Positions 1 through 64,000 of a DNA stretch of 64,000 bases are shown one piece after another. Location of the stretch: the NCBI GenBank assembly GCA_934098665.1, contig CAKOOO010000002.1, positions 20,374 through 84,373 on the forward strand, given 5' to 3'. Numbering within the stretch: the stretch's first letter is position 1; every line of letters starts with the position of its first letter. Below the pieces are notes generated by a model, which was not told the origin of the DNA, ran no database searches, and saw only the letters and a list, made by a program, of their open reading frames with translations. The translations under genes and the position numbers were made by a program. Source of the DNA: an uncultured Bacilli bacterium. Its GTDB lineage: Bacteria > Bacillota_I > Bacilli_A > RF39 > UBA660.

Positions 1-2
1 CT

Positions 3-224
3 GCATCAGGAAAATATGTTAAAAGAAAATTAATATCTGCACTAATATGTGGAGTATTATGTATACTTATAAGTATTTATTTATTTTTAAGTACTAAAAA
101 TTTAAAGGCAATTGATTATATTTATAATACATTTATATGTATATGTGGTATAGTTTTTATAATTATGGCTAAAAAAATTGAAATTAAAAAAATTAATGAA
201 TATGTAATAAAGCATAAAATATAG
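3..224 (+). CDS. 3' end of a membrane protein gene truncated by the window edge
   Basis: Frame 3 is open from the window start to TAG at 222-224. The translation is hydrophobic. No family recognised. Confidence 0.3.
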   Translation, partial: ASGKYVKRKLISALICGVLCILISIYLFLSTKNLKAIDYIYNTFICICGIVFIIMAKKIEIKKINEYVIKHKI

Positions 225-246
225 TCTTTATTACATATTTTTTATT

Positions 247-585
247 ATGGAAAGTAAATTAACTAAATTAAATAAAGAGGACTTTATATGGCTTATTTAT
301 ATATTTATTGCAGTATTTGCAATAGTATCTAATTATTATGAAAGAAAATATGTAATATCTAAAAATAAATATTATAAAAATATTTATAAAAAAATTAATA
401 TTATTTTACTTTCTATAGGACTTTTAATATATTTATATTTTGTAATTATAAATTATGAGGATATTAAAAATAGTAAATATGGTTATTTAAAGGAGTTTGC
501 CTCGGTAATGTTTTTAATTGGAGGTGCACTTTTACTTTATATTGAGTATAATAATAGCACTGATATTGAGGAAGGAATTATTTAA
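247..585 (+). CDS. small membrane protein, unknown function
   Basis: 112-aa ORF with about three hydrophobic segments. No recognisable motif. Confidence 0.45.
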   Translation: MESKLTKLNKEDFIWLIYIFIAVFAIVSNYYERKYVISKNKYYKNIYKKINIILLSIGLLIYLYFVIINYEDIKNSKYGYLKEFASVMFLIGGALLLYIEYNNSTDIEEGII

Positions 586-1309
586 AAAAGTAATATTTTT
601 GCCTTGGAAAAAGTTTAATATTTTTTTCTTTAATATAATTTGTTACAGAATAAACTTTAATATTATTTTCATATAAACATGGTATTAAATTTTCTATAGC
701 ATTTAAAGTTGTTTTATATGAATCATGAAATAAAAATATATCCCCTTCATTTATATTTGCTTTAACATATTTTTCTATATAAGCACTATCTTTATATTTC
801 CAGTCATTTGTATCTTTATTCCATAATATAAAGGGTGTATTTATATTTTTTATAACATTTTTATTTATACTACCATAAGGTGGCCTTACGTATGATAAAT
901 AATCTTTAGTAATTTCATAATATATTTTTTCAGTTTTATCAAAATCATTTTTTATTTGTTTACCTTTTTTCTTAGTTAATAGTTTATGATCATAACTATG
1001 GTAACCTATTTCACTATGCGAGTTATATACTTTTTTTATAACATCTTTTTGAGAGTTTATTTTATTTCCCACGACAAAAAATGTTGCGGACATATTATAT
1101 TTTTCAAGTACATTTAAAATGTGCAAAGTGTTATCATTATTTGGTCCATCATCAAATGTAAAAATAACCCCTGTTTGGGTACTTGTAAAAGCAGTTTTAC
1201 TTTCTTTATAAGAAATTATAAATACAAATGATGTAAATAAAATTAATAATAAACATATTTTTATTTTCATTATTAAATTATATGAAAAAAGAAAGATTTT
1301 ATTTTTCAT
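578..1309 (-). CDS. polysaccharide deacetylase (NodB/CE4 domain), membrane-anchored or secreted
   Basis: Motifs FTFDDGP, GYHSYDH and RPPYG, with an N-terminal hydrophobic segment. Start uncertain (M1 or M14). Confidence 0.8.
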   Translation of the reverse strand: MKNKIFLFSYNLIMKIKICLLLILFTSFVFIISYKESKTAFTSTQTGVIFTFDDGPNNDNTLHILNVLEKYNMSATFFVVGNKINSQKDVIKKVYNSHSEIGYHSYDHKLLTKKKGKQIKNDFDKTEKIYYEITKDYLSYVRPPYGSINKNVIKNINTPFILWNKDTNDWKYKDSAYIEKYVKANINEGDIFLFHDSYKTTLNAIENLIPCLYENNIKVYSVTNYIKEKNIKLFPRQKYYFFK

Positions 1310-3821
1310 CTTCCTTTAGTTTGTATAAAAAGTTTAATGCCTCAAGGGGAGTCATGTTAAGTACATCAACATCCTTTAAAAGGTTTTCCTTACTTTCTTT
1401 ATTTTCAGTAAAATCCATGGAAAGCTGAGTTGTATTTGTTTCTTTTTTAGTGCTTTGACTTTCAAGTGTATTAAGTATTTCATTTGCTCTTTTGATAAGT
1501 GGTGTTGGAAGCCCTGCGATAAGGGCAACATGTACTCCATAACTTTTATCAATGGCCCCAGGTTTTACTTTATGAAGGAAAATAAGCTCACTTCCCTCTT
1601 CTTTAGCATCAACATGGACATTTTTTATTTCACTATATTTCTTATCAAGACTAGTTAGTTCATGATAATGAGTTGAAAATAAAGTTTTCGCATGAATATT
1701 TTCCATAATATATTCAATAATACTTTGAGCAAGAGCCATACCATCATAAGTTGCCGTTCCTCTTCCTAGTTCATCAAATAAAATTAAACTATTTTCTGTA
1801 GCGTTTCTAATAGCCATGTTAGCTTCACTCATTTCTACCATAAATGTAGATTTTCCGCCCGCTAAATCATCTGATGCACCAATTCTTGTAAATATTTTAT
1901 CTATAATAGGAAGATTTGCCTCTTTACAAGGAACAAAACAACCTATTTGAGCCATTATTATAGTAATTGCAATTTGCCTCATATAAGTAGATTTACCGCT
2001 CATATTAGGACCTGTTATTAAAAGGGCATTAACATTTTTACCCATTTTACAGTCATTTGCTACATAAGATGAATTTAAAGTATTTTCTACCACTGGATGA
2101 CGCCCATCAATAATTTCCAAAATATGTTCATTATTTAGTGTTGGTCTTACTAAATTATATTTTTCTGTATCAATAGAAAAGGATACAATTACATCTAAAT
2201 AACTTAAATTTTCTGCAGTTTTACGAAGAAGTGATACATATTTTTTTACTTCACTTTTTACCTGCATAAAAAGATTATATTCTAAATTAATTATTTTTTC
2301 TTCTGCATTTAAAATTAAATCTTCCTTTTCCTTTAACTCTGGTGATATAAATCTTTCTCCATTTGCAAGAGTTTGTTTTCTTTCAAAACCAAATTTTTCT
2401 GCATCTTTTGCTTGAGCTTTACTGATTTCAATGTAATAACCAAATACTTTATTAAAACCAACTTTTAAATTTTTAAAACCAGTTTTTTCTTTAATATCAT
2501 TTTCAAATTTAGCAATGAAATCTTTGCCATTTTTTTTAATTTCCTTTAAATCGTCAAGTTCTTTATTAAAGCCATCTTTAATTAGATACCCATCTTTTAA
2601 AGTAACGGGAGGCATTTCATAAATTGATTTTTCAAGTAAATCATAAATATTTTCAAATGTATTTATTTCTAAATTAAACCCAAGTTTTTGATTAATTTCA
2701 TTTATTTCCGGTAATACCTCAATACTTTTTTTCATCTGGAGCATATCACGGGCATTAAATGAACCATTTGTAAGTTTACCAGTTAAACGCTCTAGATCAT
2801 AAACCTGTGATAAAAGATGCGATAATCTATCTTTTAAAATAAATTCATCATTTAATTTTTGAATCATATCATATCTTTGATTTAAAACTTTCTCATCCTT
2901 AATAGGAAATAAAATCATATTACGTAGTCTTCGACTTCCCATAGCGGTTTTACATTTATCAAGAAGCCAAAGTAGTGAAAACTCTCTTTCTCTATTTCTA
3001 GATGTTTCCGTAAGTTCAAGATTAACAAGAGAAAAAGTATCCATATATAAATATTCATCATTATCTAAAACTTCTATATCATCGATTGAGGATAAATCTT
3101 TTAAATTACTTTTTAAATAGCCAAATAATAATTTAACACCAATTTTACACCTTACATCAGTAAGATGTGATAATATGCTATCACTAACATTTTCATCAAG
3201 TTCATTATAATAATCTATTTCAACGTTATAAACACTTTTTAAATCGTTTATTAAACAAATATCTTCATTATCCTTAACAATAACTTCTTTAACATTATAT
3301 TTTACTATTTCACAAAAAAGTTTAGTTTTATTTTTTAGCATTTTTTCACTTAATAATTTTCCTGTAGAAATATCTAAACTTGTTAAAATATATACATCTG
3401 GATATATAAGAAGTGATGATACAAAAGAGTTTTCTGTTTTATCAAGCAGTTCAAGATCTGCGATAGTTCCTTTTGAAATAACCTCAGTTACACCCCTTTT
3501 AACCATCCCTTTCGTGGTTTTTGGGTCTTCGAGCTGCTCACAAATAGCCACTCTATAGCCTTTATTAATTACTTTTTCAATATAATTTTTTACAGCATGA
3601 TAAGGAACTCCACACATAGGAACTCTTTCAGAAAGTCCAGCAACACGGCCAGTTAAAGTAAGTTCAAGTTCTTTCGAAGCAATAAGTGCATCTTCGAAAA
3701 AAAGTTCATAAAAGTCTCCGAGTCTATAAAAAAGTAGGACATCAGGATATTTATCTTTTATTTCCATATATTGGGCCATCATAGGACTTAATTTATTTCT
3801 ATCTACTTCACATCTTTTCAT
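1299..3821 (-). CDS. mutS: DNA mismatch repair protein MutS
   Basis: 840 aa. N-terminal MMAQYMEIK...LLFYRLGDFYELFFEDA, Walker A GPNMSGKST, and STFMVEM. Confidence 0.95.
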   Translation of the reverse strand: MKRCEVDRNKLSPMMAQYMEIKDKYPDVLLFYRLGDFYELFFEDALIASKELELTLTGRVAGLSERVPMCGVPYHAVKNYIEKVINKGYRVAICEQLEDPKTTKGMVKRGVTEVISKGTIADLELLDKTENSFVSSLLIYPDVYILTSLDISTGKLLSEKMLKNKTKLFCEIVKYNVKEVIVKDNEDICLINDLKSVYNVEIDYYNELDENVSDSILSHLTDVRCKIGVKLLFGYLKSNLKDLSSIDDIEVLDNDEYLYMDTFSLVNLELTETSRNREREFSLLWLLDKCKTAMGSRRLRNMILFPIKDEKVLNQRYDMIQKLNDEFILKDRLSHLLSQVYDLERLTGKLTNGSFNARDMLQMKKSIEVLPEINEINQKLGFNLEINTFENIYDLLEKSIYEMPPVTLKDGYLIKDGFNKELDDLKEIKKNGKDFIAKFENDIKEKTGFKNLKVGFNKVFGYYIEISKAQAKDAEKFGFERKQTLANGERFISPELKEKEDLILNAEEKIINLEYNLFMQVKSEVKKYVSLLRKTAENLSYLDVIVSFSIDTEKYNLVRPTLNNEHILEIIDGRHPVVENTLNSSYVANDCKMGKNVNALLITGPNMSGKSTYMRQIAITIIMAQIGCFVPCKEANLPIIDKIFTRIGASDDLAGGKSTFMVEMSEANMAIRNATENSLILFDELGRGTATYDGMALAQSIIEYIMENIHAKTLFSTHYHELTSLDKKYSEIKNVHVDAKEEGSELIFLHKVKPGAIDKSYGVHVALIAGLPTPLIKRANEILNTLESQSTKKETNTTQLSMDFTENKESKENLLKDVDVLNMTPLEALNFLYKLKEDEK

Positions 3822-3823
3822 AT

Positions 3824-4675
3824 TTAAAATTCATCTAATAAGTAAAGAGGATTATTTTTCTTAATTATCTTTTTAAGATCTCTACTTAATTTACTTCTTG
3901 CATCCTTTCTTCTTTTTATATCTAAAATTATATTTAAATAAAGACAAAATATATTTTTATCAAATAATATATCATGCATTTTATATGTGTCAAAAGTTTC
4001 GAGAATTTTTTTAGTGGCAATAAACGCACATTTTCCTTCGTTATCATTTGAAAGTGATAATACCTCACACATATCACAGTACATTACTCTTAAAAAATAT
4101 TCAAAATAATTATTAATAAAAACTATATCTTCATCATTATTTTTTTCTTTAATAGCATTATATATTAAATCACTAACATTTTCCCCGTGACACATCAAAG
4201 AATATTTAAGTACTAAATTAATTAATTTATCTTTTAATAAATCATTTAAAAATAATATATCCCATCTTAATGATTTAATGTTTTTTTCAAAATACTTATC
4301 ACCTTTTAAACTGTTTTCTTTTTTAGAAAGAGTGTCTTCGTTTAAAAAGTTTTTAAAATAAACATTTATTATATCTTTACCAAATATCTTACTATCCAAA
4401 AACAAATTTTTATAATCATCTATTTTAAAATTATTAGTTAAATAAAATACATAATACATTTCATTAATTACACTTCTATATAGTTTTTCACTTTCATTAA
4501 AAAGTGAATTTTTTATATCTTTATAAAGACTATCAATTACATTTTCATTTAAAAGTTTTTCAATGTTTTTCTTAAGAAAACTAGTAAGGTCTTTAGAGTT
4601 TGCAAACGAAAATATACTAATGTTATTTTTATCTAAAAGCGTTTTAATTAAATAACTTTGTGCTTCACTAAACAT
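3824..4675 (-). CDS. hypothetical helical protein
   Basis: 283-aa ORF preceded by the G9 tract. No motif recognised. Confidence 0.55.
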   Translation of the reverse strand: MFSEAQSYLIKTLLDKNNISIFSFANSKDLTSFLKKNIEKLLNENVIDSLYKDIKNSLFNESEKLYRSVINEMYYVFYLTNNFKIDDYKNLFLDSKIFGKDIINVYFKNFLNEDTLSKKENSLKGDKYFEKNIKSLRWDILFLNDLLKDKLINLVLKYSLMCHGENVSDLIYNAIKEKNNDEDIVFINNYFEYFLRVMYCDMCEVLSLSNDNEGKCAFIATKKILETFDTYKMHDILFDKNIFCLYLNIILDIKRRKDARSKLSRDLKKIIKKNNPLYLLDEF

Positions 4676-4705
4676 AAAACCCCCCCCCTTTAAATTATAA
4701 CATAA

Positions 4706-5695
4706 TTAATTATTTTTTAAATAGTTAAGTGCATCATCAAAAGTTTTTACCATTACAAGGGAAAATGTAAAATTATTATCTTTATAAACTTTTTTAGCTT
4801 CTTCATAGTTTTTTTCAGGAACAAAAAATATATCTGCGCCATCATTTTGAGCACCAAGCATTTTATATTTAACTCCGCCAATTTCACCAATAGTGCCATC
4901 TAAAGAAATTGTACCAGTACCCATTACATTTTTGCCTTTTGCTATATCTTCGCTATTTATATAATCATAAATTGCAAGTGATAGCATAAGTCCTCCCGAA
5001 GAACCAGCTTCTGATGATTTTGTCTTAATATTAATTTCTGGGTCAATTTCATAATCATAATTTGTACTAATTGCAATGCCGACTTTTTTTTCACCTTCAA
5101 AATCTTTTACATAAGCATATTTTTCTTTACCATTTGTAAGAGTAAAAATTATTTTATCACCTATATTTTTACTTTTTACATACTCCTGAAATTCCTTTAG
5201 TTCATTAAATTTATTTCCATCAATTAATTTTATTTCATCAAGAACTTTTAAATTAGTTTTACTATCCTCACTTACAAGTGTAATATAGTGATGAGCATCT
5301 TTGGTAGTTATAGTTTTACCCGCTTTTTGATATGCAACATAACTTGCTTTATAAAGTGAGTCTTTAAGATCTAATTGTTCAAGTTTAAATAAAGTATTAT
5401 AATCATAAATTGATATATCACTTTGCTTTTTAATATCCCAATTTTTCATAAAAATAGATACAAAAAGCGTAGGTATATTTCCCTTTACAACAGATACATA
5501 ATTCATTGAATATGATCCATTAAAAAAGCTATCTATACCGCTTATTCTTTCATTTAAATTTATTGAGCCACCTGTTTTATATATTACAAAAGGAAGGTGC
5601 AGAAAAGAAATAAAAATAATAAATATTATAAAAATTATTTCTTTATAACAACTTTTAATAAAACTAATTAATTTTTCATATAATTTACTAAACAT
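4706..5695 (-). CDS. YlbL/SepM-like membrane serine protease (PDZ plus Lon-type S16 domain)
   Basis: N-terminal TM segment. C-terminal EAGSSGGLMLSLAIYD...GTGTISLDGTIGEIGGVKYK resembles the Lon_C catalytic region. Confidence 0.7.
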   Translation of the reverse strand: MFSKLYEKLISFIKSCYKEIIFIIFIIFISFLHLPFVIYKTGGSINLNERISGIDSFFNGSYSMNYVSVVKGNIPTLFVSIFMKNWDIKKQSDISIYDYNTLFKLEQLDLKDSLYKASYVAYQKAGKTITTKDAHHYITLVSEDSKTNLKVLDEIKLIDGNKFNELKEFQEYVKSKNIGDKIIFTLTNGKEKYAYVKDFEGEKKVGIAISTNYDYEIDPEINIKTKSSEAGSSGGLMLSLAIYDYINSEDIAKGKNVMGTGTISLDGTIGEIGGVKYKMLGAQNDGADIFFVPEKNYEEAKKVYKDNNFTFSLVMVKTFDDALNYLKNN

Positions 5696-5734
5696 TTTAT
5701 CACCTACTGTATTATAACAAAAAAAATAAGAAAT

Positions 5735-6604
5735 ATGAATAAAAAAAACATAAATATTTTATTTAATTTAATAATATTTTATTTAATATTTAAAGTGTTT
5801 TTTAATAATGCTTTATTTTATAATTCAATAATATTATCTTTAAAAATGTTTATTTATAAAGTATTTCCTTTTTTATTTATAATGATGATATTAAATAAAA
5901 TGTTAATTAGTTTTAACTTCCCATATTATTTAAATAAAATATTTAAAAAAAAAGAAATTTATATAATGATAATGAGTATGCTATCTGGAAGTCCAATTAA
6001 TGCTATAATTTTAAATGATTATTTAAAAAATAAACAAATAAATGAAAAAAGTGCTAGCATAACTTTAATGTTTACAACGTTTAATAATCCACTTTTTTTA
6101 TATAACTATTTTTTAAGTAATTTTACTAAAAAAGATACATTTATTCTAATGAGCATAATATATATATCCAATATAATAATTTATTTAATATTTAAAAATA
6201 AAATTGTTATAGATACTAATAATAAATTTATTATCTATAATATTAAAAATGAATTATTTAATAATATTTATAATTCTTTAGAAAGTTTAATAAAAATAAT
6301 GGGTATAATTATATTTTTTAAAGTAATAACTGACCTTTTATTTATAAATGAAAGTTATTTTACATCACTTTTAAAAGGACTAATTGAACTTACTACAGGC
6401 TTAAATAGTTTAAATAATTTTTCTTATTCATTACTAAAAAAAATAATAGCGTTAACTATTATTTCTTTTGCATCTTTATCAATTCATATGCAAATAAGTA
6501 TTATTTTAAGTAGTTATAAAATTAATTATAAATATTTTTATTTATCAAGAATTTTGCTTATTTTAATAAATATTATTCTACTTTGTTTGCAAACGTTAAT
6601 ATAA
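5735..6604 (+). CDS. polytopic membrane protein, possibly YlbJ-like (nucleoside-recognition/Gate type)
   Basis: 289 aa with many TM segments. It sits next to a ylbL-like gene, as in Bacillus. The assignment rests on weak similarity only. Confidence 0.4.
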   Translation: MNKKNINILFNLIIFYLIFKVFFNNALFYNSIILSLKMFIYKVFPFLFIMMILNKMLISFNFPYYLNKIFKKKEIYIMIMSMLSGSPINAIILNDYLKNKQINEKSASITLMFTTFNNPLFLYNYFLSNFTKKDTFILMSIIYISNIIIYLIFKNKIVIDTNNKFIIYNIKNELFNNIYNSLESLIKIMGIIIFFKVITDLLFINESYFTSLLKGLIELTTGLNSLNNFSYSLLKKIIALTIISFASLSIHMQISIILSSYKINYKYFYLSRILLILINIILLCLQTLI

Positions 6605-7091
6605 TATCATCTAAAGTATTATTATTTGATACTGAGTTATTTTTATTTGAGGTTGTAACAATAAAACTACATGTATATAGTTTATTTGTAAGTGCTCCAT
6701 CACCAATATCTGTGCAAGTAATATCTTCGATTTTAGCACCTTTTATAGTCCATGTTTTTTTAATTTCACCTTTTACTTTATATTGAAATTTATATACATC
6801 TTTATCATTTTCTTTTACTGTATAATAAGAAATTTCATAAGTATTTTCGCCTGTTAAAGTAAGAGTTTTACCGCTTATATTATAACTAGTTATATTATCA
6901 CAAATTAAATCATCTTCGATAGTAGTAACAATATCAATACGGTTTGCTTGATTAGAATTTGCTATAAAATCATTATTTCTTTCAAAAGTTACACTAGAAA
7001 GTAAGTTATATAAAAACAGTAAAACAACTGATATTAAAGCAACACTTACAATAAGTTCAACCATTGTCATACCTTTATTATTTAGTTTCAT
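6573..7091 (-). CDS. type IV pilin-like pseudopilin (prepilin N-terminal cleavage/methylation motif)
   Basis: MKLNNKG|MTMVELIVSVAL is a class III signal peptide with Glu at +5. The ATG overlaps the upstream stop codon (ATGA), so M4 of the track ORF was chosen as the start. Confidence 0.75.
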   Translation of the reverse strand: MKLNNKGMTMVELIVSVALISVVLLFLYNLLSSVTFERNNDFIANSNQANRIDIVTTIEDDLICDNITSYNISGKTLTLTGENTYEISYYTVKENDKDVYKFQYKVKGEIKKTWTIKGAKIEDITCTDIGDGALTNKLYTCSFIVTTSNKNNSVSNNNTLDDIILTFANKVE

Positions 7092-8041
7092 TTTATACAT
7101 TTACCTCCAATAGTTTTTTCTGTAAAAACATAAGGATTATTAATTGTTCCCTCACCTATAAATAAAGCATCAGCACTTATATTAATTACAGGTTTAACCT
7201 TTGAATTTGATGATACAAGCCTATCAGTACTTGACGAGCCATTTAAATAATATACATATGCACCACCACTATATCTTGAGGGACTCATTGTATATGTATT
7301 ACTTACCTGCCCCGTTAAAAGGCTTTCCTCTATTGTTGGAAGTCCTATATTTAAATTTAATGTATCTAAAGTATTATCACAAGAAAAACTTTGAATATTA
7401 TTTTTATTTATACCGTAGCTATAAAAATACTGCGTTGTAGTTCCATAGCCGTCCGCTAAATTATTATTTCCCTTACTTGGGGTTAAATATGCAATGCGGT
7501 TAGAGCAATAATTTTCATATTTAATATATTTTTCATATTTAGTACCAGAAAAGTTAGTATTATACCAATCATCTAAAAATATTTTTACAGTGCTATCATT
7601 TAATAAACCATTACCATTTTTATTTGAGTATTTAAATCCTACATAAACGGCATCATTACTAATGCTATTAAACATGCTAGATAAATCTTCACCATTATAA
7701 ATAAGTCTAAAACTACCATCACTATTTTTTAAAAGTACTTTCCAAGTAATATCTTTACCTATATTATTTCCAGTTTGATATTTACCAAACTTAACATAAA
7801 TAGGCTCTTTATAATAAGTAATACCTGATAAAGTGCCTTTATTTTTATTATCTAAATTTAATGGACTACTTCCAACACTTTCTGTAACAAAATAAGATTT
7901 TTTTAAATCGTTTTTTATTAATTTAAAATTTAAACGATTATTTGAATAAGTAGTCATGATTAAAACAAGTAGCATGCAAAATACTAGAAAAAATGAATAA
8001 ATCATTGAAATTGAAATTACACCTTTTTTATCTTTAATCAT
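7088..8041 (-). CDS. minor pseudopilin carrying the lectin-like module shared with the large surface-protein family
   Basis: MIKDKKG|VISISMIY leader-like N-terminus without E5. Internal WKVLLKN..FRLIYNG, YVGFKY and DDWYN motifs, and C-terminal KVKPVINIS...GEGTINNPYVF, parallel those of the four large paralogs. Confidence 0.6.
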   Translation of the reverse strand: MIKDKKGVISISMIYSFFLVFCMLLVLIMTTYSNNRLNFKLIKNDLKKSYFVTESVGSSPLNLDNKNKGTLSGITYYKEPIYVKFGKYQTGNNIGKDITWKVLLKNSDGSFRLIYNGEDLSSMFNSISNDAVYVGFKYSNKNGNGLLNDSTVKIFLDDWYNTNFSGTKYEKYIKYENYCSNRIAYLTPSKGNNNLADGYGTTTQYFYSYGINKNNIQSFSCDNTLDTLNLNIGLPTIEESLLTGQVSNTYTMSPSRYSGGAYVYYLNGSSSTDRLVSSNSKVKPVINISADALFIGEGTINNPYVFTEKTIGGKCIK

Positions 8042-8873
8042 AATACACCCACGATAGATAATATGCATTTTCACACGCCATTGAATAGCTTATATCATCC
8101 TGATTATAATAATCATTTAATTTATTTTCACAACCATTAAGGTTACCTTCACATACTTTATTTTGAATACATGATTTATAACCACCTTTTACTAAACCAG
8201 AGTTTTCATCCCCATTTTTCTTTTCATAATATAAAGCAATTAATATTCCATTACCATTTGCATCATTTTTATTTAAAGTAAGCATAAACTCCCTTAAATT
8301 ACTATCAGAGTATTTTTCAGTATAATCTTTAAAATTAATGCACTTATTTTTTAAACTTTCATCAGTAAAACCCTCTACATCTTCATTAACACATTTTTTT
8401 ATATTAGATATATCTTCGGTTTTAAGATATATAAGCATTTTAAATTTATAAAGCTTATTTGCATTATTTATATATGAATTATCATTAAATATTGATATAT
8501 AATTTTCCGCAGAACAGAAAAGTTTTCCATCACTATCCTTTTCATATTTGGTGCAAAATTTTGACTCTGTATTAAATAAATAAACAAAATTATATTTAAG
8601 GGAGTTTTTATTAATATCTTTATCAAGTGCATCCCCACCATCATAATTATTACCATTACGAGCATTGTCAAAAACGCTTGTATTAGCACTTTCAATTACT
8701 GCATCACGAATATATAAAGTTTTATAAATATATGATATATCATCATAATAAAGTCTTTTTCTTTCATCTAAAACTCTTTTACTAAAATTTGAATACAAAA
8801 AAATAAGAGTTGTAGTTAAAACAACAGTAACAATAATTGTTTCTATAAATACAAAACCCTTATTATTTTTCAT
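8034..8873 (-). CDS. type IV pilin-like pseudopilin
   Basis: MKNNKG|FVFIETIIVTVVL prepilin motif with E5. First gene of an overlapping three-gene operon. Confidence 0.7.
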   Translation of the reverse strand: MKNNKGFVFIETIIVTVVLTTTLIFLYSNFSKRVLDERKRLYYDDISYIYKTLYIRDAVIESANTSVFDNARNGNNYDGGDALDKDINKNSLKYNFVYLFNTESKFCTKYEKDSDGKLFCSAENYISIFNDNSYINNANKLYKFKMLIYLKTEDISNIKKCVNEDVEGFTDESLKNKCINFKDYTEKYSDSNLREFMLTLNKNDANGNGILIALYYEKKNGDENSGLVKGGYKSCIQNKVCEGNLNGCENKLNDYYNQDDISYSMACENAYYLSWVYYD

Positions 8874-8881
8874 ATCACACC

Positions 8882-8925
8882 TACTATAACAATTATAAAC
8901 TAAAAATAGTCTAATTTCAATAATT
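8882..8925 (-). promoter_or_regulatory. promoter cassette copy a (TTGAAA-17-TATAAT) in front of the pseudopilin operon
   Basis: On the minus strand the -35 TTGAAA lies at 8915-8920 and the -10 TATAAT at 8892-8897, with a 17-nt spacer. The same ~45-nt block recurs at 10597 and 13001. Confidence 0.55.
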
Positions 8926-10583
8926 TAATAAATCATAGGAACTTTACTATTTTCGATGGCTTCCATTTTTTCTTTTTCATATAATAAATCAAGATATACA
9001 CGATAATATTTTTTAAACAAATTTTCTAGATAAGTAGTTATTTCTTTTCCTGATGAAAATATTGAATAATCTATTCCATTAAATGTATAAGATGGATCTA
9101 AAAGAAGTATTTCTTTTTTTATTTTATCTATTTCCTTTAGTAAATTATTTATATATTTAGTATAAATATTTTCTTGAGTTTTATCCATTTGCTCTAAAGT
9201 TTTATTATTTATAGTACTTATCACATCTATTTTTGATACATTACCACTTACTTTTATTAAAATTGGCATTAAATATTTTCTAAAAGTTTTAATAAAACTA
9301 TTTGCATCATTATAATCAAGTGTTTTTTTACCATATAAATAATCAATTACATTTTGCCTTTCACTCATTAAATAAACTATTATTTCTTTTTTAGTATCTT
9401 CATCATTACTATATTTTAAAATGTCAACAAGTTTTTCTAAATCACTAATAATTTCATAATTTGAACTAACCTTTTCACCTCTTAATGTTTTAATCATATT
9501 TTGAATTAAATTCATAATATCATAGTAATTTCCATTTTTTTCATAAATTTGATTTAAACTACTTTTTAAATTTTCTAAACTTATAATTGCATTTGTATAT
9601 AAAGTATTATTTGTATTTAATGAAAGAGTATCATAACTACTAAATAAACCATTATTATACGTGCTAACTATAGCATCAACTTTTTGTTTTACTTCGTTTT
9701 TATTTATTCCTATAAAGTCAATACTTGTTACTTCTTTTGCTAAAGATAATATTTTTTTAGCTTCACTTGTTAATTTATCTGAAAAAAGATTATTATCATT
9801 TACATTAGTATTTTCATAACTTTTTTCTCTAACTACAGTAAACTCTTTTTTAATAGGAAAACTTGGAAACAAACTAGTTATTAATTCATCACTAATTACT
9901 GGACCTTTTAAAGTAAAACTTTTTACATATAAAGTTGAAAGTATTCTTTTGCTATCAAGATATTCCTTTACTGGTTTACAGTTTCTAGCATCATCAAACT
10001 TATATAAATTATGTTTATAGATAAAATCTATTGAACCATATTTATTATAACTTTTTTCATTTTTTTCAAGCTTTGAATATATTAAATTAAAAAATCTATT
10101 TATATCATTAACAAATTTAATTAATTCTTTTTCATTATTATAAGTTAACGTAAAATTAGAGCCCGCAAAAAGGTTCAAACAACGATTATCACCACTTAAA
10201 TAAAGTCTTGAGAAAAGGTCAAAATCACAAGGAATTGTAATATTATTTATTGGTCTTAAACTTCTAAAAGCATATTCATAAACCTTATTTGTTTTATTAT
10301 GAACAGTTAAACTATTAATTTTAACATCATAAAAACAAAATCCATAACTATCTATTTCTAAATTAGTGCCATCTAAATCAATATCTAAATTCATATCCCC
10401 TGTAACACGTTTATCTAATATTATTTCCCCACATGCATAACTGCATACTCTTCTATATCCACTATGAAGAGTAATTTTATAATTCTCATTTTTAAGTAGT
10501 CTTTGCAAGCTATAAGGCACCCTAAAAGATTTAACATCACCATAGTCATTTACAATTTCTAAATTAATAATATTTTCTTCCAT
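8925..10583 (-). CDS. hypothetical cytoplasmic protein, paralog of 10648-12987
   Basis: 552 aa with no signal peptide. The C-terminal ~450 aa are colinear with the neighbouring gene (for example ...ILLLDPSYTFNGIDYS.FSSGKEI..YLENL.KKYYRVYLDLLYEKEKME). Confidence 0.7.
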   Translation of the reverse strand: MEENIINLEIVNDYGDVKSFRVPYSLQRLLKNENYKITLHSGYRRVCSYACGEIILDKRVTGDMNLDIDLDGTNLEIDSYGFCFYDVKINSLTVHNKTNKVYEYAFRSLRPINNITIPCDFDLFSRLYLSGDNRCLNLFAGSNFTLTYNNEKELIKFVNDINRFFNLIYSKLEKNEKSYNKYGSIDFIYKHNLYKFDDARNCKPVKEYLDSKRILSTLYVKSFTLKGPVISDELITSLFPSFPIKKEFTVVREKSYENTNVNDNNLFSDKLTSEAKKILSLAKEVTSIDFIGINKNEVKQKVDAIVSTYNNGLFSSYDTLSLNTNNTLYTNAIISLENLKSSLNQIYEKNGNYYDIMNLIQNMIKTLRGEKVSSNYEIISDLEKLVDILKYSNDEDTKKEIIVYLMSERQNVIDYLYGKKTLDYNDANSFIKTFRKYLMPILIKVSGNVSKIDVISTINNKTLEQMDKTQENIYTKYINNLLKEIDKIKKEILLLDPSYTFNGIDYSIFSSGKEITTYLENLFKKYYRVYLDLLYEKEKMEAIENSKVPMIY

Positions 10584-10596
10584 ATCTAATACCCTT

Positions 10597-10641
10597 TACT
10601 ATAAATAATTATAAACTAAAAATAGTCTAATTTCAATAATT
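10597..10641 (-). promoter_or_regulatory. promoter cassette copy b
   Basis: -35 at 10631-10636 and -10 at 10608-10613 on the minus strand. The 5' UTR down to the ATG matches copy c. Confidence 0.55.
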
Positions 10642-10647
10642 AGGCTA

Positions 10648-12987
10648 TCATTTAATCAAAGGTACTTTACTATTTTCAAGAGTTTCCATTTTTTCTTTTT
10701 CATATAATAAATCAAGATATACACGATAATATTTTTTATATAAATTTTCTAAATAATCTATTATTTCTTTTCCTGATGAAAATAATGAATAATCTATTCC
10801 ATTAAATGTATAAGATGGATCTAAAAGAAGTATTTCTTTTTTTATTTTATCTATTTCACTTAATAACATTTTAATATAACTATTTGTATTTTCTTTTGTT
10901 TTATTATTCATTTCATTTAAGGCATAATTTTTTATATTATCAAGTACATCTATTTTTGATACATTACCACTTACTTTTGTAAGAATAGGAACTAAATAAA
11001 TCCTAAACTTTCTTATAAAACTATTTATATCATTATAATCTATTTCTTTTTTACCACATAAATAATCTATTATATTTTGTTTTTCACTTTCTAAATAAGA
11101 AATAATTTCATTTTTTGTTGTATCATCTTTACTATATTTTAAAATATTTGCTAAAGTATCTAAATCTTTTAAAATTTCATAGTTGGGTTTTACTTCTTCG
11201 CCATTTAGTTTTTTAATCATATTTTCAATTAAATCTAATATATCATAGTAACCAATTTTTTCTTCAAAATTATGATATAAAGTATCTTTATAGTTTTCTA
11301 ATTTTAAAATAGTATTTGTATAAAGCATATTATTTGAGCTTAATGATAAACCTTCACTCACTTTTAAATTACTATTATACTCTAATATAATCTCATTTAC
11401 ATCTTGTTTAACTTGGTTTTTATCAATACCAATATATTCAATGCTCATTATCTCTCTTACTAAATCAAGTATATGCTGTGCCTCTTTTGTAAGTGTTTGA
11501 TTATCACTAATATTTTCTTTCTTTTCAGTTTTATTTATAAAATTAAATTTAACCCAATTATGCTTTTCAAAAAATGATAAAGCTTTTTTTGTATTTATTT
11601 TAGGACCCTCAAAAGTAATATGTGTTGCCCCAATTTTATTAAATAAACTATCATAATTAGCACCATATGATAAGAAATCACAATATGAAAATTTATATAG
11701 TTCATGTTTATAAATAAAATCGATTTTATTATTTGAATATTTGTAATTAATGGCGTTTTTATAATAATTATCTGAAATTTTTGTAAATAAATCTGTAATT
11801 CTTTGTACGTCTTTCAAAAAAGATATAAGTTCTTTTTCACTTGTATAACTAATAGTTAAATATGCTCTACGAAATAAATTACTAGCCGTTTTATTCCCAC
11901 TTAAATAAAGACTTGTAAATAACTTAAAATCACATGGCATTTTAATACTATAAGCACCCCTATATGAATATTTATCTTTTTTACAAAAAACATTATCCTC
12001 TAAAGAAATGGTTTTGGCATTAATATTTATACTTTCAAATATAACATCCATATCTGAAGAAGAAAAATCAAAAGCATGTGATGAAATAAATACATCATCA
12101 CCCTCTATATTAATATTTACCGTAGCTTTTTCTTTAAAAGAATTTTTAAATAACTCTGAAGATGCATTACTAGAAATTACTTTAGCATTTGAAATATTTA
12201 TATCATATTCTTTTTCATCAAGTGAATATAGCTTTCCGTTACTATCCATTACAATTTCACCTTCATAAGGAAGATAAAAACTATTTATTTCATCATATAA
12301 AGTTTCATTGCAAATTTCAATCTTACCAAATATACTATTAATTTTATCATCTAAAATTTCGTTTAGAAAATATTGATTTAAAAAATTATAGCCTTCATAT
12401 TCAAAATCACTAGCTAAAGTATCTGTATAAAAACCTGCAATAATATCTTTACATATTAAAATATTTTTTTCACTATCTTTTTTCCATATAAGTGGTTTTA
12501 CTTTTACAAAAACCTTTACATCATCGCCATTATTTCTCATCCAAAAATAAGCATATTTTTCCCCATTATAAGTAAAAGTTGGAGCTCTTTTCACTTCATC
12601 ATTTACAGGTATGTGATACTCAAAATCCCAACATTTCGAAGCATCTTTTAGTTTGCTAATAAGATGCTTATCATAAATAATTTTGCTCGGATAAAACCCA
12701 AGAGGATATTCATCATTATCTAAATATTTTATAGAGTTTTCTTTTAAAAAAGATTCAATAAAGCCAGTTGTTCTAATAACAGGTCTTATTCCATAATATT
12801 TTTCATCTTTGCCCTTTTCATAAGAAGTTTTTTCTTTTTTACTTACTAAATTTTCACTTATAAAAAAAGTATTATTTTCGCCATAAATATATTTCGTTAA
12901 ATCATTTTGAGTAGCACCATCTTTAAAAGGCTCATCACTAGTTAAAAATGTTACATAAACTCTTTTTTTAATTGCAAAATCATCCAT
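10648..12987 (-). CDS. hypothetical cytoplasmic protein, longer paralog with an extra N-terminal domain
   Basis: 779 aa. The N-terminal ~230 aa contain YYGIRPVIRT and KPLIWKKD, reminiscent of the GVRPVISL module of the surface family. The rest parallels 8925-10583. Confidence 0.7.
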   Translation of the reverse strand: MDDFAIKKRVYVTFLTSDEPFKDGATQNDLTKYIYGENNTFFISENLVSKKEKTSYEKGKDEKYYGIRPVIRTTGFIESFLKENSIKYLDNDEYPLGFYPSKIIYDKHLISKLKDASKCWDFEYHIPVNDEVKRAPTFTYNGEKYAYFWMRNNGDDVKVFVKVKPLIWKKDSEKNILICKDIIAGFYTDTLASDFEYEGYNFLNQYFLNEILDDKINSIFGKIEICNETLYDEINSFYLPYEGEIVMDSNGKLYSLDEKEYDINISNAKVISSNASSELFKNSFKEKATVNINIEGDDVFISSHAFDFSSSDMDVIFESININAKTISLEDNVFCKKDKYSYRGAYSIKMPCDFKLFTSLYLSGNKTASNLFRRAYLTISYTSEKELISFLKDVQRITDLFTKISDNYYKNAINYKYSNNKIDFIYKHELYKFSYCDFLSYGANYDSLFNKIGATHITFEGPKINTKKALSFFEKHNWVKFNFINKTEKKENISDNQTLTKEAQHILDLVREIMSIEYIGIDKNQVKQDVNEIILEYNSNLKVSEGLSLSSNNMLYTNTILKLENYKDTLYHNFEEKIGYYDILDLIENMIKKLNGEEVKPNYEILKDLDTLANILKYSKDDTTKNEIISYLESEKQNIIDYLCGKKEIDYNDINSFIRKFRIYLVPILTKVSGNVSKIDVLDNIKNYALNEMNNKTKENTNSYIKMLLSEIDKIKKEILLLDPSYTFNGIDYSLFSSGKEIIDYLENLYKKYYRVYLDLLYEKEKMETLENSKVPLIK

Positions 12988-13000
12988 ATCTAATACCCTT

Positions 13001-13044
13001 TACTATAACAATTATAATCTAAAAATAGTCTAATTTCAATAATT
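13001..13044 (-). promoter_or_regulatory. promoter cassette copy c
   Basis: -35 at 13034-13039 and -10 at 13011-13016 on the minus strand, with a 17-nt spacer. Confidence 0.55.
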
Positions 13045-13222
13045 AGGCTATTAATAGCAAAATAAAATTTTGTGTATATAATAAAGTATGAATGATTTTT
13101 TTAAACAAATATTAATAATACTTTCTTTTTTAATTATACTTATAATTTTGTTATATCAAATAGCACTTTTTATTATATTTCCATTTAAAAATAACTTATT
13201 TATATTAAAATTAATAATTGCT

Positions 13223-14119
13223 TTAATTTTCATCTTCATTATTTTCATAATATGGTTTAATTAATTTTTCTGTTTTATATAAATAAGTAATCATATTGTG
13301 CATGTTTACAGTTTTATTAATTTCTCCTTCAGTGGGAATAACTTTCAAAGGAAGACTTATCATAATAAAAAGTAATTTTTTTTCTTCCTCAAGAAGTGGA
13401 AAACACTCTAGATATTCTTTTAAAAATGCAGAAAAATCATAATTTAGATATTCATTATGATATAAATTAATTATATCAAATATTGGACTATCTATTTTAT
13501 AATTATCCCAACTTATTAAATATTTTCCATCTTTATTTTCTATAAAATGATCCATTTTTATATTATTATGAACTACCGCTACTCTAGCAGTATCTTTATC
13601 CTTAATAATTTCATAAAAACTATCAAGCTCATCTTTGCAAAATTTTAAACTAGAATCAATTTTATAATAATTACGGCAAAACAAATAATCACTAGGGCTT
13701 TGATATTCTATAGAAATTGCCTTTAGAAATATACTTTGAAAATATGAACTTAAATATTTAATATTATTATCTATTTGTTCATATATTTCTTTATAATTAT
13801 CTTTACTTACATTTTTAAAATAAACAGTTTTATTATGAAGTGATGCTATAGTATCCGCTAAATCAATAAGTTTTTGTTCATCAAATATTTTTTCATCTTC
13901 AACATATTCAAATAAATTTTCTTTATCACGAAAGTTTTTTATAAGTGAAGGAAAATTATTAAAACCTCTATTATTTAAATAATTAAATAACGTATAAAGC
14001 TCTTTATTTTCTTTTTTTAATACATAATTTCCTGATGTTGATGAAATTATTGTAGAATTACCCATTTTAGTTATTTTATATGGTTTATACTCACTTATTA
14101 CACGGTTTAAATTATTCAT
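13223..14119 (-). CDS. ysxE: CotS/YsxE-like spore coat kinase-fold protein
   Basis: 298 aa immediately downstream of a SpoVID-like gene (Bacillus spoVID-ysxE synteny). HNNIKMDHF and SWDNYKIDSPIFD resemble the phosphotransferase catalytic loop and DxD motif. Confidence 0.6.
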   Translation of the reverse strand: MNNLNRVISEYKPYKITKMGNSTIISSTSGNYVLKKENKELYTLFNYLNNRGFNNFPSLIKNFRDKENLFEYVEDEKIFDEQKLIDLADTIASLHNKTVYFKNVSKDNYKEIYEQIDNNIKYLSSYFQSIFLKAISIEYQSPSDYLFCRNYYKIDSSLKFCKDELDSFYEIIKDKDTARVAVVHNNIKMDHFIENKDGKYLISWDNYKIDSPIFDIINLYHNEYLNYDFSAFLKEYLECFPLLEEEKKLLFIMISLPLKVIPTEGEINKTVNMHNMITYLYKTEKLIKPYYENNEDEN

Positions 14120-14711
14120 TTATAGGTATTAATAATTTATCATTTACATTTACATTAGTAATATTATTAATATTTAATATCTCTTCTTTTGAAAGACCAT
14201 ATAAAGTGCAAATACTTTCAATAGTTTCAGTTTCTTTTACAATATGTAAATGATACATCATATAGTCATCTTTAGCCTCTATATTTGAAATAATATCTTT
14301 TTCTTCACCAGTAGTTTTATCTTCAACTTTTTCATTATCTTCTAAAATAGGTAGAGTTTCTTCATCAACTTTTTCAAATCTTACTTCCTCTTTTTTATCT
14401 TCACCAGTTATAACATAATCAATTTTAATATCTAAATCATTATCTTTTAGATCATAAGTAAAATTATCAATAGTAAACTCTATTGTATTTAAATCTACTC
14501 TATCAGAAATATCCACTGAAAAAGGTAATGTAAAATTAAATGGTGTTTTATTTATAGATAATTCATGTTCTTTATAACTTCCAGATATTAAAAAGTTTCC
14601 TAATATTTCACCTTCATTTTTTGTAAATTCGTGTTCTAAAGAAATACTTGATATTTCACATGCATTTGAATTAAATTTAACTTTCTTTTCAAACGGTATT
14701 ATTAATTTCAT
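14112..14711 (-). CDS. spoVID: SpoVID-like spore coat morphogenetic protein with C-terminal LysM
   Basis: C-terminal YHLHIVKETETIESICTLYGLSKEEILNINNI...DKLLIP is a LysM repeat. Acidic middle region. Synteny with ysxE. Confidence 0.55.
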   Translation of the reverse strand: MKLIIPFEKKVKFNSNACEISSISLEHEFTKNEGEILGNFLISGSYKEHELSINKTPFNFTLPFSVDISDRVDLNTIEFTIDNFTYDLKDNDLDIKIDYVITGEDKKEEVRFEKVDEETLPILEDNEKVEDKTTGEEKDIISNIEAKDDYMMYHLHIVKETETIESICTLYGLSKEEILNINNITNVNVNDKLLIPINE

Positions 14712-14759
14712 AAAAAATCATCTCCTACAAAAGTGTATGAAGATGATCAAAAAATATTC

Positions 14760-15203
14760 CTATTTATTTTTACTATCTATCATAATAGTTATAGGCCCAT
14801 CATTATTAATATTAACTAGCATTTCTTCGCCAAAAATACCAGTTTGCACCTGTACATGATTTTCAAGTTTTTGAATAAATCTTTCATATAAAGGTTTTGC
14901 TATATCTTTTTTGGCAGCATTTACATAACTTGGTCTATTACCTTTTTTAGTATCGGCCATTAATGTAAACTGACTTATAAGAAGAACTTTACCACTCGTA
15001 TCAAGTATGCTTTTATTCATAACACCTTTTTCATCATCAAAAATACGTAAACTAACTATTTTATTTACTAAATAATCAATGTCTTTTTCATCATCACTAT
15101 AAGTAATTCCAAGAAAAACCACAAGTCCAAAGGGAATTTGACCTACTACATCGCCTTTTACTTTAACACACGAATTTTTACTTCTTTGAATTAATACTTT
15201 CAT
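14760..15203 (-). CDS. dtd: D-aminoacyl-tRNA deacylase
   Basis: 147 aa. MKVLIQR...SQFTLMADTKKGNRPS. Sits downstream of rel, as in Bacillus. Confidence 0.9.
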   Translation of the reverse strand: MKVLIQRSKNSCVKVKGDVVGQIPFGLVVFLGITYSDDEKDIDYLVNKIVSLRIFDDEKGVMNKSILDTSGKVLLISQFTLMADTKKGNRPSYVNAAKKDIAKPLYERFIQKLENHVQVQTGIFGEEMLVNINNDGPITIMIDSKNK

Positions 15204-17281
15204 ACTCTTTTTACATCCTTTACATAGCGTAGTTTAGAAACATTTTTTATAATGTTTTGTACATCATTTACATTTGTTACTTTTACTTTAACCATATAAT
15301 TTACATCATCCATTAAATCAATAGAAATAATATATACTTTAGGAATTGATACTTTAGCAATAATATCAGATAGTTTATTTTTATTAGAACTTATAGTTAT
15401 TTTAATTTTACATATATAATCATTATTTACATTGTCTATCCATTTAGCACTAACTTTTTTATCACTAGAAATAATATTTTCACAAGTTTTTAAATGAACA
15501 GAAATACCATCATTTTTAGTAATTACACCAACAATATCATCACCTTTAACTGGACTACAACATTTAGCTAAATGAGTAAGAATAGATACTTTACCATCAA
15601 TTAAAATATCACTACCTGATTTAACTGTAATATTTTTAGGTTTTACTATTTCCTCTTCTTTAGGCATTATAATATTTATAATATGAGTTACTGTAAGTTT
15701 ATAAGAACCTACCGCAAAATAAAGATCCTCAATATCCTTGAGTTTACACTCATTTAATATTTTAGTTAAATTTTCATTTGATAAAACTTCATTTATGGAT
15801 ATTTTTTTCTTACGTAATTCTTTTTCAAAAATAGTTTTTCCTCTTGAAATAAATTCTTTTTTATCTATTTTAGAAAAATAAGCTTTTATTTTATCTTTTG
15901 CTTGAGTTGTTTTAACAATATTTAACCACTCTTTTGATGGAGTACTATTTGGGTTTGTTAATATTTTACATATATCACCATCATGTAAAGCCCCGTTAAT
16001 GGGCATTACAGCCTCATTTACAATAGCACCAGTCATTGTATCACCAACTTTTGAGTGAACTTTATATGCAAAATCAATTGGTGTAGAATTTTCAGGAAGC
16101 TCTATCACATCACCTTTCGGAGTAAATACATATATAACATTTCCTAATATATCACGATTTACTCTTTCATTAAATATTTCATCATCTTCATTTTCAGCAT
16201 TTTCAATTATTGAACGATATAGTTCAAGTTTAGTTTCCATATAAGTTTGAATTTTTTTTGTGCCTTTTTCTTTATATGACCAATGTGAGGCAATACCTTT
16301 TTCCGCGATTTCATCCATTTCATAAGTTCTTACTTGAATTTCATAAAATCTTCCTCCAGGACCAAATACCGTTGTATGTAAACTTTGATACATATTTTCT
16401 TTAGGAAGAGCTATATAATCTTTAAATCTCGATGGTATTGGTCTAAATTTTGAATGAATTAAACCTATTACTTGATAGCAATCACTTTCTTTATCGACAA
16501 ATATTCTTAAAGCAAGAATATCATATATATCATCCCATTTTTTGCCATTATTAAGTTTATTATATATACTATAAACACTTTTAACACGGCCCTTTATTTC
16601 AAACTTTATTTCATTTTGATTTAATAAATCACAAATACTTTCTTGCATTTCCACTAAATAATCATTTAAATCATCAACTGTATCATTAAGTTTTTCTAAA
16701 ATATCATTATATACATCTGGTTTTAAATAATATAAACATAAATTTTCAAGTTCACTTTTAATAGAGTTTATACCAAGTCTATGAGCAATTGGTACAAGAA
16801 CTGAAAGTGTTTCATTAGCAACTTTTTTTTGTCTTTCAGGACTTAAAGCTGAAAAAGTTCGCATATTATGAAGACGGTCCGCAAGTTTAATGAAAAGTAC
16901 TCTTACATCTTCACTTAAACCTACCATAACTTTTCTTAAATACATCGCCGCGTTATCAGAGTCATCTACCATATCTAAATGATTTATTTTAGAAAGTGAG
17001 GAAATTATTTTATATGTATCCTCGCCAAAAAGTGATATTATCTCTTTTGGATTAATATCATTAAAATCAAGTACGCTATGAAGTATTGCACAAATAATAG
17101 TTTCTTTAGAAACATTTAAATCAAGTAAAATATTAGCAACCTCAAGACAATGAGATATTTCTGTATCACCATTTTTACGCATTACGCCAGAAAGTTTTTC
17201 ATTTGCATATTCATATGCCTTTTTTACATCCATTATATCATCAGGATTTTTAAGTTTATTTAGTATTACATCAATTTTCAT
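15200..17281 (-). CDS. relA: RelA/SpoT-family (p)ppGpp synthetase with a degenerate hydrolase HD motif
   Basis: Synthetase motifs RVKSVYSIYNKL, YQSLHTTV and EIQVRTYEMDEIAEKGIASHWSYKE, plus TGS and ACT-like C-terminus. Start moved to the ATG at 17281, which is 6 nt after AGGTG. Confidence 0.9.
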   Translation of the reverse strand: MKIDVILNKLKNPDDIMDVKKAYEYANEKLSGVMRKNGDTEISHCLEVANILLDLNVSKETIICAILHSVLDFNDINPKEIISLFGEDTYKIISSLSKINHLDMVDDSDNAAMYLRKVMVGLSEDVRVLFIKLADRLHNMRTFSALSPERQKKVANETLSVLVPIAHRLGINSIKSELENLCLYYLKPDVYNDILEKLNDTVDDLNDYLVEMQESICDLLNQNEIKFEIKGRVKSVYSIYNKLNNGKKWDDIYDILALRIFVDKESDCYQVIGLIHSKFRPIPSRFKDYIALPKENMYQSLHTTVFGPGGRFYEIQVRTYEMDEIAEKGIASHWSYKEKGTKKIQTYMETKLELYRSIIENAENEDDEIFNERVNRDILGNVIYVFTPKGDVIELPENSTPIDFAYKVHSKVGDTMTGAIVNEAVMPINGALHDGDICKILTNPNSTPSKEWLNIVKTTQAKDKIKAYFSKIDKKEFISRGKTIFEKELRKKKISINEVLSNENLTKILNECKLKDIEDLYFAVGSYKLTVTHIINIIMPKEEEIVKPKNITVKSGSDILIDGKVSILTHLAKCCSPVKGDDIVGVITKNDGISVHLKTCENIISSDKKVSAKWIDNVNNDYICKIKITISSNKNKLSDIIAKVSIPKVYIISIDLMDDVNYMVKVKVTNVNDVQNIIKNVSKLRYVKDVKRV

Positions 17282-17507
17282 TTTCATCACCTGTAAAATC
17301 GTCTTTAGAAAGAGAAAGTATATCACTTACCATATCATATAATGTAAGACGTGAAGAATTAACCCATTTATTTTCTTTTAAATAGTTCCAAAGCTTAATT
17401 TCACTTACAACTACTCCATCATTTTTAAGTTCTATTACTTTTGTATTAAATGCTGGATAAAGTCTATTAAATAATTCATTTAAACTTTCAAATTTTATTT
17501 CTTCCAT
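17271..17507 (-). CDS. ComN-like post-transcriptional regulator family protein
   Basis: 78 aa. LNELFNRLYPAFNTKV...IKLWNYL resembles the small ComN/YrzD family. Confidence 0.45.
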   Translation of the reverse strand: MEEIKFESLNELFNRLYPAFNTKVIELKNDGVVVSEIKLWNYLKENKWVNSSRLTLYDMVSDILSLSKDDFTGDENEN

Positions 17508-17567
17508 AACACATTTTCTTTCTATAATTATTTTACTAAAAGTTTTAATAAATGTCTATAAATTAAA

Positions 17568-19238
17568 TTATATTTTTAAAGCATTATTATTTATTTTAGA
17601 ATTTAAAAAACTATCTATTTTAAGAGAACTTTCATGTAAAAATAAATAAAAATCATATATAGTTACACTTATTTTGAAATTTAATTTATCTTCATAAATA
17701 TCTTCGAAAATAATTAATGAATTATTTATTGAGTTATCAAGATTAATTTTATAATTTCCATGAGCAATACTATTTCTTATTCCTTCGATTAATTTTTCTT
17801 TTTTAATTAAATCAACATTATTATTAATATACATTGTAGCATTAAATAAATCATTATTAACACTACCTAAATCATTATTAAGAATTATTATTTTAGAATT
17901 AATAGTATTTATTGTAAGATTAATTTTATTTTCAGCATCCTTTATTCCCTTTGACTTAACTATATTTAAATTATTTTGACAACTTACAAGAGAATTATTA
18001 AGTTTAATAAGCTCTTTATTTATTGCATCTTTTCTCATTACTAAATCATTTAAAAAATTATCATAGTTTTTTTCAATTTCAATATTAAATTTTGAAAAGT
18101 CAAGCAAACTATAATCAAAACCATTACTAGGATAGTTTTTATATTCAAAATCATTTTTATATACATCATCAAAACCATATGAAAAAAGTGCATTAAATGA
18201 GTTAATTAAAGAACTTGATAAATTATCATAATTAAGCATCATTTGACCATATTTATTATACACATATTTAAAAATAATATCTTTATTAACACTATCAGTA
18301 TTTTTTATAGACTCAAGGATAATAAGATTTCTTGTATTAGAATTAACTAAATTAAATTTAGAAAATTTTTCAGGATTACATAACCTTTCTACTTCATATC
18401 CTGTTATCCCAAGAGCAATTTTATATGGAATATTTGGCTGAATAGAATTGCTTAAAAATACCGCTAAAGAATTTACATCAATTATTTTACTTACATTTTT
18501 TTCAGTCCATGATAAAGTATAATAATCACTTATTTCTTTTTCAAAATTAACAAGTATTTTTTTATCTTTTTTTTCTTTATACTCAGCCCATACATTTTCT
18601 AGTTTTTTAGATATATACCCCTCGATATTTTTACCATCTTTTCTTTTTATAGTAATTTCATTTAATTTATAAGATTTAATAAAACTTTCATAATCTTTTA
18701 CACTATATTTTTCTTTATCTTTACCATTATTTAGGTTTGAACAAACAAAACTTTTTTTTAATTCATTTTGATTATAATTTTTAATACTTGAGGATAATGA
18801 AGATATAACGAATCTAGCAAGTTTTTGAATATTTATTACTAAATCACTTCCATTAACTTTTAGAATAATGCGATCATGATTTAGATCAAGAAGATACTCT
18901 CCATGAGCAAGTTTATTTCGAAGTGTTACCACAAGTTCATATTCATTTACAAAATGATAGTTATTTATATAGTAACCATTTTCATCTTTTAAAGCTATTA
19001 AACTAACATTTTTTTCAAGTTCTTTTTCATTTATTAAAAAATTACCACCTTTATCTACAATATTTTCTTTTGTACTTAAAAATATAGTTGATATAGCTCC
19101 AACCATTGCTCCACTTATATATTTTTTATCTAAAATTTCATTAATATATCTTGGGTCATTACAAAATAAACCCATTAAAAATAAATTATAGGCATAATTA
19201 GCACAAAAATAATCTATTATATAATTTTCTTTATTCAT
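17568..19238 (-). CDS. tandem-HEPN protein (two Rx4H motifs), putative RNase/defense effector
   Basis: RNKLAHGEY is encoded at 18903-18920 and RNSIAHGNY at 17760-17777, about 380 aa apart, with a coiled-coil-like N-rich segment before the second motif. Confidence 0.6.
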   Translation of the reverse strand: MNKENYIIDYFCANYAYNLFLMGLFCNDPRYINEILDKKYISGAMVGAISTIFLSTKENIVDKGGNFLINEKELEKNVSLIALKDENGYYINNYHFVNEYELVVTLRNKLAHGEYLLDLNHDRIILKVNGSDLVINIQKLARFVISSLSSSIKNYNQNELKKSFVCSNLNNGKDKEKYSVKDYESFIKSYKLNEITIKRKDGKNIEGYISKKLENVWAEYKEKKDKKILVNFEKEISDYYTLSWTEKNVSKIIDVNSLAVFLSNSIQPNIPYKIALGITGYEVERLCNPEKFSKFNLVNSNTRNLIILESIKNTDSVNKDIIFKYVYNKYGQMMLNYDNLSSSLINSFNALFSYGFDDVYKNDFEYKNYPSNGFDYSLLDFSKFNIEIEKNYDNFLNDLVMRKDAINKELIKLNNSLVSCQNNLNIVKSKGIKDAENKINLTINTINSKIIILNNDLGSVNNDLFNATMYINNNVDLIKKEKLIEGIRNSIAHGNYKINLDNSINNSLIIFEDIYEDKLNFKISVTIYDFYLFLHESSLKIDSFLNSKINNNALKI

Positions 19239-19249
19239 TTTTACCTCTA

Positions 19250-19675
19250 TTATTTTAAATATCTTTTATTTATTTTATTTTTAATAATTTTTATTAAAGA
19301 AAGTACATATGATCCTAAAAGAAAAAGTATTATAATAAGCATAATATAACCATCTTTCTTATTTAAAATAGAGTAAACCCAATAAATTAAAAATGCTATT
19401 AAACATGAAAGAATATAAACTGAAAATATGAACTTTAAATTAGAAAAAAATTTATCACTAGCTTTCTCATTATAAATAGAAATTATAAAGGCAAATACCA
19501 TATAAGTTACAAGTAATAAAACACCTGTTACAAAAATAAAAATAAATTTTACAATGCCTTTGAAAGAAATAAAAGACATAAAAAGTTTATATATACCAAA
19601 AAACATTAAAAACATAATAATTATTAAAATTAAAGTTAAAATTATTTTAAATATCTTCTTTATCATAAACATCAA
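19250..19675 (-). CDS. small four-TM membrane protein
   Basis: 141 aa, strongly hydrophobic. Lies 11 nt upstream of the HEPN gene. Confidence 0.55.
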   Translation of the reverse strand: MMFMIKKIFKIILTLILIIIMFLMFFGIYKLFMSFISFKGIVKFIFIFVTGVLLLVTYMVFAFIISIYNEKASDKFFSNLKFIFSVYILSCLIAFLIYWVYSILNKKDGYIMLIIILFLLGSYVLSLIKIIKNKINKRYLK

Positions 19676-19713
19676 TTATAGAATATCATAATTTATAAAC
19701 TAATTTCAATACA

Positions 19714-20235
19714 TTAATCATTTTTTAAAATTCTTTTTTCAATTTTTTCTTTATTAATTTTTTCAATATAAAAATATATAGTTCTTAAATTTATATAACT
19801 AGTTTTATATAAAACATTTAATATTCCCACTATATTTTTAGCATTTATATAAACTTTCATTTCATTAATTAACTTTTCATCTTTAACATATTTTAAAAAT
19901 ATATTATAAAATTTATTCATAATAATTTTATCATTAACATTTTCAATAAAAAATTCGTCAATAGATAAATTATCTTCTTTAGTAAGTACTTTAAATCTAA
20001 AATTTTTATCATTAATTATACATAATGAACCATTTAAAAAATTTTCAGGAAGTAAGTTATTTATTAAAATTAAATTCATAATTTCTTCATAAGTATATTT
20101 TTTAGTAAACATATCAATATTTTCAATACTGTTATATTGATATCCATATGTTTTTTCTAATATATTTATATCTATAGGCATAAACTCTTTAGGTCTTGCT
20201 TCCACCACTAGATAATATACTTCTTTTTTATCCAT
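19714..20235 (-). CDS. hypothetical protein, first gene of the HEPN operon
   Basis: Start moved to M18 of the track ORF, which has GGAAGTGA 4 nt upstream. No motif recognised. Confidence 0.5.
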   Translation of the reverse strand: MDKKEVYYLVVEARPKEFMPIDINILEKTYGYQYNSIENIDMFTKKYTYEEIMNLILINNLLPENFLNGSLCIINDKNFRFKVLTKEDNLSIDEFFIENVNDKIIMNKFYNIFLKYVKDEKLINEMKVYINAKNIVGILNVLYKTSYINLRTIYFYIEKINKEKIEKRILKND

Positions 20236-20263
20236 AAAATCACTTCCTTTTAGATAAGGTAAC

Positions 20264-20293
20264 ATCATATCATAATTTTTTACCATGTGTCAA
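20264..20293 (-). promoter_or_regulatory. candidate sigma-70-type promoter of the HEPN operon
   Basis: On the minus strand, TTGACA (20288-20293), an 18-nt spacer and TATGAT (20264-20269). Confidence 0.4.
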
Positions 20294-20301
20294 TAGAGCA
20301 T

Positions 20302-20329
20302 AAAAAAATGATGAAATATTTCATCATTT
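20302..20329 (-). terminator. rho-independent terminator of surface protein gene A
   Basis: Perfect palindrome aaatgatgaaa-ta-tttcatcattt followed by a U-run on the minus strand. Confidence 0.65.
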
Positions 20330-22739
20330 ATTCTACCACAAAAGGATTAGTATATGAGCCATCACCTGAAGATATTGTGGTGCCAGGTTTTAAAGATATC
20401 GATGGTCGCACACCCCGCACGTTGACCACGAGGTTGTTGTTCCACCCACCGGAGTCCACCGCCCCGACGGCGGCGTAGCCGTTACCGTTGAGGAAGCTGT
20501 TGGGAGAACCTAACAAAACATATTGTCCACTGTTAAAGTAATGACTACTTCCATAACCAGCTAAACTTAATTCTGGTACTGTTAATAATCCTATTGGATA
20601 TTTTAACCTTGCTTTTGCATTATTTACACTAAATCTATCTGTTTCATTTGCACATAATAAACTTTTATTACTTGTACTATTATTTTTAAAATATAAAACT
20701 TGACTACTTGTACTTCCGTTTGGATTCCAACCAGTTGAAGATAAATTAGTTATGGTTCTATCATTACAGAATACTGTATCTTCTAGTTTATTTGTATAAC
20801 TTGTCATATTGTTTTTATACCAATTATCTATATATGCTTTTATTGTACTATCATCAGTATTTACATCATCTGCATATAACATTTCATTTAAAGCGTCTTC
20901 TACTGATTTTCCTCCAGTTAAGGTTATGTAATATGAAGCACCATTACTAATATAATATACATAATAAATTGATGTACAACTATTACCATTTGTTAAGCAT
21001 GTATAATGATGGGTATTTACATTACTACTATTAGCAATAAATGTATCTGAATTTATTGTTACTGTATCGCTTAATGTATATGTCCCATTTGTATATGTAA
21101 ATGATGAGCCAAATACATAATCTTGATTTGCTAATGTTGTTCCATCTGTTACTCCTCCAGATAGCGAGTAATAATATATTATTGTTCCACTATTTGAAAC
21201 TATATAATAGGGATTAGAACAAGATGTTGATGTGCTATTACATGTATATCTTCCAGATAATGTACTTGATGAAGACACTGTTATATTACTAGGGTTTACT
21301 AAATTGTAAGTACCATTATCATATGTTACACCAGTGCCAATTACTTTTGTACCAACTAAATTTACACGATTAATTATTTTCTTAGATGAATATGCATATA
21401 CTTTATTTTCATTATACATATATCCTACATATGCTGGTGAATTATATTTACTATTAAATGCACTTGTTCCTATTATTGTATCTGTTCCTGTATTATTACA
21501 TGATTTTATTACATCTCCTACTGCTTTGCCAATACTAAATACTACATTATCATTATTTTTTGATACACTACTATCTTTAGAATATTTTACGGTAATAACA
21601 TCTGAAGTTGTAAGACCTTTAAGAGCAATTGTTCCTGAATCTGTAAACTTACCAAGTGATGTGGTACCATTTATAAATTCAGCTTTATCACAGCATGTTT
21701 CTGATGATACAGAGTAATTTAAATAATAATCTCCAGCTTCTTTTACACTAAATGTTATTGTTCCCGTTTTACCATGGTCATGATTTGTACTTGTCCATGT
21801 TTTAATTGTTTCATCAAATGTATATGGATATGTAGCATCATTTGTTACATTTATATATTCATCTTGATTAATAGGTTCTGTATTGACTATATCTTTTACA
21901 GCACCATTATAAACAATTTTTACTCCACCTGTATCTGTGGTTCTTACTATTTTCCAGCATTTATCTGCAAATAGTACATTATTATTTTCTACATTGCCAG
22001 TATAGTAATATACTTTATTTGCATATTTTGTTGTATCTTCATAATCACTTCCATTATATAGTTTTACATACTCATCACCATTTAAATATTTTCTTGCAAT
22101 TATAGAGTATAAATTCTTTGCATATTCCTTAAAATCACAATCTATATTTTCTACTTTAATATTACCACCAAAGGTTTTACCTATTATAGAGTTATCTTGA
22201 GCTATATTTAGATTATAGTATCTTAAATTAAAGTTCCATGTTTCACTTATACTTGTTTGTGATGTTGTTGTTTCTATTGAACCAGAATAAATTTTTATTT
22301 TACTGCTTCCTGCTAAAGAAACATCGTTAAAACTATTACCTTGATTAGAGATTCCTCTTACAGCATATTCTTTTAAAGTGCTTTGTGATGGTGTATAAGA
22401 AGTGCTTGGAACGTATACTATATCATAAGAACAATATACTGGGGCATCACCTTTTGCATCAAGTGTTAAAGTTAAATTTGAATTACTTTCTACATATGAA
22501 GTATAATCATTTGACGCACTCCCCACATCTAAATCACTTTCATTTATTGCTAATGCTACATTTTGATTTCCACTTGTATTAAATGTATAAAACTTTGTAT
22601 CTATCCTTGAGGTTGCATTATTATTTGTATTTATTTTCATGCTACCAAAAAATGCATAAGATGCACTTACTAATATAATAAGAGCTATTACTGATGCTAT
22701 TATAGTTAATATTTTCTTCTTATTATCACTTTTTTCCAT
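20328..22739 (-). CDS. large surface protein A of the lectin-like paralog family (carries GC-rich variable island)
   Basis: N-terminal signal-anchor KKKILTIIASVIALIILVSASYAFFG. Family motifs CWKIVRTTDTGGVKIVYNG, PAYVGYMYNE, IDNWY, FCNDR, YPIGLLTVPE and GVRPSISLKPG...GDGSYTNPFVVE. Start set at the ATG at 22739, after GAAAGG. Confidence 0.8.
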   Translation of the reverse strand: MEKSDNKKKILTIIASVIALIILVSASYAFFGSMKINTNNNATSRIDTKFYTFNTSGNQNVALAINESDLDVGSASNDYTSYVESNSNLTLTLDAKGDAPVYCSYDIVYVPSTSYTPSQSTLKEYAVRGISNQGNSFNDVSLAGSSKIKIYSGSIETTTSQTSISETWNFNLRYYNLNIAQDNSIIGKTFGGNIKVENIDCDFKEYAKNLYSIIARKYLNGDEYVKLYNGSDYEDTTKYANKVYYYTGNVENNNVLFADKCWKIVRTTDTGGVKIVYNGAVKDIVNTEPINQDEYINVTNDATYPYTFDETIKTWTSTNHDHGKTGTITFSVKEAGDYYLNYSVSSETCCDKAEFINGTTSLGKFTDSGTIALKGLTTSDVITVKYSKDSSVSKNNDNVVFSIGKAVGDVIKSCNNTGTDTIIGTSAFNSKYNSPAYVGYMYNENKVYAYSSKKIINRVNLVGTKVIGTGVTYDNGTYNLVNPSNITVSSSSTLSGRYTCNSTSTSCSNPYYIVSNSGTIIYYYSLSGGVTDGTTLANQDYVFGSSFTYTNGTYTLSDTVTINSDTFIANSSNVNTHHYTCLTNGNSCTSIYYVYYISNGASYYITLTGGKSVEDALNEMLYADDVNTDDSTIKAYIDNWYKNNMTSYTNKLEDTVFCNDRTITNLSSTGWNPNGSTSSQVLYFKNNSTSNKSLLCANETDRFSVNNAKARLKYPIGLLTVPELSLAGYGSSHYFNSGQYVLLGSPNSFLNGNGYAAVGAVDSGGWNNNLVVNVRGVRPSISLKPGTTISSGDGSYTNPFVVE
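20404..20510 (-). other. candidate DGR variable region (VR-A)
   Basis: 107 nt at about 65% G+C (hand count) inside a ~25% G+C gene. It encodes GSP-NSFLNGNGYAAVGAVDSGGWNNNLVVNVRG-VRP. Confidence 0.5.
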
Positions 22740-22764
22740 AACAAACCTTTCTATTATCAATTAA

Positions 22765-22793
22765 ATTATATCATTTTTTTATTAAATTATAAA
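22765..22793 (-). promoter_or_regulatory. candidate extended -10 promoter of gene A
   Basis: On the minus strand, TGATATAAT (22765-22773) with TTTATA 17 nt upstream. It overlaps the 3' end of the ftsW-like gene. Confidence 0.45.
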
Positions 22794-23941
22794 GACATAA
22801 TTTCTCTATTTAATTTATTTTTTGCATTTTCTATTGCTACTCTTTCTGTAACAAAAATCATTAAAACAGCATTAATTGTATAACTTCCTCCATAAGATAA
22901 AAATGGAAGTGGTACACCTGTAAGAGGAATAAGCGCCAAAAGGCCAAATAAATTTATAAATATATGAAGTGCAAAATACCAAAATGTACCATAAGCTAAA
23001 ATACTTGTTCTTAGATTATCACTTCTTTTAGCAATTTTATATATTTTATATAAAATAACTCCATAAATAATAATAACAATAGTTCCTACAATAGAGCCAA
23101 GCTCTTCACAAATAATTGGAAATATCATATCTGTATGACTTTCCGGAAGATATAAATATTTTTGAGTACTTTTTCCAAGGCCTACTCCAAAAAGGCCTCC
23201 GTTTGAAATCGCAATAAGTGCATTACAAACTTGATAACCGCTTTCCTCTTGATAACGACTACATGGATTTCTAAAATTAAGTCTTGATAGTTTATTACTT
23301 GATAAAATATTTCCACCTTTATAAAGAAGTGCAAGTGCTATAATTAATACTCCAACAGTTAATATTTGAACAATTTTTAAAATATTTTTCTTAATCATTG
23401 GTACTGATAAAAATGTTAAAAAGGAAATAGCCATAATGATAGCTCCACTACCCCAGTCTGGTTGAAGTAAAGTAAGTATTGTATAAATACCCGCTAAAAA
23501 AAGTGGTATAAAATATAAAGATAAATTTTTAGTATTTCTTTTAGATAAATTATTATAAAAAACAGACATAAATATAATTAAAGCACTTTTAGCAAACTCT
23601 GATGGTTGAATACTAAATGGTCCTATTTTAAACCAGCTTTGAGCATTACCGGCAATTTTACCTTTAACAAGAACAAATAAAAGTAGCCCTATACATAACG
23701 CAGCATATAAATACGCTAAAAGTTTATATTTTCTTGTGGGAAAAATCAAAATAAAAAAACCTACGAAATAAGAAATAACTAAAAATATTAACTGATGCAT
23801 AAAAAAGTGATTTGAGGCAACATGATATCTTAATAAAGTAGATGCACTCGAAGAAGACCAAATCATAAAAAGGCCTAAAATACACATAAGAGTAACTAAA
23901 AGCAAAAGTAATTTATCTATTTTTCTTATATCCTTATTCAT
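22787..23941 (-). CDS. FtsW/RodA/SpoVE (SEDS) family peptidoglycan polymerase
   Basis: 384 aa, about 10 TM segments. FSIQPSEFAK and PLPFLSYGGS motifs. Confidence 0.85.
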   Translation of the reverse strand: MNKDIRKIDKLLLLLVTLMCILGLFMIWSSSSASTLLRYHVASNHFFMHQLIFLVISYFVGFFILIFPTRKYKLLAYLYAALCIGLLLFVLVKGKIAGNAQSWFKIGPFSIQPSEFAKSALIIFMSVFYNNLSKRNTKNLSLYFIPLFLAGIYTILTLLQPDWGSGAIIMAISFLTFLSVPMIKKNILKIVQILTVGVLIIALALLYKGGNILSSNKLSRLNFRNPCSRYQEESGYQVCNALIAISNGGLFGVGLGKSTQKYLYLPESHTDMIFPIICEELGSIVGTIVIIIYGVILYKIYKIAKRSDNLRTSILAYGTFWYFALHIFINLFGLLALIPLTGVPLPFLSYGGSYTINAVLMIFVTERVAIENAKNKLNREIMSL

Positions 23942-24060
23942 ATAAATATATTACCATTTTTTTTTAAATAAGTAAAATAAATATCAAAATATTTTACAAA
24001 CTATTCACAATTTATTTTTTTTAGTATATCTTATAATAGATACATAAAGGAGGTTTAAAA

Positions 24061-24249
24061 ATGTATTACTACGGAAATAATGGCTATTACCCAACTTCTT
24101 CATATAATCAAACTCCTTACTGTGGTGGCACTTATGCTGGATACTCAAATGGATATGGAATAGGTGCTGCAATATGGATAGTACTTTTCATACTACTAGT
24201 AATAATCATAGGAGCTTGGGGTTTCGGTAACCAAAATATTAATAATTAG
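24061..24249 (+). CDS. YjcZ-like tiny Tyr/Gly-rich sporulation membrane protein
   Basis: 62 aa. Y/G/N-rich N-terminus followed by AAIWIVLFILLVIIIGAW. Strong RBS AAAGGAGG upstream. Confidence 0.5.
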   Translation: MYYYGNNGYYPTSSYNQTPYCGGTYAGYSNGYGIGAAIWIVLFILLVIIIGAWGFGNQNINN

Positions 24250-24269
24250 GAAGGAAACTTCCTTTTTTA
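24248..24269 (+). terminator. rho-independent terminator
   Basis: ggaag-gaaa-cttcc hairpin followed by TTTTTT. Confidence 0.55.
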
Positions 24270-24270
24270 T

Positions 24271-24299
24271 TTGCTAAAATAAACATTTTTTGATAAAAT
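24271..24299 (+). promoter_or_regulatory. candidate promoter of def
   Basis: TTGCTA, a 17-nt spacer, then TGaTAAAAT (extended -10). Confidence 0.5.
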
Positions 24300-24323
24300 A
24301 ACTTTGTCAAAGGGGATGAAGTA

Positions 24324-24875
24324 ATGAGGTTACCAAATATAACTATTCTAGATGAAAAAAATAAAATATTACATGAAATGTCTAAAGAAGTAAAATTTCC
24401 ACTTTCTAAACAAGATGAAAAACTAATCTATGATGCAATAAAATATTTAAAAATGTCTCAAGATGATGATACTGCCGAAAAATATAATTTAAGAGCTGGT
24501 ATGGGACTTGCATTTGTTCAACTTGGAGTTTTAAAAAGAATATTTGTTATAGCAAATAAAAATGAAGATGACTCTTTCGAAGAACATATTATAATTAATC
24601 CTCATATAATATCTTCATCTGAAGAAATGATATATGTTGGTGAAGGTGAAGGATGTTTATCAATAAATAGACCCACTACCGGAATAGTTCCAAGGCATGC
24701 AAGAGTAAATGTTGAATATCAAGATATAAATGGTAATAAACAAACTATCAGAGTTCGTGAGGATATTTCTGTAGCCTTTCAACATGAAATAGACCATTTA
24801 AACGGTATTTTATTTACAGATAAAATAGATAAAAAAGATCCATACAAAGGAAAAGACCAAATGCGTGAAATTTGA
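24324..24875 (+). CDS. def: peptide deformylase
   Basis: Motifs GMGLAFVQ, GEGCLS and HEIDHLNG. Confidence 0.9.
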   Translation: MRLPNITILDEKNKILHEMSKEVKFPLSKQDEKLIYDAIKYLKMSQDDDTAEKYNLRAGMGLAFVQLGVLKRIFVIANKNEDDSFEEHIIINPHIISSSEEMIYVGEGEGCLSINRPTTGIVPRHARVNVEYQDINGNKQTIRVREDISVAFQHEIDHLNGILFTDKIDKKDPYKGKDQMREI

Positions 24876-24882
24876 TCTTTTT

Positions 24883-25920
24883 TTAATTTTGAATACTTTT
24901 AAAATCTCTTTTTGCTTTTTCTAGGTTAAAAAATATTCCTCCGAAAATCATTGGAAAATAATAATCAATAACTCTCCATAAAATAAGTGATACAGAAAGA
25001 TAGGTACTTGGTACAATAAACTCATTTAAATTAATAAATGCATATTCCATACCTCCTGTTCCTCCAGGTATTGGTACAAATGAACCCACTAAATATACAA
25101 GAGTCCCAATTGCTAGCATGGCAATATAATTATTATATGGACTACCAAGTGATTTAAATACAAAAAATGGAAGTGAAAAACTACATACTAAGGCTATACT
25201 TTCAATAAGTACTAAAGAAAAGAAATATTTTTTATTTTGCATTAGTTCTTTATAATTTTTTTGATACTGTTCACAAGATTTTTTTACACTTTGAGTTTTT
25301 TCTTCTTTATTTTTAATTATTTTTAATTTACTTAATAAATTTATAAAAAATTCACATACTTTTTCACATACCCTAATTTTATAAGATAATATAACTACTA
25401 TCGCAAGAAGTAAAAAGTTAATTACAAAACCAAATATTAAAACAATAAGTAAAAATCCTGTAGGTTTTATAAAATGAAATAATAAAGTAATAATTAAACT
25501 TATAATAGATAAAAATACTACAGATGTTTGCAAAATAATAAAATGTTTAATTAAAACAGTTGTACCATCAAGATAAGAAACACCCTCTTTTTTCATTTCA
25601 TATAACTGAAGTGGTTGCCCTCCCGAAGAAAATGGTGTAATTCCATTAAAAAATTTAGTCATTAAATAAAGTTTTAAAGCACTTTTAAATGAATAATCAG
25701 GTTTATGGGCATTGACTAGTTTTTTTATTAATAAGGTTTCAAAACAAAAATATCCAAAATAAATAAATACTCCTAGTATTAAAAAAGAAAAATTTGCTTT
25801 TGATAAAACCTCTAAAGAAACTTTATAATTATCTTTTAAAAAGTACCATACTAGTCCTATAGATAAAAAAAGAATAATTAAACTATTTAACATTACTTTA
25901 CTTTTTTTCATATCACTCAC
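24883..25920 (-). CDS. flippase-like membrane protein (lysyl-PG synthase TM-region family, UPF0104)
   Basis: 345 aa, polytopic, with the characteristic PIPGGTGGMEYAF. Confidence 0.65.
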   Translation of the reverse strand: MSDMKKSKVMLNSLIILFLSIGLVWYFLKDNYKVSLEVLSKANFSFLILGVFIYFGYFCFETLLIKKLVNAHKPDYSFKSALKLYLMTKFFNGITPFSSGGQPLQLYEMKKEGVSYLDGTTVLIKHFIILQTSVVFLSIISLIITLLFHFIKPTGFLLIVLIFGFVINFLLLAIVVILSYKIRVCEKVCEFFINLLSKLKIIKNKEEKTQSVKKSCEQYQKNYKELMQNKKYFFSLVLIESIALVCSFSLPFFVFKSLGSPYNNYIAMLAIGTLVYLVGSFVPIPGGTGGMEYAFINLNEFIVPSTYLSVSLILWRVIDYYFPMIFGGIFFNLEKAKRDFKSIQN

Positions 25921-25992
25921 TTTTTAATTATACAACATATTATAATATTTATCTATATAATTAGATTAAAAAAAGTTAGGAATAATTCCTAA

Positions 25993-27249
25993 CTATTTAA
26001 TTTTTCTTGCTTCAAGATAAAATCTTTTGTCATAGCTATGACCCATACTAAATGTTTTTCTAGGTAATGCTCCATCTAAAATAACAGTTTTAAATAAATC
26101 TTCTTTAGCCATTGCATCAAAGATAATACCTACATTTTTATCTTTAGATCCAAGTGATTTAGTAACATCTTCACCATGAATATAATCAATGCTTCCTTGG
26201 TTTTCTTTTAGATAATCATCTAAAAACATTTGAATAGAACCTACAGCAATATTAGATTTTGGATTTTCAATATATAATACTTTATCCATATCTTTAGTAA
26301 TAAGTTCAAATTTTTGACCATTACCTTTTTCATTAATATTATAATATTTATATAAACTATCAATTAATTTATTAACATCAGTATCAAATACTACTCTATG
26401 TATTGCCTCAAATTCTAAAGCTGGACTATGTAAATTAACAAGTTCCACTAAAGCATATCTTGCGGGACTTGCAAGTGCCTTATCACCTATTTTTTCTTTT
26501 AGACTTTCATAACATGCTTTTGCAGTAGCAAGTGAGTGGTTACCATCACCCATGGCAAATAGTAAAACACCTTTACCAGTAACATTATATTTATTTTCAA
26601 AATAAGTTTTATCCGCTAAAGAAGTTAAACCATCAATAACATCATTAATGACGTTATCAGAAAGTTTATATCCTTTAATATGTCCACCATTTTGCATTAA
26701 ATCAAAATCATATATAACATCTTTACTAGTAACTTTATTTTTTAAACTTTCAATAATATTTTTCTTTTCATCATCAATTAAGATCATTATATGTGGTAGC
26801 TCTAAACTAGCATTTTCTCTAACTTTTTTTCTTGGTGGTATTCTTTCAATAACTGTTTTTTCAGTGGCTCTAATAAGAGTTTGTGAACCTTTTTCATAAG
26901 AATAATCCTCAAGGTCTACAATACCCATTACACCTTCTCTTATCTTTCCATCACTTTGAGTTCTTTCTAAATAAACCATAGAATTATCAAGCTGTGTAAA
27001 AATATCTTCATTTAAATACTCTTCCATAGTTTCATTTATTTTTGTAATTCTTTCTTCAACATTTTCATCATTTAAAAATATTTCTGGTAAAGTAAGTCTT
27101 AAAGTCGAAGGTGATGATCCTACGATATTTTCAACTTCTTCCCAATATTTTGGTTCTGATGTATATTGATCACATGCAACAACACTCCATTTATGCATAT
27201 CAACATTTTTTGGTACTAAAATATTTCCTGCCTTAAAAGGTATTTTCAT
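25993..27249 (-). CDS. DUF1015 family protein
   Basis: MKIPFKAGNILVP start typical of the family. Start moved to M18 of the track ORF, 12 nt after AAGGAG. Confidence 0.65.
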   Translation of the reverse strand: MKIPFKAGNILVPKNVDMHKWSVVACDQYTSEPKYWEEVENIVGSSPSTLRLTLPEIFLNDENVEERITKINETMEEYLNEDIFTQLDNSMVYLERTQSDGKIREGVMGIVDLEDYSYEKGSQTLIRATEKTVIERIPPRKKVRENASLELPHIMILIDDEKKNIIESLKNKVTSKDVIYDFDLMQNGGHIKGYKLSDNVINDVIDGLTSLADKTYFENKYNVTGKGVLLFAMGDGNHSLATAKACYESLKEKIGDKALASPARYALVELVNLHSPALEFEAIHRVVFDTDVNKLIDSLYKYYNINEKGNGQKFELITKDMDKVLYIENPKSNIAVGSIQMFLDDYLKENQGSIDYIHGEDVTKSLGSKDKNVGIIFDAMAKEDLFKTVILDGALPRKTFSMGHSYDKRFYLEARKIK

Positions 27250-27413
27250 TTTTTCTTTCATCTCCTTATAGTTAGTATAACACACCAAAATAAAAAACAA
27301 AAGTTATTTTACTACAAAAATTTTTATATAAATATTTTATTTTTTGTAACATTTTGACATCTTCTGTCGAAACTATTGATTAATAATTTTTTTTATATAT
27401 AATAACTTTTGAG

Positions 27414-27647
27414 CGTGCAAATATGACGTTACCTTCTTTATTTTCTGGGGTTTTGGTACAACCAAGATTTTACAGGAAAGGAGGAAATGGTTTATGAACA
27501 GTGAAAAGCTTAACAAAGTTTTAAACTTATTAATACAATTATATGGGATTCTTGTAGTACTCAAAAAAATTGAAAACGTCATCCGCAGTTTATTTGGATA
27601 ACGTTTTCTGAAAACTCAAATTTTTAGGTAACGTGAAAGTTTGCACG
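27414..27647. repeat. interrupted long-range inverted repeat enclosing a small ORF
   Basis: cgtgcaaa-tatg-acgttacc (27414-27433) against ggtaacgt-gaaag-tttgcacg (27627-27647). This gives two 8-bp perfect arms separated by a 4/5-nt mismatch. Confidence 0.6.
27494..27601 (+). CDS. candidate 35-aa small protein (MNSEKLNKVLNLLIQLYGILVVLKKIENVIRSLFG)
   Basis: AGGAGG lies 8 nt upstream of the ATG. A TTGATT-16-TATAAT promoter sits at 27376-27403. The ORF is too short for the ORF track. Confidence 0.35.
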   Translation: MNSEKLNKVLNLLIQLYGILVVLKKIENVIRSLFG

Positions 27648-27695
27648 TTCCTTAATAATAATATATCACTTTTATATAAATTTATGCAAGTATTT

Positions 27696-29486
27696 TTAGC
27701 TCTCTACTACATATGGATTATTATAAGTTCCATCACCGGAAAGTTTAACATCTTTTGAAAGTGAAATAACTGGTCTAACACCTAATATCATACTATCCTC
27801 GTTATTTACCGTTTTTTCATAAAAGGAAAAACTTAAGCCAAAAACCATAGCGGCTCCTTCATCGTTAGCAACATCTGGTGATCCAATTAAAATGCCATCT
27901 GTATCTTCAACTGTATAATAAAATAAATAAAATGCTCGATTTTCTTTTCCAGATCCAGATACTGCACCAGCCATTGCTACTTCGTCTGCGGTTATTAAGC
28001 CTACTGGATAAGTTAATGCACCATTTCCACTACTTGAACCTACTGTAAATTTATCACTTGCATTAGGACATGTTAGAACTGGCTTTTTATTTGCGACTAG
28101 TCTTCCATATGCTCCATAATAAATAAACTCATTATTTGATGTAAATGGGTTTATCTCACCATAATCACCATTTTCACTTCGTGAAGCACTTCTATCATAG
28201 CAAAATGGACTATCAGCTATTAATTTTGACGTGCTCTCATCAGTATAAAGCGAAGTTGTTGTATACCAATTATCAATATAAGTTTTTATTGCACTATCAT
28301 TTGTAAGACCATGTTGCTTACCTATTTCATATTTATATCCTACATATTCTGGTTTGTATACATTAGTGTTAAAATCACTTTTTCCAATATATATATTATC
28401 ATTTAGCATTACTACCTTTTGATCTTCGGTTGGAGCTGTTGTACCAGAATAAATCATTCGTACACTGCCATCACCATTTATTCTTATTATTCGCCAGTAT
28501 ATATCGTCACCTATATTCCACAAATATGAACAGTTATAGTTATAGGAACTAGAAGAATTACATTCTTCTAGAGAAGTATATTTTTTATATGATGAAGAAC
28601 TGGCTGAATAATATCCACGTACTGGACCATTAGATGAATATTTTCCAAACTTTATCCAGTTATTATCTACCGCACCTCTAAAATAGTAAGATGTTCCTTG
28701 GTCGTCTTTAGCTGCATACATGCCATCATTTGTTGTTGCCACTGCTGTAAAATCAGGACTTTCTTTTGTTTCAATTGCATTAGCACCACCATTTTTTGCA
28801 AGTATAATATCTTTGGCTTTTGGCACTTCTCCAACATTGCAATTATTATTTTCTACATATATTTTACCTGTAAATGATTTATTACCTAGTTGTGCTTGGT
28901 CTACATTCAAATTATAATATCTACCTGTTATATTTATATTTTGCACTACACTTGTACCTTCACTTGTTATTGTAGCATTTTTTACAAGGGTTTTCTTTGC
29001 TCCAACAGTTGTTGTCTTCGGTGTCCAAGTGCTATCATAAGCAAAATTTGTTTCACTTGCAAAGCTATTTGTTCCACTTGGACTAGAAACCTCTAAAGTA
29101 ATTTCTTTAGTTGCTCCATTTGTTACTGCAACAGTGCTTCCATATATTTCACTAGAAAGATCATATTCATACACTACATCATATGTACATGTTGTTATTA
29201 CATCTGGTACTCCAGTAAGATTTACTGTAAGTGTAGCGGTATTTTCGGCAGCTAGTCCAGTATTACCCTTAAACATTCCACTTGTAGGTACTATTACATT
29301 TAAATTTGCACTTGTTGCTATAAATGAAGTATCTCCTATTGTACTTGCATGAATATTTACTGCTACCTTATTTTCAAGATTTACTGTAAACATACCAAAA
29401 TATGCAAACGATGCACTAATTAAAAGCACTAAAAGAAACATTCCAGATATTATCCAACCTATATTTACTTTCTTTTTATTTTTCAT
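27696..29486 (-). CDS. surface protein D of the lectin-like paralog family
   Basis: N-terminal anchor GWIISGMFLLVLLISASFAYFG. YWRIIRINGDGSVRMIYSG, PEYVGYKYE, IDNWY, FCYDR, YPVGLITADE and GVRPVISLS...GDGTYNNPYVVE. Confidence 0.8.
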   Translation of the reverse strand: MKNKKKVNIGWIISGMFLLVLLISASFAYFGMFTVNLENKVAVNIHASTIGDTSFIATSANLNVIVPTSGMFKGNTGLAAENTATLTVNLTGVPDVITTCTYDVVYEYDLSSEIYGSTVAVTNGATKEITLEVSSPSGTNSFASETNFAYDSTWTPKTTTVGAKKTLVKNATITSEGTSVVQNINITGRYYNLNVDQAQLGNKSFTGKIYVENNNCNVGEVPKAKDIILAKNGGANAIETKESPDFTAVATTNDGMYAAKDDQGTSYYFRGAVDNNWIKFGKYSSNGPVRGYYSASSSSYKKYTSLEECNSSSSYNYNCSYLWNIGDDIYWRIIRINGDGSVRMIYSGTTAPTEDQKVVMLNDNIYIGKSDFNTNVYKPEYVGYKYEIGKQHGLTNDSAIKTYIDNWYTTTSLYTDESTSKLIADSPFCYDRSASRSENGDYGEINPFTSNNEFIYYGAYGRLVANKKPVLTCPNASDKFTVGSSSGNGALTYPVGLITADEVAMAGAVSGSGKENRAFYLFYYTVEDTDGILIGSPDVANDEGAAMVFGLSFSFYEKTVNNEDSMILGVRPVISLSKDVKLSGDGTYNNPYVVES

Positions 29487-29543
29487 TTTTTCCGCCTTTC
29501 AAAAAAACAATTAAGTAAGTACATTTATGTACCCTACTATTAA

Positions 29544-29572
29544 ATAATACACTATTTTTTATAGTTTTTAAA
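29544..29572 (-). promoter_or_regulatory. fixed copy of the family promoter segment (no flanking inverted repeats)
   Basis: 29529-29582 is homologous to the interior of the switches at 44798 and 52554. On the minus strand it reads TTTAAA-17-TATTAT, facing gene D. Confidence 0.4.
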
Positions 29573-29603
29573 GTCCAAATAATATTATTATATTTAATAA
29601 TTT

Positions 29604-29629
29604 TTAAAAAAAGCCACTTAATGTGACTT
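29604..29629 (-). terminator. rho-independent terminator of the PAP2 gene
   Basis: aagucac-auuaa-guggcuu hairpin plus a U-run on the minus strand. Confidence 0.5.
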
Positions 29630-30251
29630 AATTAGTTTTATTATTTTTTTTAACTTTATCATAAAGTAAATCAATACTTGTAAGAAGTGCAAGTGATAAA
29701 AGCATTGCTCCGAAAACATCACTAAAATAATGTGCTCCAAGATAAATTCTTGAAATAGCCACTACAAAAGGAATTATTCCAAGAAGTATGCTAAATAAAA
29801 TTTTATATGATTTACTTATTTTTGTTTTAAATAAATAATAAATTAAAAATCCATATAAAGTTACACTTGCCATTGTATGGCCACTTGGATATGAAAATGT
29901 ATTTTCAATAACAGTAATATACTCTGGTCTAGGACGACGAATTATAACTTTAACAATATTATTTAAAAGTGTGGAAATAACAAGTATACCTGCACATTTA
30001 AATGCGTAATCTTTCTTTTTTAAAATCATTAATATAATAAATATTAAAATGCATAGTCCTATAATAAATGGGGTACTACCTAAAAATGTAAATACTTTCA
30101 TTATTTTTGTCATTGTTTCACTTGAAAACTTAATAACAAAATCATGGACATTTTTATCTATTACATTATATTTATTATTAACCACTAATAAAGAGTTAAT
30201 TATAAAAAGTACAAGCAATGTAAATGGAATATAATATTTTTTATTTTTCAT
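29628..30251 (-). CDS. PAP2-family phosphatase (BcrC/undecaprenyl-diphosphatase-like)
   Basis: Motifs RRPRP, PSGHT and SRIYLGAHYFSDV. Confidence 0.8.
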   Translation of the reverse strand: MKNKKYYIPFTLLVLFIINSLLVVNNKYNVIDKNVHDFVIKFSSETMTKIMKVFTFLGSTPFIIGLCILIFIILMILKKKDYAFKCAGILVISTLLNNIVKVIIRRPRPEYITVIENTFSYPSGHTMASVTLYGFLIYYLFKTKISKSYKILFSILLGIIPFVVAISRIYLGAHYFSDVFGAMLLSLALLTSIDLLYDKVKKNNKTN

Positions 30252-31287
30252 TTTTTTCTCCTACAAAAATAAATGTTCTTTGAATAACAAAATTAACTAC
30301 AAATAAAATTACATCAACTATAAGTTTTAAGATAATTACATTAATCTTAATTATTATAGCTAAATACTCAACTGCGAAGCCAGATACAAACATTTGAATT
30401 AAACATAAAATAACATATTTAATAAATGATAAGCTATTTTTATTTTTAAATACCATTTTAGCATTAACTGTAAAATTATATAAACTTGAAAGAATTCTTG
30501 CACATATAGTGGAAAATAATATAGCATCTTTTCCATGAATTATTTTAGAAAATATCCAAAATAATATAATATCTATTAAAAATGAAGAAAGTCCTGCGAA
30601 TATAAATTTTACAAATAATTTATATATTTCAAAAGAATCTTTTACAGGATTAAAGTGACTTTCACTATTACTATTTTCTAAATATATTGTTTCTATTGGC
30701 GTTTCCACTATATTAATGTTACTATTAACGCATTCAATTAACATATTAGTTTCATATTCAAATCTATCACCTTTTACAGTTAAAAACTTACTCATAACTT
30801 TTTTAGGATAACCACGAAGTCCTGTTTGCGTATCAGTAATAGAAAGACCTACAAAAGTTTTAAATACACTTCTTGTTATTTTATTACCAAATTTATTTCT
30901 CTTAGGAACATTATCACTATCAAAATTTCGACATCCTAAAACTAAACTATCCGGATGTTTTTTTATAAGTGAGCATATATTTAATATATCTTTTACACTA
31001 TGCTGACCATCACTATCAGCGGTAACTACTCCCTCTAAAGAAGGATATTTTAGTAATAAATAGTTAAAAGCATCTTTCATAGCTCTTCCTTTTCCCATAT
31101 TTACATAATGAGAAATTACGGTTATTTTCTTTTTCTTTAATTCATCAAAGAAACTATCATATTCTTTTCTGCATCCATCATTTACTACTAAAATATTGGC
31201 TGTTTTTTTTAATAATTTATCTAAAAATTCAGAAAATATTTCAATATTAGGATTAAGTGTTGGCACTACAACAAATATATTATCCAT
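30241..31287 (-). CDS. family 2 glycosyltransferase fused to a GtrA-like membrane domain
   Basis: N-terminal VVVPTLNP...VNDG...ADSDGQH (GT-A fold) and a C-terminal four-TM GtrA-like region. Confidence 0.75.
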   Translation of the reverse strand: MDNIFVVVPTLNPNIEIFSEFLDKLLKKTANILVVNDGCRKEYDSFFDELKKKKITVISHYVNMGKGRAMKDAFNYLLLKYPSLEGVVTADSDGQHSVKDILNICSLIKKHPDSLVLGCRNFDSDNVPKRNKFGNKITRSVFKTFVGLSITDTQTGLRGYPKKVMSKFLTVKGDRFEYETNMLIECVNSNINIVETPIETIYLENSNSESHFNPVKDSFEIYKLFVKFIFAGLSSFLIDIILFWIFSKIIHGKDAILFSTICARILSSLYNFTVNAKMVFKNKNSLSFIKYVILCLIQMFVSGFAVEYLAIIIKINVIILKLIVDVILFVVNFVIQRTFIFVGEKNEK

Positions 31288-32423
31288 TATTTATCTCCTT
31301 TTGCTTTCATAGATACAACTTTATAAGCACCATCTATATAAGCATAATAAAATGTATCATTTATTGTATCAACTCTTTTTTCACCATTAACAAGTGTCAT
31401 ATTCTTTTCTAAATAAATATCTACAGAAAAAGCATTTTCATTATAGACAATATAATTATCTACTTTTACATTTGTAAATGTATCACTATCAAGTGTATGT
31501 ATTGAGGTAAATGTTATATCTACATTTGTTGCCCAGTTATATGCTCTTTTATAAAGTGATGTTCCTTCAACTAAATTTGGTGTTAATTTATAAAGACCAT
31601 ATCTTTCACCATCTAAATCAGCAGTTAAAAATAAACTCCAATTTTTAGCAAAAGTTATTTCATCAAAATCTTTATTAGAAAGCTTACTAAGGGCATCTTC
31701 TTTACTACTTGCTTTATAATATGAGGAAGCATAATATGTATTTTTATCATTTTTTACTTCAACTTCATTATCACCATCTTTAACAGTAATTTTTGGTTTA
31801 TAAGTAAGGCCACTTATTTTATAATGTTTTTCATAAGGTAAATTTACTTTATCATAAACTTCACTATATTCTTTTATTTCTTCTTTAGAAAGCAAATCTT
31901 CATCTAATGCTTTTATACCATTAATATATAAATCATAGTTATCATTTACATAAATATCTACATTATATATACCTGTTTTACTATAAGTTTCAACTTTTTT
32001 TATACTATAATCCTCAAAAGAAAGTATACCAAGTCTTCTTTCTTTTTTCGATGTTAAAGTAACACTTGCTATCAAAATATCATCAGCATATATGTCATAT
32101 GTATTTTCTTCATTAGTATTTTTTTTATAGCTTAATTTACTATTTTCAAAAAGCTCTTTATATCCTTTTTCAAAAGATGATGATTTTTCATAAGGTGAAG
32201 AAGTATTATTAAACGATAAATATTTTTTAATATTACCCGTTTTACTTGCTTTTTTCATATCTTTTATTAAATATGTCATATAGCCTTCGATATTTCCTTT
32301 TTCATACATTTTAAGTGTTGAGGAAAGATATATAAGAGTTATTTCACTTAATATTAATAAAATTAGGAAAAAGACTAATAAACTTTTTTTATAACCACTC
32401 ATTTTTTTTCTTCTTTTACTCAT
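31287..32423 (-). CDS. membrane-anchored extracytoplasmic protein, unknown function
   Basis: 378 aa with a single N-terminal TM segment. Coupled to the neighbouring envelope genes. Confidence 0.55.
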   Translation of the reverse strand: MSKRRKKMSGYKKSLLVFFLILLILSEITLIYLSSTLKMYEKGNIEGYMTYLIKDMKKASKTGNIKKYLSFNNTSSPYEKSSSFEKGYKELFENSKLSYKKNTNEENTYDIYADDILIASVTLTSKKERRLGILSFEDYSIKKVETYSKTGIYNVDIYVNDNYDLYINGIKALDEDLLSKEEIKEYSEVYDKVNLPYEKHYKISGLTYKPKITVKDGDNEVEVKNDKNTYYASSYYKASSKEDALSKLSNKDFDEITFAKNWSLFLTADLDGERYGLYKLTPNLVEGTSLYKRAYNWATNVDITFTSIHTLDSDTFTNVKVDNYIVYNENAFSVDIYLEKNMTLVNGEKRVDTINDTFYYAYIDGAYKVVSMKAKGDK

Positions 32424-32430
32424 AACAAAC

Positions 32431-33468
32431 CTACTTTTCTATTATAAATGCCTCGGGTAAACGCCAAGATGAATTTGAATAATAAAGGGTAACTGATGTC
32501 ATTAAATATTTATCTTGATAATACATTGTTGAGGATGAGCCACCATCAAGGTTCGCAGCATTTACTGCCCCATATTTTTCCATAACCTCAATAAGATCTG
32601 ATGCAGTTGCCCCTAAATGACCTGATGCTCCTCTTCCATCTGTTACAAGAAATAAAACTGTTCCATCGGCTTTTTGTCCTATTGCGGTTCTTGGATTTGC
32701 TCCACTTCCAAGACCATTACTCTCTCTTTTTTCACCATTTATAATAAGTTTTACAAAATGGTTATTTGCATCACTTGCTTCCTCTTGAAATGTTACGCCG
32801 TCTCTTAACCCTTCATCTTTAACAAGTTTTTCTACGCCTTCTTTATTAAGTCCTGAAAGAGATAAAATTTTTAAAATATTATTATTATCAAAACCAATTA
32901 AATAGTATCCCACTCCATTTGGACTATTCCAAACAATTTCACCTTTAGAAACAACAACACCCATTGGATAACCACCTTTATTAAGAGTAGATACATATAT
33001 ACCCCCATTAACTCCACCAATAGCGCCATTTTCTTTAACTATTTCATCAAGTGTTTTTCCATATTCAGAAAATGGATAAGTTGTTGCAACTTTTACTTTC
33101 GCAGGATTACTTATAATCATCATAGTTCCATGAAAATTACTTCCATTAACTTCTTCGATTTTAATATCATTTTCATCTTTACTTGCAATATCAATTAAAT
33201 CACTATCTACATCTTTATTTAAATCTTTTAAAGAATTACTATTTACAATTTCATTAATTGTTTTACTAGGAAGTACTAAATGTACTACAAATTTAAAAGC
33301 ACCAGTTTCCAAAAATGTTGTTGTAAAAATATTTCTCGCAGATTTACTTGGTCCATAACATATTAAAAGTAGGCTTGCATATAAAGTAAATAAAACCATC
33401 AAAATAAATACGCCAAGAAAAGATAACGTTTTTAAAATAATCTTCATAATTTTTTTCATAACTACCAT
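32431..33468 (-). CDS. phosphodiester glycosidase family protein (NAGPA/DUF2233-like)
   Basis: N-terminal anchor. PRTAIGQKADGTVLFLVTDGR and NLDGGSSSTMY motifs. Confidence 0.65.
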   Translation of the reverse strand: MVVMKKIMKIILKTLSFLGVFILMVLFTLYASLLLICYGPSKSARNIFTTTFLETGAFKFVVHLVLPSKTINEIVNSNSLKDLNKDVDSDLIDIASKDENDIKIEEVNGSNFHGTMMIISNPAKVKVATTYPFSEYGKTLDEIVKENGAIGGVNGGIYVSTLNKGGYPMGVVVSKGEIVWNSPNGVGYYLIGFDNNNILKILSLSGLNKEGVEKLVKDEGLRDGVTFQEEASDANNHFVKLIINGEKRESNGLGSGANPRTAIGQKADGTVLFLVTDGRGASGHLGATASDLIEVMEKYGAVNAANLDGGSSSTMYYQDKYLMTSVTLYYSNSSWRLPEAFIIEK

Positions 33469-33515
33469 CCTAAACTCAATAATATCTTATCATACTTTTT
33501 AGGCAAAATAAATAG

Positions 33516-33818
33516 TTATTTTATAAACATAAATTTTTTCTTTTCTACTTGATAAATTAGTCCAGAATATATTAGCACTTTTATAAGTTCATTACATCTA
33601 CTCATGCTTAAATTAAGTATGCATATCATATCCTCTAAAGTAAAGTTTTCATAAAATTTATAATATGAAAATAATAATTTAATATTTTCTTTTGTTACAG
33701 ATTTTATTTTAGAGTTAATTTTTTTTAAAAGTAATAACTGAAAATAGTCTTCATCATTTACAATATTATAATCTTTTTCTATTTCACAAAACATTGTTAC
33801 ACCTCCCTGTAAATACAA
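33516..33818 (-). CDS. small hypothetical protein
   Basis: 100-aa ORF. No motif recognised. Confidence 0.4.
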   Translation of the reverse strand: MYLQGGVTMFCEIEKDYNIVNDEDYFQLLLLKKINSKIKSVTKENIKLLFSYYKFYENFTLEDMICILNLSMSRCNELIKVLIYSGLIYQVEKKKFMFIK

Positions 33819-33912
33819 TATACAATAAAAAAATAAAAAAAATTGTCGAAAAAAGAAGTTGAAATAAAAAAAAATTTATGGTAAATTATCTATAGAAAAG
33901 GAAGATAATAAA

Positions 33913-34005
33913 ATGAAAAAAAAGACAAGAAAAAAAGTAGCATGGATACTTATAGTACTTATGCTTTTATCAGTAGTTGCAAGTATCATAGCATACTTTC
34001 TATAA
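33913..34005 (+). CDS. candidate 30-aa membrane peptide (MKKKTRKKVAWILIVLMLLSVVASIIAYFL)
   Basis: AAAAGGAAG RBS. TTGAAA-17-TGgTAAATT promoter at 33859-33887. Confidence 0.3.
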   Translation: MKKKTRKKVAWILIVLMLLSVVASIIAYFL

Positions 34006-34743
34006 TAAGTTTAATAAATTTAAGAACTTATCTTGAAAAAGAAAAACAATAAATAATGAAGAAACCAAAAATGGGCCAAAAGCAACTTCATTATTTTTTT
34101 GTAGTTTTAAGGAAGCTACACTATATGGAAGTGCTAAAAAAGAAGCAAGAACAAGTGATATTAATGAAAGTTTAAAATTAAGTGCATAACCAATAACAAA
34201 AGAAAGTTTTATATCTCCCCCACCAAGGCTCTCTTTTTTAAAGGCAAAATCTCCGATTATTTTAATTAAATACATTATTAAAAATAATGCTACTCCACTT
34301 ACTAAACTAATAAGTGCTTCTTTGTAACCAAAATAAATAAATTTTAAGATAAAAAGTAATACACTACTTATTATAAGGGGGCTATCTAAAATAATATAGT
34401 AATAAAAATCAGTAATAAATATTAGTATCATAAGACTTGCTAAAACTAAAAGTGCATAATGCATGTAACCAGTAAAAAAATGGTAGCAAAGTGCAAATAA
34501 AATGCCTGTACTAATTTCTATAATTATATTAACCATACTAATTTTCTTATGACAATATCTACATTTACCCTTTAAAAAAATGTATGAAAAAATAGGTATT
34601 AAATCATACCATGCTAAAATATGATTACATTTATCACATTTACTACGAGAAAAAAAGGCATCTTCACCTTTAGGAAGTCTTTTACCTATAACAAGGTAAA
34701 AAGATCCTAAAACTGTGCCTATTATAAACATAATTACTTCCAT
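34000..34743 (-). CDS. prepilin peptidase (A24 family, PilD/ComC-like)
   Basis: Cys-rich CDKCNH...CRYCHKKIS, a GGGDIKL active-site region, and a polytopic membrane topology. Confidence 0.85.
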   Translation of the reverse strand: MEVIMFIIGTVLGSFYLVIGKRLPKGEDAFFSRSKCDKCNHILAWYDLIPIFSYIFLKGKCRYCHKKISMVNIIIEISTGILFALCYHFFTGYMHYALLVLASLMILIFITDFYYYIILDSPLIISSVLLFILKFIYFGYKEALISLVSGVALFLIMYLIKIIGDFAFKKESLGGGDIKLSFVIGYALNFKLSLISLVLASFLALPYSVASLKLQKNNEVAFGPFLVSSLFIVFLFQDKFLNLLNLL

Positions 34744-34751
34744 AACTCCCC

Positions 34752-36317
34752 CTATAAAATACTGTTGTAAACTTGGAACATTGGGATAATTACCGCAAGA
34801 AGTATACCACCAACAATTATAGCCAAGAATACAATCATAATTGGTTCTATTAAACTCTTTAATGAATTAATAATATTTTTATGCATAACTTGATAATAAT
34901 CACTTACTTTTTGCATCATATCTGCAAGTTGCCCGGTTGATTCACCAGTTACTATCATATAATATGCAACATCTGGTACAGCCCAGTGATCTTTAAATGC
35001 ATCTGATATTTTTTCACCTTTAACTATATTATCAATTGTTTTATACATTACTAATCTATATATTTCATTTTTAGTTATTTTACTTAAAATACCCATACTT
35101 TCAGTAATATAAACATTATTTCTTAAAAGTGAGGCAAATGTTTTTGCAAATATAGTAATTTCATTATATATAATAATATTTTTTATAACAGGAATTTTCA
35201 TCGTAACTGTTTGAACAAAAATTCTAAACATTTTAACCTTTTTATACATTACATAATTTGCAAATATTAATAAAGCAAAAACTAATATAACTGTTATAAT
35301 ATTATTTGTTAAAAAATTACTAAAATTAATAAGCCATTTTGTAAGTCCTGTTACCGCAACATCCATTTGGGCATAAATATCATTAAACTGTGGTACAACA
35401 TATAAAACAATAAATGTTATTACCGCAATAGAAAAAATCATTATAATAAGTGGATAAGTAAGAGCACTTTTCATTTCTTTTGTAGTATTATGAACTTCAG
35501 TATAATACTGGGCCATATCCTCAAGGGTCTCTTGAAGTGTTCCCGTAGCTTCAGCGGCTTTAATCATATTTATAAGAAGTGCTGGAAATAAAGTACCTTG
35601 TTTTGCAAGAGCATTTGAAAAAGTTTCTCCAAGAGCAAGTTCATAACATATTGCATCATAAACTCTTTGTCTTGTTTTATTTTTCATTTGTGATGTAAGT
35701 ATTTTCATACCTTCATTTAAGGTAATACCTGCTTTTAAATAAGTAGAAAGCTGAGTTAAAAAGAATATTAAATCTTTTTTAGACATTTCTCTTGAAAAAA
35801 TAGAATTTTCATTATATAAAAAGTTAATCATTTTTGAGGTTTTAATATCATATACTTCATAACCTTTATTAAGTAAAAATGCATTTATATCAAGTTTTGA
35901 AAGGCCAGATATAGTTCCTGAAAATATTTGATTATCACCTTTTGCATTTCTAACTGTAAATCTATATACATTTGGAGTTTTACTTCGAGTTGCTCCACCC
36001 ATTCTTAAATCATTTTCTAAAGCAATTTTCATTTTTTCATATTTTTTTAATGTTGCATTGCTATACTTATATACTTTTTGCCTTTTGATAGTTTTACCTT
36101 TAGTTTTTTCATAAAGGGCCTCTCTTTCATCTGCTGTTTCAATTTTTTCTTTTTTAGATCCTACCGCTTTTTCTAAATTCCATGCAAAAAAGTTAAATAA
36201 AATAACCCACATGTCCCAAAGTAAAAACTTTATTCCCTTTAAGCTATAAAATGGAATGTAAATAAAACTTAATAAAAAGTCAACTAAAATATTACTCTTC
36301 TTTTTTTCTGTATCCAC
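34752..36317 (-). CDS. type II secretion/type IV pilus platform protein (GspF/PilC/ComGB family)
   Basis: Two T2SSF repeats (LTQLSTYLKAGITLNEGM... and FAKTFASLLRNNVYITESM...). GTG start 7 nt after AAGGAG. Confidence 0.85.
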   Translation of the reverse strand: MDTEKKKSNILVDFLLSFIYIPFYSLKGIKFLLWDMWVILFNFFAWNLEKAVGSKKEKIETADEREALYEKTKGKTIKRQKVYKYSNATLKKYEKMKIALENDLRMGGATRSKTPNVYRFTVRNAKGDNQIFSGTISGLSKLDINAFLLNKGYEVYDIKTSKMINFLYNENSIFSREMSKKDLIFFLTQLSTYLKAGITLNEGMKILTSQMKNKTRQRVYDAICYELALGETFSNALAKQGTLFPALLINMIKAAEATGTLQETLEDMAQYYTEVHNTTKEMKSALTYPLIIMIFSIAVITFIVLYVVPQFNDIYAQMDVAVTGLTKWLINFSNFLTNNIITVILVFALLIFANYVMYKKVKMFRIFVQTVTMKIPVIKNIIIYNEITIFAKTFASLLRNNVYITESMGILSKITKNEIYRLVMYKTIDNIVKGEKISDAFKDHWAVPDVAYYMIVTGESTGQLADMMQKVSDYYQVMHKNIINSLKSLIEPIMIVFLAIIVGGILLAVIIPMFQVYNSIL

Positions 36318-36416
36318 CTTTACACTCCTTACTATAAAAAAAGTATATCATAAAAAAGTGCTCAATTCTAGTATTCTTTTTATTTTTTTTACATATTTTA
36401 TATTAGGTGAATGTAT

Positions 36417-36671
36417 ATGTTTCCAAATGTAGTAACTTCGGCTTTATCGCTTACTAAAGTTTTATCAGGTCTTTCTAAAACTATAGGTATAGTTAAAGAG
36501 GCTATTCCTCTTTATGAAAGTGTTAAACCAATATTTGGTAATTCAAAAAAGATAATGAATTTACTTAAAAAAAATAATGTATTAGATTTAAGAAAAAACG
36601 ATTATAAAACATCAAAAAAAATGACTACAGAAAGTAGCCAAATTATAAATAATCCTGTATTTTTTAAATAG
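36417..36671 (+). CDS. small hypothetical protein
   Basis: The ORF is divergent from the gspF-like gene. The second ATG is preferred, 7 nt after AGGTGA. Confidence 0.35.
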   Translation: MFPNVVTSALSLTKVLSGLSKTIGIVKEAIPLYESVKPIFGNSKKIMNLLKKNNVLDLRKNDYKTSKKMTTESSQIINNPVFFK

Positions 36672-37272
36672 ATTTAAAATATAAATAAATCATATTTTTT
36701 AAAGTGGATAATTTTTTTGAATGAATAAATATATATTTTTCTTTTTTATATAAGTATTTAAAATAATTTTTATTATTACTTATTCCATACATAAGTTTAT
36801 TATGTGATAGTTTTTCATAACCTTTTTCATAACTTATAATATCATAATATTTTTTATTTTCATAAACTACTATCTCATTAACTATTTTATATCTTAAATC
36901 ATTCATATATTTTCGAAGCATATATAAATCATTATTAGAGCTTATTATAATATTACTAGGTAACTTACCACTTTCAAGTATATGAATTATAGTACTTGTA
37001 CCCATACCACATATTACTAAAGTATCATATTTTTCTTTAATATCCTTTAGGCCATCACTTAAAACAAATTTTACACCTTTTATATTATGTTTTTTTAAAT
37101 TTTCTTTGCCTGCATTTAAGGCATTAATAGATATATCACTAGCAATAATACTCTTACATTTTTTTTGTTTTATAAGTAAAAATGGTAAATATGCATGGTC
37201 AGTTCCAACATCCAAAATACTTGAACCATTTTTTACTAATTTACTTACTGCCTCAAGGCGCAAAGACTTCAC
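36664..37272 (-). CDS. trmK: tRNA (adenine22-N1)-methyltransferase TrmK-like
   Basis: DVGTDHAYLP motif. Position directly downstream of sigA, as with Bacillus yqfN. Confidence 0.7.
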   Translation of the reverse strand: MKSLRLEAVSKLVKNGSSILDVGTDHAYLPFLLIKQKKCKSIIASDISINALNAGKENLKKHNIKGVKFVLSDGLKDIKEKYDTLVICGMGTSTIIHILESGKLPSNIIISSNNDLYMLRKYMNDLRYKIVNEIVVYENKKYYDIISYEKGYEKLSHNKLMYGISNNKNYFKYLYKKEKYIFIHSKKLSTLKNMIYLYFKSI

Positions 37273-38384
37273 TATTCCTCCATAAAATCTTTTAGTTTTT
37301 TAGCTCTTGAAGGATGACGAAGTTTACGTAGTGCTTTAGCTTCAATTTGACGTATTCTTTCTCTTGTAACATTAAACTTTTTACCTACTTCCTCTAAAGT
37401 ATGGCAAGTTCCATCTTTAAGGCCAAAACGTAAACGTAATACTTCTTGCTCTCTTGGTTGTAAACTTTGAAGCACTTCATCAATTTCCTCTTTCAATATT
37501 TCATTTTCGGTATATTCTTCAGGTGAAAGAGAACTTTCATCTTTTATAAAATCTCCTAAATGAGAATCATCTTCTTCACCAATAGGTGTTTCAAGAGAAA
37601 CTGGATCTTGACTAATTTTAATTACTTCACGTACTTTATCAATACTTACATTCATTTTTTTAGCAATTTCTTCTTCGGAAGGTTCACGATTAAGTTCCAA
37701 AGTAAGTTGTCTTTGAACTCTTACCATTTTATTAATAGTTTCAACCATGTGTACTGGAACACGTATTGTTCTTGCTTGGTCTGCTAAGGCTCTTGTAATT
37801 GCTTGTCTAATCCACCAAGTTGCATACGTTGAAAATTTATATCCCCTATTAGAGTCAAATTTATCAACAGCTTTCATAAGACCGATATTACCCTCTTGAA
37901 TAAGGTCAAGAAAAAGTAGTCCTCTTCCAACATATCTTTTAGCTATTGAAACAACTAAACGAAGGTTACTTTCCGCAAGAATTCTTTTTGCTTCTTCATC
38001 ATCATTATTAATTCTATCAGAAAGAGCTAGTTCTTCAGCTGGAGTAAGTAGTGGTATTCTACCTATTTCTTTTAAATACATTCTAACTGGATCATTAATA
38101 TTTACATCTTTAGTTATTTCTTCATCATCAAGTATTAAGTTTTCTTCATCATTTGCTTCTTCTAGTGTTTTAGCAACATTTCCTCCATTTGAGGCAACAT
38201 CATCACCAGAAATAACAGTTATATTATGTTCAAGTAATTTATTATATAGTTCATCAAGTAAATCATTATCAATATCAAGACCTTTTAATTTATCAGCAAG
38301 CATTTCATAAGTAATATAACCTTTTCCTTTTCCTTCTTTAATTAACTCTTCTTCTCTTTCTTTAAATGTTTTAATCTCTTTCAT
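37272..38384 (-). CDS. rpoD: primary RNA polymerase sigma factor
   Basis: Regions 1.2-4.2 are recognisable: [59 protein letters not shown]. Confidence 0.95.
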
Positions 38385-40119
38385 TTTTATCCACTTCCTT
38401 TTTTAATTTTGTTAATCTTTCTATTAATTTTACTTTTGCATTTATATCTTGTTCATTTTTAATTTTTTCCTTTAGATTTTTAATATCATCAAGGTCAATT
38501 TCTTTACTAACTGCTTTAATCAATTTTTCATATTCATTTTCACTAATATCTTCTTCATAGTTTTCCCCAATAATTTTATTTACAAAATCAGAAACTTCTT
38601 CATATTTTAACACATAATCTATAAAATCTGCAATATCTATTTTATTATATTTATCTATATATTCTGCAATTAATCCTACAGTCATACGTTCTTTTTTTTC
38701 TTTTAAATAACCAAGGTTATTCATATACATCCTATAATACTCTTTATGAAGTAACATTGCATAAATTAATTTTGAGGATAAAACTTCATATTTGCTTTTT
38801 TTTATTTTAATAGGCTTTTCTTCTTTTTTAGGTATTTTACTCTTAATACTATCCCTTAATAAAGAGGCATCTATATTATACTCATTTGCAAGCCGGTTTA
38901 TAATAAGTTCACGTTCAATACCTTCAGTAAATTTTAAAGATGATAACGCATTTTTTAAATACGCTGTAACATCCTCAATAGACGTTAAATCTATTCCTGT
39001 TTTTAGGGCATCAAGTTTAAAATCAATAAATTTACGAGCATTTGTAATGTTATCTTTTAGAGCATCAACTCCATTTTTACGAACATATTCATCAGGGTCT
39101 TTACAACCAGAAAGTCTTACTACTCTTACATCAATACCTTTTTCTAAAAGGGCATCACCAACTTTTAAAGTAGCACTGCTACCAGCATTATCACTATCTA
39201 GCATTAAAATTACTTTTAATCTTTGCTTTTTTATAAAATCAATTTGATAGCCCGATAAGTTAACGCCCATTAGAGCACATACATTTTTTATGCCATAAGT
39301 ACAAAGCATTATTGCATCCATATTTCCTTCGACAATAACAAGCTCCCTTAATTTATTTATTTCATTTTTAGCATTATAGTAATTAAATAGTATTTCACTT
39401 TTTTTATAAATAACAGTTTCTTTGGAGTTAACATATTTATTTTCTTCATCTTTAAGATAGCATCTTCCAGTATAACCACAAAGTTTTCCATTTTGATTAA
39501 ATATAGGAATCATAATTCTATCATTAAATACATCAAAATACTCTATACCATTTTTATTAACAAGTCCTATATTATACGCAAGTTCTAAATCTATATTTTT
39601 ACTTTCTAAAAACTTTTTTAAACTATTTTGACTAAAAGAAAGACCAATTTTAAAATTATTAATTATATTTTCATTTATTTTTCTTTTTTCTAAATATTCT
39701 TTTGCTTTTTTGCCATCATTACTAGCAATATTATTTTGAAAAAATTTTAAAGATAAATCCATTATTTCATATTCTTTAGTATATTTTTCACTATCATTAT
39801 ATTTATTTTTTATTTGAAAGTTAAAGTCTTGATGAGATTTTTGAGCCACTATTTTAACACTTTCAATAAAGGATACATTTTCATAGTCTTCGACAAACTT
39901 AAAAACATTACCACCTGCTGAACACCCACCAAAACATTTATATATTTGTTTTTTTTCAGATACTATCATATTTGGATTATGATCATCATGAAAAGGACAC
40001 AAACATAGATAATTATCCTTACCTTTTTTTTCTAGTTTTATGCCATAACTTTCTATAATATCTACAATATTTGCGTTTTCTCTAATTTTACTAATTTCTT
40101 CTTCTGTTAAATACTTCAT
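38371..40119 (-). CDS. dnaG: DNA primase
   Basis: Zinc ribbon [13 protein letters not shown]...CFGC, TOPRIM EGNMD...DSDNAG, and overlap with rpoD. Confidence 0.95.
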
Positions 40120-40206
40120 ATTTTTTCCCCTACACTTATAATTATTACCGGTAAGGTGCCAATTTCCTTTTTTTTTTGCAAAAAAATTAAAAAAAACTCA
40201 AAAAAA

Positions 40207-40587
40207 CTATAATTTTCTTGAGTTTACGACATATTGTTTACGTAAATTAAACTTATCACATGTTATTAAATACAAATTATTTTCATCAAAATTAAAACTA
40301 TATTTTTTACCTTTTTCTATATATTCAAAACTTACTATTTCATATTTATAAATTTTTCCATAGTACTTTAAATAGATAATATCATTTATATTTAAATCAA
40401 ATAAATCATTAAAATATGCATTATCACCATAACCGGAATGTCCTAAAATAAATAATACACTTTTTTCATTATTTGGCATAATGCTTTTTTCATGAAGTTT
40501 TATATTATCACAAAGCGTTGAAGTGCTAGAAAAAGACTTTTTAAAATTAATTTTAGGGATTATTAAAGTAAGTTTATTATAATTCAT
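40207..40587 (-). CDS. sortase catalytic domain, separated from its anchor and start codon by a homopolymer frameshift
   Basis: LGHSG (His), LYLITCD (Cys) and RKQYVV (Arg). The same frame stays open upstream, encoding KKSKIIILILVIITVFSSQ, but has no start codon. See findings. Confidence 0.6.
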   Translation of the reverse strand: MNYNKLTLIIPKINFKKSFSSTSTLCDNIKLHEKSIMPNNEKSVLFILGHSGYGDNAYFNDLFDLNINDIIYLKYYGKIYKYEIVSFEYIEKGKKYSFNFDENNLYLITCDKFNLRKQYVVNSRKL

Positions 40588-40675
40588 TTTATCAAAAAGA
40601 GTATTTTCATAATATATTTCTTTTTTTATTTGGGAAGAAAAAACTGTTATTATTACTAAAATTAGAATTATAATT

Positions 40676-41953
40676 TTACTTTTTTTTTACACATATTTTT
40701 ATTCCCACAAAAAGCAAAAGAGTTACAAGTATTATTAAATATTTATAAGGAAATGAAAATGTATTTTCAAATGTAATATCCTTTATATTATTTTCACTAT
40801 CTATATCATCATTATTAAAAATATCATTACTAATAAGTTCATTATTAATATTTTTTAAATTACCATTTTCTTCATTATTATCATTATCAATATTTTCATT
40901 ATTATCATTTTCTAAATTACCATTTTCATCATTATTAATATTTTCATTATTTTCTTCATTTTGAATAACCTTTTTATTTAACTTTAATTTAATTAAAGAG
41001 TCATTTATATTAACATTTTCATTAAAGTCTTCATAAATATCATCACCCTTTATAAAGATATTATAAGTTCCTTCAAATAATTTAAGATTTATCATCCCAT
41101 TTTCATTAGAGCAATATTTTTCATCATTAATATTTATACATTTATTTACAAGCTTATCTTCATCATAAACTAAAATACTTGTGCTTGTTTTATCACCATT
41201 TATTTCCATTACATACTTTTTATCGTTAAAATTAGTAGTTGAAAAAAGTGTATTACTACCATTTGTAACTAAAAATTCAAAAAGTGGTTCTGCTATAGGA
41301 AGTACTTTTTTTCGAAAAACAAGTTTATGCTTACCCTCTTTTCCTTTAACAGTTAATTTATCATTTATAATATTTACTTCAAGGTTATCTTCATTATCAT
41401 ATAAATAAAAATTATCTAAATAATCAAACTGAAATTCTTTTATTTCACCTGGCTCTATATTAACTGTGTTATTCCAAAATGAAGGACCTTTTATAACTGA
41501 AAAATATTTATCTTTTATTTTCTGATAAAAATCTTCGTAAATTTCATATTTTTCTTTAGTATTTGGATAGCAAAAATAAAACTCTTTTTCTGGATATAAA
41601 TATTCCCATATAAGTCTTTGAGTTAAAGAGTGATATACTCTTTCATCAACGTTTAATTTATCCCTTATTTCCATAAAGGCAAAATATAAATCTTTTATAT
41701 CTTTGGAATAATTACTTTTTTCATAAGTAATTTTTTTATAATTTTCTACATTTGTATCAAGCATATCTCTTGTTTGGGGTACTAAAAAAAATGTTTCTCT
41801 ATGTTCAAGCCAAACATAAGTAAGTTCATACATATTTCCATCACTTGAACATAAATTTTGATGAGTTGTATTTATTAAACTTGACACACTTATAGCGTGC
41901 ACATTTTTAGATAAAGTAAACAATATAGCCAAAAATATTAAATATTTTTTCAC
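40676..41953 (-). CDS. secreted surface protein with a sorting-signal-like C-terminus and an N/D/E-rich spacer
   Basis: Signal peptide MKKYLIFLAILFTLSKNVHA (GTG start after GAAAGGAAA). C-terminal hydrophobic stretch plus a KKK tail. TQRLIW resembles the Gln motif of thioester-domain adhesins (weak). Confidence 0.65.
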   Translation of the reverse strand: MKKYLIFLAILFTLSKNVHAISVSSLINTTHQNLCSSDGNMYELTYVWLEHRETFFLVPQTRDMLDTNVENYKKITYEKSNYSKDIKDLYFAFMEIRDKLNVDERVYHSLTQRLIWEYLYPEKEFYFCYPNTKEKYEIYEDFYQKIKDKYFSVIKGPSFWNNTVNIEPGEIKEFQFDYLDNFYLYDNEDNLEVNIINDKLTVKGKEGKHKLVFRKKVLPIAEPLFEFLVTNGSNTLFSTTNFNDKKYVMEINGDKTSTSILVYDEDKLVNKCININDEKYCSNENGMINLKLFEGTYNIFIKGDDIYEDFNENVNINDSLIKLKLNKKVIQNEENNENINNDENGNLENDNNENIDNDNNEENGNLKNINNELISNDIFNNDDIDSENNIKDITFENTFSFPYKYLIILVTLLLFVGIKICVKKK

Positions 41954-42031
41954 TATTATTTTCCTTTCTATATTTCCTATCACCAAATATAAAAAGTTTT
42001 TACGAGCAATTTAAATATAACAAAATATTTT

Positions 42032-42562
42032 TTATTTGTCTATAATAAATTTAAATAATTTTAAAGCAAAAAAATATTTTAGTATTAAACATATTATATT
42101 ATTTATAAAATATACACTAGACATTACAATTATTTTTTTCATATATAAAAATAAATTATTAATATTTCTTTTGTACTTATTAAATATATTTAAATAAATG
42201 TGTTTAATAAATTTATATGAATAAAATGAATTTAAATATAGAAAAAATATATTTAATAATTTAAAAAATATAAAATAAACTATTATAAAAAGTAGTCCCT
42301 TTAGTTTGTATGATATTATAAATAAAGATATCATATATCCAAAAGAAAAACCTTCGAAAAATAAAAGTGTTTGACTTAAATTTAAACTTATAAGTGGAAG
42401 TACAATGCATAGTAAGCTAATTAGTAATAATATAAGTATTATTTTAAAAGAAATAATATTTATGAAAACGACATATTCACTTAAATTTACTGGATATAAT
42501 AAACCAAAAAGTATTCCTACAATTAAAGCTATAATAATGCTATAATTAATTAATTTTTTCAT
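42032..42562 (-). CDS. polytopic membrane protein, unknown (possibly SpoIIM-like)
   Basis: 176 aa with 5-6 TM segments. The assignment is weak. Confidence 0.4.
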   Translation of the reverse strand: MKKLINYSIIIALIVGILFGLLYPVNLSEYVVFINIISFKIILILLLISLLCIVLPLISLNLSQTLLFFEGFSFGYMISLFIISYKLKGLLFIIVYFIFFKLLNIFFLYLNSFYSYKFIKHIYLNIFNKYKRNINNLFLYMKKIIVMSSVYFINNIICLILKYFFALKLFKFIIDK

Positions 42563-42585
42563 ATTAAAGTATATTATAAATATAT

Positions 42586-42612
42586 AAAAAAAATGATAGA
42601 TTACCTATCATT
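42586..42612 (-). terminator. rho-independent terminator of surface protein gene C
   Basis: aaugauag-guaau-cuaucauu hairpin plus a U-run on the minus strand. Confidence 0.6.
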
Positions 42613-44731
42613 AATTAATAATATATGGTTTAGTATACGAGCCATCTCCTGAAAACACTATAGTTTCAGGTTTTAGTGATATGACAGGTTTTACACCAAT
42701 AGATGCCATTGCTGTTCCTCGTGATACAGTATCGTATAACGTTGATTGCATTAAGATTCTTTGATATAATACTGGTGATTGTAGCCATATACCATATCCT
42801 GTATATAAATAATGTTTTTTTGCTTCCACATCTTTAGTTGCCAAATGTGCTTCTGGTGCAGAAAGAAGTCCAACTGGATATGTTAAAGCCCCATTACCAT
42901 TACTAATGTTAACTGTAAATCTATCATTTATATTTTCACAAAAAAGACTATAAGTAACATCGTTATTTTTAAATTTAAATGAATCACCTGTTGTTTGTTT
43001 ACTTAATGACCAACTACCAAGATCAGTATTGCTTCTATCATTACAATATATTGTATCTTCTAATTTATCTGTATAGTTTATCATATTATTTTCATACCAT
43101 GCATCTACTACTTTTTTTATTGCACTGTCCTTTTTATTAACATCATCCGCATATAACATTTCATTTATTGCATTATCTATTGACTTACCATTAGAAATTT
43201 TTATTGCAGAAATATCACTAGTGCCCTTATAATTGATATAATATATAGAACTACAAGTGTTTGATGAATTATAACAAGTAAAATGATAATCATCAATATT
43301 ACTATAATTTGAACGCCAAGTTTTTGCATTAACAGTGATAGTATCCGTTAAAACATATTTACCATTTGTATAAGTAAAAGATTTACCAAAAACATAATCA
43401 ATATCATAATAAGATCCATTTGTTATACCGTCTTTCAAAGTAAAATAATTAAATTGCCTACCGCTTGTTGAAAAAATATATCTTACTTTTTTACAAGAAG
43501 TTGAGGAACCATCACTACAAATATATTTTCCAACAAATGTACTTAAATCACTACTTGTTGTAATATTTACAGAAGTTGGATTTACAAGACTATATAATCC
43601 ATTACTATATGATACTGAGGTTCCAAACATAGTAACATTGCTTGATGTCATATAGTTCATAATTTCATAGTAGTTATCTTCATATGCAATATTATACATA
43701 TACCCAGCATATGCTAAAGAGTTTTGTTCTTCATTATAAGGAGAAAAAGCAATTTGAGCATCATAATATGTATTATTACAAGATTTATATTTATTAATAG
43801 TTTTTCCAAAACTAAATATAACATTATTTCTTGTTCCTGAAGTATAACTTTGATTTCGAGTAAATACTACTTTAATTGTATTTGAGGTAGATAAATTATC
43901 TAAAATAATTTGTCCAGAAATATTACCAACATAGCTACCAAGTAATTCACTATCTTTATAAATATTTATATTCATATCATTTATATTTGCATAAGTTGAA
44001 ACGTCATAATTTAATGCGAAGTCACCATTTTCTGGAACATTAAATGATATTGCTGAACTATTTGTTCCTGTATTTGTACTTGTCCATGTTTTATTTGTTT
44101 CATCAAAAGTATATGGGTATTGTGAATTATTTATTAAATTTTTGTATTGCGATAGTTCAAATAAATTTAAATCGGCAACATTTTTTTGGCTACCATTATA
44201 AATCATTTTAACTCCACCAGTACCTGTAGTTCTTACAATTTTCCAACAATACCCACCAAAAAGAACATTATTATTTTCTACAGCTCCATTAAAGTAATAT
44301 ATATTATTTGCATAATTTGTTGTATCCCCATAATCTGCACCATTATAAATTTTTACAAAATTATCATTGTCTTGATATCTTTTTGCTATTGTATCATATA
44401 GTTTGGCACTATAATCAAAGTATAAATAGCATTTATCACTTCCTATAAAACTAAAACCCACTACCCCGTTTACATTATCATAACTAATTACTTCACCATT
44501 ATTTTCACAATGTGTTTTTTCTTTATTTAATGTATAATTTCCTTTGGGTATATCTTTTGAACTTGATTTTGTATAATCAGTTGCACCATCTTCTTTTATC
44601 ATTATAGATAATTTTTCTTCTTTAATTGGGTTATTTTTACTTAAACTATTTTGCTTAAATTTATAGGTTAAAATTAAACTTAAAATCCCTACTCCCAAAA
44701 ATACGAACAACACTATTTTTTTCTTTTTCAT
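42611..44731 (-). CDS. surface protein C of the lectin-like paralog family
   Basis: MKKKKIVLFVFLGVGILSLILTYKFKQNS anchor, nearly identical to gene B. CWKIVRTTGTGGVKMIYNG, LAYAGYMYN, VDAWY, YCNDR, YPVGLLSAPE and GVKPVISLKP...GDGSYTKPYIIN. ATG at 44731 preferred over the track GTG. Confidence 0.8.
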   Translation of the reverse strand: MKKKKIVLFVFLGVGILSLILTYKFKQNSLSKNNPIKEEKLSIMIKEDGATDYTKSSSKDIPKGNYTLNKEKTHCENNGEVISYDNVNGVVGFSFIGSDKCYLYFDYSAKLYDTIAKRYQDNDNFVKIYNGADYGDTTNYANNIYYFNGAVENNNVLFGGYCWKIVRTTGTGGVKMIYNGSQKNVADLNLFELSQYKNLINNSQYPYTFDETNKTWTSTNTGTNSSAISFNVPENGDFALNYDVSTYANINDMNINIYKDSELLGSYVGNISGQIILDNLSTSNTIKVVFTRNQSYTSGTRNNVIFSFGKTINKYKSCNNTYYDAQIAFSPYNEEQNSLAYAGYMYNIAYEDNYYEIMNYMTSSNVTMFGTSVSYSNGLYSLVNPTSVNITTSSDLSTFVGKYICSDGSSTSCKKVRYIFSTSGRQFNYFTLKDGITNGSYYDIDYVFGKSFTYTNGKYVLTDTITVNAKTWRSNYSNIDDYHFTCYNSSNTCSSIYYINYKGTSDISAIKISNGKSIDNAINEMLYADDVNKKDSAIKKVVDAWYENNMINYTDKLEDTIYCNDRSNTDLGSWSLSKQTTGDSFKFKNNDVTYSLFCENINDRFTVNISNGNGALTYPVGLLSAPEAHLATKDVEAKKHYLYTGYGIWLQSPVLYQRILMQSTLYDTVSRGTAMASIGVKPVISLKPETIVFSGDGSYTKPYIIN

Positions 44732-44778
44732 ATACTCCACTTTTTCTCCGTAAATACGGCATATAATTTTCTTATATT

Positions 44779-44901
44779 AGGTAGATTTAAGAAAATTCTA
44801 CCTTGTATTTACGTACCTTACTATTAAATAATACACTATTTTTTATAATTTTTAAAGTCTAAATAACGATTTTACGCATATCTATTTTCTTAAATGTATC
44901 T
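44779..44901. promoter_or_regulatory. invertible-switch copy 1 upstream of gene C, promoter-like segment facing the gene
   Basis: IRL is aggtagatttaagaaaatt (44779-44797). IRR at 44883-44901 matches its complement at 16 of 19 positions. The 85-bp interior is the reverse complement of the interior at 52554-52638. Confidence 0.6.
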
Positions 44902-44968
44902 ACTTTAGGAAAATACGAACAAGGTAATTACTGAGTTTTTTTGATATTAACTTATTTTTTTGTTTTTC

Positions 44969-44999
44969 AAAAAAAGTTATAACTTTTAATGCTATAACT
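44969..44999 (-). terminator. rho-independent terminator of the NUDIX gene
   Basis: aguuaua...uauaacu stem followed by a U-run on the minus strand. Confidence 0.45.
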
Positions 45000-45616
45000 T
45001 AATCAAAATAAGTAATAAAATCTTTTTCATTATTTGCCTTAAAACATAATTCTATTTGTTTTAAAGTTGTTTTTTCATTTGCAAGATTTTTTGGAATTTC
45101 TTTTAAAGAGAAATATTTAGTTTCTATAGTTTCATTATTTTTTGTAAATGCTCCATCTATAGTTTTACACAAAACAAATGCTTTACATACTCCATAAGCA
45201 TAAACTGGTGTATTATGTTTATTACGATCCATTAGAGCTATTAATTTTAGTGGTTTAACATTAAGCCCAGTTTCCTCTTTTACTTCTTTTATAGTATTAG
45301 ATTTAACACTTTCAAGTACATCACACCACCCACCAGGAAGTGACCAAGAACCGTTATTTTCCTTTACTAAAAGAATTTTATCATCTTTAAATATTGCGGC
45401 TCTTGTATCAATTTTTGGTGTTTGATATCCATTATCGCTTGCAAATAAATCTTTAATTTTTTCAAATGGTAAATCATTTTTATATTCAAGTAGCTTGCAA
45501 GCAATATTTCTAATTTCTTCATATCTTTCTTTATCAAAAGGATTATTTGCATATGTAAGACCATTTTGACCAATTGCCTGAAGCATTACAATAAGTTTTA
45601 TATATTCATCCATCAT
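44999..45616 (-). CDS. NUDIX hydrolase
   Basis: Nudix box GGWCDVLESVKSNTIKEVKEETGL. Confidence 0.8.
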   Translation of the reverse strand: MMDEYIKLIVMLQAIGQNGLTYANNPFDKERYEEIRNIACKLLEYKNDLPFEKIKDLFASDNGYQTPKIDTRAAIFKDDKILLVKENNGSWSLPGGWCDVLESVKSNTIKEVKEETGLNVKPLKLIALMDRNKHNTPVYAYGVCKAFVLCKTIDGAFTKNNETIETKYFSLKEIPKNLANEKTTLKQIELCFKANNEKDFITYFD

Positions 45617-46629
45617 TATCTATTTTTTTTATCTTTAGAATATTTTTTATATTCATTAATATTTTCTTTTGTATATCCTAAAAGCATTTTATCATTTTTT
45701 TCATATATAGTGTTTAATATTTCATCAAACTGCTCTGTTTTTACTTTCGTAGATAAACTCATGCTAGCTATAACATGTTTTTTTAAATCTTTTGTTTTTA
45801 ACATAATAGACTGATTTGTTTTTATACCATTTGTTCTTTGAATAAATTTATACATCCAATATATATCATCATATTTAATAAATGTAACTGGGCTTTCATA
45901 ACTTACAACATAATTATCAGTCAAAATAACTTTAGCATATTTATAGTCAAAAGCATCTTTACTTTTTAGTTCACTATTCAAAGTATTAATTTCATTTCTA
46001 CTCAACTTTTTAATATTTTTATAATAAATAGCATTATAAACTATAAAAATTATAAACGAAATAAATGAACCCAAAAATAGAAGAAAACCAGTAGTAAATA
46101 AGGCATTTGTTGCACCCGTAGATGTTGTAGTAAGGTCAATATATACTGAACCAAAATAATTAGAAAAATCTGAAATAGTTAAGGCTTCATCACCAGTAAG
46201 ATCAAACATTTTATTATAGGAACTTATTGCGATTTCTTTAACATCTTTTGGAGTTACTTTTGTCATACCTTTTATTTTTACTGTAACATCCTTATCTTCT
46301 TTTGCATTAATTTTATTTTCTTTAGTATCATCCATATAAGCTATATAAATATATGTTCCATCAGTTACAAAATAATAAGAACTTGCCTCACCTTCATAAG
46401 ATGCAAACTTTAATGCAGTATTTTTAATATCTAAATATGCATAAATATCTTCTTTTTCATTATTACCTTCAATTATATCATTTAAATTTTTTGCATTTTT
46501 TGCACTGTTACTATCAATGTTATCACATATTACAAATATAATTATTGATAGGACCATTAATAAAAAACTTATTAATATACTTTTTTTAAGTTTCTTTTTA
46601 CGATTTATTATACTTTCATTTGTTATCAT
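45616..46629 (-). CDS. membrane protein, unknown function
   Basis: 337 aa with two TM segments. No motif recognised. Confidence 0.5.
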   Translation of the reverse strand: MITNESIINRKKKLKKSILISFLLMVLSIIIFVICDNIDSNSAKNAKNLNDIIEGNNEKEDIYAYLDIKNTALKFASYEGEASSYYFVTDGTYIYIAYMDDTKENKINAKEDKDVTVKIKGMTKVTPKDVKEIAISSYNKMFDLTGDEALTISDFSNYFGSVYIDLTTTSTGATNALFTTGFLLFLGSFISFIIFIVYNAIYYKNIKKLSRNEINTLNSELKSKDAFDYKYAKVILTDNYVVSYESPVTFIKYDDIYWMYKFIQRTNGIKTNQSIMLKTKDLKKHVIASMSLSTKVKTEQFDEILNTIYEKNDKMLLGYTKENINEYKKYSKDKKNR

Positions 46630-46660
46630 ATTTACTCCTTTACATACAAAAATAGATATG

Positions 46661-46870
46661 CTATTTATATCTATTCATTTGTGCCATAACTTGTTTAACT
46701 TGTTTTTGACTAGGTTTTCTACCCATGCCACTCATCATAGCTTCAATCATTTTTTCATTTATAGGTGGATTTTTAGTAAGCATTTTTTTTGTAACAAGTC
46801 TTGCAATTAAAAATCCAATTATTATTCCTAAAACTAAACCAATTAAGCCCCATGCAATTTGTGCACCCAT
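46661..46870 (-). CDS. yneF: UPF0154 family small membrane protein (YneF-like)
   Basis: [15 protein letters not shown]...[25 protein letters not shown]. Synteny with tkt and lexA. Confidence 0.7.
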
Positions 46871-46924
46871 TATTTATCACTCCCATTTAAGATTATACTA
46901 AAAATAATTATGTTTGTCTACCAT

Positions 46925-47338
46925 TTAGGCATATACTTCGCTAAGCCAAAAATAGTCTTTATTTTCAAAATCACATACAAATAAATTATAATTTTTTAAT
47001 GATTTTAATAAAACTAATTTATCTGCACTACTTTCTACACTTAAAAAAGTATTTTTTACAGTAACAATTTCCTCATAGCTTTTATATTTATTATAGTAGT
47101 GGTGTGAATTATTTACTACATAGTAAAAATGATTATTTTTATTATCTGCATAAATTTTATCATTTATATTTTTTTGATTAATTCTATTAGCAAGACCATC
47201 ATAAAGTTTTTGAGCAAGAACTAAATCTTTTTTATTAGCTTTATAAATACTTTCAAAACTTTTGTAAAGCATATAGGGACTATCTTTTGTAAGAGTTGTA
47301 AGCTCCTTATTTACATTAAATACATAATATTTTCTCAT
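46925..47338 (-). CDS. possible SirA/YneE-like protein
   Basis: It occupies the yneE position between tkt and yneF. The C-terminal LFVCDFENKDYFWL weakly resembles the SirA C-terminus. Confidence 0.3.
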   Translation of the reverse strand: MRKYYVFNVNKELTTLTKDSPYMLYKSFESIYKANKKDLVLAQKLYDGLANRINQKNINDKIYADNKNNHFYYVVNNSHHYYNKYKSYEEIVTVKNTFLSVESSADKLVLLKSLKNYNLFVCDFENKDYFWLSEVYA

Positions 47339-47398
47339 TATATTCCTCTTTTCTATAAAGACTATAACAAAAAAATTATAAAAAAAATGTCGAAAAGA

Positions 47399-49375
47399 CT
47401 ACTTTTCGAGCATATTTTTTATTTTCATGATTAGTGAATTATAATCAAATGATAAAAACTTTAATGTATCTTCTTTTTTACCTGATACTGCAAAAGTATC
47501 TACGCCAAGAGCACATTTGGGATTACTTGCAAATCTATTCCATAAAAGAGTACTACCTGCCTCTAAAGTGAAAATAGTAGTATCTTTAGGAAGTAGTTTT
47601 TCTTCATAAATAGGATTTTGAATTAAAAATAATTCTACACTTGGCATTGATACAATTCTTAAATCAATTCCTTCATTAAATAATTCTTCCGCGATTTTTA
47701 AGGCAATTGTAACTTCATATCCTGTAGCAATTATTACACCATCTAAATGAAATTTTTCTTTTCGAACAATATAAGCACCATATTTAACATATTTACCATT
47801 AGTATGTTTTAAAATATGAGTATTTTCATTACTAATAACTAAAGCAGTAGTTTTTTTATTTTTTAAAATAAATTCCCATACACCAATAATTTCATTAATA
47901 TCACATGGTCTAAATGTAATTAAATTAGGTATACTTCTTAAATAAGCTAACTGCTCACAAGGAAGATATGCTCCTCCATCAGTATTTGAATAAAAACTAT
48001 CTTCATAAAAAATATAATTTACCGGCATATCACTTAGTGCACTTACTCTTATACTATTCATTTTACTAGCATTTACTAAACTTGTAGATCCAAAACATCT
48101 TAAATTAGAGTTAGCAAGGCCAAGCATAATACTACTCATAGTATTTTCTCTATAACCAAGTTCTATATTTCTTCCTAAAGGATCTTCATTTGTCATTAAA
48201 CTATCTTTTGAAATAATTGCCCTTGAGGATTTAAATGAATCTGCACTACATCCAAGAATATATTTTGTTTTCGGAGTAATAAAATTTATTACTTTTTGAT
48301 TAGATATAATACCCTGTTCACTATATTTTTCATTAATTTCATAATTTGTACTATCAAACTCTATATTAAAATCATCTTTTTCCATTAAACTTACTAAACT
48401 AATAATATTTGCATCTTTACTTGCTAAAGCCTCATTATATAAAGCATTCCATTTATTAAATATTTTTTCCATACGCATTACAATATTATTTGTAACAATA
48501 TTTTTAAGCTTTATATCATAATTAAATGGTTCAAGTGAAATACCATTTTTTTGTTTAAAGGAAATAAGTTCCTCTTTAGAAATACTATCAAAATGCATTT
48601 TATTTGTACCAGCATTTTCTAAAGTATCTCCTAAAAGGGTATTTACAATAATAATTGATGGCATATCACTTTTTTTAGCATCTTTTATAGCTTCAGTAAT
48701 ACTAGATATATTATTACCATTTTTTACATTAATAATATTAAAGTCAAGAGCATCAAATCTAGTTTCAATATCTTCAGTAAATGTTTTAGAAATATCACCA
48801 TCTTTAGTAACATTATTATTTTCTAAAATAACAATTAATTTATTAAGTTTTTGCATACTTGCAAAAGATAAACTTTCATAAGATGCTCCTTCCATAATAT
48901 CTTCGATAGAACATACTACATATACATAATAGTTAATTAAATTTAGTTTGGGATTTATATTTTTTACAAGTGAGGAATAATATCTTTGTGCAATAGCCAT
49001 ACCAACAGCCTGCCCAATTGCATCACCATAAAGTGTACTACTCCCATCAATACCCATAAAAGTATTATAAATTTGACTTCCCGGAGCATAAGAGTCAACA
49101 TCACGGTATCTTTTTAAATCCTCAATTGAATAGTCATACCCAGCATAATAAAGCATTGAATATAAAGCTGCACTAAAATCTTTATTAGCAACTACTACTT
49201 TATCCCTATTTATCCAATTAGGTTTACTAGGAATTATATTAAGCACATTATTATAAAGAGCATATAAAGTTGGGGTAATACTCATAGTTTGTCCTACATC
49301 ACCACCATTTTTACTTATCATATCTAAAGCTAATGCTCTAATATTATTAACTATATCATTTGGTTTTACTGCCAT
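47399..49375 (-). CDS. transketolase homolog with degenerate catalytic motifs
   Basis: Colinear with Tkt over its full length (IRALALDMI, AIGQAVGMAIAQR, CSADS, EQLAYLRSIPNL), but the His, GDG and Glu motifs are substituted. Start moved to M12, matching the Bacillus Tkt N-terminus. Confidence 0.8.
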   Translation of the reverse strand: MAVKPNDIVNNIRALALDMISKNGGDVGQTMSITPTLYALYNNVLNIIPSKPNWINRDKVVVANKDFSAALYSMLYYAGYDYSIEDLKRYRDVDSYAPGSQIYNTFMGIDGSSTLYGDAIGQAVGMAIAQRYYSSLVKNINPKLNLINYYVYVVCSIEDIMEGASYESLSFASMQKLNKLIVILENNNVTKDGDISKTFTEDIETRFDALDFNIINVKNGNNISSITEAIKDAKKSDMPSIIIVNTLLGDTLENAGTNKMHFDSISKEELISFKQKNGISLEPFNYDIKLKNIVTNNIVMRMEKIFNKWNALYNEALASKDANIISLVSLMEKDDFNIEFDSTNYEINEKYSEQGIISNQKVINFITPKTKYILGCSADSFKSSRAIISKDSLMTNEDPLGRNIELGYRENTMSSIMLGLANSNLRCFGSTSLVNASKMNSIRVSALSDMPVNYIFYEDSFYSNTDGGAYLPCEQLAYLRSIPNLITFRPCDINEIIGVWEFILKNKKTTALVISNENTHILKHTNGKYVKYGAYIVRKEKFHLDGVIIATGYEVTIALKIAEELFNEGIDLRIVSMPSVELFLIQNPIYEEKLLPKDTTIFTLEAGSTLLWNRFASNPKCALGVDTFAVSGKKEDTLKFLSFDYNSLIMKIKNMLEK

Positions 49376-49428
49376 ATCATAATCACATCCTACATAATAG
49401 TTTATCATATTTTTTTTATAAAATAAAC

Positions 49429-49572
49429 TTAATTATTCGAAGTGTACGAAATATTTTTAATATTTACACTATCTAATTTAGAACATTTTGCATTTAATAA
49501 AAATACACACATTACTAAAAATAAATAAAATAATATTATAACTCCATAATTTTTAAATAATCTTTTTAACAT
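49429..49572 (-). CDS. 47-aa membrane peptide under a LexA-box promoter (candidate SOS division inhibitor)
   Basis: MLKRLFKNYGVIILFYLFLVMCVFLL... The RBS AGAGGTG lies 6 nt upstream. Divergent from lexA. Confidence 0.4.
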   Translation of the reverse strand: MLKRLFKNYGVIILFYLFLVMCVFLLNAKCSKLDSVNIKNISYTSNN

Positions 49573-49594
49573 TTCTAACACCTCTTTCATTTTT

Positions 49595-49623
49595 ATCATA
49601 ATACAAATGTTTGTTCGTGTCAA
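49595..49623 (-). promoter_or_regulatory. promoter with an embedded LexA (Cheo-type) box
   Basis: On the minus strand, TTGACA (49618-49623), a 17-nt spacer cgaacaaacatttgtat, and TATGAT (49595-49600). The spacer holds CGAAC-N4-ATTTG (49605-49617). Confidence 0.5.
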
Positions 49624-49631
49624 TTAAATTA

Positions 49632-49671
49632 GAAACAAATGTTTGACATTTTACATTTCATATTGTAAAAT
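49632..49671 (+). promoter_or_regulatory. lexA promoter with an overlapping LexA box
   Basis: TTGACA (49643-49648), a 17-nt spacer and TAAAAT (49666-49671). The palindrome gAAAC-AAAT-GTTTg (49632-49645) overlaps the -35. Confidence 0.55.
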
Positions 49672-49687
49672 TAAATTAGATAAGGGA

Positions 49688-50314
49688 GTGATTACTACGG
49701 AAAAATTAACAAAGAAACAAGAAGTAATACTAGAATATATAAAAAAATATACTGCAAAAAATGGATATAGCCCCACTATAAGAGAAATATGTAATGGTGT
49801 TAAACTTTCAAGTCCTGCAACTGTATTTGTTCATATTAAAAATTTAGAGAATAAAGGCTATATTACAAGTACAAATAATAAATTTAGAACATTATCTTTG
49901 CTTGTAGATAATGAATATGATGAGAAAAAAGAAGATGTTGTAAAAGTGCCTTTACTTGGTAAAATTACTGCAGGAAGTCCAATTACCGCAATTGAAACAC
50001 CTAATGAATTTTTTGATTTACCAGCAAGTTTAGTACCTAAAAATGATGAAGTATTTACTTTACATGTTTCCGGAGAAAGTATGATTAATGCTGGTATATA
50101 TGATAATGATTATGTTATTGTCAAAAGATCAAATACCGCTAGAAATGGGCAAATTGTTGTAGCTATGACACTTCAAAATGAAGCTACATTAAAAAGATTT
50201 TATAAAGAAGATGGACATATTAGACTCCAACCTGAAAATGATACAATGATGCCAATAATCTTGCCTGACTGTAAAATATTAGGTATAGCAATTGGTTTAT
50301 ATAGAAAATTATAA
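49688..50314 (+). CDS. lexA: LexA repressor
   Basis: N-terminal winged HTH LTKKQEVILEYIKKY...GYSPTIREI. C-terminal S24 peptidase with GESM and KRF motifs. A GTG start at 49688 is assumed, since the track start lies inside the promoter. Confidence 0.9.
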   Translation: MITTEKLTKKQEVILEYIKKYTAKNGYSPTIREICNGVKLSSPATVFVHIKNLENKGYITSTNNKFRTLSLLVDNEYDEKKEDVVKVPLLGKITAGSPITAIETPNEFFDLPASLVPKNDEVFTLHVSGESMINAGIYDNDYVIVKRSNTARNGQIVVAMTLQNEATLKRFYKEDGHIRLQPENDTMMPIILPDCKILGIAIGLYRKL

Positions 50315-50360
50315 CAAACTAAAAATGTAAGAAAAACTAATTAATTTTTCTTACATTTTT

Positions 50361-52487
50361 TTATTCTATTACAAAAGGATTAGTATATGTGCCATCACCT
50401 GAGGATATTTCTGTCCCTTGTTTAAGTGATATTGAAGGTCGCACGCCACTCGCGCTGGCCACGAAGTTGTAGTGCAACCCACTGTAGTGCACCACCCGGA
50501 CGCCTACGTGGTTGCCGTCAAAGTTGTGGGGAGAACCAAGCCAAACTTCTTGTCCACTATAAAAGTAATGACTACTTCCACTTCCATAACCAGACAATCT
50601 TAATTCTGGTGCTGTTAATAATCCTATAGGATATTTTAATTTTGCTTTTGCATTATTTACACTAAATCTATCTGTTTCATTTGCACATACTAAACTCTTA
50701 TTACTTGTACTATAATTTTTAAATTCTAATGGTGTTGTACTTCCGCCGTCTGGGTTCCAACCTTCTAAACTTGATATACTTCTATCATTACAAAATATTG
50801 TATCTTCTAGTTTATCATCATATTTATCTTTTATATTTTCTTCATACCAACTATCTATATATGCTTTTATAGTACTATCTTTTTTATTTACATCATCTGC
50901 ATATAACATCTCATTTAATGCATCACTTACTGACTTTCCCCCCGTTAAGGTTATGTAATATGGAGTACCATTATAAATATAATAAACGTAATAAATTGAT
51001 GTACAGCTATTACCATTTGTTAAACATGTATAATGGTGGGTATTTACTTTACTACTATTATTAATAAATGTATCGGAATTTATTGTTACTGTATCAGTTA
51101 ATGTATATGTTCCATTATATGTAAAGGATTTGCCAAATACATAATCTTGATTTGCTAGTGTTGTTACATCTGTTGTTCCTCCAGAAAGTGAGTAATAATA
51201 TATTGTTGTTCCACTATATCCCGCTATATACCATAAACTATAACATGTTCCTGTTGTATTTGAACTATTACATGTATATTTACCTACTAAAGTACTAATA
51301 TTAGAACTTGACACAGTTATTGTTGCTGCATTAGTAAGTGTATATTTATTACTTGCATAGGTTGCTCCATCTCCATATGCTTTTTGTCCACTAAAATATG
51401 TATTATTAATTATTGTCTTAGATGAAGATGGATATACTTTGCTTTCATTATACATATATCCTACATATGCTGGTGAGTTAGAATAATTATTAAATGTACT
51501 TGTTCCTATTTGTGAATTCTGTCCTGTATTATTACATGTTTTTATTATACTATTTGCTTTTCCGAAACTAAATATTACATTATTTCTGTTTCCATCTAAA
51601 GGCGGCATTTGTCTAGTATAAACTAATTTTACTACATTTGATGTAGCAAGGTCTTTAAAAACAATTTGTCCAGTTGCTACTCCAGTATATTTTCCTTGAC
51701 TTACATCATCTTTAAATATTTCTACATTTATATAATCAATATAGTCATCCATTGATAAATCATAATTTATTACATAATCTCCGCTTGTTGGTGCCGTAAA
51801 TGATATTGTTGAACTATTTGCTCCTGTATTTGTACTTGTCCATGTTTTATTTGTTTCATCATATGTATAGGGATATGATATATCATTAGTTAAGTTTGTA
51901 TATTCTGACTGATTTAATAAAGTGTAGTCATCTATAGTTGGTCTTCCACTATATACTATCTTAACTCCACCTGTATCTGTAGTTCTTACTATCTTCCAGC
52001 ATTTATCAGCAAATAAAACATTGTTATTTTCTACAGCTCCGTTAAAGTAATATATATTGTTTTCATATGACGTTGTATCTCCATAATCTGCTCCATTATA
52101 TAGTTTTACAAATACATCATCTCTATTATATCTATTTTCAATTATATTGTATAAAGGTGGTACTATTTCATCAAAATATAAGAAACATTTATCTGTACCT
52201 ATAAAAGCAAAAGACACAGTACCTGTAGCATTATCATAACCTTCTATTTTACCATTATTTTTGCAATAACTTTTTTCTGTGTTCAATGTATAATCACCTT
52301 TAGGAATATCCTTTGAGCTTGATTTTGTATATTCTGTAGCACCAGATTCTTTTATCATTATAGATAATTTTTCTTCTTTAACAATTTTATTTTTACTTAA
52401 ACTATTTTGCTTAAATTTATAGGTTAAAATTAAACTTAAAACACCTACAAATAAAAATACGAACAACACTATTTTTTTCTTCTTCAT
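50361..52487 (-). CDS. surface protein B of the lectin-like paralog family (mosaic, carries GC-rich variable island)
   Basis: The N-terminal ~130 aa are nearly identical to gene C. The C-terminal ~250 aa are nearly identical to gene A, apart from the GC-rich island. Confidence 0.85.
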   Translation of the reverse strand: MKKKKIVLFVFLFVGVLSLILTYKFKQNSLSKNKIVKEEKLSIMIKESGATEYTKSSSKDIPKGDYTLNTEKSYCKNNGKIEGYDNATGTVSFAFIGTDKCFLYFDEIVPPLYNIIENRYNRDDVFVKLYNGADYGDTTSYENNIYYFNGAVENNNVLFADKCWKIVRTTDTGGVKIVYSGRPTIDDYTLLNQSEYTNLTNDISYPYTYDETNKTWTSTNTGANSSTISFTAPTSGDYVINYDLSMDDYIDYINVEIFKDDVSQGKYTGVATGQIVFKDLATSNVVKLVYTRQMPPLDGNRNNVIFSFGKANSIIKTCNNTGQNSQIGTSTFNNYSNSPAYVGYMYNESKVYPSSSKTIINNTYFSGQKAYGDGATYASNKYTLTNAATITVSSSNISTLVGKYTCNSSNTTGTCYSLWYIAGYSGTTIYYYSLSGGTTDVTTLANQDYVFGKSFTYNGTYTLTDTVTINSDTFINNSSKVNTHHYTCLTNGNSCTSIYYVYYIYNGTPYYITLTGGKSVSDALNEMLYADDVNKKDSTIKAYIDSWYEENIKDKYDDKLEDTIFCNDRSISSLEGWNPDGGSTTPLEFKNYSTSNKSLVCANETDRFSVNNAKAKLKYPIGLLTAPELRLSGYGSGSSHYFYSGQEVWLGSPHNFDGNHVGVRVVHYSGLHYNFVASASGVRPSISLKQGTEISSGDGTYTNPFVIE
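50437..50537 (-). other. candidate DGR variable region (VR-B)
   Basis: 101 nt at about 62% G+C (hand count). It encodes GSP-HNFDGNHVGVRVVHYSGLHYNFVASASG-VRP, at the same position as VR-A. Confidence 0.5.
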
Positions 52488-52534
52488 ACACTCCTCTTTT
52501 TCCGCATAAGTACGCCATCGAGTTTTCTTATATT

Positions 52535-52657
52535 AGGTAGATTTAAGAAAATTACATAGCGTAATTTCGTTATTTAGACTTTAAAAATATAAAAAAGTAA
52601 TGTATAATTTAATAGTAAGGTACGTAAATACGAAGTAGAATTTTCTTAAATCTACCT
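52535..52657. promoter_or_regulatory. invertible-switch copy 2 upstream of gene B, promoter-like segment facing away from the gene
   Basis: Perfect 19-bp inverted repeats: aggtagatttaagaaaatt (52535-52553) and aattttcttaaatctacct (52639-52657). The interior has TTTAAA-17-TATAAT on the plus strand (52580-52608). Confidence 0.65.
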
Positions 52658-52727
52658 ACTTTAGGAAAATACGAACAAGGTAATTACTTGGTTTATTTGA
52701 TATTAACCTATTTTTTTAAATTTACAT

Positions 52728-52754
52728 AAAAAAATATTATCCTTTTTGGGATAA
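52728..52754 (-). terminator. rho-independent terminator of cotJC
   Basis: uuaucc-caaaaa-ggauaa hairpin plus a U-run on the minus strand. Confidence 0.55.
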
Positions 52755-52768
52755 CATTTATTTTTTTA

Positions 52769-53326
52769 TTAATAGCCTTTAGATTTATAATAATCGTATA
52801 ACTGTTTAAATCTATTAAAGTGAACTACCTCTCTTTGTCTTAAAAAAAGTAGTGGTCCAATTATATCTTCATCTGTAGTTTGATTTATTAAGCCTTCATA
52901 AGTTGCTCTTGCTTTTTCTTCAGCGGCCATATCTTCAGAAAGGTTTGCAAGAACATCACCAGTTACTGCAAAATAAGCACAAGTAAATGGATTTCCAGTG
53001 GCATCAACTGGGAAAATGCCTACTCCATGTTCTGTATAATAACTTCCAAGGCCAGCTTTTTCAAGTTCATCAATTGTCGCATTTTTAGTAAGTTCATGCA
53101 CCATAGCACAAATCATTTCAACATGTCCAAGTTCTTCGGTTGCTATATCATTTAAAAGCGCTCTACCTTTATCATCTGGCATTGTAAATTTTTGTGAAAA
53201 ATATCTCATTGCTGCCCCAAGTTCACCATTAGGTCCTCCAAATTGAGTTATTAAATATTTTGCCATTTTTAAATCTTTTTTTGTAATATTTATTGGATAA
53301 GCAAGTTTTTTATCATATTTAAACAT
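52769..53326 (-). CDS. cotJC: manganese catalase-family spore coat protein CotJC
   Basis: MFKYDKKLAYPI..., ITQFGGPNGELGAAMRY and EELGHVEM motifs. Start at M13 of the track ORF, 8 nt after GAGGA. Confidence 0.85.
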   Translation of the reverse strand: MFKYDKKLAYPINITKKDLKMAKYLITQFGGPNGELGAAMRYFSQKFTMPDDKGRALLNDIATEELGHVEMICAMVHELTKNATIDELEKAGLGSYYTEHGVGIFPVDATGNPFTCAYFAVTGDVLANLSEDMAAEEKARATYEGLINQTTDEDIIGPLLFLRQREVVHFNRFKQLYDYYKSKGY

Positions 53327-53765
53327 ATTTTCCATCCTCACTTTCCCATGGCCATGGACCATTTACCCATTTAAATGAATTATAATTGTTTCCTTTACTA
53401 TAACAAAGTGGGCCATATTTTTCCTCATATTCTTTAGAGTATTTTTCAAGTTTTTCACACCACATTTTATATTTTGCAAATAAATTTTCATCATTTGGAT
53501 TTAAATCTAGTGCAAGTACATAATCATTTACCGCAAAAGATGATTCCATAACTTTAAATAAATCTTTATCTTTTTCTGTTTTAAGTTTTGGCATTAAATA
53601 AGTATAATTTTTATAAGGTTTATATTCATTTGGAAACATATTACCTTTTAAAAATCCTTCTTCCGAAGAAAGTTTTTCTTCATATTTTTTACTAAAATCT
53701 AACCCAGGAAAATTATAAAGCATATCACTATAACTATTAAAATAGTTATCATTATCAAATAACAT
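53319..53765 (-). CDS. cotJB: CotJA-CotJB fusion-like spore coat protein
   Basis: The N-terminal part, EEGFLKGNMFPNEYKPY, is CotJA-like. The C-terminal part, FAVNDYVLALDLNPNDENLFAKY, is CotJB-like. It overlaps cotJC. Confidence 0.6.
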   Translation of the reverse strand: MLFDNDNYFNSYSDMLYNFPGLDFSKKYEEKLSSEEGFLKGNMFPNEYKPYKNYTYLMPKLKTEKDKDLFKVMESSFAVNDYVLALDLNPNDENLFAKYKMWCEKLEKYSKEYEEKYGPLCYSKGNNYNSFKWVNGPWPWESEDGKYV

Positions 53766-53860
53766 ATTTTTTCCCCTTTCATAGATAAGTTATGAAAAGA
53801 GGAAAAAATACATTAGTTTTTTTGCCTATAAAAAAGAAAACCTTTAAAAAAGCTTTCTTA

Positions 53861-54340
53861 TTAAACATTAAATGTTTTAACAGTTATATTATTATCCTTT
53901 AAAAGATTTATTAAGTCGCTTACTTTTAAAAATACAGTAGCACTGTTATCATTTGGATGAACACCAATTTTATCACTTAGATTTTCATCTATATAAAAAA
54001 CTACTTTTCTTTCTTTATCATTAAGAAGTCCAAAGGGAGTTACACTACCCGTAGTTAAGCCCAAAATATTTAATAAATCATCATTACTTGCAAAACTAAG
54101 TCTTTTAGTATTATATTTTTCTTTAAAAGATTTTAAATCAAGTTTTTTATTTCCTTTTATAGTTATTAAATAATAATGTTTCTTTTTATCATCTCTTACA
54201 AATAAATTTTTTGCATCATACTCTTTATAAGGTAAATTTATTTTTTCAATTTCTTCCATAGTAAAAACTTTCTTATGGTTTATAACTTCATACCTTATAT
54301 TTTTACTATCAAGTAAATTATATATTTGTTCTTTATTCAT
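53861..54340 (-). CDS. YbaK/ProX-type aminoacyl-tRNA editing domain protein
   Basis: 159 aa. KNLFVRDDKKKHYYLI...TGSVTPFGLLND, typical of prolyl-tRNA-synthetase-associated editing domains. Confidence 0.7.
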   Translation of the reverse strand: MNKEQIYNLLDSKNIRYEVINHKKVFTMEEIEKINLPYKEYDAKNLFVRDDKKKHYYLITIKGNKKLDLKSFKEKYNTKRLSFASNDDLLNILGLTTGSVTPFGLLNDKERKVVFYIDENLSDKIGVHPNDNSATVFLKVSDLINLLKDNNITVKTFNV

Positions 54341-54499
54341 AAACTCCTCACATTTAAAAAGAAAACTTATATTTCAAAGTTTTCGTTTACATTTTCGTTC
54401 GGAATAATTTATATCCCGCACCATCCAAGAGCGGCTAACATTTTCTAAACATTTTCTTAAATGCAATTATATTTTACCATATTGTTTATTGTTTTTCAA
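54341..54499 (-). promoter_or_regulatory. promoter plus ~120-nt leader with an intrinsic terminator (candidate attenuator or riboswitch)
   Basis: On the minus strand, TTGAAA (54494-54499), 17 nt, then TGgTAAAAT (-10 at 54471-54476). The hairpin gaaaacuu-ugaaauau-aaguuuuc plus U5 lies at 54355-54384, directly before the RBS. Confidence 0.35.
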
Positions 54500-54509
54500 A
54501 TACTAAAAC

Positions 54510-54752
54510 TTACTTTTTTAGACCTTTCATAACTTCTTGAAATATTGCTACTGCTTTTTTCTTTCTAAGTTCTTCGGTTATTTCTTTAACAATATAATTA
54601 TCATTTATTACTTCATAAGTTCCAAATATAACATTTAACATTTTATACTCATTATAAGTATTATCTGTATAAAAAATATACTTGTAATCATCATCAACAT
54701 AGGTAAAAAGTATAAAATATTTTTTGCCATCAATTTCAATTATATCTTTCAT
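54510..54752 (-). CDS. small DUF1292-like protein
   Basis: 80 aa. The DGKKYFILFTY pattern resembles the family. Confidence 0.4.
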   Translation of the reverse strand: MKDIIEIDGKKYFILFTYVDDDYKYIFYTDNTYNEYKMLNVIFGTYEVINDNYIVKEITEELRKKKAVAIFQEVMKGLKK

Positions 54753-54793
54753 TTTACTCCTTTAAAATTCAAAAAAAGTGAATTAAATCACTT

Positions 54794-55210
54794 TTATCTG
54801 TATAAACTTTTAACTTGTTCTTCAATTTGATCATTAACTGTTGTGCTATCAAATGTATGAGAATCTATTCCATAATCTTCTGCTTGATTACCATAAATTG
54901 TACAAAAATTATAATTTTCTCCAGAAGTAGCTACTGTTTGGCCATTTTCAACTGTATACCATAAACAAGTATTAGGATCATATTTATAGCCATCAGGAAT
55001 AATTCTAACATTTTGTTGTTTAGTACGTTTTTCAACTTCATTAATACTATGTTCTATAACTTTATCTCCATAGATAAACGCAAATGGACACTTACTTGTT
55101 AAATGATTACTGTTTGAATGAGAATAAAGTGTTACCCCTAAAGTCATTGCTAATGTAGCCGCCATAACACCGAATGTTATTTCTTTTTTTGTTTTGTTAT
55201 CAATTTTCAT
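54794..55210 (-). CDS. membrane-anchored hypothetical protein
   Basis: 138 aa with one N-terminal TM segment. Confidence 0.45.
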   Translation of the reverse strand: MKIDNKTKKEITFGVMAATLAMTLGVTLYSHSNSNHLTSKCPFAFIYGDKVIEHSINEVEKRTKQQNVRIIPDGYKYDPNTCLWYTVENGQTVATSGENYNFCTIYGNQAEDYGIDSHTFDSTTVNDQIEEQVKSLYR

Positions 55211-55274
55211 TTAAATTTCCCCCTAAGTGTTATAATTGTAGCATATTTTTTATAACTGTCAAATTTGTGTAAAT

Positions 55275-55946
55275 CTATTTCTTTTTATAAGCTCTTATGA
55301 CATCTTTGGATATATCTTCGATAGAGCGAACTACTCCATTTTCAAAACAATTAATTTGAATATAATTAAATATTTTTGCAAGTTCAAGGTAAGCTCTTTG
55401 ACTTTTCTTTAAGTATTCTTCATCCATTTCATTTTGATCAAGGGCCTCAGGTCTATTTGCTCTAAGTGCTCTTGCACCCTCGACTGGCATATATAAAAAT
55501 ATTACTTTATCTGCTCGAGGAAGACCTAAAAGATCAAACTCCAAAGTTGCATTAAAATTGTAAAGTGAAAGTCTTTTTTCTTTATCATCCTCTTTACCTG
55601 CTTGATGAGCCATATTTGAATATACATATCTATCTAGTATTACTGTATAGCCTTCATTTAATTTTTTTTGAATAATAGGAAGATTGTAAAGTCTATCTGC
55701 TGCATAATAAAGTGAGGATACTTTTGGATCTACATTTGGTGCTCCCTCAGGGAAAAAACCCTCAGAAATATAACGTTTACCTAAAAATGGGCCTCCAACG
55801 ATTTTACCTGTGGGGCTATCATAATTTGGAAAAGACATAGTAAATACTTTAGTATTATTTTCTTCTAAATACTTTACAAGTAGTTTTGTTTGAGTTTCTT
55901 TTCCAGAACAATCTGTTCCTTCGATAACAATTAATTTACCTTTCAT
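55275..55946 (-). CDS. tmk: thymidylate kinase
   Basis: P-loop IVIEGTDCSGKETQ and the DRY motif. Confidence 0.9.
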   Translation of the reverse strand: MKGKLIVIEGTDCSGKETQTKLLVKYLEENNTKVFTMSFPNYDSPTGKIVGGPFLGKRYISEGFFPEGAPNVDPKVSSLYYAADRLYNLPIIQKKLNEGYTVILDRYVYSNMAHQAGKEDDKEKRLSLYNFNATLEFDLLGLPRADKVIFLYMPVEGARALRANRPEALDQNEMDEEYLKKSQRAYLELAKIFNYIQINCFENGVVRSIEDISKDVIRAYKKK

Positions 55947-56418
55947 TTTTCCTCCTATATAAAATGTGTTTATATTCTAAATTATTTTCTTTATTTTCTC
56001 CAAGTAAAGTTTGATTATAATTATTTTCATCAAACGAAGGAAAATATTTATCTGCAACTGCATTTGCATAAACCTTTGTTAAATAAATATTTTGTGCATA
56101 ATTAATAAAATAATTATAAAGACTTTCACCCCCAATTATAAAAACCTCTTCTTCACTATTTAAATATTTTTCTAATACTTCCTCTAAGGAATTTATAATA
56201 GTTATTCCATCAGTTTCTTTTAAAGAGTTAGATACAACGATATTTATTCTTTTAGGAAGAGGTTTACCAATTGACTCATAAGTTTTTCTTCCCATAATAA
56301 CCGTTTTACCTATTGTAGTATTTCTAAAAAATTTTAAATCTCCAGGAATATTAAATATTAAATGATTGTCAAGTCCAAGTTCATTATTTTTACCAACTGC
56401 TGCGATTAATGATATCAT
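55936..56418 (-). CDS. folA: dihydrofolate reductase
   Basis: MISLIAAV...GRKTYESIGKPLPKR...IGG. Sits downstream of thyA. Confidence 0.9.
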   Translation of the reverse strand: MISLIAAVGKNNELGLDNHLIFNIPGDLKFFRNTTIGKTVIMGRKTYESIGKPLPKRINIVVSNSLKETDGITIINSLEEVLEKYLNSEEEVFIIGGESLYNYFINYAQNIYLTKVYANAVADKYFPSFDENNYNQTLLGENKENNLEYKHILYRRKNER

Positions 56419-56425
56419 ATTTCAC

Positions 56426-57523
56426 CTACTGTGCCAAAGGGAAAGTTATTTCCCCGTGATGTTTATAATTTCTTACTCTAACATTTGTTAAATTTTTATC
56501 ATCAATATCCTCAAAAGAATTAATATTTTTATCAATTTCTAATATTGGTGCTGGATAGTCTTCTCTAAGACCTTGTTTAATTTCTTCGCCTCTTTGAATT
56601 TGCTCTTTTATACCATCTATTTGATTTACATAAATATGAGCATCTTTAATGGTATAATTAAGAACTCCTGGTTTTAAACCTGTAATATGTGCCAAAAGAT
56701 AAGCAAGTGTTGAATATTGTGTTACATTAAAAGGTAGTCCAAGTGGTACATCACAACTTCTTTGAACAACTGTACCATTTAAATAACCATCAGTTACATC
56801 CCACATTGACATAAATACACAAGGTTTTAAAACAGCATCTTTTATATCTTCCTCTTGCCATAAATTAATTAGTATTCTTCGAGAGTCTGATATTGATGGA
56901 TCTATTTTACTTGCATTTATTAAAGCAATTGTTCTATTTAAATAATCATTTTTATTTACTGTATAACCATAAGCATGTCCTATTGTATGGGCATACTCTT
57001 TACCAAAATATCTAGCAAAGCGAAGTACTTTTCCCTCTTCTGTTGCTTTTTTTGTTGGGGATGCCATCATAGGTTTTGAGTTTATTGTTTTTTCACTTTC
57101 TTTATAAATGCCTTCTTCATCATAATACATTTTTTCTAATATGTCTTTACCATCACTACCTATTTTCCCCGTATTAAAATAGACTGGTAAACTTGCTGGA
57201 GCATTTTCTGGTTCTTTACCATTTGGATAATATATTCTATAAATACCATCTTCATCAATTTCCCATTCATCCCAAATATGAACACCTCTATCTTGAAGCC
57301 ATCTTACATCATTAATACCTTTATATATCCATAAAAGTTCTTTTATTGCTGCTTTATAATATAATTTTTTAGTAGTTAAAAATGGAAACTCTTTTTCTAA
57401 ATCAAAAGAAAAATTATAATTAGGTATTTTAATTGTATTAATACCTGTTCTATTAATAACTTCTTTACCTTCCTCTAAAATAGTTTTACATAATTTTAAA
57501 TATTCTTTATCCCAATTAGACAT
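56426..57523 (-). CDS. thyA: thymidylate synthase (long form with a large insertion after IWDEW)
   Basis: NRTG, ELLWIYKG, IWDEW, DSRRIL, KPC, QRSCDVPLGLPFN and DAHIY are all present. Confidence 0.85.
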   Translation of the reverse strand: MSNWDKEYLKLCKTILEEGKEVINRTGINTIKIPNYNFSFDLEKEFPFLTTKKLYYKAAIKELLWIYKGINDVRWLQDRGVHIWDEWEIDEDGIYRIYYPNGKEPENAPASLPVYFNTGKIGSDGKDILEKMYYDEEGIYKESEKTINSKPMMASPTKKATEEGKVLRFARYFGKEYAHTIGHAYGYTVNKNDYLNRTIALINASKIDPSISDSRRILINLWQEEDIKDAVLKPCVFMSMWDVTDGYLNGTVVQRSCDVPLGLPFNVTQYSTLAYLLAHITGLKPGVLNYTIKDAHIYVNQIDGIKEQIQRGEEIKQGLREDYPAPILEIDKNINSFEDIDDKNLTNVRVRNYKHHGEITFPLAQ

Positions 57524-57532
57524 ATTACCTCC

Positions 57533-58759
57533 TTAATACCATAATGGATATTTATCTGTTATATTTTTAACTCTTAATTTTAATTCATTTAAAATATTTT
57601 CATCATTATAATTTTTTAAAGCTTTTGATATTATTAAACCAATTTCTTTAAAATCATCAGTATTTAAGCCTCTTGTTGTAAGAGCGGCACTACCTAGTCT
57701 TATTCCACTTGTTATACCCGCTTTTTCAGTATCACCAGGAACCATATTTTTATTAACTGTTATATTTATTTTTTCTAAAATATCCTCAGCCATTTTACCA
57801 GTCACACCTATACTTTTAACATTTAAAAGAAACATATGATTATCAGTGCCACTAGATACTATTTTAAAGCCTTCTTCTTTTAAAGTATCACTTAATACTT
57901 TAGCATTAGTTATAACATTTTTTGCATAACTTTTAAATTCATCACTCATTGCTTCATAAAAACACTCACATTTTGCCGCGATAACATGTTCCAAAGGGCC
58001 TCCTTGAATACCAGGAAAAATAGTTTTATTTACTTTTTTAATTATCTCTTCATCATTAGTGAGAATTATTCCCCCTCTTGGTCCTCTTAAAGTTTTATGG
58101 GTAGTGGATGTAACAACATCTGCATAAGGAAATGGTGATGGATGAACACCTGATGCTACAAGGCCTGCAATATGTGCCATATCAACCATAAGATATGCTC
58201 CCACTTTATCTGCAATTTCTCTAAAGCGTTTAAAATCAATTATTCTAGAATATGCTGAAGCTCCTGCGATAATAAGTTTTGGTTTTTCTTTTAAAGCAAT
58301 TTTTTCAATTTCTTCATAATTAAGCATTTCGGTTTTTTCATCTAAATAGTAAAATACAGCGTTATAATCAATGCCTGAAAAAGATGTTTTAAAGCCATGT
58401 GATAAATGCCCACCATTATTCAAATCCATTGAAAGGATTTTATCACCAAATGAAAGTAAAGAGCGAAGTACTGCCATATTTGCACTTGATCCAGAATGTG
58501 GTTGAACATTTGCATATTTACAGTTAAATAGTTTGCATGCATATTCTATTGCTTTTGCTTCAATAATATCTACATTTTCACAACCACCATAATATCTTTT
58601 ACCAGGATACCCTTCAGCATATTTATTTGTTAAAATACTTCCTTGAAGTGCTAAAATATCATTTGAAACATAATTTTCAGAGGCAATTAATTCCAAACTA
58701 TTTTCTTGTCTTTCTCTTTCTTTTTCTAATGCTAAAGTAATTATTTTATCCACTTTCAT
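57533..58759 (-). CDS. glyA: serine hydroxymethyltransferase
   Basis: [20 protein letters not shown] and [14 protein letters not shown]. Confidence 0.95.
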
Positions 58760-58770
58760 CTTCCTTTCAT

Positions 58771-59598
58771 TTATTTTTGTAATTCATATGCTTTTACTAA
58801 ATTTTCAATTATCATTGCAATTGTCATTGGTCCTACTCCCCCAGGATTTGGTGTAATATAAAGACATTTATTTTTAACATCTTCATAGTCAATATCACCT
58901 ACAATTTTACCATCAACAATACTTATACCAACATCTATTAAAATTGCATCATCTTTTATCATATCACTTGTAATTAATTTAGGATGTCCTACTGCACTAA
59001 TTATAATATCTGCATTTTTTGTATATTTTTTTAAATTCTTAGTTTGTGAGTGACATACGCTTACAGTTGCGTTATTATTAAGAAGTTCAAATATCAAAGG
59101 TTTTCCAACTATATCACCACGGCCTATAATGCATACATCTTTTGAGGCAATTTTTATATTATAATATTTAAGTAGTTTAATAATTCCTTTTGCAGTACAT
59201 GGAAAAAGACCATCTTTATTATGAACAAGTTTATATAAATTCTCTTTAGTAAAACCATCAATATCCTTTACTGGATTAATAAGACCACTTACTTTTGTAA
59301 AGTTTATATGTTTTGGCACAGGACTTTGGAGAATTATTCCTGTAATATCACTTGCATCATTTAATTTTTCAATTAAATCAATTACATCTTTTTCTTTTGT
59401 TTTTTCCTCAAGTTCATATAAAAGTACTTTAATACCTACTTTTTCACAATATTTAATTTTATTTTTGATATAAAGTTTACTAGGTTTATCATCGCCTATG
59501 CTAATTATAGCTAAGCAAATTTTTAAATTTTCATCAGTTATTTTTTTCTCATAAAAAGAAAGTAATTCATTTCTTACTTTTTTACCATCAAGTATCAT
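58771..59598 (-). CDS. folD: bifunctional methylenetetrahydrofolate dehydrogenase/cyclohydrolase
   Basis: ILDGK..., [10 protein letters not shown] and [11 protein letters not shown]. Confidence 0.9.
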
Positions 59599-59654
59599 TT
59601 TAACCTCCTAATATTTATTATAAATAAGCTATTATAATTTAGCAAGAATTTTTA

Positions 59655-60389
59655 TCAATGCCTGTCATTTTCTTTTATTTCATTTCTTATTGCCTTAAGG
59701 CCTTCGGAATCTTTATATTTTTCATAAAACTCATTATTAAGCCAAATAGTGCAAAAGTTAGATATTCTATTTTTTATAGTTGTTTTAGGTTTTAAATAAA
59801 TATCTACTTTAGGTATTTGTTTAACTTCTTTTTTATCATAAGTTTTTAAAAATTTTAAATATGAATATAATGTAAGAATTTGAAATATATATAATGGTAT
59901 AAATAAATATAAGTATAAATTATGACTATTAACATAACTAATTAGATTACTACTTAAAAAAGTTAATTTATTTATATCAGTTATTAAATAAACTAAAATT
60001 ACAGTGACGCTCATAACAATTGTTTTAATTTTACCAAGTTTTGAGGACTGTATATTAATATTTTTTTGAAATTTTACAAATTGTATTATTACCACTAAAA
60101 TTTCTAAAACAATTGATATTATAGAATATTTAGTTACATTAAATAAAATTATTAAGTTACTGCATGAAAAAAGTTTATCAGCAATACCATCAAACATACT
60201 TCCAAAAAAGGTTGATACATGATATTTTCTTGCTAAAAAGCCATCAATACAGTCTGTTAAATAGCAACCCACTGAAAGATATGCAGCATAAAGTCCACCA
60301 TATCTAAAATATACTGGTATCATCATAAATACACCGATTATTCTTATCATTGTAAGTAAATTTACAAAAACTAACATAAACTTTTTCAT
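59655..60389 (-). CDS. CDP-alcohol phosphatidyltransferase family protein
   Basis: DCIDGFLARKYHVSTFFGSMFDGIADK matches DG-x2-AR-x8-G-x3-D-x3-D. Confidence 0.75.
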   Translation of the reverse strand: MKKFMLVFVNLLTMIRIIGVFMMIPVYFRYGGLYAAYLSVGCYLTDCIDGFLARKYHVSTFFGSMFDGIADKLFSCSNLIILFNVTKYSIISIVLEILVVIIQFVKFQKNINIQSSKLGKIKTIVMSVTVILVYLITDINKLTFLSSNLISYVNSHNLYLYLFIPLYIFQILTLYSYLKFLKTYDKKEVKQIPKVDIYLKPKTTIKNRISNFCTIWLNNEFYEKYKDSEGLKAIRNEIKENDRH

Positions 60390-60400
60390 ACCTTTTCTCC

Positions 60401-61018
60401 TTAAACAATATTACTAAACTCTAATATATAGTTATCATTTTCATTTATTATTTCAACTTTTTCAATATTTTTATCATTACTTGTTATTTTTACTATGCCA
60501 TTTAAGGTTTCATAACTAAGAGTATTACCCTCTATTTTCATATTATCTTTATCATATTCCAAAGAAAATATATACTCTAAAGATAATAAGTTTTCATTTA
60601 CATTTTCATATAAACCATCATATAAAACTTTTTCATCCATAACAAGTTTATAAACAGTGTCATTTAAAATTTCATATTTTGTTATGCTACTATCCTCTTT
60701 ATAGCCAGTAATAACATCACCATTTTTATTGCCACTATAAATGATGGTTCCACTATCATTTTTAACTGTATATTTAAAGTCATAACTTCCATTAATTAGC
60801 TTTTTTTTCATATCTTCAAGAGTAACTAAACTTTCTTTAGGATGAGTAGTTATATTTTTACTTTCATGATTATATGGAATTATAAAAACTAAAAAGATAA
60901 ATATAAAGAAAATAAGCCAAAGTCCAAGACAAATTAAAGCATGAAGACGTTTATTTTCCCACGCCTTAACAAATTTATTATCTGGGTCATTTTTTTTTAA
61001 ATAATTAACTATTAACAT
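60401..61018 (-). CDS. membrane-anchored hypothetical protein
   Basis: 205 aa with a single TM segment. Overlaps fmt. Confidence 0.5.
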   Translation of the reverse strand: MLIVNYLKKNDPDNKFVKAWENKRLHALICLGLWLIFFIFIFLVFIIPYNHESKNITTHPKESLVTLEDMKKKLINGSYDFKYTVKNDSGTIIYSGNKNGDVITGYKEDSSITKYEILNDTVYKLVMDEKVLYDGLYENVNENLLSLEYIFSLEYDKDNMKIEGNTLSYETLNGIVKITSNDKNIEKVEIINENDNYILEFSNIV

Positions 61019-61925
61019 ACAAATTATCCTTATCTATACCATTTAAAAATGCTTTTATATTCATTTCTTTTTTACCCATAGGTTTTACTTCTTCAAGGCT
61101 TATTACACCATCACAACATCCTATTTCAAATGTATTTTTAGTTATATATACTTTATTTACTTCACTATTTTTTGGGATAAATGATGCTTTACATATTTTT
61201 ATTTCTTTATCATTTAATATAAAATTTGCATAAGGAGATGGTGCAAATGCTCTAATTTGATTTATTATGTCTTTGCCATTTTTATTAAAATCTATTTTTT
61301 CATCTTTCCTAGTAATAAGCCCAGTGTAAGTGGCATTTTCATCATTTTGCTTTATACTTTCATTTTCATTTTTTACTATTAAAGGAAGTGTTTCTTTTAA
61401 AAGGCTTGCCCCTAAAAAGGATAATTTATTTGAAAGCGTTTCAAGATTATCAAAACTTTCTATATCAATACTTTTGCATGAAATAATATTTCCAGTATCC
61501 ATACCTTTATCCATATACATAATTGTTACACCAGTTTTTTCTTCACCATTTAAAATAGCACTTTGAATAGGCGACGCTCCCCTGTATTTTGGTAAAAGTG
61601 AAGCATGAACATTAATGCATCCAAGTTTTGGAACATTTAAAATACTTTCAGGTAATATTTTACCATATGCGCAAGTAATAATAATATCAGGATTTATTTC
61701 ACTAATTTCTTCATAAATATCCTTAATTTTATCTGGTGTAAGTACATCAATATTATTTTCTAATGCACATTTTTTTATAGGTGAACTTGTAAGAACTTTT
61801 TTTCTTCCTTCATAAGTATCTTTTTTTGTTACCACTAAAACAACGTTTGTATTTTCTATTAGATATTTAAATACTGGAACTGCAAATAAAGGTGTTCCCA
61901 TAAATATTACTTTTAAGTCTTTCAT
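61005..61925 (-). CDS. fmt: methionyl-tRNA formyltransferase
   Basis: VIFMGTP.FAVP and NVHASLLPKYRGASPIQ. Confidence 0.9.
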   Translation of the reverse strand: MKDLKVIFMGTPLFAVPVFKYLIENTNVVLVVTKKDTYEGRKKVLTSSPIKKCALENNIDVLTPDKIKDIYEEISEINPDIIITCAYGKILPESILNVPKLGCINVHASLLPKYRGASPIQSAILNGEEKTGVTIMYMDKGMDTGNIISCKSIDIESFDNLETLSNKLSFLGASLLKETLPLIVKNENESIKQNDENATYTGLITRKDEKIDFNKNGKDIINQIRAFAPSPYANFILNDKEIKICKASFIPKNSEVNKVYITKNTFEIGCCDGVISLEEVKPMGKKEMNIKAFLNGIDKDNLYVNS

Positions 61926-61992
61926 CTATCCTCCATATAAGTAAATTATACAATATTTTGCCCTAAAATAAAAGAAATTTTAATTTATTCAT

Positions 61993-62018
61993 AAAAAAAT
62001 TTCCTATATCTAGGAAAT
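61993..62018 (-). terminator. rho-independent terminator after the tRNA cluster
   Basis: auuuccua-gaua-uaggaaau hairpin followed by U7 on the minus strand. Confidence 0.65.
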
Positions 62019-62028
62019 AATTTTTAAT

Positions 62029-62104
62029 TGGTGTCCTGTTGGAGATTCGAACTCCAGACCCTTTGATTAAAAGTCAAATGCTCTACCGACTGAGCTAACA
62101 GGAC
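62029..62104 (-). tRNA. tRNA-Lys (anticodon UUU)
   Basis: A 76-nt cloverleaf was folded by hand. Acceptor gtcctgt/acaggac, anticodon loop cuUUUaa, TPsiC ggagttcgaatctcc, and an encoded CCA. Confidence 0.85.
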
Positions 62105-62116
62105 AAAATATTGAAA

Positions 62117-62192
62117 TGGCTGCCTCGGATGGATTCGAACCATCGGAATGTCAGAGTCAAAGTCTGATGCCTTGCCACTTGGCTACGAGGCA
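62117..62192 (-). tRNA. tRNA-Gln (anticodon UUG)
   Basis: Acceptor tgcctcg/cgaggca (U1-A72, as in bacterial tRNA-Gln), anticodon stem tcaga/tctga with loop cuUUGac, and an encoded CCA. Ends are accurate to within 1 nt. Confidence 0.8.
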
Positions 62193-62202
62193 ATATTTGA
62201 AA

Positions 62203-62286
62203 TGGTGGAAGGAGATGGATTTGAACCATCGAACCCGAAGGAACAGATTTACAGTCTGCCGCGTTTGGCCACTTCGCTATCCTTCC
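62203..62286 (-). tRNA. tRNA-Tyr (anticodon GUA), class II with a long variable arm
   Basis: 84 nt. Acceptor ggaagga/tccttcc, anticodon loop cuGUAaa, a long variable arm, and an encoded CCA. Confidence 0.85.
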
Positions 62287-62399
62287 GTCATTAAGAAAGT
62301 TTTTCTTTCTTCAAAGACAATATAGATTTTATCACATATTTTTTATTTTGTGAACACTTTTTTTCAAATTTGTTTAAAAAAATACAATTTTTTTATTTT

Positions 62400-63602
62400 T
62401 TAAAAGATTTTTCGCTTATTTTCTTTTATTTTTTCTAAATAAATTTTATATACTTCAGAAACTTTTTTATCCCAAGTTACATATAAATCAATAAATGCAT
62501 TTTCTTTTACTTTATCAAATAGTTTTTCATTATTCATTATTTCAATTATTTTATCTGAATATGCTCCAACAGTATTTTCACTTATAAAACCATTTACATT
62601 ATCAGTAACAGTTGCACTAGTCGCACTACCTTTTAAAAATACACCCGGTGTTTTTTGACTAGCGGCTTCGATTTGTACTATTGAGGATGCATCATAAAGT
62701 GATGGAAATAAAAATAAATCTGCTCTTGCATAATATTTTGAAAGTTCATTTCTATCAGTTATTTTACCAACCATTATTACATTTTCGGCTATGCCAAGTT
62801 CATTTATATAACTTTTTAAATCATTTTCATCTTGGCCAGTTCCAACATAAAGCATTTTAAATTTTATTTTTTTATCTTTTTCTTTAACAGCTTTTAGGGC
62901 ATCAGCAATAAAAAATATATTTTTAAGTTTATTAATTCTTCCCACAAATAAAAATACTTTCTCATTATTTTTAATATTATGTTTTTTATTAATATAGTTT
63001 ATAGCTTCTTTTTCACTAGATACAGGCATCATTTCTGTAGCATTATTCATAACTTTAGGTAGGCATTTATAATGATAATCTTCATAATATATTCTAGCAA
63101 CTTCACTATTTACTGCCCAGCACTCATCACACTTATCAAAAAATTTTATTAAATTATTATTAAGTTTAGTGGCAAGTAACTCAGATTTTACCGCTCTTTG
63201 AAAATCTTGTTTAAATTGCGAGTGCATTGTAGCAATACACGGAACATGATGTTTTTTAGCGTACGCTAGTCCTGCTCTTCCAATTGTAAATGGAGAATGA
63301 ACATGCACTATATCAAGTTTATATTTATTAAGCACTTTCATAAACTTATTATCTAGTTTAGGAATAGATACTGAATAATCTAAAAAAGGAACTTTTACAG
63401 AGTGACATCTTACAACTTTATATGGAAAAATGCTATCATCATATTTTTTAGTTAAATACTCCGGTACAAATACAATTACATTTGCATATTTACATAGTCT
63501 GCGAGCATAATTATCTATAACCATGATAACTCCATCTGCCATAGGAAAAAATGAGTCACCAAAAAGGCCAATTGTTATTTTTTTATTATTTTCTTCTTTC
63601 AT
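62400..63602 (-). CDS. family 4 (GT-B) glycosyltransferase
   Basis: 400 aa. N-terminal FGDSFFPMADGV and a C-terminal E-x7-E-like region (...QIEAASQKTPGV...). Confidence 0.7.
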   Translation of the reverse strand: MKEENNKKITIGLFGDSFFPMADGVIMVIDNYARRLCKYANVIVFVPEYLTKKYDDSIFPYKVVRCHSVKVPFLDYSVSIPKLDNKFMKVLNKYKLDIVHVHSPFTIGRAGLAYAKKHHVPCIATMHSQFKQDFQRAVKSELLATKLNNNLIKFFDKCDECWAVNSEVARIYYEDYHYKCLPKVMNNATEMMPVSSEKEAINYINKKHNIKNNEKVFLFVGRINKLKNIFFIADALKAVKEKDKKIKFKMLYVGTGQDENDLKSYINELGIAENVIMVGKITDRNELSKYYARADLFLFPSLYDASSIVQIEAASQKTPGVFLKGSATSATVTDNVNGFISENTVGAYSDKIIEIMNNEKLFDKVKENAFIDLYVTWDKKVSEVYKIYLEKIKENKRKIF

Positions 63603-63633
63603 AATATGATTATATCATACATTTTAAAAATAT

Positions 63634-64000
63634 TCACTTTAACTTATCTAATATAGATAATTTTCTTATATAAAGATTATTATTCTTACCAGTGCCAAGA
63701 CTAATATCTGGTTTTATACTTCCATGAAAATCACTACCACCGCTTACTAGTAAGTTATATTTATTTGCTATATCTAAATAATATGCCATTTCTTCTTTAT
63801 TAAAACTACTATGATAACACTCAATTCCCATAAGACCACAGTTAATCATATTTTTAAGTAAAGAAAAAAATTCTTTTTCGTTTAATTTAAGAGTTTTAGG
63901 ATGAGCAAGAACAGGAATACCACCACTACTTAAAATTAAGTTTATACACTCTTCATAAGTTAAACCTTTATTAATGCCCCTTACTTTTTCATATGCACTT
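63634..64000 (-). CDS. PHP-domain phosphoesterase, 5' end truncated by the window edge
   Basis: The frame stays open upstream of the track ATG to the window end (…GGIPVLAHPKTLKL…IECYHS…SGGSDFHG). Confidence 0.65.
   Translation of the reverse strand, partial: SAYEKVRGINKGLTYEECINLILSSGGIPVLAHPKTLKLNEKEFFSLLKNMINCGLMGIECYHSSFNKEEMAYYLDIANKYNLLVSGGSDFHGSIKPDISLGTGKNNNLYIRKLSILDKLK

Follow-up and report, generated by a model that had tools for sequence, protein, structure and literature searches.

A lineage-restricted family of putative single-chain double-HEPN RNases in AT-rich gut Bacilli

Our analysis of a 64-kb stretch of DNA from an uncultured Bacilli bacterium (64,000 nt, hereafter the window) revealed a gene for a 556-aa protein with two HEPN-type RNxxAHG motifs, and profile comparisons place it in an as yet unnamed family of single-chain double-HEPN proteins, restricted to one lineage and kin to known HEPN families. 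We lean towards the interpretation that this protein is a guide-independent, toxin-like RNase, active in defense or in stress and dormancy, with a composite active site within one chain. If true, the protein would be a compact RNase that joins two HEPN domains in a single chain, evolved independently of Cas13 and requires no guide, and the single-chain HEPN pseudo-dimer would have arisen more than once. It would also represent a new, confidently modeled architecture, with a middle domain that has no structural relative, and would provide a handle on RNA biology or immunity in prevalent uncultured human gut bacteria. The importance of such a finding is bounded, as the HEPN superfamily and its toxin and defense roles are already well known.

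The locus and its transcription unit

The features of the locus, all on the minus strand, are as follows (coordinates are those of the window).

17568–19238, minus: gene for the 556-aa single-chain double-HEPN protein (ORF)
19250–19675, minus: gene for a four-TM membrane protein (ORF; 141 aa from TTG, 140 aa from the ATG at 19672)
19714–20286, minus: 190-aa ORF
19714–20235, minus: gene for a 173-aa conserved hypothetical protein (real start, the ATG at 20235)
20264–20293, minus: promoter-like site TTGACA-18-TATGAT (TG before the -10; 11/12 matches)
20301–20327, minus: terminator-like AT-rich hairpin followed by T7, 3' of the 810-aa gene that lies upstream (about -11.6 kcal/mol including flanking sequence)

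The hairpin at 20301–20327, which a GC-dependent terminator scan misses, is likely the terminator of the 810-aa gene and sets off the transcription unit. The first-pass annotation had placed the operon behind its own TTGACA-18-TATGAT promoter; the site is present and outscores the other promoter-like sites of the region, which number 32 in all. Sites of this class are not enriched over shuffles (32 versus 35.6), so its assignment as the promoter of the operon is suggestive only. Within the unit, the 173-aa gene is possibly co-transcribed with the 556-aa gene. At the other end, comN starts 60 nt downstream of the 556-aa gene, and since a scan for terminators between the two found none, the transcript may run on into comN-rel-dtd.

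Two conserved Rx4H motifs in one polypeptide

The two motifs are exact and lie beyond chance.

18903–18920, minus: Rx4H motif 1, R107-N-K-L-A-H112, then G113 (R 98%, H 97%, G 97% conserved)
17760–17777, minus: Rx4H motif 2, R488-N-S-I-A-H493, then G494 (R 99%, N 95%, H 98%, G 95% conserved)

They stand at precisely the positions given in the first-pass annotation (the nine-residue strings RNKLAHGEY and RNSIAHGNY extend to 18894 and 17751) and are the only two RNxxAHG matches when the whole 64-kb window is read in its six frames. The 556-aa protein contains 9 Arg and 5 His, its sole Rx4H matches are these two, and two or more Rx4H matches arose in 0.2% of 200,000 shuffles. Both RNKLAH and RNSIAH show the HEPN pattern, Rx4-6H in which the Arg is immediately followed by a polar residue (N, D or H). 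The R and H of both motifs are kept in 96 of 101 family members (19–47% identity), with R107, H112, G113, R488, N489, H493 and G494 each at least 95% conserved (101 members).

The exceptions are informative about how the motifs relate to each other. The motif-2 His is missing in P0138 and P0260 (mutual identity 21%), which lack the motif-1 His as well, whereas a damaged motif 2 was found in 0 of 98 members with H112 intact. Both motifs were lost together twice, independently, and this joint loss argues that they act as one unit.

The motifs could in principle belong to a catalytically silent HEPN scaffold, in which RNxxAHG binds RNA or a nucleotide ligand without cleavage and the protein serves as a regulator or adaptor. 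The RNase activity of family members is a prediction from sequence, certain HEPN domains serve for binding and lack catalysis (PMC3710099), and the large non-HEPN middle domain and coiled coil of the model would suit a scaffold. Non-catalytic HEPN domains typically lose Rx4-6H, however (PMC3710099), and here conservation of the R, of the polar N next to it, and of the H is 89% or higher in either module (85–101 members), making a silent scaffold highly improbable. We prefer to read the motifs as parts of a putative RNase site.

Domain architecture and internal duplication

The AlphaFold2 model of the 556-aa protein is compact and very confident (pLDDT 93.8, pTM 0.91), and divides the chain, encoded on the minus strand throughout, into four parts.

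18774–19238, minus: HEPN module 1, residues 1–155 (model: helices 7–26 and 38–55, an insert, helix 99–111 ending in RNKLAH, then three strands at 115–136 and a closing helix 137–152)
18063–18773, minus: middle alpha/beta and helical domain, residues 156–392 (model)
17817–18062, minus: long antiparallel coiled-coil hairpin leading into module 2, residues 393–474 (model: helices 394–430 and 433–473)
17571–17816, minus: HEPN module 2 core, residues 475–556 (model: helix 475–492 ending in RNSIAH, three strands within 496–526, helix 527–555)

The HEPN motif has been described at the end of helix 3 or the start of the following loop (PMC3710099), and the model fits this description, with helices 99–111 and 475–492 ending within the motif and H-G opening the loop. 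The three-strand insert after the motif recalls the beta-hairpin insert reported in Csx1. Just past the second helix (38–55) lies the acidic E58 (93% conserved), preceded by K57 (95%); a conserved acidic residue at this place likewise agrees with the published account of HEPN domains.

An hhalign comparison shows homology between modules 1 and 2 (probability 93.8%, E=1.7e-7); the middle domain, used as a negative control, reached a probability of at most 1% against either module. These profile comparisons indicate that an internal duplication of one pEK499_p136-like HEPN module gave rise to the two; because they are recognizably homologous to each other, the duplication was internal and independent of Cas13. 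The earlier proposal of two HEPN-type modules in one polypeptide is upheld by the motif conservation, by this homology, and by relatives that match PF18736 or MAE_28990. The coiled coil predicted ahead of motif 2 was likewise recovered, both as the two model helices and as matches of the family profile to keratin-type and other coiled coils (profile positions 402–478, which are not window residue numbers).

We considered a third, degenerate HEPN in the middle domain and rejected it on the hhalign values given above. Conserved residues of this domain include F348, Y354, D357, D375, L379 and D380, and it is a candidate sensor or substrate-binding part.

The Foldseek comparison proposed in the first-pass annotation returned no PDB relative for the 556-aa or the 173-aa model. 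For the full 556-aa model, the best PDB match was a coiled-coil toxin (E=0.22) and the best 50 matches listed included none described as a HEPN protein (the PDB copy used runs to April 2026); BFVD held no relative either (best E=0.14). Since small helical domains are hard for Foldseek, the PDB result weakens the case for a HEPN fold short of excluding it. PDB sequence searches gave coiled-coil noise only, whether the query was the protein or the family profile.

Relationship to known HEPN proteins

None of the three proteins (556-aa, four-TM and 173-aa) received a significant assignment in Pfam, NCBIfam or PADLOC; the closest was PADLOC RTasHEPN, matching residues 83–114 of the 556-aa protein at a sub-threshold E=0.003. 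Relatives in the family were more telling. A Pfam scan of 85 members matched PF18736 (pEK499_p136) in 6 (best 1.9e-6) and PF18737 (HEPN_MAE_28990) in 1 (2e-5), though the window protein falls below significance against PF18736 and precomputed database matches of the family to PF18736 are flagged weak. The module 2 profile matches pEK499_p136 with an HMM E-value of 7e-6 (a single comparison) and an hhalign E-value of 5e-4 (probability 32%), in an alignment covering the motif and the first two of the three following strands. A literature search for HEPN together with RF39 found no paper.

The pEK499_p136-like HEPN family (Anantharaman et al. 2013, PMC3710099) shares with ours an RN[SK]xAH motif, the short strands that come after it and the helix that closes the fold, and in both a DNA methylase sometimes adjoins. 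However, pEK499_p136 itself is a 166-aa protein of an E. coli plasmid with one HEPN domain, while the 556-aa family carries two modules, a middle domain and a coiled coil, and is chromosomal and limited to AT-rich gut Bacilli.

With Cas13, the family shares two RNxxxH-type HEPN motifs that are far apart in one polypeptide, an arrangement that implies a composite RNase site within the chain. Most Cas13 proteins are larger than the 556-aa protein. A CRISPR connection is rejected: as the first-pass annotation had noted for its surroundings, no CRISPR array or cas gene was found in the 64-kb window, nor was either found in 91 related loci, and there was no cas-like gene among 102 immediate neighbors of family genes from 62 non-redundant loci. 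Nor was there any sign of a guide RNA. Cas13 was also absent from the PDB sequence matches, the best 50 fold matches listed, and the PADLOC and NCBIfam matches.

AbiF (Abi_2), the reported ancestor of Cas13, offers a different parallel, as a non-CRISPR HEPN RNase for which a toxin-like role is plausible. It carries a single HEPN domain, assembles as a symmetric dimer and depends on a non-coding RNA encoded in cis (PMC12737573). The Abi_2 Pfam family was absent from the matches of the window protein, from those of three relatives examined one by one, and from the 25 commonest families in 85 members, and the 556-aa model had no structural match in the PDB. We set aside an AbiF-type RNA antitoxin, as the flanking gaps (11 nt upstream and 60 nt downstream) leave no room for it and Rfam gave no match at the locus, although a novel RNA is conceivable. 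Searches for other partners were similarly negative, with no antitoxin at the locus (Pfam, PADLOC) and no nucleotidyltransferase of the HEPN-MNT kind at the window locus or in the 25 families seen most often in the 102 neighbors.

Regulated or housekeeping HEPN enzymes include the anticodon nucleases RloC and PrrC, eukaryotic Las1, Ire1 and RNase L. These HEPN RNases resemble the 556-aa protein in being gated by extra domains (a coiled coil in RloC), but they have one HEPN per chain, dimerize, and carry ATPase or kinase domains, neither of which was detected in the 556-aa family (Pfam, including 85 members, and NCBIfam).

Proposed function

The RNase activity of the 556-aa protein, its intramolecular site, its regulation and its biological role are inferred. 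In the mechanism we propose, the two HEPN modules would pack against each other within the single chain and the two Arg/His pairs would form one composite, metal-independent RNase site, in the manner of the two HEPN domains of Cas13 or of a HEPN homodimer. The high pTM of the model and the joint loss of both motifs in two unrelated members lend such a site indirect support. The enzyme would cleave ssRNA independently of any guide RNA or CRISPR array, leaving 2',3'-cyclic phosphate ends. A HEPN RNase without restraint is toxic, so the enzyme is most likely kept inactive until a signal sensed by the middle domain or the coiled coil activates it. Its role would be that of a chromosomal toxin-like RNase in defense or in stress and dormancy, possibly in concert with the small four-TM protein in the clade of the window.

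A further reading, which we regard as unlikely, combines a second, independent Cas13-type layout, derived from a duplicated pEK499_p136-like module and working without a guide RNA, with a near-core, vertically inherited, signal-gated RNase serving a whole uncultured gut lineage as a dormancy or RNA-turnover switch; such a protein would have a novel middle fold and possibly be coupled to the membrane via the four-TM protein.

Distribution, evolution and genomic context

The family comprises 585 homologs in 187 clusters at 50% identity, nearly all of them 540–600 aa long with full-length matches. Members occur in AT-rich gut Bacilli, which we take to be RF39-like, and span at least 82 species; scanning the genome collection with the single protein returned nothing, and scanning with the alignment returned 82 loci. 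By sequence matches, the family appears limited to very AT-rich uncultured gut Bacilli. Apparent occurrences in Bacteroidales or Clostridia were rejected, as those contigs have 22–29% GC and are probably mis-binned.

The first-pass annotation had described the insertion point as a typical place for a defense or toxin island, an idea that the wider survey did not bear out. The 102 immediate neighbors are mostly housekeeping genes (uvrC, hrcA, alr, htrA, corA, a sigma factor, gatC) on the same strand as the HEPN gene, and strong defense-family matches among them amount to a handful of isolated cases, e.g., one reverse transcriptase. The gene lies upstream of comN in 10 of 10 contigs examined from the species of the window (22 were read), and the eight whole genes all encode 556 aa (the other two contigs are cut within the gene, and their fragments were left out of the comparison). 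No relatives were found in phage, plasmid or IMG/VR collections, and carriage on mobile elements was rejected for this reason. With such flanks, a fixed place in the species and no mobile relatives, a defense role lacks its customary backing. Neighbor clustering in about 80 loci found no universal partner gene.

At the same time, the HEPN gene evolves about three times faster than its neighbors, with 39% identity in shared synteny blocks versus 66–84%. Its position differs between genera, tandem paralogs occur in four loci (L021, L040, L048, L049), one assembly holds two copies, and one locus (L060) retains a decayed copy. Within species, pN/pS is 0.17 and length is identical in 9 strains, indicating that function is retained under purifying selection. 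Fast divergence, shifting position, tandem paralogs, a decayed copy, and some neighbors of the Dam-type methylase, amidoligase and reverse transcriptase kinds are features typical of conflict genes.

These observations bear on whether the protein might instead be a lineage-specific housekeeping or regulatory RNase of reduced-genome gut Bacilli, acting in RNA processing, decay or stress-linked turnover and inherited vertically, with no immune or toxin function. The fixed place beside comN, the low pN/pS, the presence in at least 82 species of one lineage, the overwhelmingly housekeeping same-strand flanks, the ATPase / four-TM / phosphodiesterase / HEPN order kept across two genera, the absence from the phages, plasmids and viral contigs searched, and possible co-transcription with a stringent-response gene (no terminator precedes comN-rel) all speak for such a role. 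It accords poorly with an identity of 39% where neighboring housekeeping genes retain 78–84%, with the shifts in position between genera, the tandem paralogs, the paired copies in one genome and the decayed copy, and with the loss of both catalytic motifs in two members. In addition, we know of no HEPN-type housekeeping RNase in bacteria. Weighing both sides, we consider a housekeeping function less likely, though a serious alternative, and retain the toxin-like RNase as our preferred reading.

Two further ideas were rejected. The fragmented copy in locus L070, considered as a case of gene decay, has neighbors that are fragmented too, so that assembly error is likely, and recurrent contigs of about 6.2 kb, considered as a possible mobile island, simply stop in the intergenic stretch ahead of the first four-TM gene and immediately short of dnaK.

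The membrane and backbone neighbors

The four-TM protein and its 11-nt gap to the downstream 556-aa gene, both described in the first-pass annotation, were confirmed by the ORF coordinates and by a crude hydropathy scan that finds four TM helices in the 140–141-aa protein. In a database of 5.8 billion proteins its homologs were same-species fragments only, making it a near-orphan, and PADLOC-DB 2.0 gave no match at all for it or for the 173-aa protein. It shows weak homology to four-TM proteins of the CAG:472-type clade, whose genes, one to three in tandem, precede the HEPN gene. Four-TM genes precede the HEPN gene in three related clades only, whose HEPN proteins are 39–48% identical, and in two of the three a phosphodiesterase (in one of them with a lipoprotein gene) lies between. 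The four-TM protein is a clade-specific, very fast-evolving neighbor of the HEPN gene. A general link between the family and small membrane proteins was rejected: small multi-TM proteins stand at position -1 in 15% of cases versus 9% in the background, a difference that is not convincing because the loci are related.

A small multi-TM protein encoded beside a double-HEPN RNase recalls Csx27 and Csx28 of Cas13b, although the link here is restricted to three related clades. By this analogy, the locus could encode a two-component, membrane-coupled system in which the four-TM protein acts as an immunity or antitoxin factor for the RNase, or as a sensor or effector. The tight spacing in the window, the recurrence of four-TM genes upstream of such divergent HEPN proteins, their weak homology across clades (with three tandem copies in the CAG:472-type clade), and the fact that the HEPN and four-TM genes are the fastest-evolving in their block would fit this arrangement. 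Most family members, however, have no four-TM neighbor, the enrichment at position -1 is slight among related loci, other genes intervene in two of the three clades, and the four-TM protein matches no defense or toxin-immunity family. We think a two-component system improbable, and any functional coupling of the four-TM protein to the putative RNase is purely hypothetical.

The first-pass annotation had joined all three genes in one functional cassette, which the related genomes contradict. Whatever the function of the 556-aa protein, the supposed three-gene defense cassette resolves into one fast-evolving stand-alone gene, a clade-specific membrane neighbor, and an unrelated backbone gene. 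The last of these encodes the 173-aa protein, which in related genomes directly follows ftsW with no HEPN gene beside it; it is a backbone gene and no evolutionary partner of the HEPN gene. Its product, reported earlier as lacking recognizable motifs, indeed had no significant match in Pfam, NCBIfam or PADLOC, and its model (pLDDT 87.7) had no fold relative in a Foldseek search of the PDB. The start codon at 20235 sits behind a ribosome-binding site (AAAGGAAG), and the resulting MD start of the protein is common to 22 of 22 orthologs.

Gene organization, motifs and transcription signals

The double-HEPN gene and the two genes upstream of it were assigned the following features.

17568-19238, minus: 556-aa ORF (HEPN protein)
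17760-17777, minus: motif 2 (RNSIAH), R488-H493
18903-18920, minus: motif 1 (RNKLAH), R107-H112
19250-19675, minus: four-TM ORF, 140/141 aa, 11 nt upstream of the 556-aa ORF
19714-20286, minus: 190-aa ORF, with its true start at ATG 20235, giving 173 aa
20293-20264, minus: promoter-like site TTGACA-18-TATGAT with TG ahead of the -10, top of 32 such sites in the region
20327-20301, minus: AT-rich hairpin followed by T7, at the end of the upstream 810-aa gene

Both motifs lie where the first-pass annotation had placed them, and they are not chance occurrences, since the protein contains few of the residues involved (9 Arg and 5 His), at least two Rx4H sequences arose in just 0.2% of 200,000 shuffles of it, and RNxxAHG turns up only twice when the 64-kb window is read in all six frames, each time inside this protein. 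Its Rx4H count is likewise two, both at these motifs.

ATG 20235, the true start of the 173-aa gene, is served by a ribosome-binding site (AAAGGAAG), and all 22 orthologs share its Met-Asp start. The suggestion that the genes have a promoter of their own holds insofar as the TTGACA-18-TATGAT site is present and is the best of its kind, but such sites as a class are no commoner in the region than in shuffles. No terminator was found between the 556-aa gene and comN, 60 nt downstream, so the transcription unit may continue into comN-rel-dtd.

Domain architecture and superfamily membership

An AlphaFold2 model built from a 101-sequence alignment was very confident (pLDDT 93.8, pTM 0.91) and divided the 556-aa protein as follows.

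Residues 1-155: HEPN module 1 (helices, RNKLAH, three strands, closing helix)
Residues 156-392: middle domain of no recognised kind (alpha/beta plus helical)
Residues 393-474: coiled-coil hairpin (helices 394-430 and 433-473)
Residues 475-556: HEPN module 2 core (helix ending in RNSIAH, three strands, closing helix)

The hairpin agrees with the coiled-coil segment originally predicted ahead of motif 2. Each modelled motif lies where a helix reaches its C-terminal end, His-Gly starting the next loop, a position matching that described for the motif in HEPN helix 3 (Anantharaman et al. 2013, PMC3710099). The conserved acidic residue E58 lies just past the second helix (H38-55 in the model), and a three-stranded sheet is inserted between motif and closing helix. 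In profile comparison the N-terminal module (89-148) proved homologous to the C-terminal one (470-538; hhalign 93.8%, E=1.7e-7) and the middle domain matched neither (hhalign <=1%), so the double-HEPN layout arose by internal duplication.

The window protein matched nothing in Pfam or NCBIfam, and its match to PADLOC RTasHEPN (E=0.003, residues 83-114) fell below the curated threshold. When 85 relatives were scanned individually against Pfam, six matched PF18736, the single-domain HEPN family pEK499_p136 (best 1.9e-6), and one matched HEPN_MAE_28990 (2e-5). The pEK499_p136 record (166 aa, annotated "HEPN family nuclease") aligns with module 2 over the motif and strands one and two of the three after it (hhalign E=5e-4; HMM E=7e-6 in a single comparison), matches module 1 more weakly and does not match the middle domain. 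Foldseek gave no solved HEPN structure among the 50 best PDB matches listed, nor any other relative (best E 0.22 in PDB and 0.14 in BFVD, both coiled-coil noise). We accept the protein as a probable member of the HEPN superfamily on motif, predicted topology and profile evidence.

Family conservation and distribution

Homologs numbered 585 in a collection of 5.8 billion proteins, and an exhaustive search gave 187 clusters at 50% identity; nearly all homologs measure 540-600 aa and match over their full length, and none of those found is named. Among 101 aligned members (19-47% identical to the window protein), the most conserved positions are both motifs, K57/E58 and some hydrophobic residues. 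Arg and His are kept in both motifs by 96 of the 101, which, together with the homology of the modules, upholds the initial reading of two HEPN-type motifs in one polypeptide. In two full-length members that share only 21% identity, P0138 and P0260, the catalytic His is gone from both motifs, and these proteins look like inactivated derivatives; no member with an intact motif 1 has a damaged motif 2. Joint loss in two distant members, with motif 2 never damaged alone, is indirect evidence that the two motifs may act as a single functional unit.

The best-supported interpretation is that this protein is a putative single-chain double-HEPN RNase. Like Cas13 or a HEPN dimer, it would form one active site from two HEPN modules, here within one chain; unlike Cas13, it would need no guide RNA, and its duplication would be independent. 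As first noted, no CRISPR array lies nearby, and none was found in the window or in 91 loci. The HEPN superfamily is already known, as is the idea of a single chain bearing two HEPN domains. What is new is the family and its architecture (two pEK499_p136-like modules, an unrecognised middle domain and a coiled coil) and its restriction to one uncultured gut lineage; the literature searched yielded no published description of it.

When one genome per GTDB species was scanned for the family pattern, 82 loci emerged, nearly all titled uncultured Bacilli/Tenericutes, Mycoplasma sp. CAG:472, Clostridium sp. CAG:628 or Firmicutes bacterium CAG:460, which we take to be order RF39. GC content is 22-29% at all loci, and the few short contigs bearing the labels Muribaculaceae, Paludibacteraceae or Clostridia are no exception; these were probably mis-binned. 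On the short contigs of four loci titled Paludibacteraceae or Muribaculaceae (L017, L046, L051, L065), GC is 24-28% and the genes are of the kind that AT-rich Bacilli typically carry.

Upstream genes

The analysis does not support the proposed three-gene unit as a functional cassette. The four-TM gene does genuinely adjoin the HEPN gene, but only in certain clades. Loci of the CAG:472-type clade have between one and three tandem four-TM paralogs (mostly three) and then a 362-aa type I phosphodiesterase (PF01663, 4e-21) ahead of the HEPN gene, whose start overlaps the phosphodiesterase stop by 4 nt; a third clade has the order four-TM (in one locus split into two short ORFs), phosphodiesterase, lipoprotein, HEPN. 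These contexts, in the closest other clades, span 5594-8004 in locus L001 (also L008-L012) and 5632-7247 in L014, with phosphodiesterases of 362-370 aa (PF01663, faint PglZ). At this position the phosphodiesterase has been lost in the window lineage. Homology of the window's four-TM protein to those of other clades is weak (33% identity over 97 aa, phmmer E=2e-6), and the protein is otherwise a near-orphan. A four-TM/HEPN two-component system limited to the window's clade is possible; across the rest of the family, neighbours vary by clade, no gene cluster is common to more than 11 of ~80 loci, and the enrichment of small multi-TM proteins at position -1 (15% vs 9% background) is not convincing.

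The 173-aa gene, in contrast, has no evolutionary link to the HEPN gene. Its orthologs (57-68% identity) sit immediately after ftsW in related genomes, where the HEPN gene is not adjacent or lies 6 kb off in a separate block. No structural relative was found in PDB for the 173-aa model (pLDDT 87.7).

Genomic neighbourhood and possible role

Our data do not support the earlier view of the locus as a typical defence or toxin island site. Of the 102 immediate neighbours surveyed at 62 non-redundant loci, most are housekeeping genes (uvrC, hrcA, alr, htrA, S41 peptidase, corA, sigma factor, gatC), and strong defence-family matches are isolated (one reverse transcriptase, a few candidate-system models). 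Within the species, 22 contigs were read with the window's exact ComN protein as marker. In all ten contigs listed, a gene lies immediately upstream of comN in the same place; eight carry the complete 556-aa gene, and seven also include the four-TM and 173-aa genes. Three contigs break off inside the gene adjoining comN, and their fragments (one of 516 aa) were left out of the comparison. Over nine strains the HEPN gene is identical in length with a pN/pS of 0.17, compared with 0.05 for rel and 0.31 for the four-TM gene.

A serious rival reading is that of an RNA-metabolism enzyme particular to the lineage: the gene is fixed in the window species, housekeeping genes flank it, and no mobile carriers were found, with no relatives among IMG/VR viral contigs, GenBank phages or PLSDB plasmids. 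However, fast evolution, relocation, paralogy and decay count toward a conflict gene. Between the window and L014, identity is 84% for Def, 80% for FtsW and 60% for the 173-aa protein, but 39% for HEPN; in one synteny block of L001 and L014 it is 78% for an ATPase, 66% for the phosphodiesterase and 39% for HEPN, with four-TM similarity undetectable. Tandem HEPN paralogs occur in L021, L040, L048 and L049, one assembly has two full copies, and L060 is a decayed second copy. Because of these four features, and of how motif-retaining HEPN proteins generally behave, we favour a regulated toxin-like RNase that would serve in defence or stress, a role less certain than the predicted activity.

In some contexts a Dam-type methylase or amidoligases lie alongside the HEPN gene. 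Tandem double-HEPN paralogs (559 and 549 aa) followed by two ~570-aa proteins, with an Amidoligase_2 domain in the one scanned, occupy L048 (1008-~7600) and L049 (2301-7616), a context that looks like a conflict system. One clade (L032 7083-7943; also L022, L039) has a D12-class (Dam-like) N6-adenine DNA methyltransferase 45 nt upstream of the HEPN gene, reminiscent of the reported association of pEK499_p136-type HEPN genes with restriction-modification. Seven loci encode a ~246-aa protein directly upstream of the HEPN gene (L029 7268-8005); in L019, L025 and L029 its coding sequence runs 8-11 nt past the HEPN start, and in further cluster members such as L044 it lies just upstream. Protein-kinase-like motifs (Gly-rich loop, HxD..N loop) were seen by eye, and no Pfam family matched.

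Other features of the window

The "variable surface gene" adjoining the HEPN locus proved to be one of five paralogous large surface proteins (mutual identity 27-63%).

20328-22760, minus: 810 aa, with an N-terminal membrane anchor
50361-52487, minus: 708 aa
42611-44740, minus: 709 aa
27696-29486, minus: 596 aa
7088-8074, minus: 328 aa

Similarly placed proteins in related genomes have a weak prepilin N_methyl match and no significant similarity to the 810-aa protein. A tRNA cluster, Lys(UUU)-Gln(UUG)-Tyr(GUA), lies at 62029-62286 (minus) and gives the window's only Rfam matches at gathering score. Two adjacent paralogs of 552 and 779 aa (8925-10583 and 10648-12987, minus; 47% identity over 570 aa) share a C-terminal tail and have no Pfam family on record. 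Within the species, dtd (D-aminoacyl-tRNA deacylase, 14760-15203) stands out from the adjoining genes by its much higher diversity (pS 0.077, minimum amino-acid identity 0.91, pN/pS 0.32), which could reflect recombination from another lineage. A coding tandem repeat at 40789-40954 (periods 15, 24 and 57 nt, ~2 to 11 copies) lies inside an otherwise unannotated 436-aa ORF (40676-41986).

Follow-up and report, generated by a model that had tools for sequence, protein, structure and literature searches.

How many ways can a bacterium vary one family of putative surface proteins, and does that family belong to a pilus? The question is raised by a 64-kb stretch of DNA (hereafter the window; 24.9% G+C) from a low-G+C (25%) spore-forming gut bacterium, in which four large paralogs, A to D, and one small paralog, E, have a module in common:

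20328–22760, minus strand: paralog A, 810 aa as listed, with a likely true start at ATG 22739; signal-anchor helix ('SASYAFFGS' type), two beta domains interrupting the DUF6273-like module, and VR-like tip
27696–29486, minus strand: paralog B, 596 aa; A-type N-terminal domain and uninterrupted module, without G+C island and without switch in the window
42611–44740, minus strand: paralog C, 709 aa, likely start at ATG 44731; without VR-like island
50361–52487, minus strand: paralog D, 708 aa; mosaic, and the sole copy with switch and VR-like tip together
7088–8074, minus strand: paralog E, small and pilin-like, 328 aa; contiguous DUF6273-like module without VR

An earlier note on this DNA had described an ordered set of shared motifs, and all eight do occur, in order, in the four large minus-strand ORFs (A–D). 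The minor pseudopilin that it counted as a further member is real and corresponds to E, but it lies outside the region to which the note had assigned the family, and its motifs are degenerate. A shares 60% identity with D, 43% with C, 34% with B, and 28% with E; the phmmer E-values are 1.5e-222 for A and D, 7.8e-143 for A and C, 1e-22 for B and A, and 4e-13 for B and E. Clustering at 50% identity divides the family into 4,351 clusters or more, found in uncultured low-G+C gut bacteria. The N-termini of A–D are plain membrane helices or signal-anchor sequences, with a hydrophobic helix after a Lys-rich start, and the genes are dispersed among housekeeping genes, away from pilus genes. A–D are predicted to be membrane-anchored cell-surface proteins with a putative role in ligand binding. 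We had taken the N-termini of A and B to resemble a SipW-type signal peptide; NCBIfam gave no match and the assignment was dropped. P0016, which has A's N-terminus yet sits at a different locus, was also set aside.

The note had called the family lectin-like, a description supported by its structural similarity to DUF6273, a domain described as C-type-lectin-like (PMC10743442). In a BFVD fold search, the model of the small paralog E matches gut-phage DUF6273 proteins (best E 8.1e-5, probability 1.0). Seven of its 21 top BFVD matches are named DUF6273, and a gut-phage 'receptor binding protein' is also among the best matches. The AlphaFold2 model of D (pLDDT 86.8) has a membrane helix at residues 5–31, an inserted jelly-roll that resembles carbohydrate-binding modules, and VR residues 654–680 placed on beta-hairpins (648–682). 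When the full-length D model was searched against PDB folds, the inserted jelly-roll alone matched (CBM51, CBM35, CBM86, and C1q); the E model matched nothing, and a C-type lectin match was absent from both searches. A sequence profile did not match any PDB chain. The Pfam model of DUF6273 (PF19789) has no match to the four large window proteins at E ≤ 0.1 and matches one of 45 homologs at E 0.005, while a precomputed PF19789 match is present on one or a few database homologs. Taken together, the structure models support a DUF6273, C-type-lectin-like fold for the shared module, and the family may function in adhesion.

The variable region (VR) of DGR targets sits at the C-terminus of DUF6273 (PMC10743442, PMC11792537). 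It is at this position that A and D carry islands of unusual composition, which the note had read as DGR-like hypervariable tips:

20404–20510, minus strand: VR-like island of A, GGTTCTCCC...GTGCGACC; 65% G+C, 19% A
50437–50537, minus strand: VR-like island of D; 61% G+C, 20% A

The rest of gene A is 28% G+C and 41% A, and its island is rich in AAC-type codons. Measured along the 24.9% G+C window, the two tips stand out as G+C islands at 20341–20550 (peak 69%) and 50375–50583 (peak 65%), and the sole other comparable peak is a tRNA cluster. Lysine is depleted in the islands (0.9% vs 5.7%). Across 121 homologs, entropy exceeds 3 bits at D residues 654–680 and there only, within conserved flanks. 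Both VRs keep open reading frames and a conserved scaffold. From the identical position, scaffold, and composition, we infer that the tips of A and D are DGR variable regions.

Relatives of the window carry the machinery itself, and in them the family is proven to be a DGR target. Full cassettes, consisting of target, template (TR), avd-like gene, and RT (at 12300–13781 in L065), adjoin family members in L065, L095, L096, and L101. Between the TR and VR of L065, mismatches fall on 22 of 33 A sites and on 0 of 65 non-A sites. This TR also accounts for the VRs of L064, L066, and L067 (22 A-site mismatches, 0 other) and of L033 (18 and 0); the equivalent counts are 14 and 0 in L095 and L096, and 17 and 1 in L101. 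Between L064 and L065, there is a single difference in 900 nt upstream but 21 in the 81 nt of the VR, and the 60 nt on its 5' side and the ~100 nt on its 3' side are identical. The B ortholog in L064 has a VR-like stretch, unlike B in the window. One common VR, with no adjacent RT, is found in L064, L066, and L067, and L069 and L070 are two bases off this L064-type VR, just outside the variable core. In most near-identical contig pairs the VR is unchanged, and the VRs of window D and L001 are identical; DGR activity, if any, therefore appears low or absent in many strains. L011 has an RT match and L017 a TR copy; for most family copies, the distance to any RT exceeds 10 kb.

The RT lineage of these relatives reads LGAMTAQ at the [ILVM]GxxxSQ...YxDD motif and is therefore missed by that pattern; tblastn with Bordetella Brt detects it. 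Several candidate templates were rejected. Second G+C islands, located ~900 bp downstream of many members, are VRs of a second, small module gene, and A-rich, T-poor islands are mostly VRs on the opposite strand. A degenerate VR/TR pattern run over the genome collection gave one chance match, in a Burkholderiaceae contig; the pattern was too strict because length classes differ and GGG versus GGA varies.

TR, RT, Avd, and recombinase are absent from the 64-kb window and from the 6–10 kb past its ends in matching contigs (RT searched by tblastn with Bordetella Brt). Four TRs were recovered from relatives, but they do not fit the VRs of A and D, even the closest leaving 19 of 101 positions unexplained for D. 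The A island is two codons longer than the D island, and therefore one TR cannot serve both. P0338, P0368, P0344, and P0343 were considered as the window strain's own RT and rejected, all being from other species; the TRs next to these RT homologs, where present, misfit the window VRs. In L101, L095, and L065, the cassette lies between a family member and xerC-like-tig-spoVIF-MATE-Post_transc_reg-relA, so that the place reads TR-avd-RT-xerC-like-tig-spoVIF-MATE. The window order is A, three unrelated ORFs, then Post_transc_reg-relA:

17271–20286, minus strand: A-to-relA segment, with three unrelated ORFs (190, 141, and 556 aa) and the Post_transc_reg ortholog

Because these three other genes occupy the cassette site of relatives, the tips of A and D may be frozen. 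Hence the reading of DGR-like tips in two genes stands as regards the islands of A and D and the family's role as a DGR target in relatives, but the window is without TR, RT, and Avd. Current diversification of the tips in the window strain is hypothetical, since these components and a recombinase are missing from the window and the cassette site holds other genes.

C and D are each preceded by a short IR-flanked segment that contains a promoter-like element:

44767–44913, minus strand: C switch; gene-proximal IR 44767–44796, 87-bp core 44797–44883, distal IR 44884–44913
44828–44856, minus strand: promoter-like element of the C switch, TTTAAA-17-TATTAT, pointing at gene C
52523–52669, minus strand: D switch; IR 52523–52552, core 52553–52639, IR 52640–52669
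52580–52608, plus strand: promoter-like element of the D switch, pointing away from gene D

The IRs are ~30 bp long and imperfect, and their 12-6/7-12 layout, two 12-bp arms and a 6–7-bp crossover core, is as expected for the site of a site-specific recombinase; both IRs of the C switch are palindrome-like, with a 12-6-12 layout. Within the window, the four IR sites alone match the site consensus well; others carry 2–4 mismatches, and about 26 such loose matches are expected in shuffles. The 87-bp cores of C and D align solely as reverse complements (score 63 vs 5). In L002 and L003, the switch of the C ortholog is flipped relative to C of the window. The cores of L005 and L006 agree at 87 of 87 positions as reverse complements, with flanks 99.1–99.8% identical. 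L079 and L080 are flipped relative to each other, and here the inner IR arms are inverted together with the core, locating the crossover within the central spacer. In all, the flipped segment is found at three orthologous loci in other gut metagenomes. An assembly artefact was rejected because independent assemblies give clean IR-bounded reverse complements. Inversion in front of two genes, which the note had proposed as an ON/OFF switch, is thus borne out by 87-bp IR-flanked segments at C and D and by both orientations in near-identical natural contigs. The direction of the promoter-like elements suggests how inversion may act, and from it the C switch is predicted to be ON and the D switch OFF.

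The -10-like box T(G)GTAT(T/A)AT is kept in diverged switches, at the same position and on the same strand within the core. Matches to the promoter consensus TTTAAA-17-TAT(T/A)AT occur at chance frequency in such AT-rich DNA and are no commoner than in shuffled sequence. Neither orientation of the C or D switch contains a terminator-like site, and RNA folding predicts nearly the same leader structure whichever way the segment lies, as the IRs can pair in each case. C and D also share a conserved sequence, ATATCAAA.AAAC..AGTAATTACCTTGTTCGTATTTTCC, located upstream of the distal IR.

A third kind of variation that the note had put forward, mosaicism between paralogs, is confirmed by identity measured along the gene. 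The 5' end of D is C-like: nt 1–270 and the upstream region are 71–93% identical to C and 50–62% identical to A. Its 3' half is A-like, with nt ~900–2127 being 73–94% identical to A and 44–70% identical to C. P0018 consists of a B-type N-terminus joined to a D-type body. The mosaicism is a historical pattern; neither silent cassettes nor sites dedicated to recombination came to light.

Whether the family belongs to a pilus depends on the paralog. The window contains several pilus-related genes in addition to E:

6573–7100, minus strand: prepilin-type protein, G↓MTMVELIV; above the cut-offs of N_methyl (PF07963) and TIGR02532
8034–8873, minus strand: pilin-like protein, KG↓FVFIETII; weak match to the ComGE N-terminus
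34000–34743, minus strand: prepilin peptidase (PilD-like)
34752–36317, minus strand: PilC/T2SS-F platform protein

An assembly ATPase was not noticed in the window. E overlaps both of its pilin-like neighbours, and the operon of these three genes is conserved in L087 and L088. The N-terminus of E is conserved (KKG↓VISISMIYSFFL...) and a long N-terminal helix is predicted at residues 22–60. Its cleavage context, KKG↓VISIS, has Ser/Thr and no Glu at position +5, and pilin models do not match E. The tie to a type IV pilin-like apparatus made in the note therefore applies to E, a 328-aa product of a pilin-like operon, but not to A–D, whose membrane helices are without the prepilin motif G↓F/M-x-x-x-E. 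Only E is pilin-like; A–D are membrane-anchored and are not pilins. E probably shows the module on a type IV or competence-like filament.

As a whole, we find it very probable that the locus is best explained by a DUF6273-type surface family varied by switching, tip hypermutation, and segment exchange. A promoter-like element in the invertible 87-bp segment would turn a gene on when facing it, as at C, and off when facing away, as at D. The tip covers ~27 codons, falls on beta-hairpins at the module's C-terminal end, and would be the DGR variable region. In relatives, the RT is shown to copy the A-rich TR with errors at adenines, the copy then replacing the tip. The cognate template of A and D would lie outside the window, or would have been lost, in which case the tips would be frozen records of past diversification. 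Recombination between paralogs may swap their N-terminal domains, the domains inserted in them, and their 3' halves, which would account for mosaics of the D type, and E may be the same module, lacking the VR, grafted onto a minor-pilin N-terminus. The likely outcome is that cells of one population would differ in the subset and the variants of glycan- or surface-binding proteins displayed.

Parts of this scheme can be read otherwise. The tips of A and D could be fossils, the DGR cassette having been lost so that only phase variation and recombination still act. Consistent with such a loss, A is followed by unrelated ORFs where L101, L095, and L065 have the cassette, no RT or TR occurs in the 64 kb and the flanks examined, and VRs tend to be static (identical in D and L001, single in L064, L066, and L067 with no adjacent RT, and two bases off in L069 and L070). 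However, the ~80 kb of genome seen does not include tig, which must be located in another part of the genome, perhaps together with the cassette; some DGRs are known to act on remote targets; and both VRs retain open frames and a conserved scaffold. We take loss to be a serious possibility but lean against it. As for the switches, control could do without a promoter in the segment if transcription from a fixed promoter farther upstream ran through it and a terminator, or a structure masking the RBS, formed in one of the two orientations, the readthrough type of switch control reported for Clostridioides difficile cwpV. The sequence that C and D share upstream of the distal IR, and the chance frequency of promoter-like matches, would agree with this. 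Yet a terminator-like site is found in neither orientation, the leader folds nearly alike both ways, and the -10-like box keeps its position and strand across diverged switch families, which makes readthrough unlikely.

The other two readings concern what A–D are. That they serve as subunits or decorations of a type IV or competence-like filament, the link drawn in the earlier note, is suggested by the fusion of the module to a minor-pilin-like N-terminus in E, inside a pilin-like operon, and by the prepilin peptidase and platform protein in the window. It is nonetheless very unlikely, given that A–D begin with a Lys-rich stretch, continue with an ordinary hydrophobic helix, have no G/FxxxE motif, and stand among housekeeping genes and not beside pilus genes, and that no assembly ATPase was seen in the window. 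It is also quite unlikely that the family represents domesticated phage receptor-binding proteins or phage-related decoys and not adhesins that bind glycans of a host or of microbes. Gut-phage DUF6273 proteins and a 'receptor binding protein' are indeed the best structural matches, and DUF6273 is known chiefly from phage DGR targets (PMC10743442, PMC11792537). But no phage genes surround any copy, the neighbours being core genes; N-terminal membrane anchors are present; 50,697 phage records searched by tblastn with the module gave no match; and no relatives were found in viral contigs, where pattern and protein scans returned one chance match only, in a high-G+C phage contig.

Known DUF6273 DGR targets include those of Faecalibacterium prophages and the 'tentaclins' of phages nd4 and nd12 (PMC10743442, PMC11792537). 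The family described here resembles them and other C-type-lectin DGR proteins in the fold of the module, in a VR carried on beta-hairpins at its C-terminal end, and in a VR that is A-poor with AAC-type codons. In relatives, the likeness extends to a TR, avd-like gene, and RT right after the target and to adenine-only mismatches. Bordetella phage BPP-1 Mtd and Treponema TvpA are more distantly alike. In contrast to the DUF6273 DGR proteins, the present family is cellular, chromosomal, multi-copy, and membrane-anchored, and lies amid housekeeping genes. Jelly-roll and repeat domains interrupt its module, most copies are more than 10 kb from an RT, and the window has no cassette. The Pfam model misses the window proteins, and some copies stand behind an invertible switch.

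Invertible promoter switches are known from E. coli fimS and, in C. difficile, from the RecV-flipped cwpV and flagellar switches. As in fimS- and cwpV-type switches, a short invertible segment with imperfect IRs lies directly upstream of a predicted surface-protein gene, both orientations occur in natural populations and, as in C. difficile, the recombinase gene is not adjacent. The switch described here differs in its 87-bp core, its ~30-bp sites with 12-6/7-12 layout, its being copied before several paralogs and diverging with them, and its putative mode of control. PilB and PilC of Streptococcus sanguinis are modular type IV pilins with grafted adhesive or lectin modules. E alone resembles them, with a pilin-like helix followed by a grafted module, pilin-gene neighbours, and a prepilin peptidase in the window, but it has Ser/Thr instead of Glu at +5, no pilin-model match, and a DUF6273-like module. 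Variable surface proteins of Mycoplasma and Neisseria form multigene families diversified by inter-paralog recombination. Here, too, there are several paralogs per genome and the nearest relative changes block-wise along the gene, but silent cassettes or dedicated recombination sites were not identified.

Each mechanism is known, and it is their stacking on one gene family that appears to be new; a full-text literature search for invertons or invertible elements together with DGRs found no report linking both on one gene. Surface variation in gut microbes has major sources in both DGRs and invertible promoters, which are usually studied separately and mostly in Bacteroides or phages. The present large, unannotated family appears to bring both mechanisms onto the same gene and adds domain shuffling, and it escapes Pfam-based catalogues of DGR targets. 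The natural ON/OFF pairs, and the pairs with and without the cassette, offer a way to study how switching and hypermutation are coordinated, and to ask what uncultured low-G+C gut bacteria must bind.

The window contains no recombinase gene for the switch. In relatives, an xerC/D-like tyrosine recombinase adjoins the RT or family members (L018, L040, L065–L067, L069, L095, L096, and L101, in the last at 7464–8327), and it is a candidate only for the enzyme that flips the switches. We considered whether the cassette and the xerC/D-like gene that follows it could form one variation module for lectin genes across the whole genome, in which the RT would rewrite scattered tips in trans and the recombinase would flip the 87-bp switches; this is speculative, and we doubt it. 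If true, strains without the module at its usual site, the window's among them, would be locked variants. In strains with it, every cell would display its own random choice of receptors, each one hypermutated separately, so that bacteria would have an equivalent of a combinatorial receptor repertoire.

G+C content in the window is 24.9%, and the - strand carries nearly all genes. Housekeeping genes (mutS, relA, dnaG, rpoD, lexA, tkt, thyA and glyA) surround the copies of the family, and the spore-coat proteins CotJB/CotJC are also encoded. We refer to the family members as follows, the last lying outside the interval that the earlier note assigned to the family:

20328-22760, - strand: paralog A
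27696-29486, - strand: paralog B
42611-44740, - strand: paralog C
50361-52487, - strand: paralog D
7088-8074, - strand: small paralog, the fifth member, overlapping one pilin-like ORF on either side

The shared, ordered motif set previously proposed holds, as A, B, C and D each carry all eight motifs in a common order. With phmmer E-values of 1e-17 to 1e-222 among them, the four are, judged by sequence, unmistakably paralogs. Compared with A, D is 60% identical, C 43%, B 34% and the small paralog 28%; the last is matched by B at 4e-13 (phmmer). In the alignment one module is common to all five; it runs uninterrupted in B and the small paralog, whereas A, C and D each have two inserted regions within it. 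Pfam and NCBIfam recognise no family in any of the four large proteins. Clustering at 90% identity shows a large, modular family of more than 2,083 clusters, nearly all of them from human-gut assemblies and none named; at 50% identity (E<=1e-3) there are 4,351 representatives of 177 to 4,905 residues. In the A-type and B-type N-termini (window 22650-22740 and 29400-29486) the hydrophobic stretch ends in SASYAFFGS or SASFAYFGMF, which is reminiscent of the SipW-dependent signal peptides of TasA/camelysin-type proteins; an NCBIfam search of the A and B N-termini for a SipW-type signal gave no match. At eight loci in other assemblies (L055, L058-L060, L063, L074, L082 and L083) a second, small module gene with its own G+C-rich tip comes directly 3' of the large member, about 900 bp from it, a tandem partner that is absent from the window.

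AlphaFold2 models (pLDDT 86.8 for D, 76.3 for the small paralog) bear on the proposed lectin-like character of the module. In the D model residues 5-31 form a membrane helix at the N-terminus, and the PDB matches of one inserted domain are the jelly-roll carbohydrate-binding modules CBM51, CBM35 and CBM86. A fold search with the small paralog's contiguous module returned nothing significant in the PDB. Among predicted viral structures, its best match (E 8.1e-5, probability 1.0) is a gut-phage 'DUF6273 domain-containing' protein, a name borne by 7 of the top 21 matches. DUF6273 is a C-type-lectin-like domain and a recurrent target of diversity-generating retroelements (DGRs), with a C-terminal variable region (VR) (PMC10743442, PMC11792537), and the predicted structures thus favor the lectin-like reading.

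The inversion switches at two genes are real. C and D are each preceded by inverted repeats of about 30 bp around 87 bp; the two switches have collinear flanks, but their 87-bp cores can be aligned only in reverse-complement orientation (score 63 vs 5). Other assemblies are decisive. In L002 and L003 the core upstream of the C ortholog is flipped relative to the window. At one locus in two Hadza samples (L005 and L006), flanks are 99.1-99.8% identical and cores are identical at 87 of 87 positions as reverse complements. L079 and L080 carry a diverged version, likewise inverted, in which the inner arm of each repeat moves with the core. The crossover therefore maps to the central 6-7 bp of a 12-6/7-12 site, an arrangement to be expected where a site-specific recombinase acts. 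Only four sites in the window, the C and D switch repeats, fit the site consensus well. A promoter-like element in the core, TTTAAA-17-TAT(T/A)AT, faces the gene in C and the opposite direction in D, and its -10-like box is kept in diverged switches. That the promoter lies inside, with C ON and D OFF, we can only infer, because consensus matches occur at chance frequency in DNA this AT-rich and RNA folding does not tell the two orientations apart. Six of the switch copies scored are gene-facing and 14 face away. The window contains no recombinase gene; in many relatives a xerC/D-like tyrosine recombinase adjoins family members or the retroelement and is only a candidate for the switch recombinase.

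Mosaicism across the paralogs is likewise real as a pattern in the alignments. Over its switch and first 270 nt, D is 71-93% identical to C vs 50-62% to A, while all that follows from about nt 900 onward is closer to A (73-94%) than to C (44-70%). Homologs pair N-terminal domain types with varied bodies, as in P0018 (B-type N-terminus, D-type body), and near-identical genes also differ at their 3' ends (L064 vs L065).

The DGR-like tips of two genes are evident as G+C-rich islands of about 100 nt:

20404-20510: tip of A
50437-50537: tip of D

The islands have 61-65% G+C, 19-20% A and numerous AAC-type codons; the remainder of the gene has 28% G+C and 41-42% A. Across 121 homologs, entropy above 3 bits is confined to D residues 654-680, a stretch almost free of lysine and broken up by conserved scaffold residues. 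Near-identical contigs confine their variation to it: between L064 and L065, 21 of 81 nt in the tip are changed, against 1 of 900 nt upstream and none in the adjoining flanks. The L064 assembly may be chimeric, since its first 1.5 kb (1-1482, encoding a dockerin-bearing protein) has a much higher G+C than the rest of the contig.

Utilizing tblastn with Bordetella Brt (query 100% identical to the brt gene of AY029185), we found that L065 has an RT (E 2e-23) immediately 3' of one family member, in the following cassette:

9368-11134: target gene
about 11640-11770: template repeat (TR)
119 aa: avd-like gene
12300-13781: RT, 493 aa, with YMDD motif

L095, L096 and L101 share this arrangement, L011 has an RT match and L017 a copy of the L065 template. 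In L065, TR and VR differ at 22 of 33 template A sites and at none of the 65 other sites. Mismatches between TR and VR number 14 at template A sites and none elsewhere in L095 and L096, and 17 and 1 in L101. Against the L065 template, L064, L066 and L067 (no RT within about 4.7-10 kb downstream) show 22 and L033 shows 18, all at template A sites. This is the defining DGR signature and proves the family a DGR target in related genomes.

The RTs of L065, L095 (6001-7464) and L101 (6001-7467) belong to a lineage of long proteins (484-497 aa) with LGAMTAQ in place of the usual DGR-RT SQ motif, and in many homologs the C-terminal part matches Pfam MutS_I (PF01624). About 40 nt past the stop codon of cassette-adjacent targets lies a G+C-rich hairpin with a 10-bp stem and 4-nt loop (L095:4960-4990, L101:5245-5270; e.g. 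GTCCGGGAAA-ACCC-TTTCCCGGAC); only AT-rich terminator hairpins occur 3' of A and D. A conserved non-coding element between TR and avd-like gene, GGTGAAATT...AATTGGAAACAGATATAATTCTA...TAGTGTAGGCTATGCTA...TAGCATAGCAATTT (L065 ~11830-11980, L095 ~5520-5650, L101 ~5540-5660, L102 ~300-430), may be a structured part of the DGR RNA. At L098 (1176-11488) a related RT (P0368, 51% identical) and a bAvd-type gene lie within a sortase-pilus locus. Upstream of them is a VWA protein of 1,018 aa; downstream come SpaA-type pilins and a sortase. The context suggests that this DGR diversifies a sortase-pilus tip protein.

For the window itself, however, the DGR part of the interpretation cannot be completed from within. 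Neither its 64 kb nor 6-10 kb past either end in matching contigs holds a TR, RT or avd-like gene. Relatives' templates fit neither A nor D, the closest leaving 19 of 101 positions of D unexplained, and since the A island is two codons longer than that of D, the pair would call for two or more templates. L101, whose RelA is 79% identical to that of the window, has its family members followed by TR, avd, RT, xerC-like, tig, spoVIF, MATE, Post_transc_reg and relA; in the window, three unrelated ORFs lie between A and the Post_transc_reg and relA genes. By this synteny the cassette has been lost or moved in the window strain. That the tips of A and D are now frozen seems to us possible, though less likely than not. 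The exact place of the relatives' TR-avd-RT-xerC-like-tig-spoVIF-MATE is filled by 17568-19238 (-) and small ORFs at 19250-19675 and 19714-20286, which may be a defence-type island in place of the cassette. The first encodes a 556-aa protein with two R-x4-H motifs (LRNKLAHGEY, IRNSIAHGNY) that look HEPN-like.

Taken together, our results confirm the original observation, and its reading was right on three stacked mechanisms and a lectin-like module. Each single mechanism is of a known kind. In the literature searched we found no description of their stacking on one gene, D, which has both switch and tip, and on one large unannotated gut-bacterial family.

On the link to a pilus, the earlier note over-reaches. 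Pilus-type genes in the window are:

6573-7100: true prepilin-type protein
34000-36317: prepilin peptidase and PilC-like platform protein

The link stands for the small paralog (328 aa), which shares a three-gene operon with the prepilin-type gene, kept between relA and mutS in relatives. Its N-terminal sequence (KKG|V/F-I-S...) is strongly conserved, and a helix is predicted at residues 22-60. The best reading of it is as a modular minor pilin whose lectin-like module has no variable region. A-D, in contrast, have no prepilin motif, their loci are scattered among core genes, and nothing except the shared module ties them to the filament. Relative to L087, 8925-10583 and 10648-12987 (-) are an insertion beside the pilin-like operon. 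They encode two large paralogous proteins with a C-terminal region of ~250 aa in common and no Pfam match; close to the N-terminus of the 779-aa protein is YYGIRPVIRT, reminiscent of the module's GVRPVISL motif. The segment 40207-41986 (-) encodes a 436-aa protein, which has a signal sequence, a low-complexity tract rich in Asn, Asp and Glu, and a membrane helix at its C-terminus, followed by a sortase-domain protein that is very short (126 aa).

Follow-up and report, generated by a model that had tools for sequence, protein, structure and literature searches.

DUF6273 is described as a C-type-lectin-like DGR target domain in which the variable region is situated at the C-terminus (PMC10743442, PMC11792537), and phages of gut Firmicutes often carry DUF6273 targets with their DGRs (PMC11792537). 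A close likeness to the locus analyzed here is found among these phage targets (tentaclins; Faecalibacterium prophages Lelie, CP11, Roos and Pioen): the variable region again lies at the C-terminal end of a DUF6273-type domain, before a G/A-V-R-P-like motif and on a predicted surface beta-hairpin, and related cassettes again combine an AAC-rich template with Avd and a reverse transcriptase (RT). In contrast to the phage tail and receptor-binding proteins, the proteins described here are chromosomal cell-surface proteins of 700–820 aa, of which there are many paralogs per reduced RF39-type Bacilli genome; those of the window fall below the Pfam threshold for DUF6273, and no DGR core lies beside the genes of the window (the whole 64-kb stretch of DNA that was analyzed).

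A second point of reference is provided by the cellular DGRs of Treponema denticola TvpA and Legionella LdtA type, which serve multiple remote targets and belong to Lineage 4, architecture D ‘MSL’ (Wu et al. 2018, PMC5758913). RF39-type DGRs resemble these in being cellular rather than phage-borne, in that one template serves several distant paralogous surface proteins, and in the association of a MutS-like module, plus Avd, with the DGR. They are unlike them in that MutS_I is a C-terminal fusion to the RT instead of being encoded by a separate small MSL gene, and in having DUF6273, not an FGE-sulfatase-type domain, as target domain. With the Bordetella phage BPP-1 system (Mtd/bRT/Avd) the RF39-type DGRs share adenine-specific substitution from template to variable region, a variable region at the 3′-end of the target, and template/variable identity that continues through a G+C-rich 3′ segment before giving way to divergence (IMH-like). 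In contrast to BPP-1, the RF39-type order is target–leader–template repeat (TR)–avd–RT, with a conserved leader hairpin between target and TR; template and variable repeats may differ in length, in frame; and the variable region in our window is without variation among strains.

Within the window, which has an overall G+C content of 24.9%, a 107-nt island at positions 20404–20510 (island 1) reaches 65.4% G+C, bearing out the values of ∼65% and ∼25% given in a first-pass annotation. Among all 107-nt windows (mean 24.9%, sd 6.5%) island 1 is the maximum, with z about 6. A second island (island 2, 50437–50537, 62.4% G+C) is present in a paralogous gene, and in a scan of the 64 kb, 107-nt windows of at least 50% G+C were confined to these two islands. 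Both lie in paralogous ORFs of the minus strand, close to the 3′-end (20328–22760 and 50361–52487; the true start of the former is probably the ATG at 22739). As had been noted on first reading, each occupies the interval between the (L/W)LGSP and GVRP codons and the two have the same borders, GGT TCT CCC being common to both; after each island there are 28 conserved codons and then the stop. Features are listed in Table 1.

Table 1. Positions of the islands, their host genes and neighboring features in the window.
Feature	Position	Strand	Basis or remark
Gene A, surface-protein paralog, 803 aa	20328..22739	-	ORF and translation; hosts variable region 1
Variable region 1 core, 29 codons, NSFLNGNGYAAVGAVDSGGWNNNLVVNVR, 64% G+C	20415..20501	-	
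5′ edge of island 1, GGT TCT CCC (G-S-P)	20502..20510	-	border common to island 2
3′ end of island 1, GGT GTG CGA CCA (G-V-R-P), conserved, G+C-rich	20403..20414	-	
Gene B, paralog, 708 aa, 58% identity to A	50361..52487	-	hosts variable region 2
Variable region 2 core, 27 codons, HNFDGNHVGVRVVHYSGLHYNFVASAS, 59% G+C, third positions 85%	50448..50528	-	
Paralog C, same family, without G+C island	42611..44740	-	tblastn; G+C profile
Paralog D, more distant member, without G+C island	27696..29486	-	C-terminal motifs YPVGL...GSP...GVRPVISL
A+T-rich hairpin, then T run, directly after gene A stop	20290..20327	-	sequence

Amino-acid composition cannot account for the islands, because third codon positions reach a G+C content of 93% (island 1) and 85% (island 2), compared with 13–15% across the whole genes. 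Island 1 contains seven AAC codons among codons of the NNC/AAC type and is placed at the 3′-end of an ORF, as is characteristic of a DGR variable region. Paralog C, used as an internal control, has 31–42% G+C in the equivalent stretch.

The first-pass annotation had counted, over the 17 codons that precede GVRP, 13 codons that differ between the islands by 14 substitutions; these counts stand, and 13 of the substitutions (rather than the 12 originally reported) fall at codon positions 1 or 2. When all 27 codons that align in the variable stretch are considered, positions 1–2 account for 19 of 23 differences, as against 249 of 414 in the rest of the gene pair (Fisher p = 0.045); in 88 flanking codons the figure is 15 of 33. 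The bias held to be the reverse of paralog drift is thus real, while its significance, as judged from one pair of genes, is modest. The islands also differ in length by two codons and at a few third positions: differences that a single template and pure adenine mutagenesis would not explain without extra assumptions, such as RT slippage or later drift. RT slippage is seen in two relatives (L026 and L047).

The host genes belong to a large unannotated surface-protein family of uncultured RF39-type gut Bacilli: the protein encoded by gene A matches P0001, for which there are 1567 family hits, all without annotation. In an alignment of 120 homologs the ∼30 residues from WLGSP to GVRP are hypervariable and rich in N, S, G, Y, D and F, and the flanks are nearly invariant. 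Across 41 family members the G+C content of the variable region is graded from 67% to 26% and the fraction of NNC codons from 0.73 to 0.04. Islands 1 and 2 are at the G+C-rich, ‘fresh’ end of this series; the window also holds two members of the same series that lack an island (paralogs C and D). One further protein (P0133) combines protein A with the C-terminus of another paralog, showing that paralogs recombine.

Gene A encodes an N-terminal hydrophobic segment followed by what appears to be a divergent DUF6273-type domain at the C-terminus. Of 39 family C-termini, 19 match DUF6273 (PF19789; best E = 1.1e-5), and for P0041 a match of 2.4e-4, below the gathering score, covers profile positions 128–171, that is, the variable-region end. 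The window proteins themselves match no Pfam family at E up to 5, and their assignment to DUF6273 is suggested by the approximately half of relatives that do match. In an AF2 model (pLDDT 81) the variable region is predicted to lie on a beta-hairpin. Foldseek searches with two AF2 models returned nothing significant and no C-type-lectin match, and the family profile had no match among PDB sequences. The earlier proposal of a lectin-like DGR target domain agrees with the apparent divergent DUF6273, which is C-type-lectin-like according to the literature, and finds no counterpart in the structural comparison.

Complete DGR cassettes, in the order target–leader–TR–Avd–RT, are present in relatives (L047, L081, L083-86, L087/88 and L098), with the target at the homologous position. 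The RT of these cassettes matches RVT_1 (E = 2e-16), MutS_I (1.6e-5) and phrog_1423 (2e-79); the Avd-like protein matches phrog_3206 (6e-4) and NF033474 (5e-3). The leader has no match in Rfam. When the cis variable region of L047 is compared with its template, 17 of 37 adenines are changed and none of the 75 other positions. A remote target, L026, compared with the template of the same genome (L013) has changes at 20 of 38 adenines and at 0 of 76 other positions; two more remote targets of that genome (L012 and L016) show 4/76 non-adenine mismatches each. As judged from these alignments, and from L026 in particular, remote paralogs in relatives are templated in trans. The L013 template has no RT within 10 kb. 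The relatives' templates are AAC-rich, with 42–48% G+C and 33–36 A per 84 nt, and the corresponding variable regions have 53–64% G+C. Five variable regions with an ‘SGGW’ scaffold, from three genomes, contain invariant V, G and W codons interleaved with variable NNC codons; variable regions with this scaffold occur in L082, L099 and L100.

The boundaries of the template-repeat homology can be read from the same alignments. It begins in the W-L-x-S-P codons (L047, L013 and L026), and in L047 the identity of variable and template repeat extends through GGCGTGCGTCCCGCA and is lost beyond it. By analogy, the GVRP segment of island 1 would be the place at which variable/template identity stops and may act as an IMH-like homing boundary. 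In BPP-1 the variable region is followed, 4–34 bp downstream, by a hairpin or cruciform that is G+C-rich and has a GRNA loop (PMC3240598). This structure is undetectable in RF39-type targets, including those that follow the adenine rule: folding, as DNA, of the 84 nt beyond the variable codons gave z = +0.5 and +1.3 for the window genes and z = −1.2 to +0.1 for the confirmed targets of relatives. Since the feature is absent across this DGR lineage, its absence from the window genes is uninformative. A conserved G+C-rich hairpin that follows some targets was considered as a recognition cruciform of this kind and rejected: it is absent in the adenine-rule targets L026, L012 and L016, and in complete cassettes it sits upstream of the TR.

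These comparisons bear on the view that no DGR was ever involved and that the G+C-rich patch derives from horizontal transfer, from gene conversion among paralogs or from selection on protein or mRNA. Recombination among paralogs does occur (P0133), neither the window nor the templates of relatives provide a template or RT that goes with these genes, and the codon-position bias of the islands is marginal relative to the rest of the gene pair. We nonetheless regard an origin of this sort as very improbable: in homologs the same position is templated by adenine-rich repeats beside RT and Avd, with adenine-only substitutions; third-position G+C of 93% with NNC codons is not something that amino-acid selection could produce; the borders of the islands are the borders of template homology in relatives; and the ‘SGGW’-scaffold regions keep invariant V, G and W codons among variable NNC codons. 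The identification of the island as a DGR-type variable region in the first-pass annotation is strengthened accordingly, homologous regions being paired (L047, L026) with AAC-rich templates from which they differ at adenines only.

The machinery that would have written the islands is not in the window. The absence of RT, Avd and template repeat had been remarked upon from the start, and was confirmed by blastn, by a degenerate-pattern scan (A/R/M/W, which as a positive control recovers the L047 template from the L047 variable region) and by tblastn. A third copy of the island was sought in the window with sensitive blastn and with a degenerate scan that admits adenine at every position; none was found. 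Downstream of gene A, three ORFs of 190, 141 and 556 aa were considered as decayed Avd or RT genes and have no similarity to either. The conserved leader hairpin and template repeat that follow the cis targets of relatives are absent after gene A (20290..20327), where the A+T-rich hairpin looks like an ordinary terminator.

Nor was a cognate template found further afield. None of ten templates from relatives (L013, L047, L081, L083/84, L088, L098/94/95, L106 and L107) is cognate, non-adenine mismatch to the islands being 24–39% for the six that were scored (24–34% for the four fully scored), and none was found in ∼100 related loci. The degenerate variable-region-to-template pattern had no match in IMG/VR and none in JGI metagenome contigs, the latter result carrying little weight since the island itself is absent there. 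A generic template 5′ motif matched, in viral contigs, a single unrelated Thr/Ser-rich phage ORF. The motif TCTCCCAACAACTTYAACAAC led in metagenome contigs to a real human-gut DGR (L094, L095 and L098), the template of which has 22/84 non-adenine mismatches and is not cognate; RT-guided look-ups (P0335, P0263, P0257, P0241 and P0238) produced five further cassettes, likewise not cognate. The nearest ‘SGGW’-scaffold targets (P0117, P0011 and P0048) were rejected as a template source, there being no adjoining template or RT. An RF39-type DGR (L088) comes from the same metagenome sample as L001, a contig near-identical to the window. Its template has 26/76 and 22/76 non-adenine mismatches to the islands and is frameshifted relative to its own cis target; L088 has no genes in common with the window through which it could be linked to this genome, and its template is not cognate.

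Island 1 shows 0 differences in 107 nt among six strains from Hadza and other human cohorts, which differ from one another at 7–39 other sites per 4.4 kb. Since the background rate predicts only ∼2.3 differences in 107 nt, this zero is not a significant deficit. Ten of 11 protein variants have an identical variable region. In one strain (P0127) two of three amino-acid differences are inside the variable region, both at predicted adenine-derived codons. The strains that were compared are very closely related, with no more than 7 of 803 aa differing, so that ‘frozen’ here spans a short evolutionary time only. Gene B, including island 2, is nucleotide-identical in two other assemblies (L102 and L103), and island 2 is unchanged in a variant protein with two residue differences elsewhere. 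In 10 other family clusters (at least 90% identity) the variable region is invariant within the cluster. P0064 was considered as a sign of recent rewriting of island 2 and set aside: the whole protein is 86% identical, and because the variable regions share non-template residues (H-Y, F) the differences are attributable to divergence by descent. The hypervariability put forward in the first-pass annotation as a test is accordingly not seen among strain assemblies, island 1 being identical in six strains and gene B in three assemblies, a result that speaks against activity.

An intact DGR elsewhere in the chromosome, or on a mobile element, might still rewrite the islands in trans, rarely or conditionally. 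Remote targets exist in the family (L026, L012 and L016 with the L013 template), a template can lie far from any RT (L013), the islands remain very rich in G+C and NNC codons (island 1 with its AAC codons included), an RF39-type DGR occurs in the same sample as the near-identical contig, and the one strain with two changes has both at predicted adenine-derived codons. Against this are the nucleotide identity of island 1 across several cohorts and of gene B among its assemblies, the mismatched and frameshifted template of the same-sample DGR, and the lack of a cognate template in the window, in the related loci and in the pattern scans of viral and JGI metagenome contigs. We consider continued activity in trans rather unlikely, and the earlier suggestion that island 1 is an operating target of a DGR elsewhere is not supported, given its constancy in six strains and the ten non-cognate templates of relatives.

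A variant of this idea is that the RT is supplied by a phage or other transient element, the chromosome holding the targets (and sometimes the template), with bursts of rewriting upon infection. Supply of this kind would explain both orphan templates and long stasis: the L013 template has clearly been used although the nearest 10 kb hold no RT, most RT-bearing contigs are short, and gut Firmicutes phages commonly carry DUF6273 targets and DGRs (PMC11792537). It is nevertheless highly doubtful, since those RTs of the relatives' clade that were recovered with flanks are all among housekeeping genes and none among phage genes, the RT profile, run against IMG/VR, yielded only one distant relative (26% identity), and template-pattern scans of viral contigs gave no relevant match.

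We therefore favor the view, with a probability of about 0.68, that the islands are real DGR variable regions that are now frozen or only rarely rewritten. From the composition of the islands, the hypervariability of the family, the adenine rule observed in relatives and the stasis among strains we infer that both were written by a DGR that no longer acts here; island 1 is very probably the scar of a DGR that once rewrote the ligand-binding tip of a surface protein. On the model of the relatives, an adenine-rich template-repeat RNA (∼40% A, 42–48% G+C, T-poor) would encode roughly NNFNNNNANxRNVN..G..NNNNVNN..GVRP. A DGR RT (RVT_1 with C-terminal MutS_I), aided by the Avd-like protein, would copy this RNA and misincorporate opposite adenines, and the cDNA would replace what lies between the codons for WLxSP and those for GVRP (mutagenic retrohoming). 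Some half of the template adenines would become other bases, mostly G or C, and because of this a patch of NNC codons with 59–67% G+C would arise in a genome of 25% G+C. The rewritten stretch would lie on the predicted beta-hairpin of the divergent DUF6273 domain; given the C-type-lectin-like character ascribed to that domain in the literature, rewriting would change a binding surface. The DGR would since have been lost or have diverged in this lineage, or would fire too rarely for any change since the strains split.

Several relatives lack parts of the cassette. L014, L017 and L043 retain the leader but have no template repeat; in L099 the target lies directly beside an integrase that in L081 follows the RT; the template of L087/L088 has a 1-nt deletion. 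Together with the orphan template of L013 these arrangements are read, from sequence comparison, as signs of stages of cassette loss. A more general scheme of ‘burst and freeze’ in RF39-type gut Bacilli can be offered tentatively: a chromosomal template repeat, at times without an adjoining RT, would occasionally rewrite a whole set of paralogs; the DGR core would then be lost or disabled, and the islands would stay fixed across human populations while decaying slowly towards genomic A+T content.

Most accounts of DGRs present them as active hypermutation devices; the regions described here appear fixed within lineages and are wholly different between lineages. They belong to a large family without annotation, which counts more than 1,500 relatives in databases and is represented by several paralogs in each ∼1-Mb genome of a very common uncultured gut lineage; its variable regions are readily spotted as G+C islands. 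It offers a natural series in which to follow the firing frequency of a cellular DGR, the loss of DGRs and the later fate of a ‘chosen’ variable sequence. The main surface-protein family of RF39-type bacteria is likely to bind its ligands with the C-terminal tip. If the ‘burst and freeze’ scheme is true, the G+C content of an island together with its NNC fraction would be a clock for the last rewriting; with it, the activity and loss of DGRs could be dated for an entire bacterial order using nothing but assemblies.

The stretch at the 3′ end of the surface-protein gene A that had been singled out as G+C-rich (island 1, 20404-20510) is so: its G+C content is 65.4%, against a window average of 24.9%, and it is the maximum among all 107-nt stretches of the 64 kb, ∼6 sd over the mean. 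The sole other locus with any 107-nt window of at least 50% G+C is island 2 (50437-50537; 62.4% G+C), near the 3′ end of the paralogous gene B. Third codon positions are G or C in 93% (island 1) and 85% (island 2) of cases vs 13-15% across the whole genes, and the islands are therefore not caused by amino-acid content. Nor is an island inherent to the domain, since the window holds two distant paralogs without one. A short stretch of 50% G+C also occurs at 35506-35565, within an ORF at 34752-36317.

Coordinates of genes and leader hairpins (window positions, unless a related locus from another assembly, L plus number, is named)
Feature	Position	Strand	Remarks
Gene A	ORF 20328-22760	minus	likeliest start ATG at 22739, giving 803 aa; island 1 near 3′ end
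Gene B	ORF 50361-52487	minus	708 aa; paralog of gene A; island 2 near 3′ end
Distant paralogs of the same surface-protein family	42611-44740 and 27696-29486	minus	same C-terminal motifs; ordinary composition, no G+C island
tRNA cluster	62029-62286	minus	tRNA-Lys(ttt), tRNA-Gln(ttg), tRNA-Tyr(gta); only other notable G+C rise in window
Leader hairpin in cassettes	L081:9200-9340; L047:2320-2520; L013:12195-12345; L088:1890-2050; L083:5190-5330		
First hairpin kept at targets without template repeat	L014:10240-10330; L017:4190-4330; L043:11825-11900		

Both islands are bounded by codons for (L/W)LGSP and GVRP, bearing out the common borders (GSP ... GVRP) proposed in the first-pass annotation, and are followed by 28 conserved codons. 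The annotation had counted 14 substitutions in 13 of the last 17 codons, 12 of them at codon positions 1 or 2; the totals agree with ours and the positional count, which is 13, was essentially right. When all 27 aligned island codons are taken, positions 1-2 account for 19 of the 23 differences; the corresponding counts are 249 of 414 for the remainder of both genes (p = 0.045) and, for the flanks, 15 of 33.

The window is chromosomal: neighbours of gene A include FtsW, RelA/SpoT and peptide deformylase. The nearest public records are MAGs of uncultured gut Bacilli deposited under names of the ‘Mycoplasma sp. CAG:472/877’ kind, which we take to be RF39-type. At E <= 0.001 the databases yield 1567 relatives of protein A, all of them unnamed and devoid of Pfam domains. 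In these the flanks are near-invariant (YPIGLL..PE...WLGSP and GVRPSVSLKPGT..SGDGSYT.PFVIE), and the ∼30 residues between them, rich in N, S, G, Y, D and F, are almost wholly different between lineages. Two tandem genes at 8925-10583 and 10648-12987 (minus strand; 552 and 779 aa; 22% G+C) are near-identical over their last 150 C-terminal residues.

Scanning species-representative genomes gave 78 related loci, many with a G+C island at the same position and others without; at two, an extra AAC-rich copy lies just 3′ of the gene. The order in L047 (a rabbit-gut MAG) is target, ∼200-nt leader, template repeat, 122-aa Avd-like ORF and 498-aa reverse transcriptase (RT), and its variable region (VR) departs from the template at 17 of 37 adenines, with all 75 other positions unchanged. 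Through the RT, additional cassettes were found that are likewise complete and built alike (L081, L083-86, L087/88, L098, L104-109); where flanks are readable, the neighbours are housekeeping genes. In L013 a template repeat (12353-12471) sits directly 3′ of the target, with RimP, NusA and IF2 after it and no RT or Avd within 10 kb. Remote paralogs in that MAG, three or more, have been templated by it: relative to it, L026 (921-1010) is changed at 20 of 38 adenines and nowhere among the 76 remaining positions; L012 (11912-11995) and L016 (11444-11527) show 4/76 non-adenine mismatches each. The fit to its own adjacent target is poorer (5/76 mismatches plus a 6-nt gap). Because changes in L047 are adenine-only and the L013 template fits remote paralogs, the protein family of the window is a genuine multi-target, trans-capable target family of diversity-generating retroelements (DGRs).

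The RT hits RVT_1 (E = 2e-16), MutS_I at its C-terminus (1.6e-5) and PHROG 1423 (2e-79); the small ORFs weakly match ‘Avd protein of DGR’ (phrog_3206, 6e-4 and 2.5e-3; NF033474, 5e-3). RTs of this clade (∼490-505 aa; L047:3175-4671, L081:10001-11467, L088:2698-4215) carry MutS domain I (PF01624) fused C-terminally; the ‘MSL’ architecture, as published, instead encodes its MutS-like module in a small gene of its own. DUF6273-domain DGR targets, remote targets and MutS-like modules have been described (PMC5758913, PMC10743442, PMC11792537); our literature search found no DGR report for this lineage and protein family. In-frame indels within AAC runs (+6 nt, -3 nt) accompany a perfect adenine rule in L026:921-1010 vs the L013 template and L047:2140-2220 vs its own. 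This suggests RT slippage, which could explain the two-codon length gap between the window islands.

Template cores are 42-48% G+C, ∼40% A and T-poor; their VRs are 53-64% G+C. If about half of ∼36 template adenines were replaced, in two thirds of cases by G or C, the G+C content would rise by ∼15 points, which by this arithmetic from base counts is the observed gap. VR/template identity in relatives runs from the W-L-x-S-P codons to the G-V-R-P codons, and the window islands have exactly these borders. Five VRs sharing an ‘SGGW’ scaffold (window A and B, L082, L099, L100) hold invariant GTC/GTG/TGG codons amid variable NNC codons, and thus imply a common template, predicted as roughly NNFNNNNANVR.VNSGGWNNNNVNN.R-GVRP; this template was not found. 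With homologous islands templated and altered at adenines only, the core idea of the annotation holds: the window island is very probably a DGR variable region by origin (probability about 0.9).

The annotation went further, seeing a target operated in trans. Its report of no RT, Avd or template repeat in the 64-kb window is corroborated by our search, and none of ten templates recovered from relatives fits the islands: against islands 1 and 2, the templates of L013, L047, L088 and L098 mismatch at 24-34% of non-adenine positions, and those of L106/L107 at more. L088 is from the same metagenome sample (ENA ERZ27287180) as L001, a contig near-identical to the window; no link between its cassette and the window's genome was established. 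In two independent assemblies the L088 (2059-2175)/L087 (5356-5480) template is one nucleotide shorter than its own cis VR (AAC GTT to AA- GTT), and homing from it would, as read from the sequence, frameshift the target.

The VR is also constant. Five other strains (Hadza and other cohorts) show 7-39 differences from the window per 4.4 kb around gene A and 0 in the 107 nt, a comparison of assemblies, i.e. consensus sequences, of very close strains (<=7 aa differences) in which the background rate predicts only ∼2 changes for 107 nt. One VR is common to 10 of 11 distinct protein A variants; the exception, P0127 (2.7-kb contig), differs at three residues, of which two, N753S and A757D, are in the VR and at codons predicted to derive from template adenines. 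Two other assemblies carry gene B without a single nucleotide change. In ten other family lineages, some on 35-69 contigs, members of a cluster (at least 90% identity) have one and the same VR, and VRs of different clusters are unrelated. Almost all amino-acid polymorphism of protein A between strains clusters at residues 62-150 (window 22290-22560), as also in the five nucleotide comparisons, and not in the DGR-type region; P0133 is a recombinant, protein A with the C-terminal ∼150 residues of another (P0060-type) paralog. With no machinery in the window, no fit among the ten templates and a VR that is constant in nearly all variants compared, a still active remote target is the less likely reading. 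A frozen VR, its cognate element lost, diverged or very rarely firing, fits the data better.

In RF39-type DGR cassettes, the leader between target stop codon and template repeat contains a hairpin whose loop (GAAAACCCTTTC) is invariant. Its stem shows compensatory substitutions (5/8 pairs altered on both sides; 98% of cells paired); behind it come a second hairpin (TTAAAC..GTTTAA) and the motif TAGGATTATGTC, and the region has no match in Rfam. The first hairpin is not present 3′ of the window's genes.

Signs of decay are seen in relatives. The targets of L014, L017 and L043 keep the first part of the leader without a template repeat. In L099, which belongs to the ‘SGGW’ group, the group nearest to the window islands, an integrase lies 3 nt after the target, 73% identical to the L081 integrase that comes after the RT; with no template, Avd or RT between, the locus looks as if the TR-avd-RT module were missing. 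When the regions L081:7037-12327 and L099:1792-5099 are compared, the tyrosine recombinase gene of L081 overlaps the RT gene end, and its ortholog in L099 directly follows the target. The L081 cassette lies a few genes upstream of a Post_transc_reg-RelA-Dtd-LysM block that also follows gene A, a synteny that is suggestive if partial. Over the 41 family members compared, the variable stretch spans 67% down to 26% G+C, and NNC codons make up a fraction of 0.73 down to 0.04, as would be expected from slow return to genomic composition. This graded series of island compositions, together with the constancy of the VR within lineages, is what merits pursuit.

Follow-up and report, generated by a model that had tools for sequence, protein, structure and literature searches.

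Does the gap upstream of a predicted surface protein gene in an uncultured Bacilli bacterium hold a promoter that is turned around by recombination, and can it still be turned in the strain at hand? The question arises from a 64,000-nt stretch of DNA (the window), in which gene C (42611-44731) and a NUDIX hydrolase gene (44999-45616), both on the minus strand, are separated by 267 nt; this intergenic gap holds a segment, 44779-44901, that an earlier note had described as a phase switch. The overall explanation that we consider best, and to which we assign a good probability, is an invertible promoter (inverton) for gene C, which is flipped by a recombinase and is probably locked in the window strain. 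Throughout, the labels ON and OFF refer to the orientation of the promoter only.

Two lox-like sites flank a short core upstream of gene C

The switch upstream of gene C (switch C) spans 44767-44913 and consists of two lox-like sites, each built from an 11-nt arm, a 7-nt spacer and a second 11-nt arm, which are inverted relative to each other and bracket a promoter-like element. The gene-proximal putative crossover site (44767-44795) reads TTTTCTTATAT/TAGGTAG/ATTTAAGAAAA, with the spacer at 44778-44784, and the same sequence was found at the proximal site of a second switch in the window (switch B, see below) and in related strains. The gene-distal site (44885-44913) reads TTTTCTTAAAT/GTATCTA/CTTTAGGAAAA; its spacer (44896-44902) is TAGATAC on the other strand, versus TAGGTAG in the partner. 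Within one site the arms are inverted copies of each other and the 7-nt spacer is asymmetric. Each of the window's four sites follows this 11-7-11 plan, as do those of 16 further loci, and the sites recur far above chance.

Inverted repeats bounding a short DNA segment were thus present at both C and B. The 19-nt repeat TAGGTAGATTTAAGAAAAT occurs at switch C in an exact copy (44778-44796, plus strand) and in a copy with two mismatches (44884-44902, minus strand), and it is perfect at both ends of switch B (52534-52552, plus strand; 52640-52658, minus strand). Five matches were counted at up to three mismatches, with 0.17 expected, and five were reached in none of 100 shuffles. The maximal repeat is 20 nt long and agrees at 17/20 positions at C and at 20/20 at B. 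When the two repeats are set at 44779-44797 and 44883-44901, as in the earlier note, the right one matches the left at 16 of 19 positions, the count given there; 46 nt separate the end of the gene-side repeat from the ATG (44729-44731), in line with the distance of about 50 nt to the start codon given there, and on recheck all descriptive statements of that note on switch C were correct. What had appeared there as a partly degenerate right repeat is the distal site, and both substitutions fall inside its 7-nt spacer.

The invertible core, 87 nt between the 19-nt repeats (44797-44883), has its promoter-like element toward gene C in the window. Weaker outer arms of the form G[TA]AA[AT]TAC lie 8-9 nt further out. 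At the proximal site these are CGTAAATAC outside the core (44749-44757) and GTATTTACG inside it (44805-44813); the latter reads ACGTAAATAC on the promoter strand and is nearly invariant across species (alignment A4). Together they extend the proximal site to a 29-7-29 quasi-palindrome, the 29-nt arms of which are 79% complementary. At the other end of the core a weaker, weakly conserved outer-arm-like motif was found (CGATTTTACG, 44867-44876), and a further one lies in the distal flank (GTAATTAC, 44924-44931), within about 60 nt that are common to the B and C loci; other species have preserved a related flank, which ends in CTTGTTCGTATTTTCC. The inner halves of the two sites leave space for barely more than a -35/-10 pair and the motif TTAATAGTAAG.

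Paralogous genes and a second switch in the window

Switch B (52523-52669) precedes gene B (50361-52487, minus strand), has perfect repeats and carries a promoter-like element, TTTAAA-17-TATAAT (52580-52608, plus strand), which points away from the gene (OFF). The flanks of switches B and C align collinearly, and the 87-nt cores align only after one of them is reverse-complemented, then with 91% identity. The proposal that switch C is a paralogue, in opposite orientation, of the switch at about 52.5 kb is thereby supported. Proteins B and C are 52% identical overall and nearly identical over the first 60 residues, and the leaders and switch flanks are nearly identical as well.

A third paralogue, gene A (20328-22738), encodes a protein that is 63% identical to B over 613 residues and has a different N-terminus; it lies directly after an FtsW gene behind a fixed TGaTATAAT promoter and has no switch. 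The ORF at 15200-17326 (708 aa) was considered as a third paralogue and rejected, as its translation, judged by eye, is RelA/SpoT-like. In the window strain gene A is thus predicted to be constitutive, gene B OFF and gene C ON. Alternating expression of the family members, which the earlier note had derived from B being OFF and C being ON, found no support: orientations look independent from locus to locus, gene A has a fixed promoter and no switch, and there was no indication of a coordinated alternation of B and C.

Both orientations occur in natural assemblies

We compared orientations across independent public assemblies, which as consensus assemblies show the majority orientation only. 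The neighbouring proteins (NUDIX hydrolase, CotJC and a 337-aa protein) together with P0001 and P0002 served as look-up queries; an exact look-up of protein C gave no record, and contigs of the C locus were collected by an identical match to the NUDIX protein or by close similarity to protein C.

For the B locus, an identical CotJC neighbour was encoded in ten contigs. In five of these the allele of gene B is 726 aa long and the switch has the same flank on either side. Three of the five (L088, L089, L095) have the window orientation and two (L091, L093) the opposite one, and the core of L093 is the exact reverse complement of the core of L088. For the C locus, L084 encodes an identical NUDIX protein, and the switch downstream of it combines intact repeats with a core that is flipped relative to the window; 84/87 core positions are identical after flipping. 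Further intact C alleles were ON with intact distal spacers (L083, L102) or OFF in a contig that covers only part of the switch (L082). Thus, the heterogeneity in orientation that the earlier note had made the touchstone of its proposal was found at both the B and the C locus, and this class of switch demonstrably inverts in nature at both loci. Contig ends inside switches were also considered as a sign of mixed orientation and set aside as uninterpretable, because flanks and repeats occur in several copies and assemblies would be interrupted there in any case.

Matched spacers and a putatively locked ON allele

In 16 independent loci of the family the spacers of the two partner sites are perfect reverse complements of each other, although the arms differ between partners. 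Eight spacer sequences were found in these loci (TAGGTAG, TATATAC, TATATAG, CTGGTAG, CATATAC, CTAATAC, CTATTAC, CTTATAC). Matched spacers are what one would expect where a site-specific recombinase exchanges strands.

Three switches break this rule, namely those of gene C (2/7 mismatches), L091 (1/7) and L015 (3/7). The promoter faces the gene in all three, whereas most of the intact switches face away. The mutated C allele (TAGATAC) is carried by the window and by L001, L002 and L085, the latter being three contigs that come from three samples and two differently named assembly series, and all four are ON; the orthologous loci of L084, L083 and L102 have an intact TAGGTAG at the distal site. 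With Cre, FLP and lambda Int, partners that differ in the spacer or overlap region do not recombine. Since both substitutions of switch C lie in the spacer, spacers are matched elsewhere and all carriers are ON, we lean towards switch C being held ON, either locked outright or strongly impaired in flipping. The earlier suggestion that gene C is phase-ON and possibly becoming locked is in agreement with these observations: its promoter faces the gene, the otherwise matched spacer has two substitutions, and 4/4 carriers are ON.

A less likely reading, which nevertheless carries some weight, is that switch C still inverts, perhaps more slowly, that the spacer substitutions are tolerated and that the uniform ON state reflects selection or clonal descent. 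The TAGATAC allele is represented by only four sequences, which may descend from a single clone that spread through related cohorts and so do not test a lock independently. Some tyrosine recombinases, for example XerCD at dif, tolerate central-region differences for the first strand exchange. Moreover, the ON core of L091, with its 1-nt mismatch, equals the ON core of L093, and the mismatch may postdate the last inversion. Against continued inversion stand the perfect spacer matches in 16 loci: as the match between partners is kept while spacers differ between loci and arms vary, it is argued to be required. The distribution of orientations, with mismatched switches ON in three of three cases and most intact ones OFF, likewise speaks for the lock.

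Class of the putative recombinase

No recombinase was found among about 50 ORFs of the window scanned against Pfam, a scan from which the ORFs 1299-3821, 10648-12987 and 20328-22760 (the last being gene A) were left out, and none of the scanned window ORFs contained a Resolvase domain. A motif screen with two regular expressions, one for tyrosine and one for serine recombinases, covered about 690 ORFs of all loci taken together. It yielded four tyrosine-recombinase ORFs that adjoin family genes and were confirmed by Pfam (E = 1e-48 to 1e-53). The stop codon of the one in L006 is 95 nt from the distal site, those in L015 and L021 lie just downstream of a family gene, and the fourth is in L061. 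When compared with the cut-offs for Xer proteins, the L061 ORF passes XerD, the L006 ORF is just under XerD, and the L015 ORF is under both XerC and XerD. We do not take these adjacent Xer-like genes as proof of the invertase; they are candidates and, as one of them passes the XerD cut-off, could be housekeeping genes placed there by chance.

The sites themselves have the plan of tyrosine-recombinase sites, two inverted arms around an asymmetric spacer of 6-8 bp, and spacer identity between partners holds across the family. Because of the 11-7-11 plan and the odd-length, fully matched spacer, a tyrosine type is favoured over a serine invertase, and inversion is likely to be carried out by a tyrosine recombinase.

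Catalysis by a serine invertase instead, either Hin/Gin-like or a large serine recombinase, appears improbable. It is helped by the fact that the recombinase class is deduced, none having been identified in this genome fragment, and by the size of the sites, since imperfect palindromes of up to about 65 bp resemble the att sites of large serine recombinases. Serine-invertase sites of the hix/gix type are 26 bp long, have 12-bp half-sites around a crossover of 2 bp and come with an enhancer and a neighbouring invertase gene; they differ from the sites seen here, where the centre has 7 nt: an asymmetric 7-nt spacer matched to its partner fits the overlap region of a tyrosine recombinase and not a 2-bp central crossover. 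In addition, Pfam confirmed only tyrosine-type ORFs in the loci, and the serine-recombinase motif gave no credible match in the window or the related loci, the sole hit being off-position, at residue 338 of a 781-aa ORF in L080.

Promoter inversion or a terminator in the leader

The promoter-like element of switch C (44828-44856, minus strand) has a -35 box TTTAAA (44851-44856), a 17-nt gap and a -10 box TATTAT (44828-44833), followed by the conserved motif TTAATAGTAAG. Coordinates and the orientation toward gene C are as the earlier note had given them. Within 44650-45050, on either strand, the only promoter-like matches were TTTAAA-17 and TTAAAA-16, two overlapping registers of one element that have the TATTAT box in common. 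In DNA of 25% GC, one such consensus match does not exceed what chance would give (shuffles gave 3.0 on average), so that the argument for a promoter rests on cross-species conservation and position. The position of the element, always inside the core, and its -10 box are conserved in 12 switches from several species. When these 12 were aligned in the promoter sense, the inner arms, a -35-like box, the -10 box, TTAATAGTAAG and ACGTAAATAC were conserved; the -10 box is TGn-extended in other species and lacks TGn in the window species. From this pattern we infer promoter activity of the core element, which very probably is an invertible promoter.

From the position of the -10 box, the ON-state leader is predicted to be about 90 nt long (44732-44821, minus strand), with the proximal site as a hairpin, followed by GGAG and the start codon. 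It folds with -19.1 kcal/mol, and no U-tract follows the hairpin. A search of 44400-45200 against Rfam gave no match, and therefore no known riboswitch or leader RNA is present there.

[quoted passage not shown] In cwpV, the promoter is upstream of the inversion region, none is inside it, and the OFF transcript contains a terminator (PMC2784873). The location of switch C would allow this, as the switch ends 46 nt from the start codon and any transcript that enters from upstream would carry it in its leader; the repeats, moreover, pair into long RNA hairpins in both orientations, and the whole OFF-orientation switch folds with -29.3 kcal/mol. Yet between the NUDIX gene and the switch (44903-44998) there was no promoter-like site on the minus strand; what was found upstream of the switch, after the NUDIX gene, is a terminator-like hairpin with a 10-bp stem and U7 (44968-44999, minus strand; -8.5 kcal/mol, z = -3.0). 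Neither orientation of switches B and C contained a terminator-like stem with a U-tract, and in the folded OFF-orientation RNA no U-tract followed the stems. As the conserved promoter-like element in addition sits inside the core, a cwpV-type mechanism is disfavoured and in our judgement quite improbable; promoter inversion is the better-supported mechanism.

Under promoter inversion, a site-specific recombinase encoded outside the window would exchange strands within the 7-nt spacers and thereby flip the 87-nt core. This recombinase would most likely be an Xer-like tyrosine type that acts in trans on all switches of the family. With the core in the orientation seen at C, a sigma-70-type promoter would face the gene and gene C would be transcribed with the predicted leader, while in the flipped orientation, as at gene B, no promoter would point toward the gene. 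The change of the distal spacer from TAGGTAG to TAGATAC has abolished the complementarity of the two spacers of switch C; strand exchange should therefore fail, which would leave the switch ON.

The protein of gene C and its neighbourhood

Gene C encodes a beta-rich protein of 706 aa that is predicted to be secreted or anchored and has a basic and hydrophobic N-terminus; besides the ATG, a GTG at 44738-44740 is an alternative start codon. Neither protein B nor protein C matched an entry in Pfam or NCBIfam, and a sequence search against the PDB gave nothing significant for them. The AF2 model of protein C (pLDDT 76) is beta-rich, and Foldseek returned only generic beta-sandwich neighbours (CBM/MAM/CUB type, about 145 residues) with low TM-scores. 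The model is consistent with a secreted binding protein, no more. Judged by its homologues, of which there are more than 1298 in metagenomes, none of them named, protein C is a member of a large uncharacterised family.

Downstream of gene C, separated by short gaps, follow three genes. The first encodes a multi-pass membrane protein of 176 aa; the product of the second (436 aa) starts with a signal peptide and has a C-terminal tail that is hydrophobic and basic; that of the third (126 aa) contains a sortase domain. Since the gaps are short and the gene order is conserved in L083, the switch may control an operon, and the three small genes downstream of gene C are possibly under its control as well.

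Related switches in other gut Bacilli

A scan of genome contigs with a single protein as query gave no matches, and the same scan with alignment A3 returned 326 relatives, with several paralogues per genome. These belong to metagenome-assembled genomes labelled uncultured Bacilli (from Hadza and other gut samples), Mycoplasma sp. CAG:472, Anaeroplasmataceae, Erysipelotrichaceae and the like. When used as a search pattern in related genomes, the 19-nt repeat was not conserved outside the species; switches in the relatives were detected by a generic repeat scan and by the arm-spacer-arm model. Many family genes turned out to be preceded by arm-spacer-arm sites, in two size classes with site-to-site distances of 118-119 or 320-324 nt. 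Orientation varies among the paralogues of one genome: in the CAKONC contigs, L014 and L030 are ON and L009 and L012 are OFF.

That no programmed switch exists, and that rare RecA-dependent recombination of short inverted repeats or assembly artefacts produced both orientations, is hardly credible: several contigs do break in or beside a switch (L082, L097, L102-L105, L086, L087), a sign that assemblers struggle there, but both orientations are covered by full-length contigs that read through the switch into identical unique flanks at either end, the site plan, the site-to-site spacing and the promoter are all conserved across species, and repeats of 20 nt are too short for efficient homologous recombination.

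Comparison with known systems and significance

The closest known system is mpl of Mycoplasma penetrans, and the one described here is very probably likewise an invertible promoter. PMC2268961, which summarises Horino et al. 2003, describes mpl (P35) as a family of 38 lipoprotein genes, most of which are regarded as switched independently of one another, each by an invertible promoter next to it; Xer-like recombinases are the candidate invertases. Both systems comprise a multigene family of surface proteins that is scattered over the chromosome, each gene having its own short invertible element with inverted repeats and a promoter, here a putative one; both show independent ON and OFF states, have candidate Xer-like tyrosine recombinases encoded elsewhere or nearby, and occur in related lineages (AT-rich relatives of Bacilli and Mollicutes). 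Unlike the mpl lipoproteins, the proteins here have no lipobox and no family match to them, and the host encodes homologues of the spore-coat proteins CotJB and CotJC and a sortase-domain gene. The site sequence also differs, the sites here having the 11-7-11 plan with partner-matched spacers, and inversion here is deduced from assemblies.

The RecV switches of C. difficile, including cwpV (PMC2784873), resemble the present one in that a surface-protein gene of a Firmicute is preceded by a short invertible segment with imperfect inverted repeats; a tyrosine recombinase that is encoded elsewhere and serves several switches would be a further common feature. The cwpV inversion region, in contrast, has no promoter and is OFF by virtue of a leader terminator (PMC2784873), whereas here the core holds a promoter-like element.

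With fimS of E. coli (FimB/FimE) and the capsule invertons of Bacteroides fragilis (Mpi), the locus has in common a promoter, here a putative one, that lies between inverted repeats on an invertible segment upstream of genes for surface structures. The fimS element is 314 bp long, compared with a core of 87 nt between the repeats here, and Mpi is a serine recombinase; gene family and clade differ as well. For Bacteroides, a single global recombinase with many target loci is described (PMC2268961).

The arm-spacer-arm plan is also that of heterospecific lox and FRT sites, and the logic of these sites is the one proposed here for the lock and for the differing spacers within one genome. Variants such as loxP versus lox511 or lox2272 recombine only when partner spacers are identical, and one or two spacer substitutions abolish recombination. 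Those are engineered variants of phage and plasmid sites, whereas the variation here is natural and its proposed effect is an analogy.

Invertons have been catalogued with PhaseFinder and DeepInverton. Our literature search found no paper linking RF39 with DNA inversion or phase variation, and the DeepInverton paper, an inverton catalogue, does not mention Bacilli, Mollicutes or Erysipelotrichaceae. As the mechanism is already known, the conceptual gain is moderate; what the locus adds is a clean natural lox-like site, a very short core of 87 nt and a plausible natural locked-ON allele. The plan of arm, spacer and arm with partner-matched spacers could improve the detection of invertons in AT-rich genomes. 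If the locked-ON allele is real, two spacer substitutions suffice to make a phase-variable gene constitutive.

Taking all parts together, we put forward tentatively, as a possibility a shade short of even, that a whole clade of uncultured, AT-rich Bacilli from the human and animal gut runs an undescribed, mycoplasma-like phase variation. Several to many secreted, CBM-like paralogues per genome would each have a miniature invertible promoter of one of the two size classes, and one Xer-like recombinase would act in trans on all of them; the 7-nt spacer would be an address that blocks recombination between loci, and spacer mutation would be a recurrent natural route to permanent ON, as in gene C, L015 and L091. 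The host bacteria are known only from metagenomes, and we know of no report on their dealings with host immunity or phages. A family of more than 1000 secreted proteins, each with an invertible promoter of its own, would point to extensive surface variation in this group.

Spacer diversity among the switches

Within one genome (contig prefix CAKONC; contigs L009, L012, L014 with two switches, and L030) at least four distinct switch spacers were found, CATATAC, CTAATAC, CTATTAC and CTTATAC. Such differences between the 7-nt site centres would block recombination from one locus to another, much as heterospecific lox sites are kept from cross-recombination. On a Mycoplasma sp. CAG:472 scaffold (L010), two switches (1276-1423 and 3141-3288) lie at a distance of about 1.9 kb from each other, and their spacers, TATATAG and CTGGTAG, are unlike. 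In the species of the window, TAGGTAG was present in all switches seen, except for two mutated distal sites, that of gene C (TAGATAC) and that of the B-locus switch on contig L091 (2157-2303; TATGTAG, a single spacer substitution).

Partner spacers were also mismatched in the 320-nt class switch of contig L015 (819-1167), where CATATAC and CTATTAC differ at 3 of 7 positions. Both spacers recur elsewhere in that genome, at the loci L004 and L011, which suggests that the L015 switch is a chimera of two loci. The promoter was directed toward the gene (ON) in each of the three switches found to have mismatched spacers (gene C, L015 and L091).

Six distinct switch-bearing loci with an identical distal site were recovered from a single metagenomic sample (accession prefix OIZL01; L100-L105). 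The core was ON in L102, the orthologue of the gene C locus, and OFF, within the extent of the contigs, in the other five; four of the six contigs end within the core. L101 is probably the same contig as L092, because the two agree in contig number, in their length of 3549 nt and in the intergenic sequence.

Site spacing and a possible OFF-state terminator

The distance between the two sites was nearly constant across species, with 118-119 nt in one class of switches and 320-324 nt in the other. In the short class, just 87 nt separate the repeats. For a DNA loop this is a very small length, a hint that the DNA may be strongly bent or that an accessory protein may take part.

On the gene-sense strand of L018 (around 2660-2690) and of L028, both from other species, a small GC hairpin is followed by a run of T residues, e.g. 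CCCATAAAATGGG CATCGATTTTT. The element is located at the core end that is nearest to the gene in the OFF orientation, and judged by its sequence it could act as an additional terminator in that state. No equivalent was seen in the window's species.

Genomic context of genes C and A

Gene C is followed by three small genes on the minus strand (40207-42562), with gaps of 45-90 nt. The first encodes a multi-pass membrane protein of 176 aa, and the third a 126-aa sortase-domain protein. The second product (436 aa) has a signal peptide, and its C-terminal tail, hydrophobic and basic, is similar to a sorting signal, but no LPXTG motif was seen in it. As the gene order is kept in L083, these genes may form a small operon under the control of the gene C switch.

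The third paralogue, gene A (20328-22738, minus strand; about 803 aa counted from the ATG at 22738), shares 63% identity with gene B across 613 residues, whereas the N-termini differ. That of gene A (…SASYAFFGS) resembles a SipW/TasA-type signal peptide. Gene A has no inverted-repeat switch; a putative fixed TGaTATAAT promoter lies directly 3' of the FtsW gene.

The window further contains type IV pilus and spore-coat genes (6573-7100 and 34000-36317), encoding a pilin with the N-terminal methylation motif, a prepilin peptidase and a PilC-like platform protein, as well as CotJB and CotJC homologues. This gene content is notable for a gut Bacilli lineage of 25% GC, the relatives of which are labelled Mycoplasma or Mollicutes.
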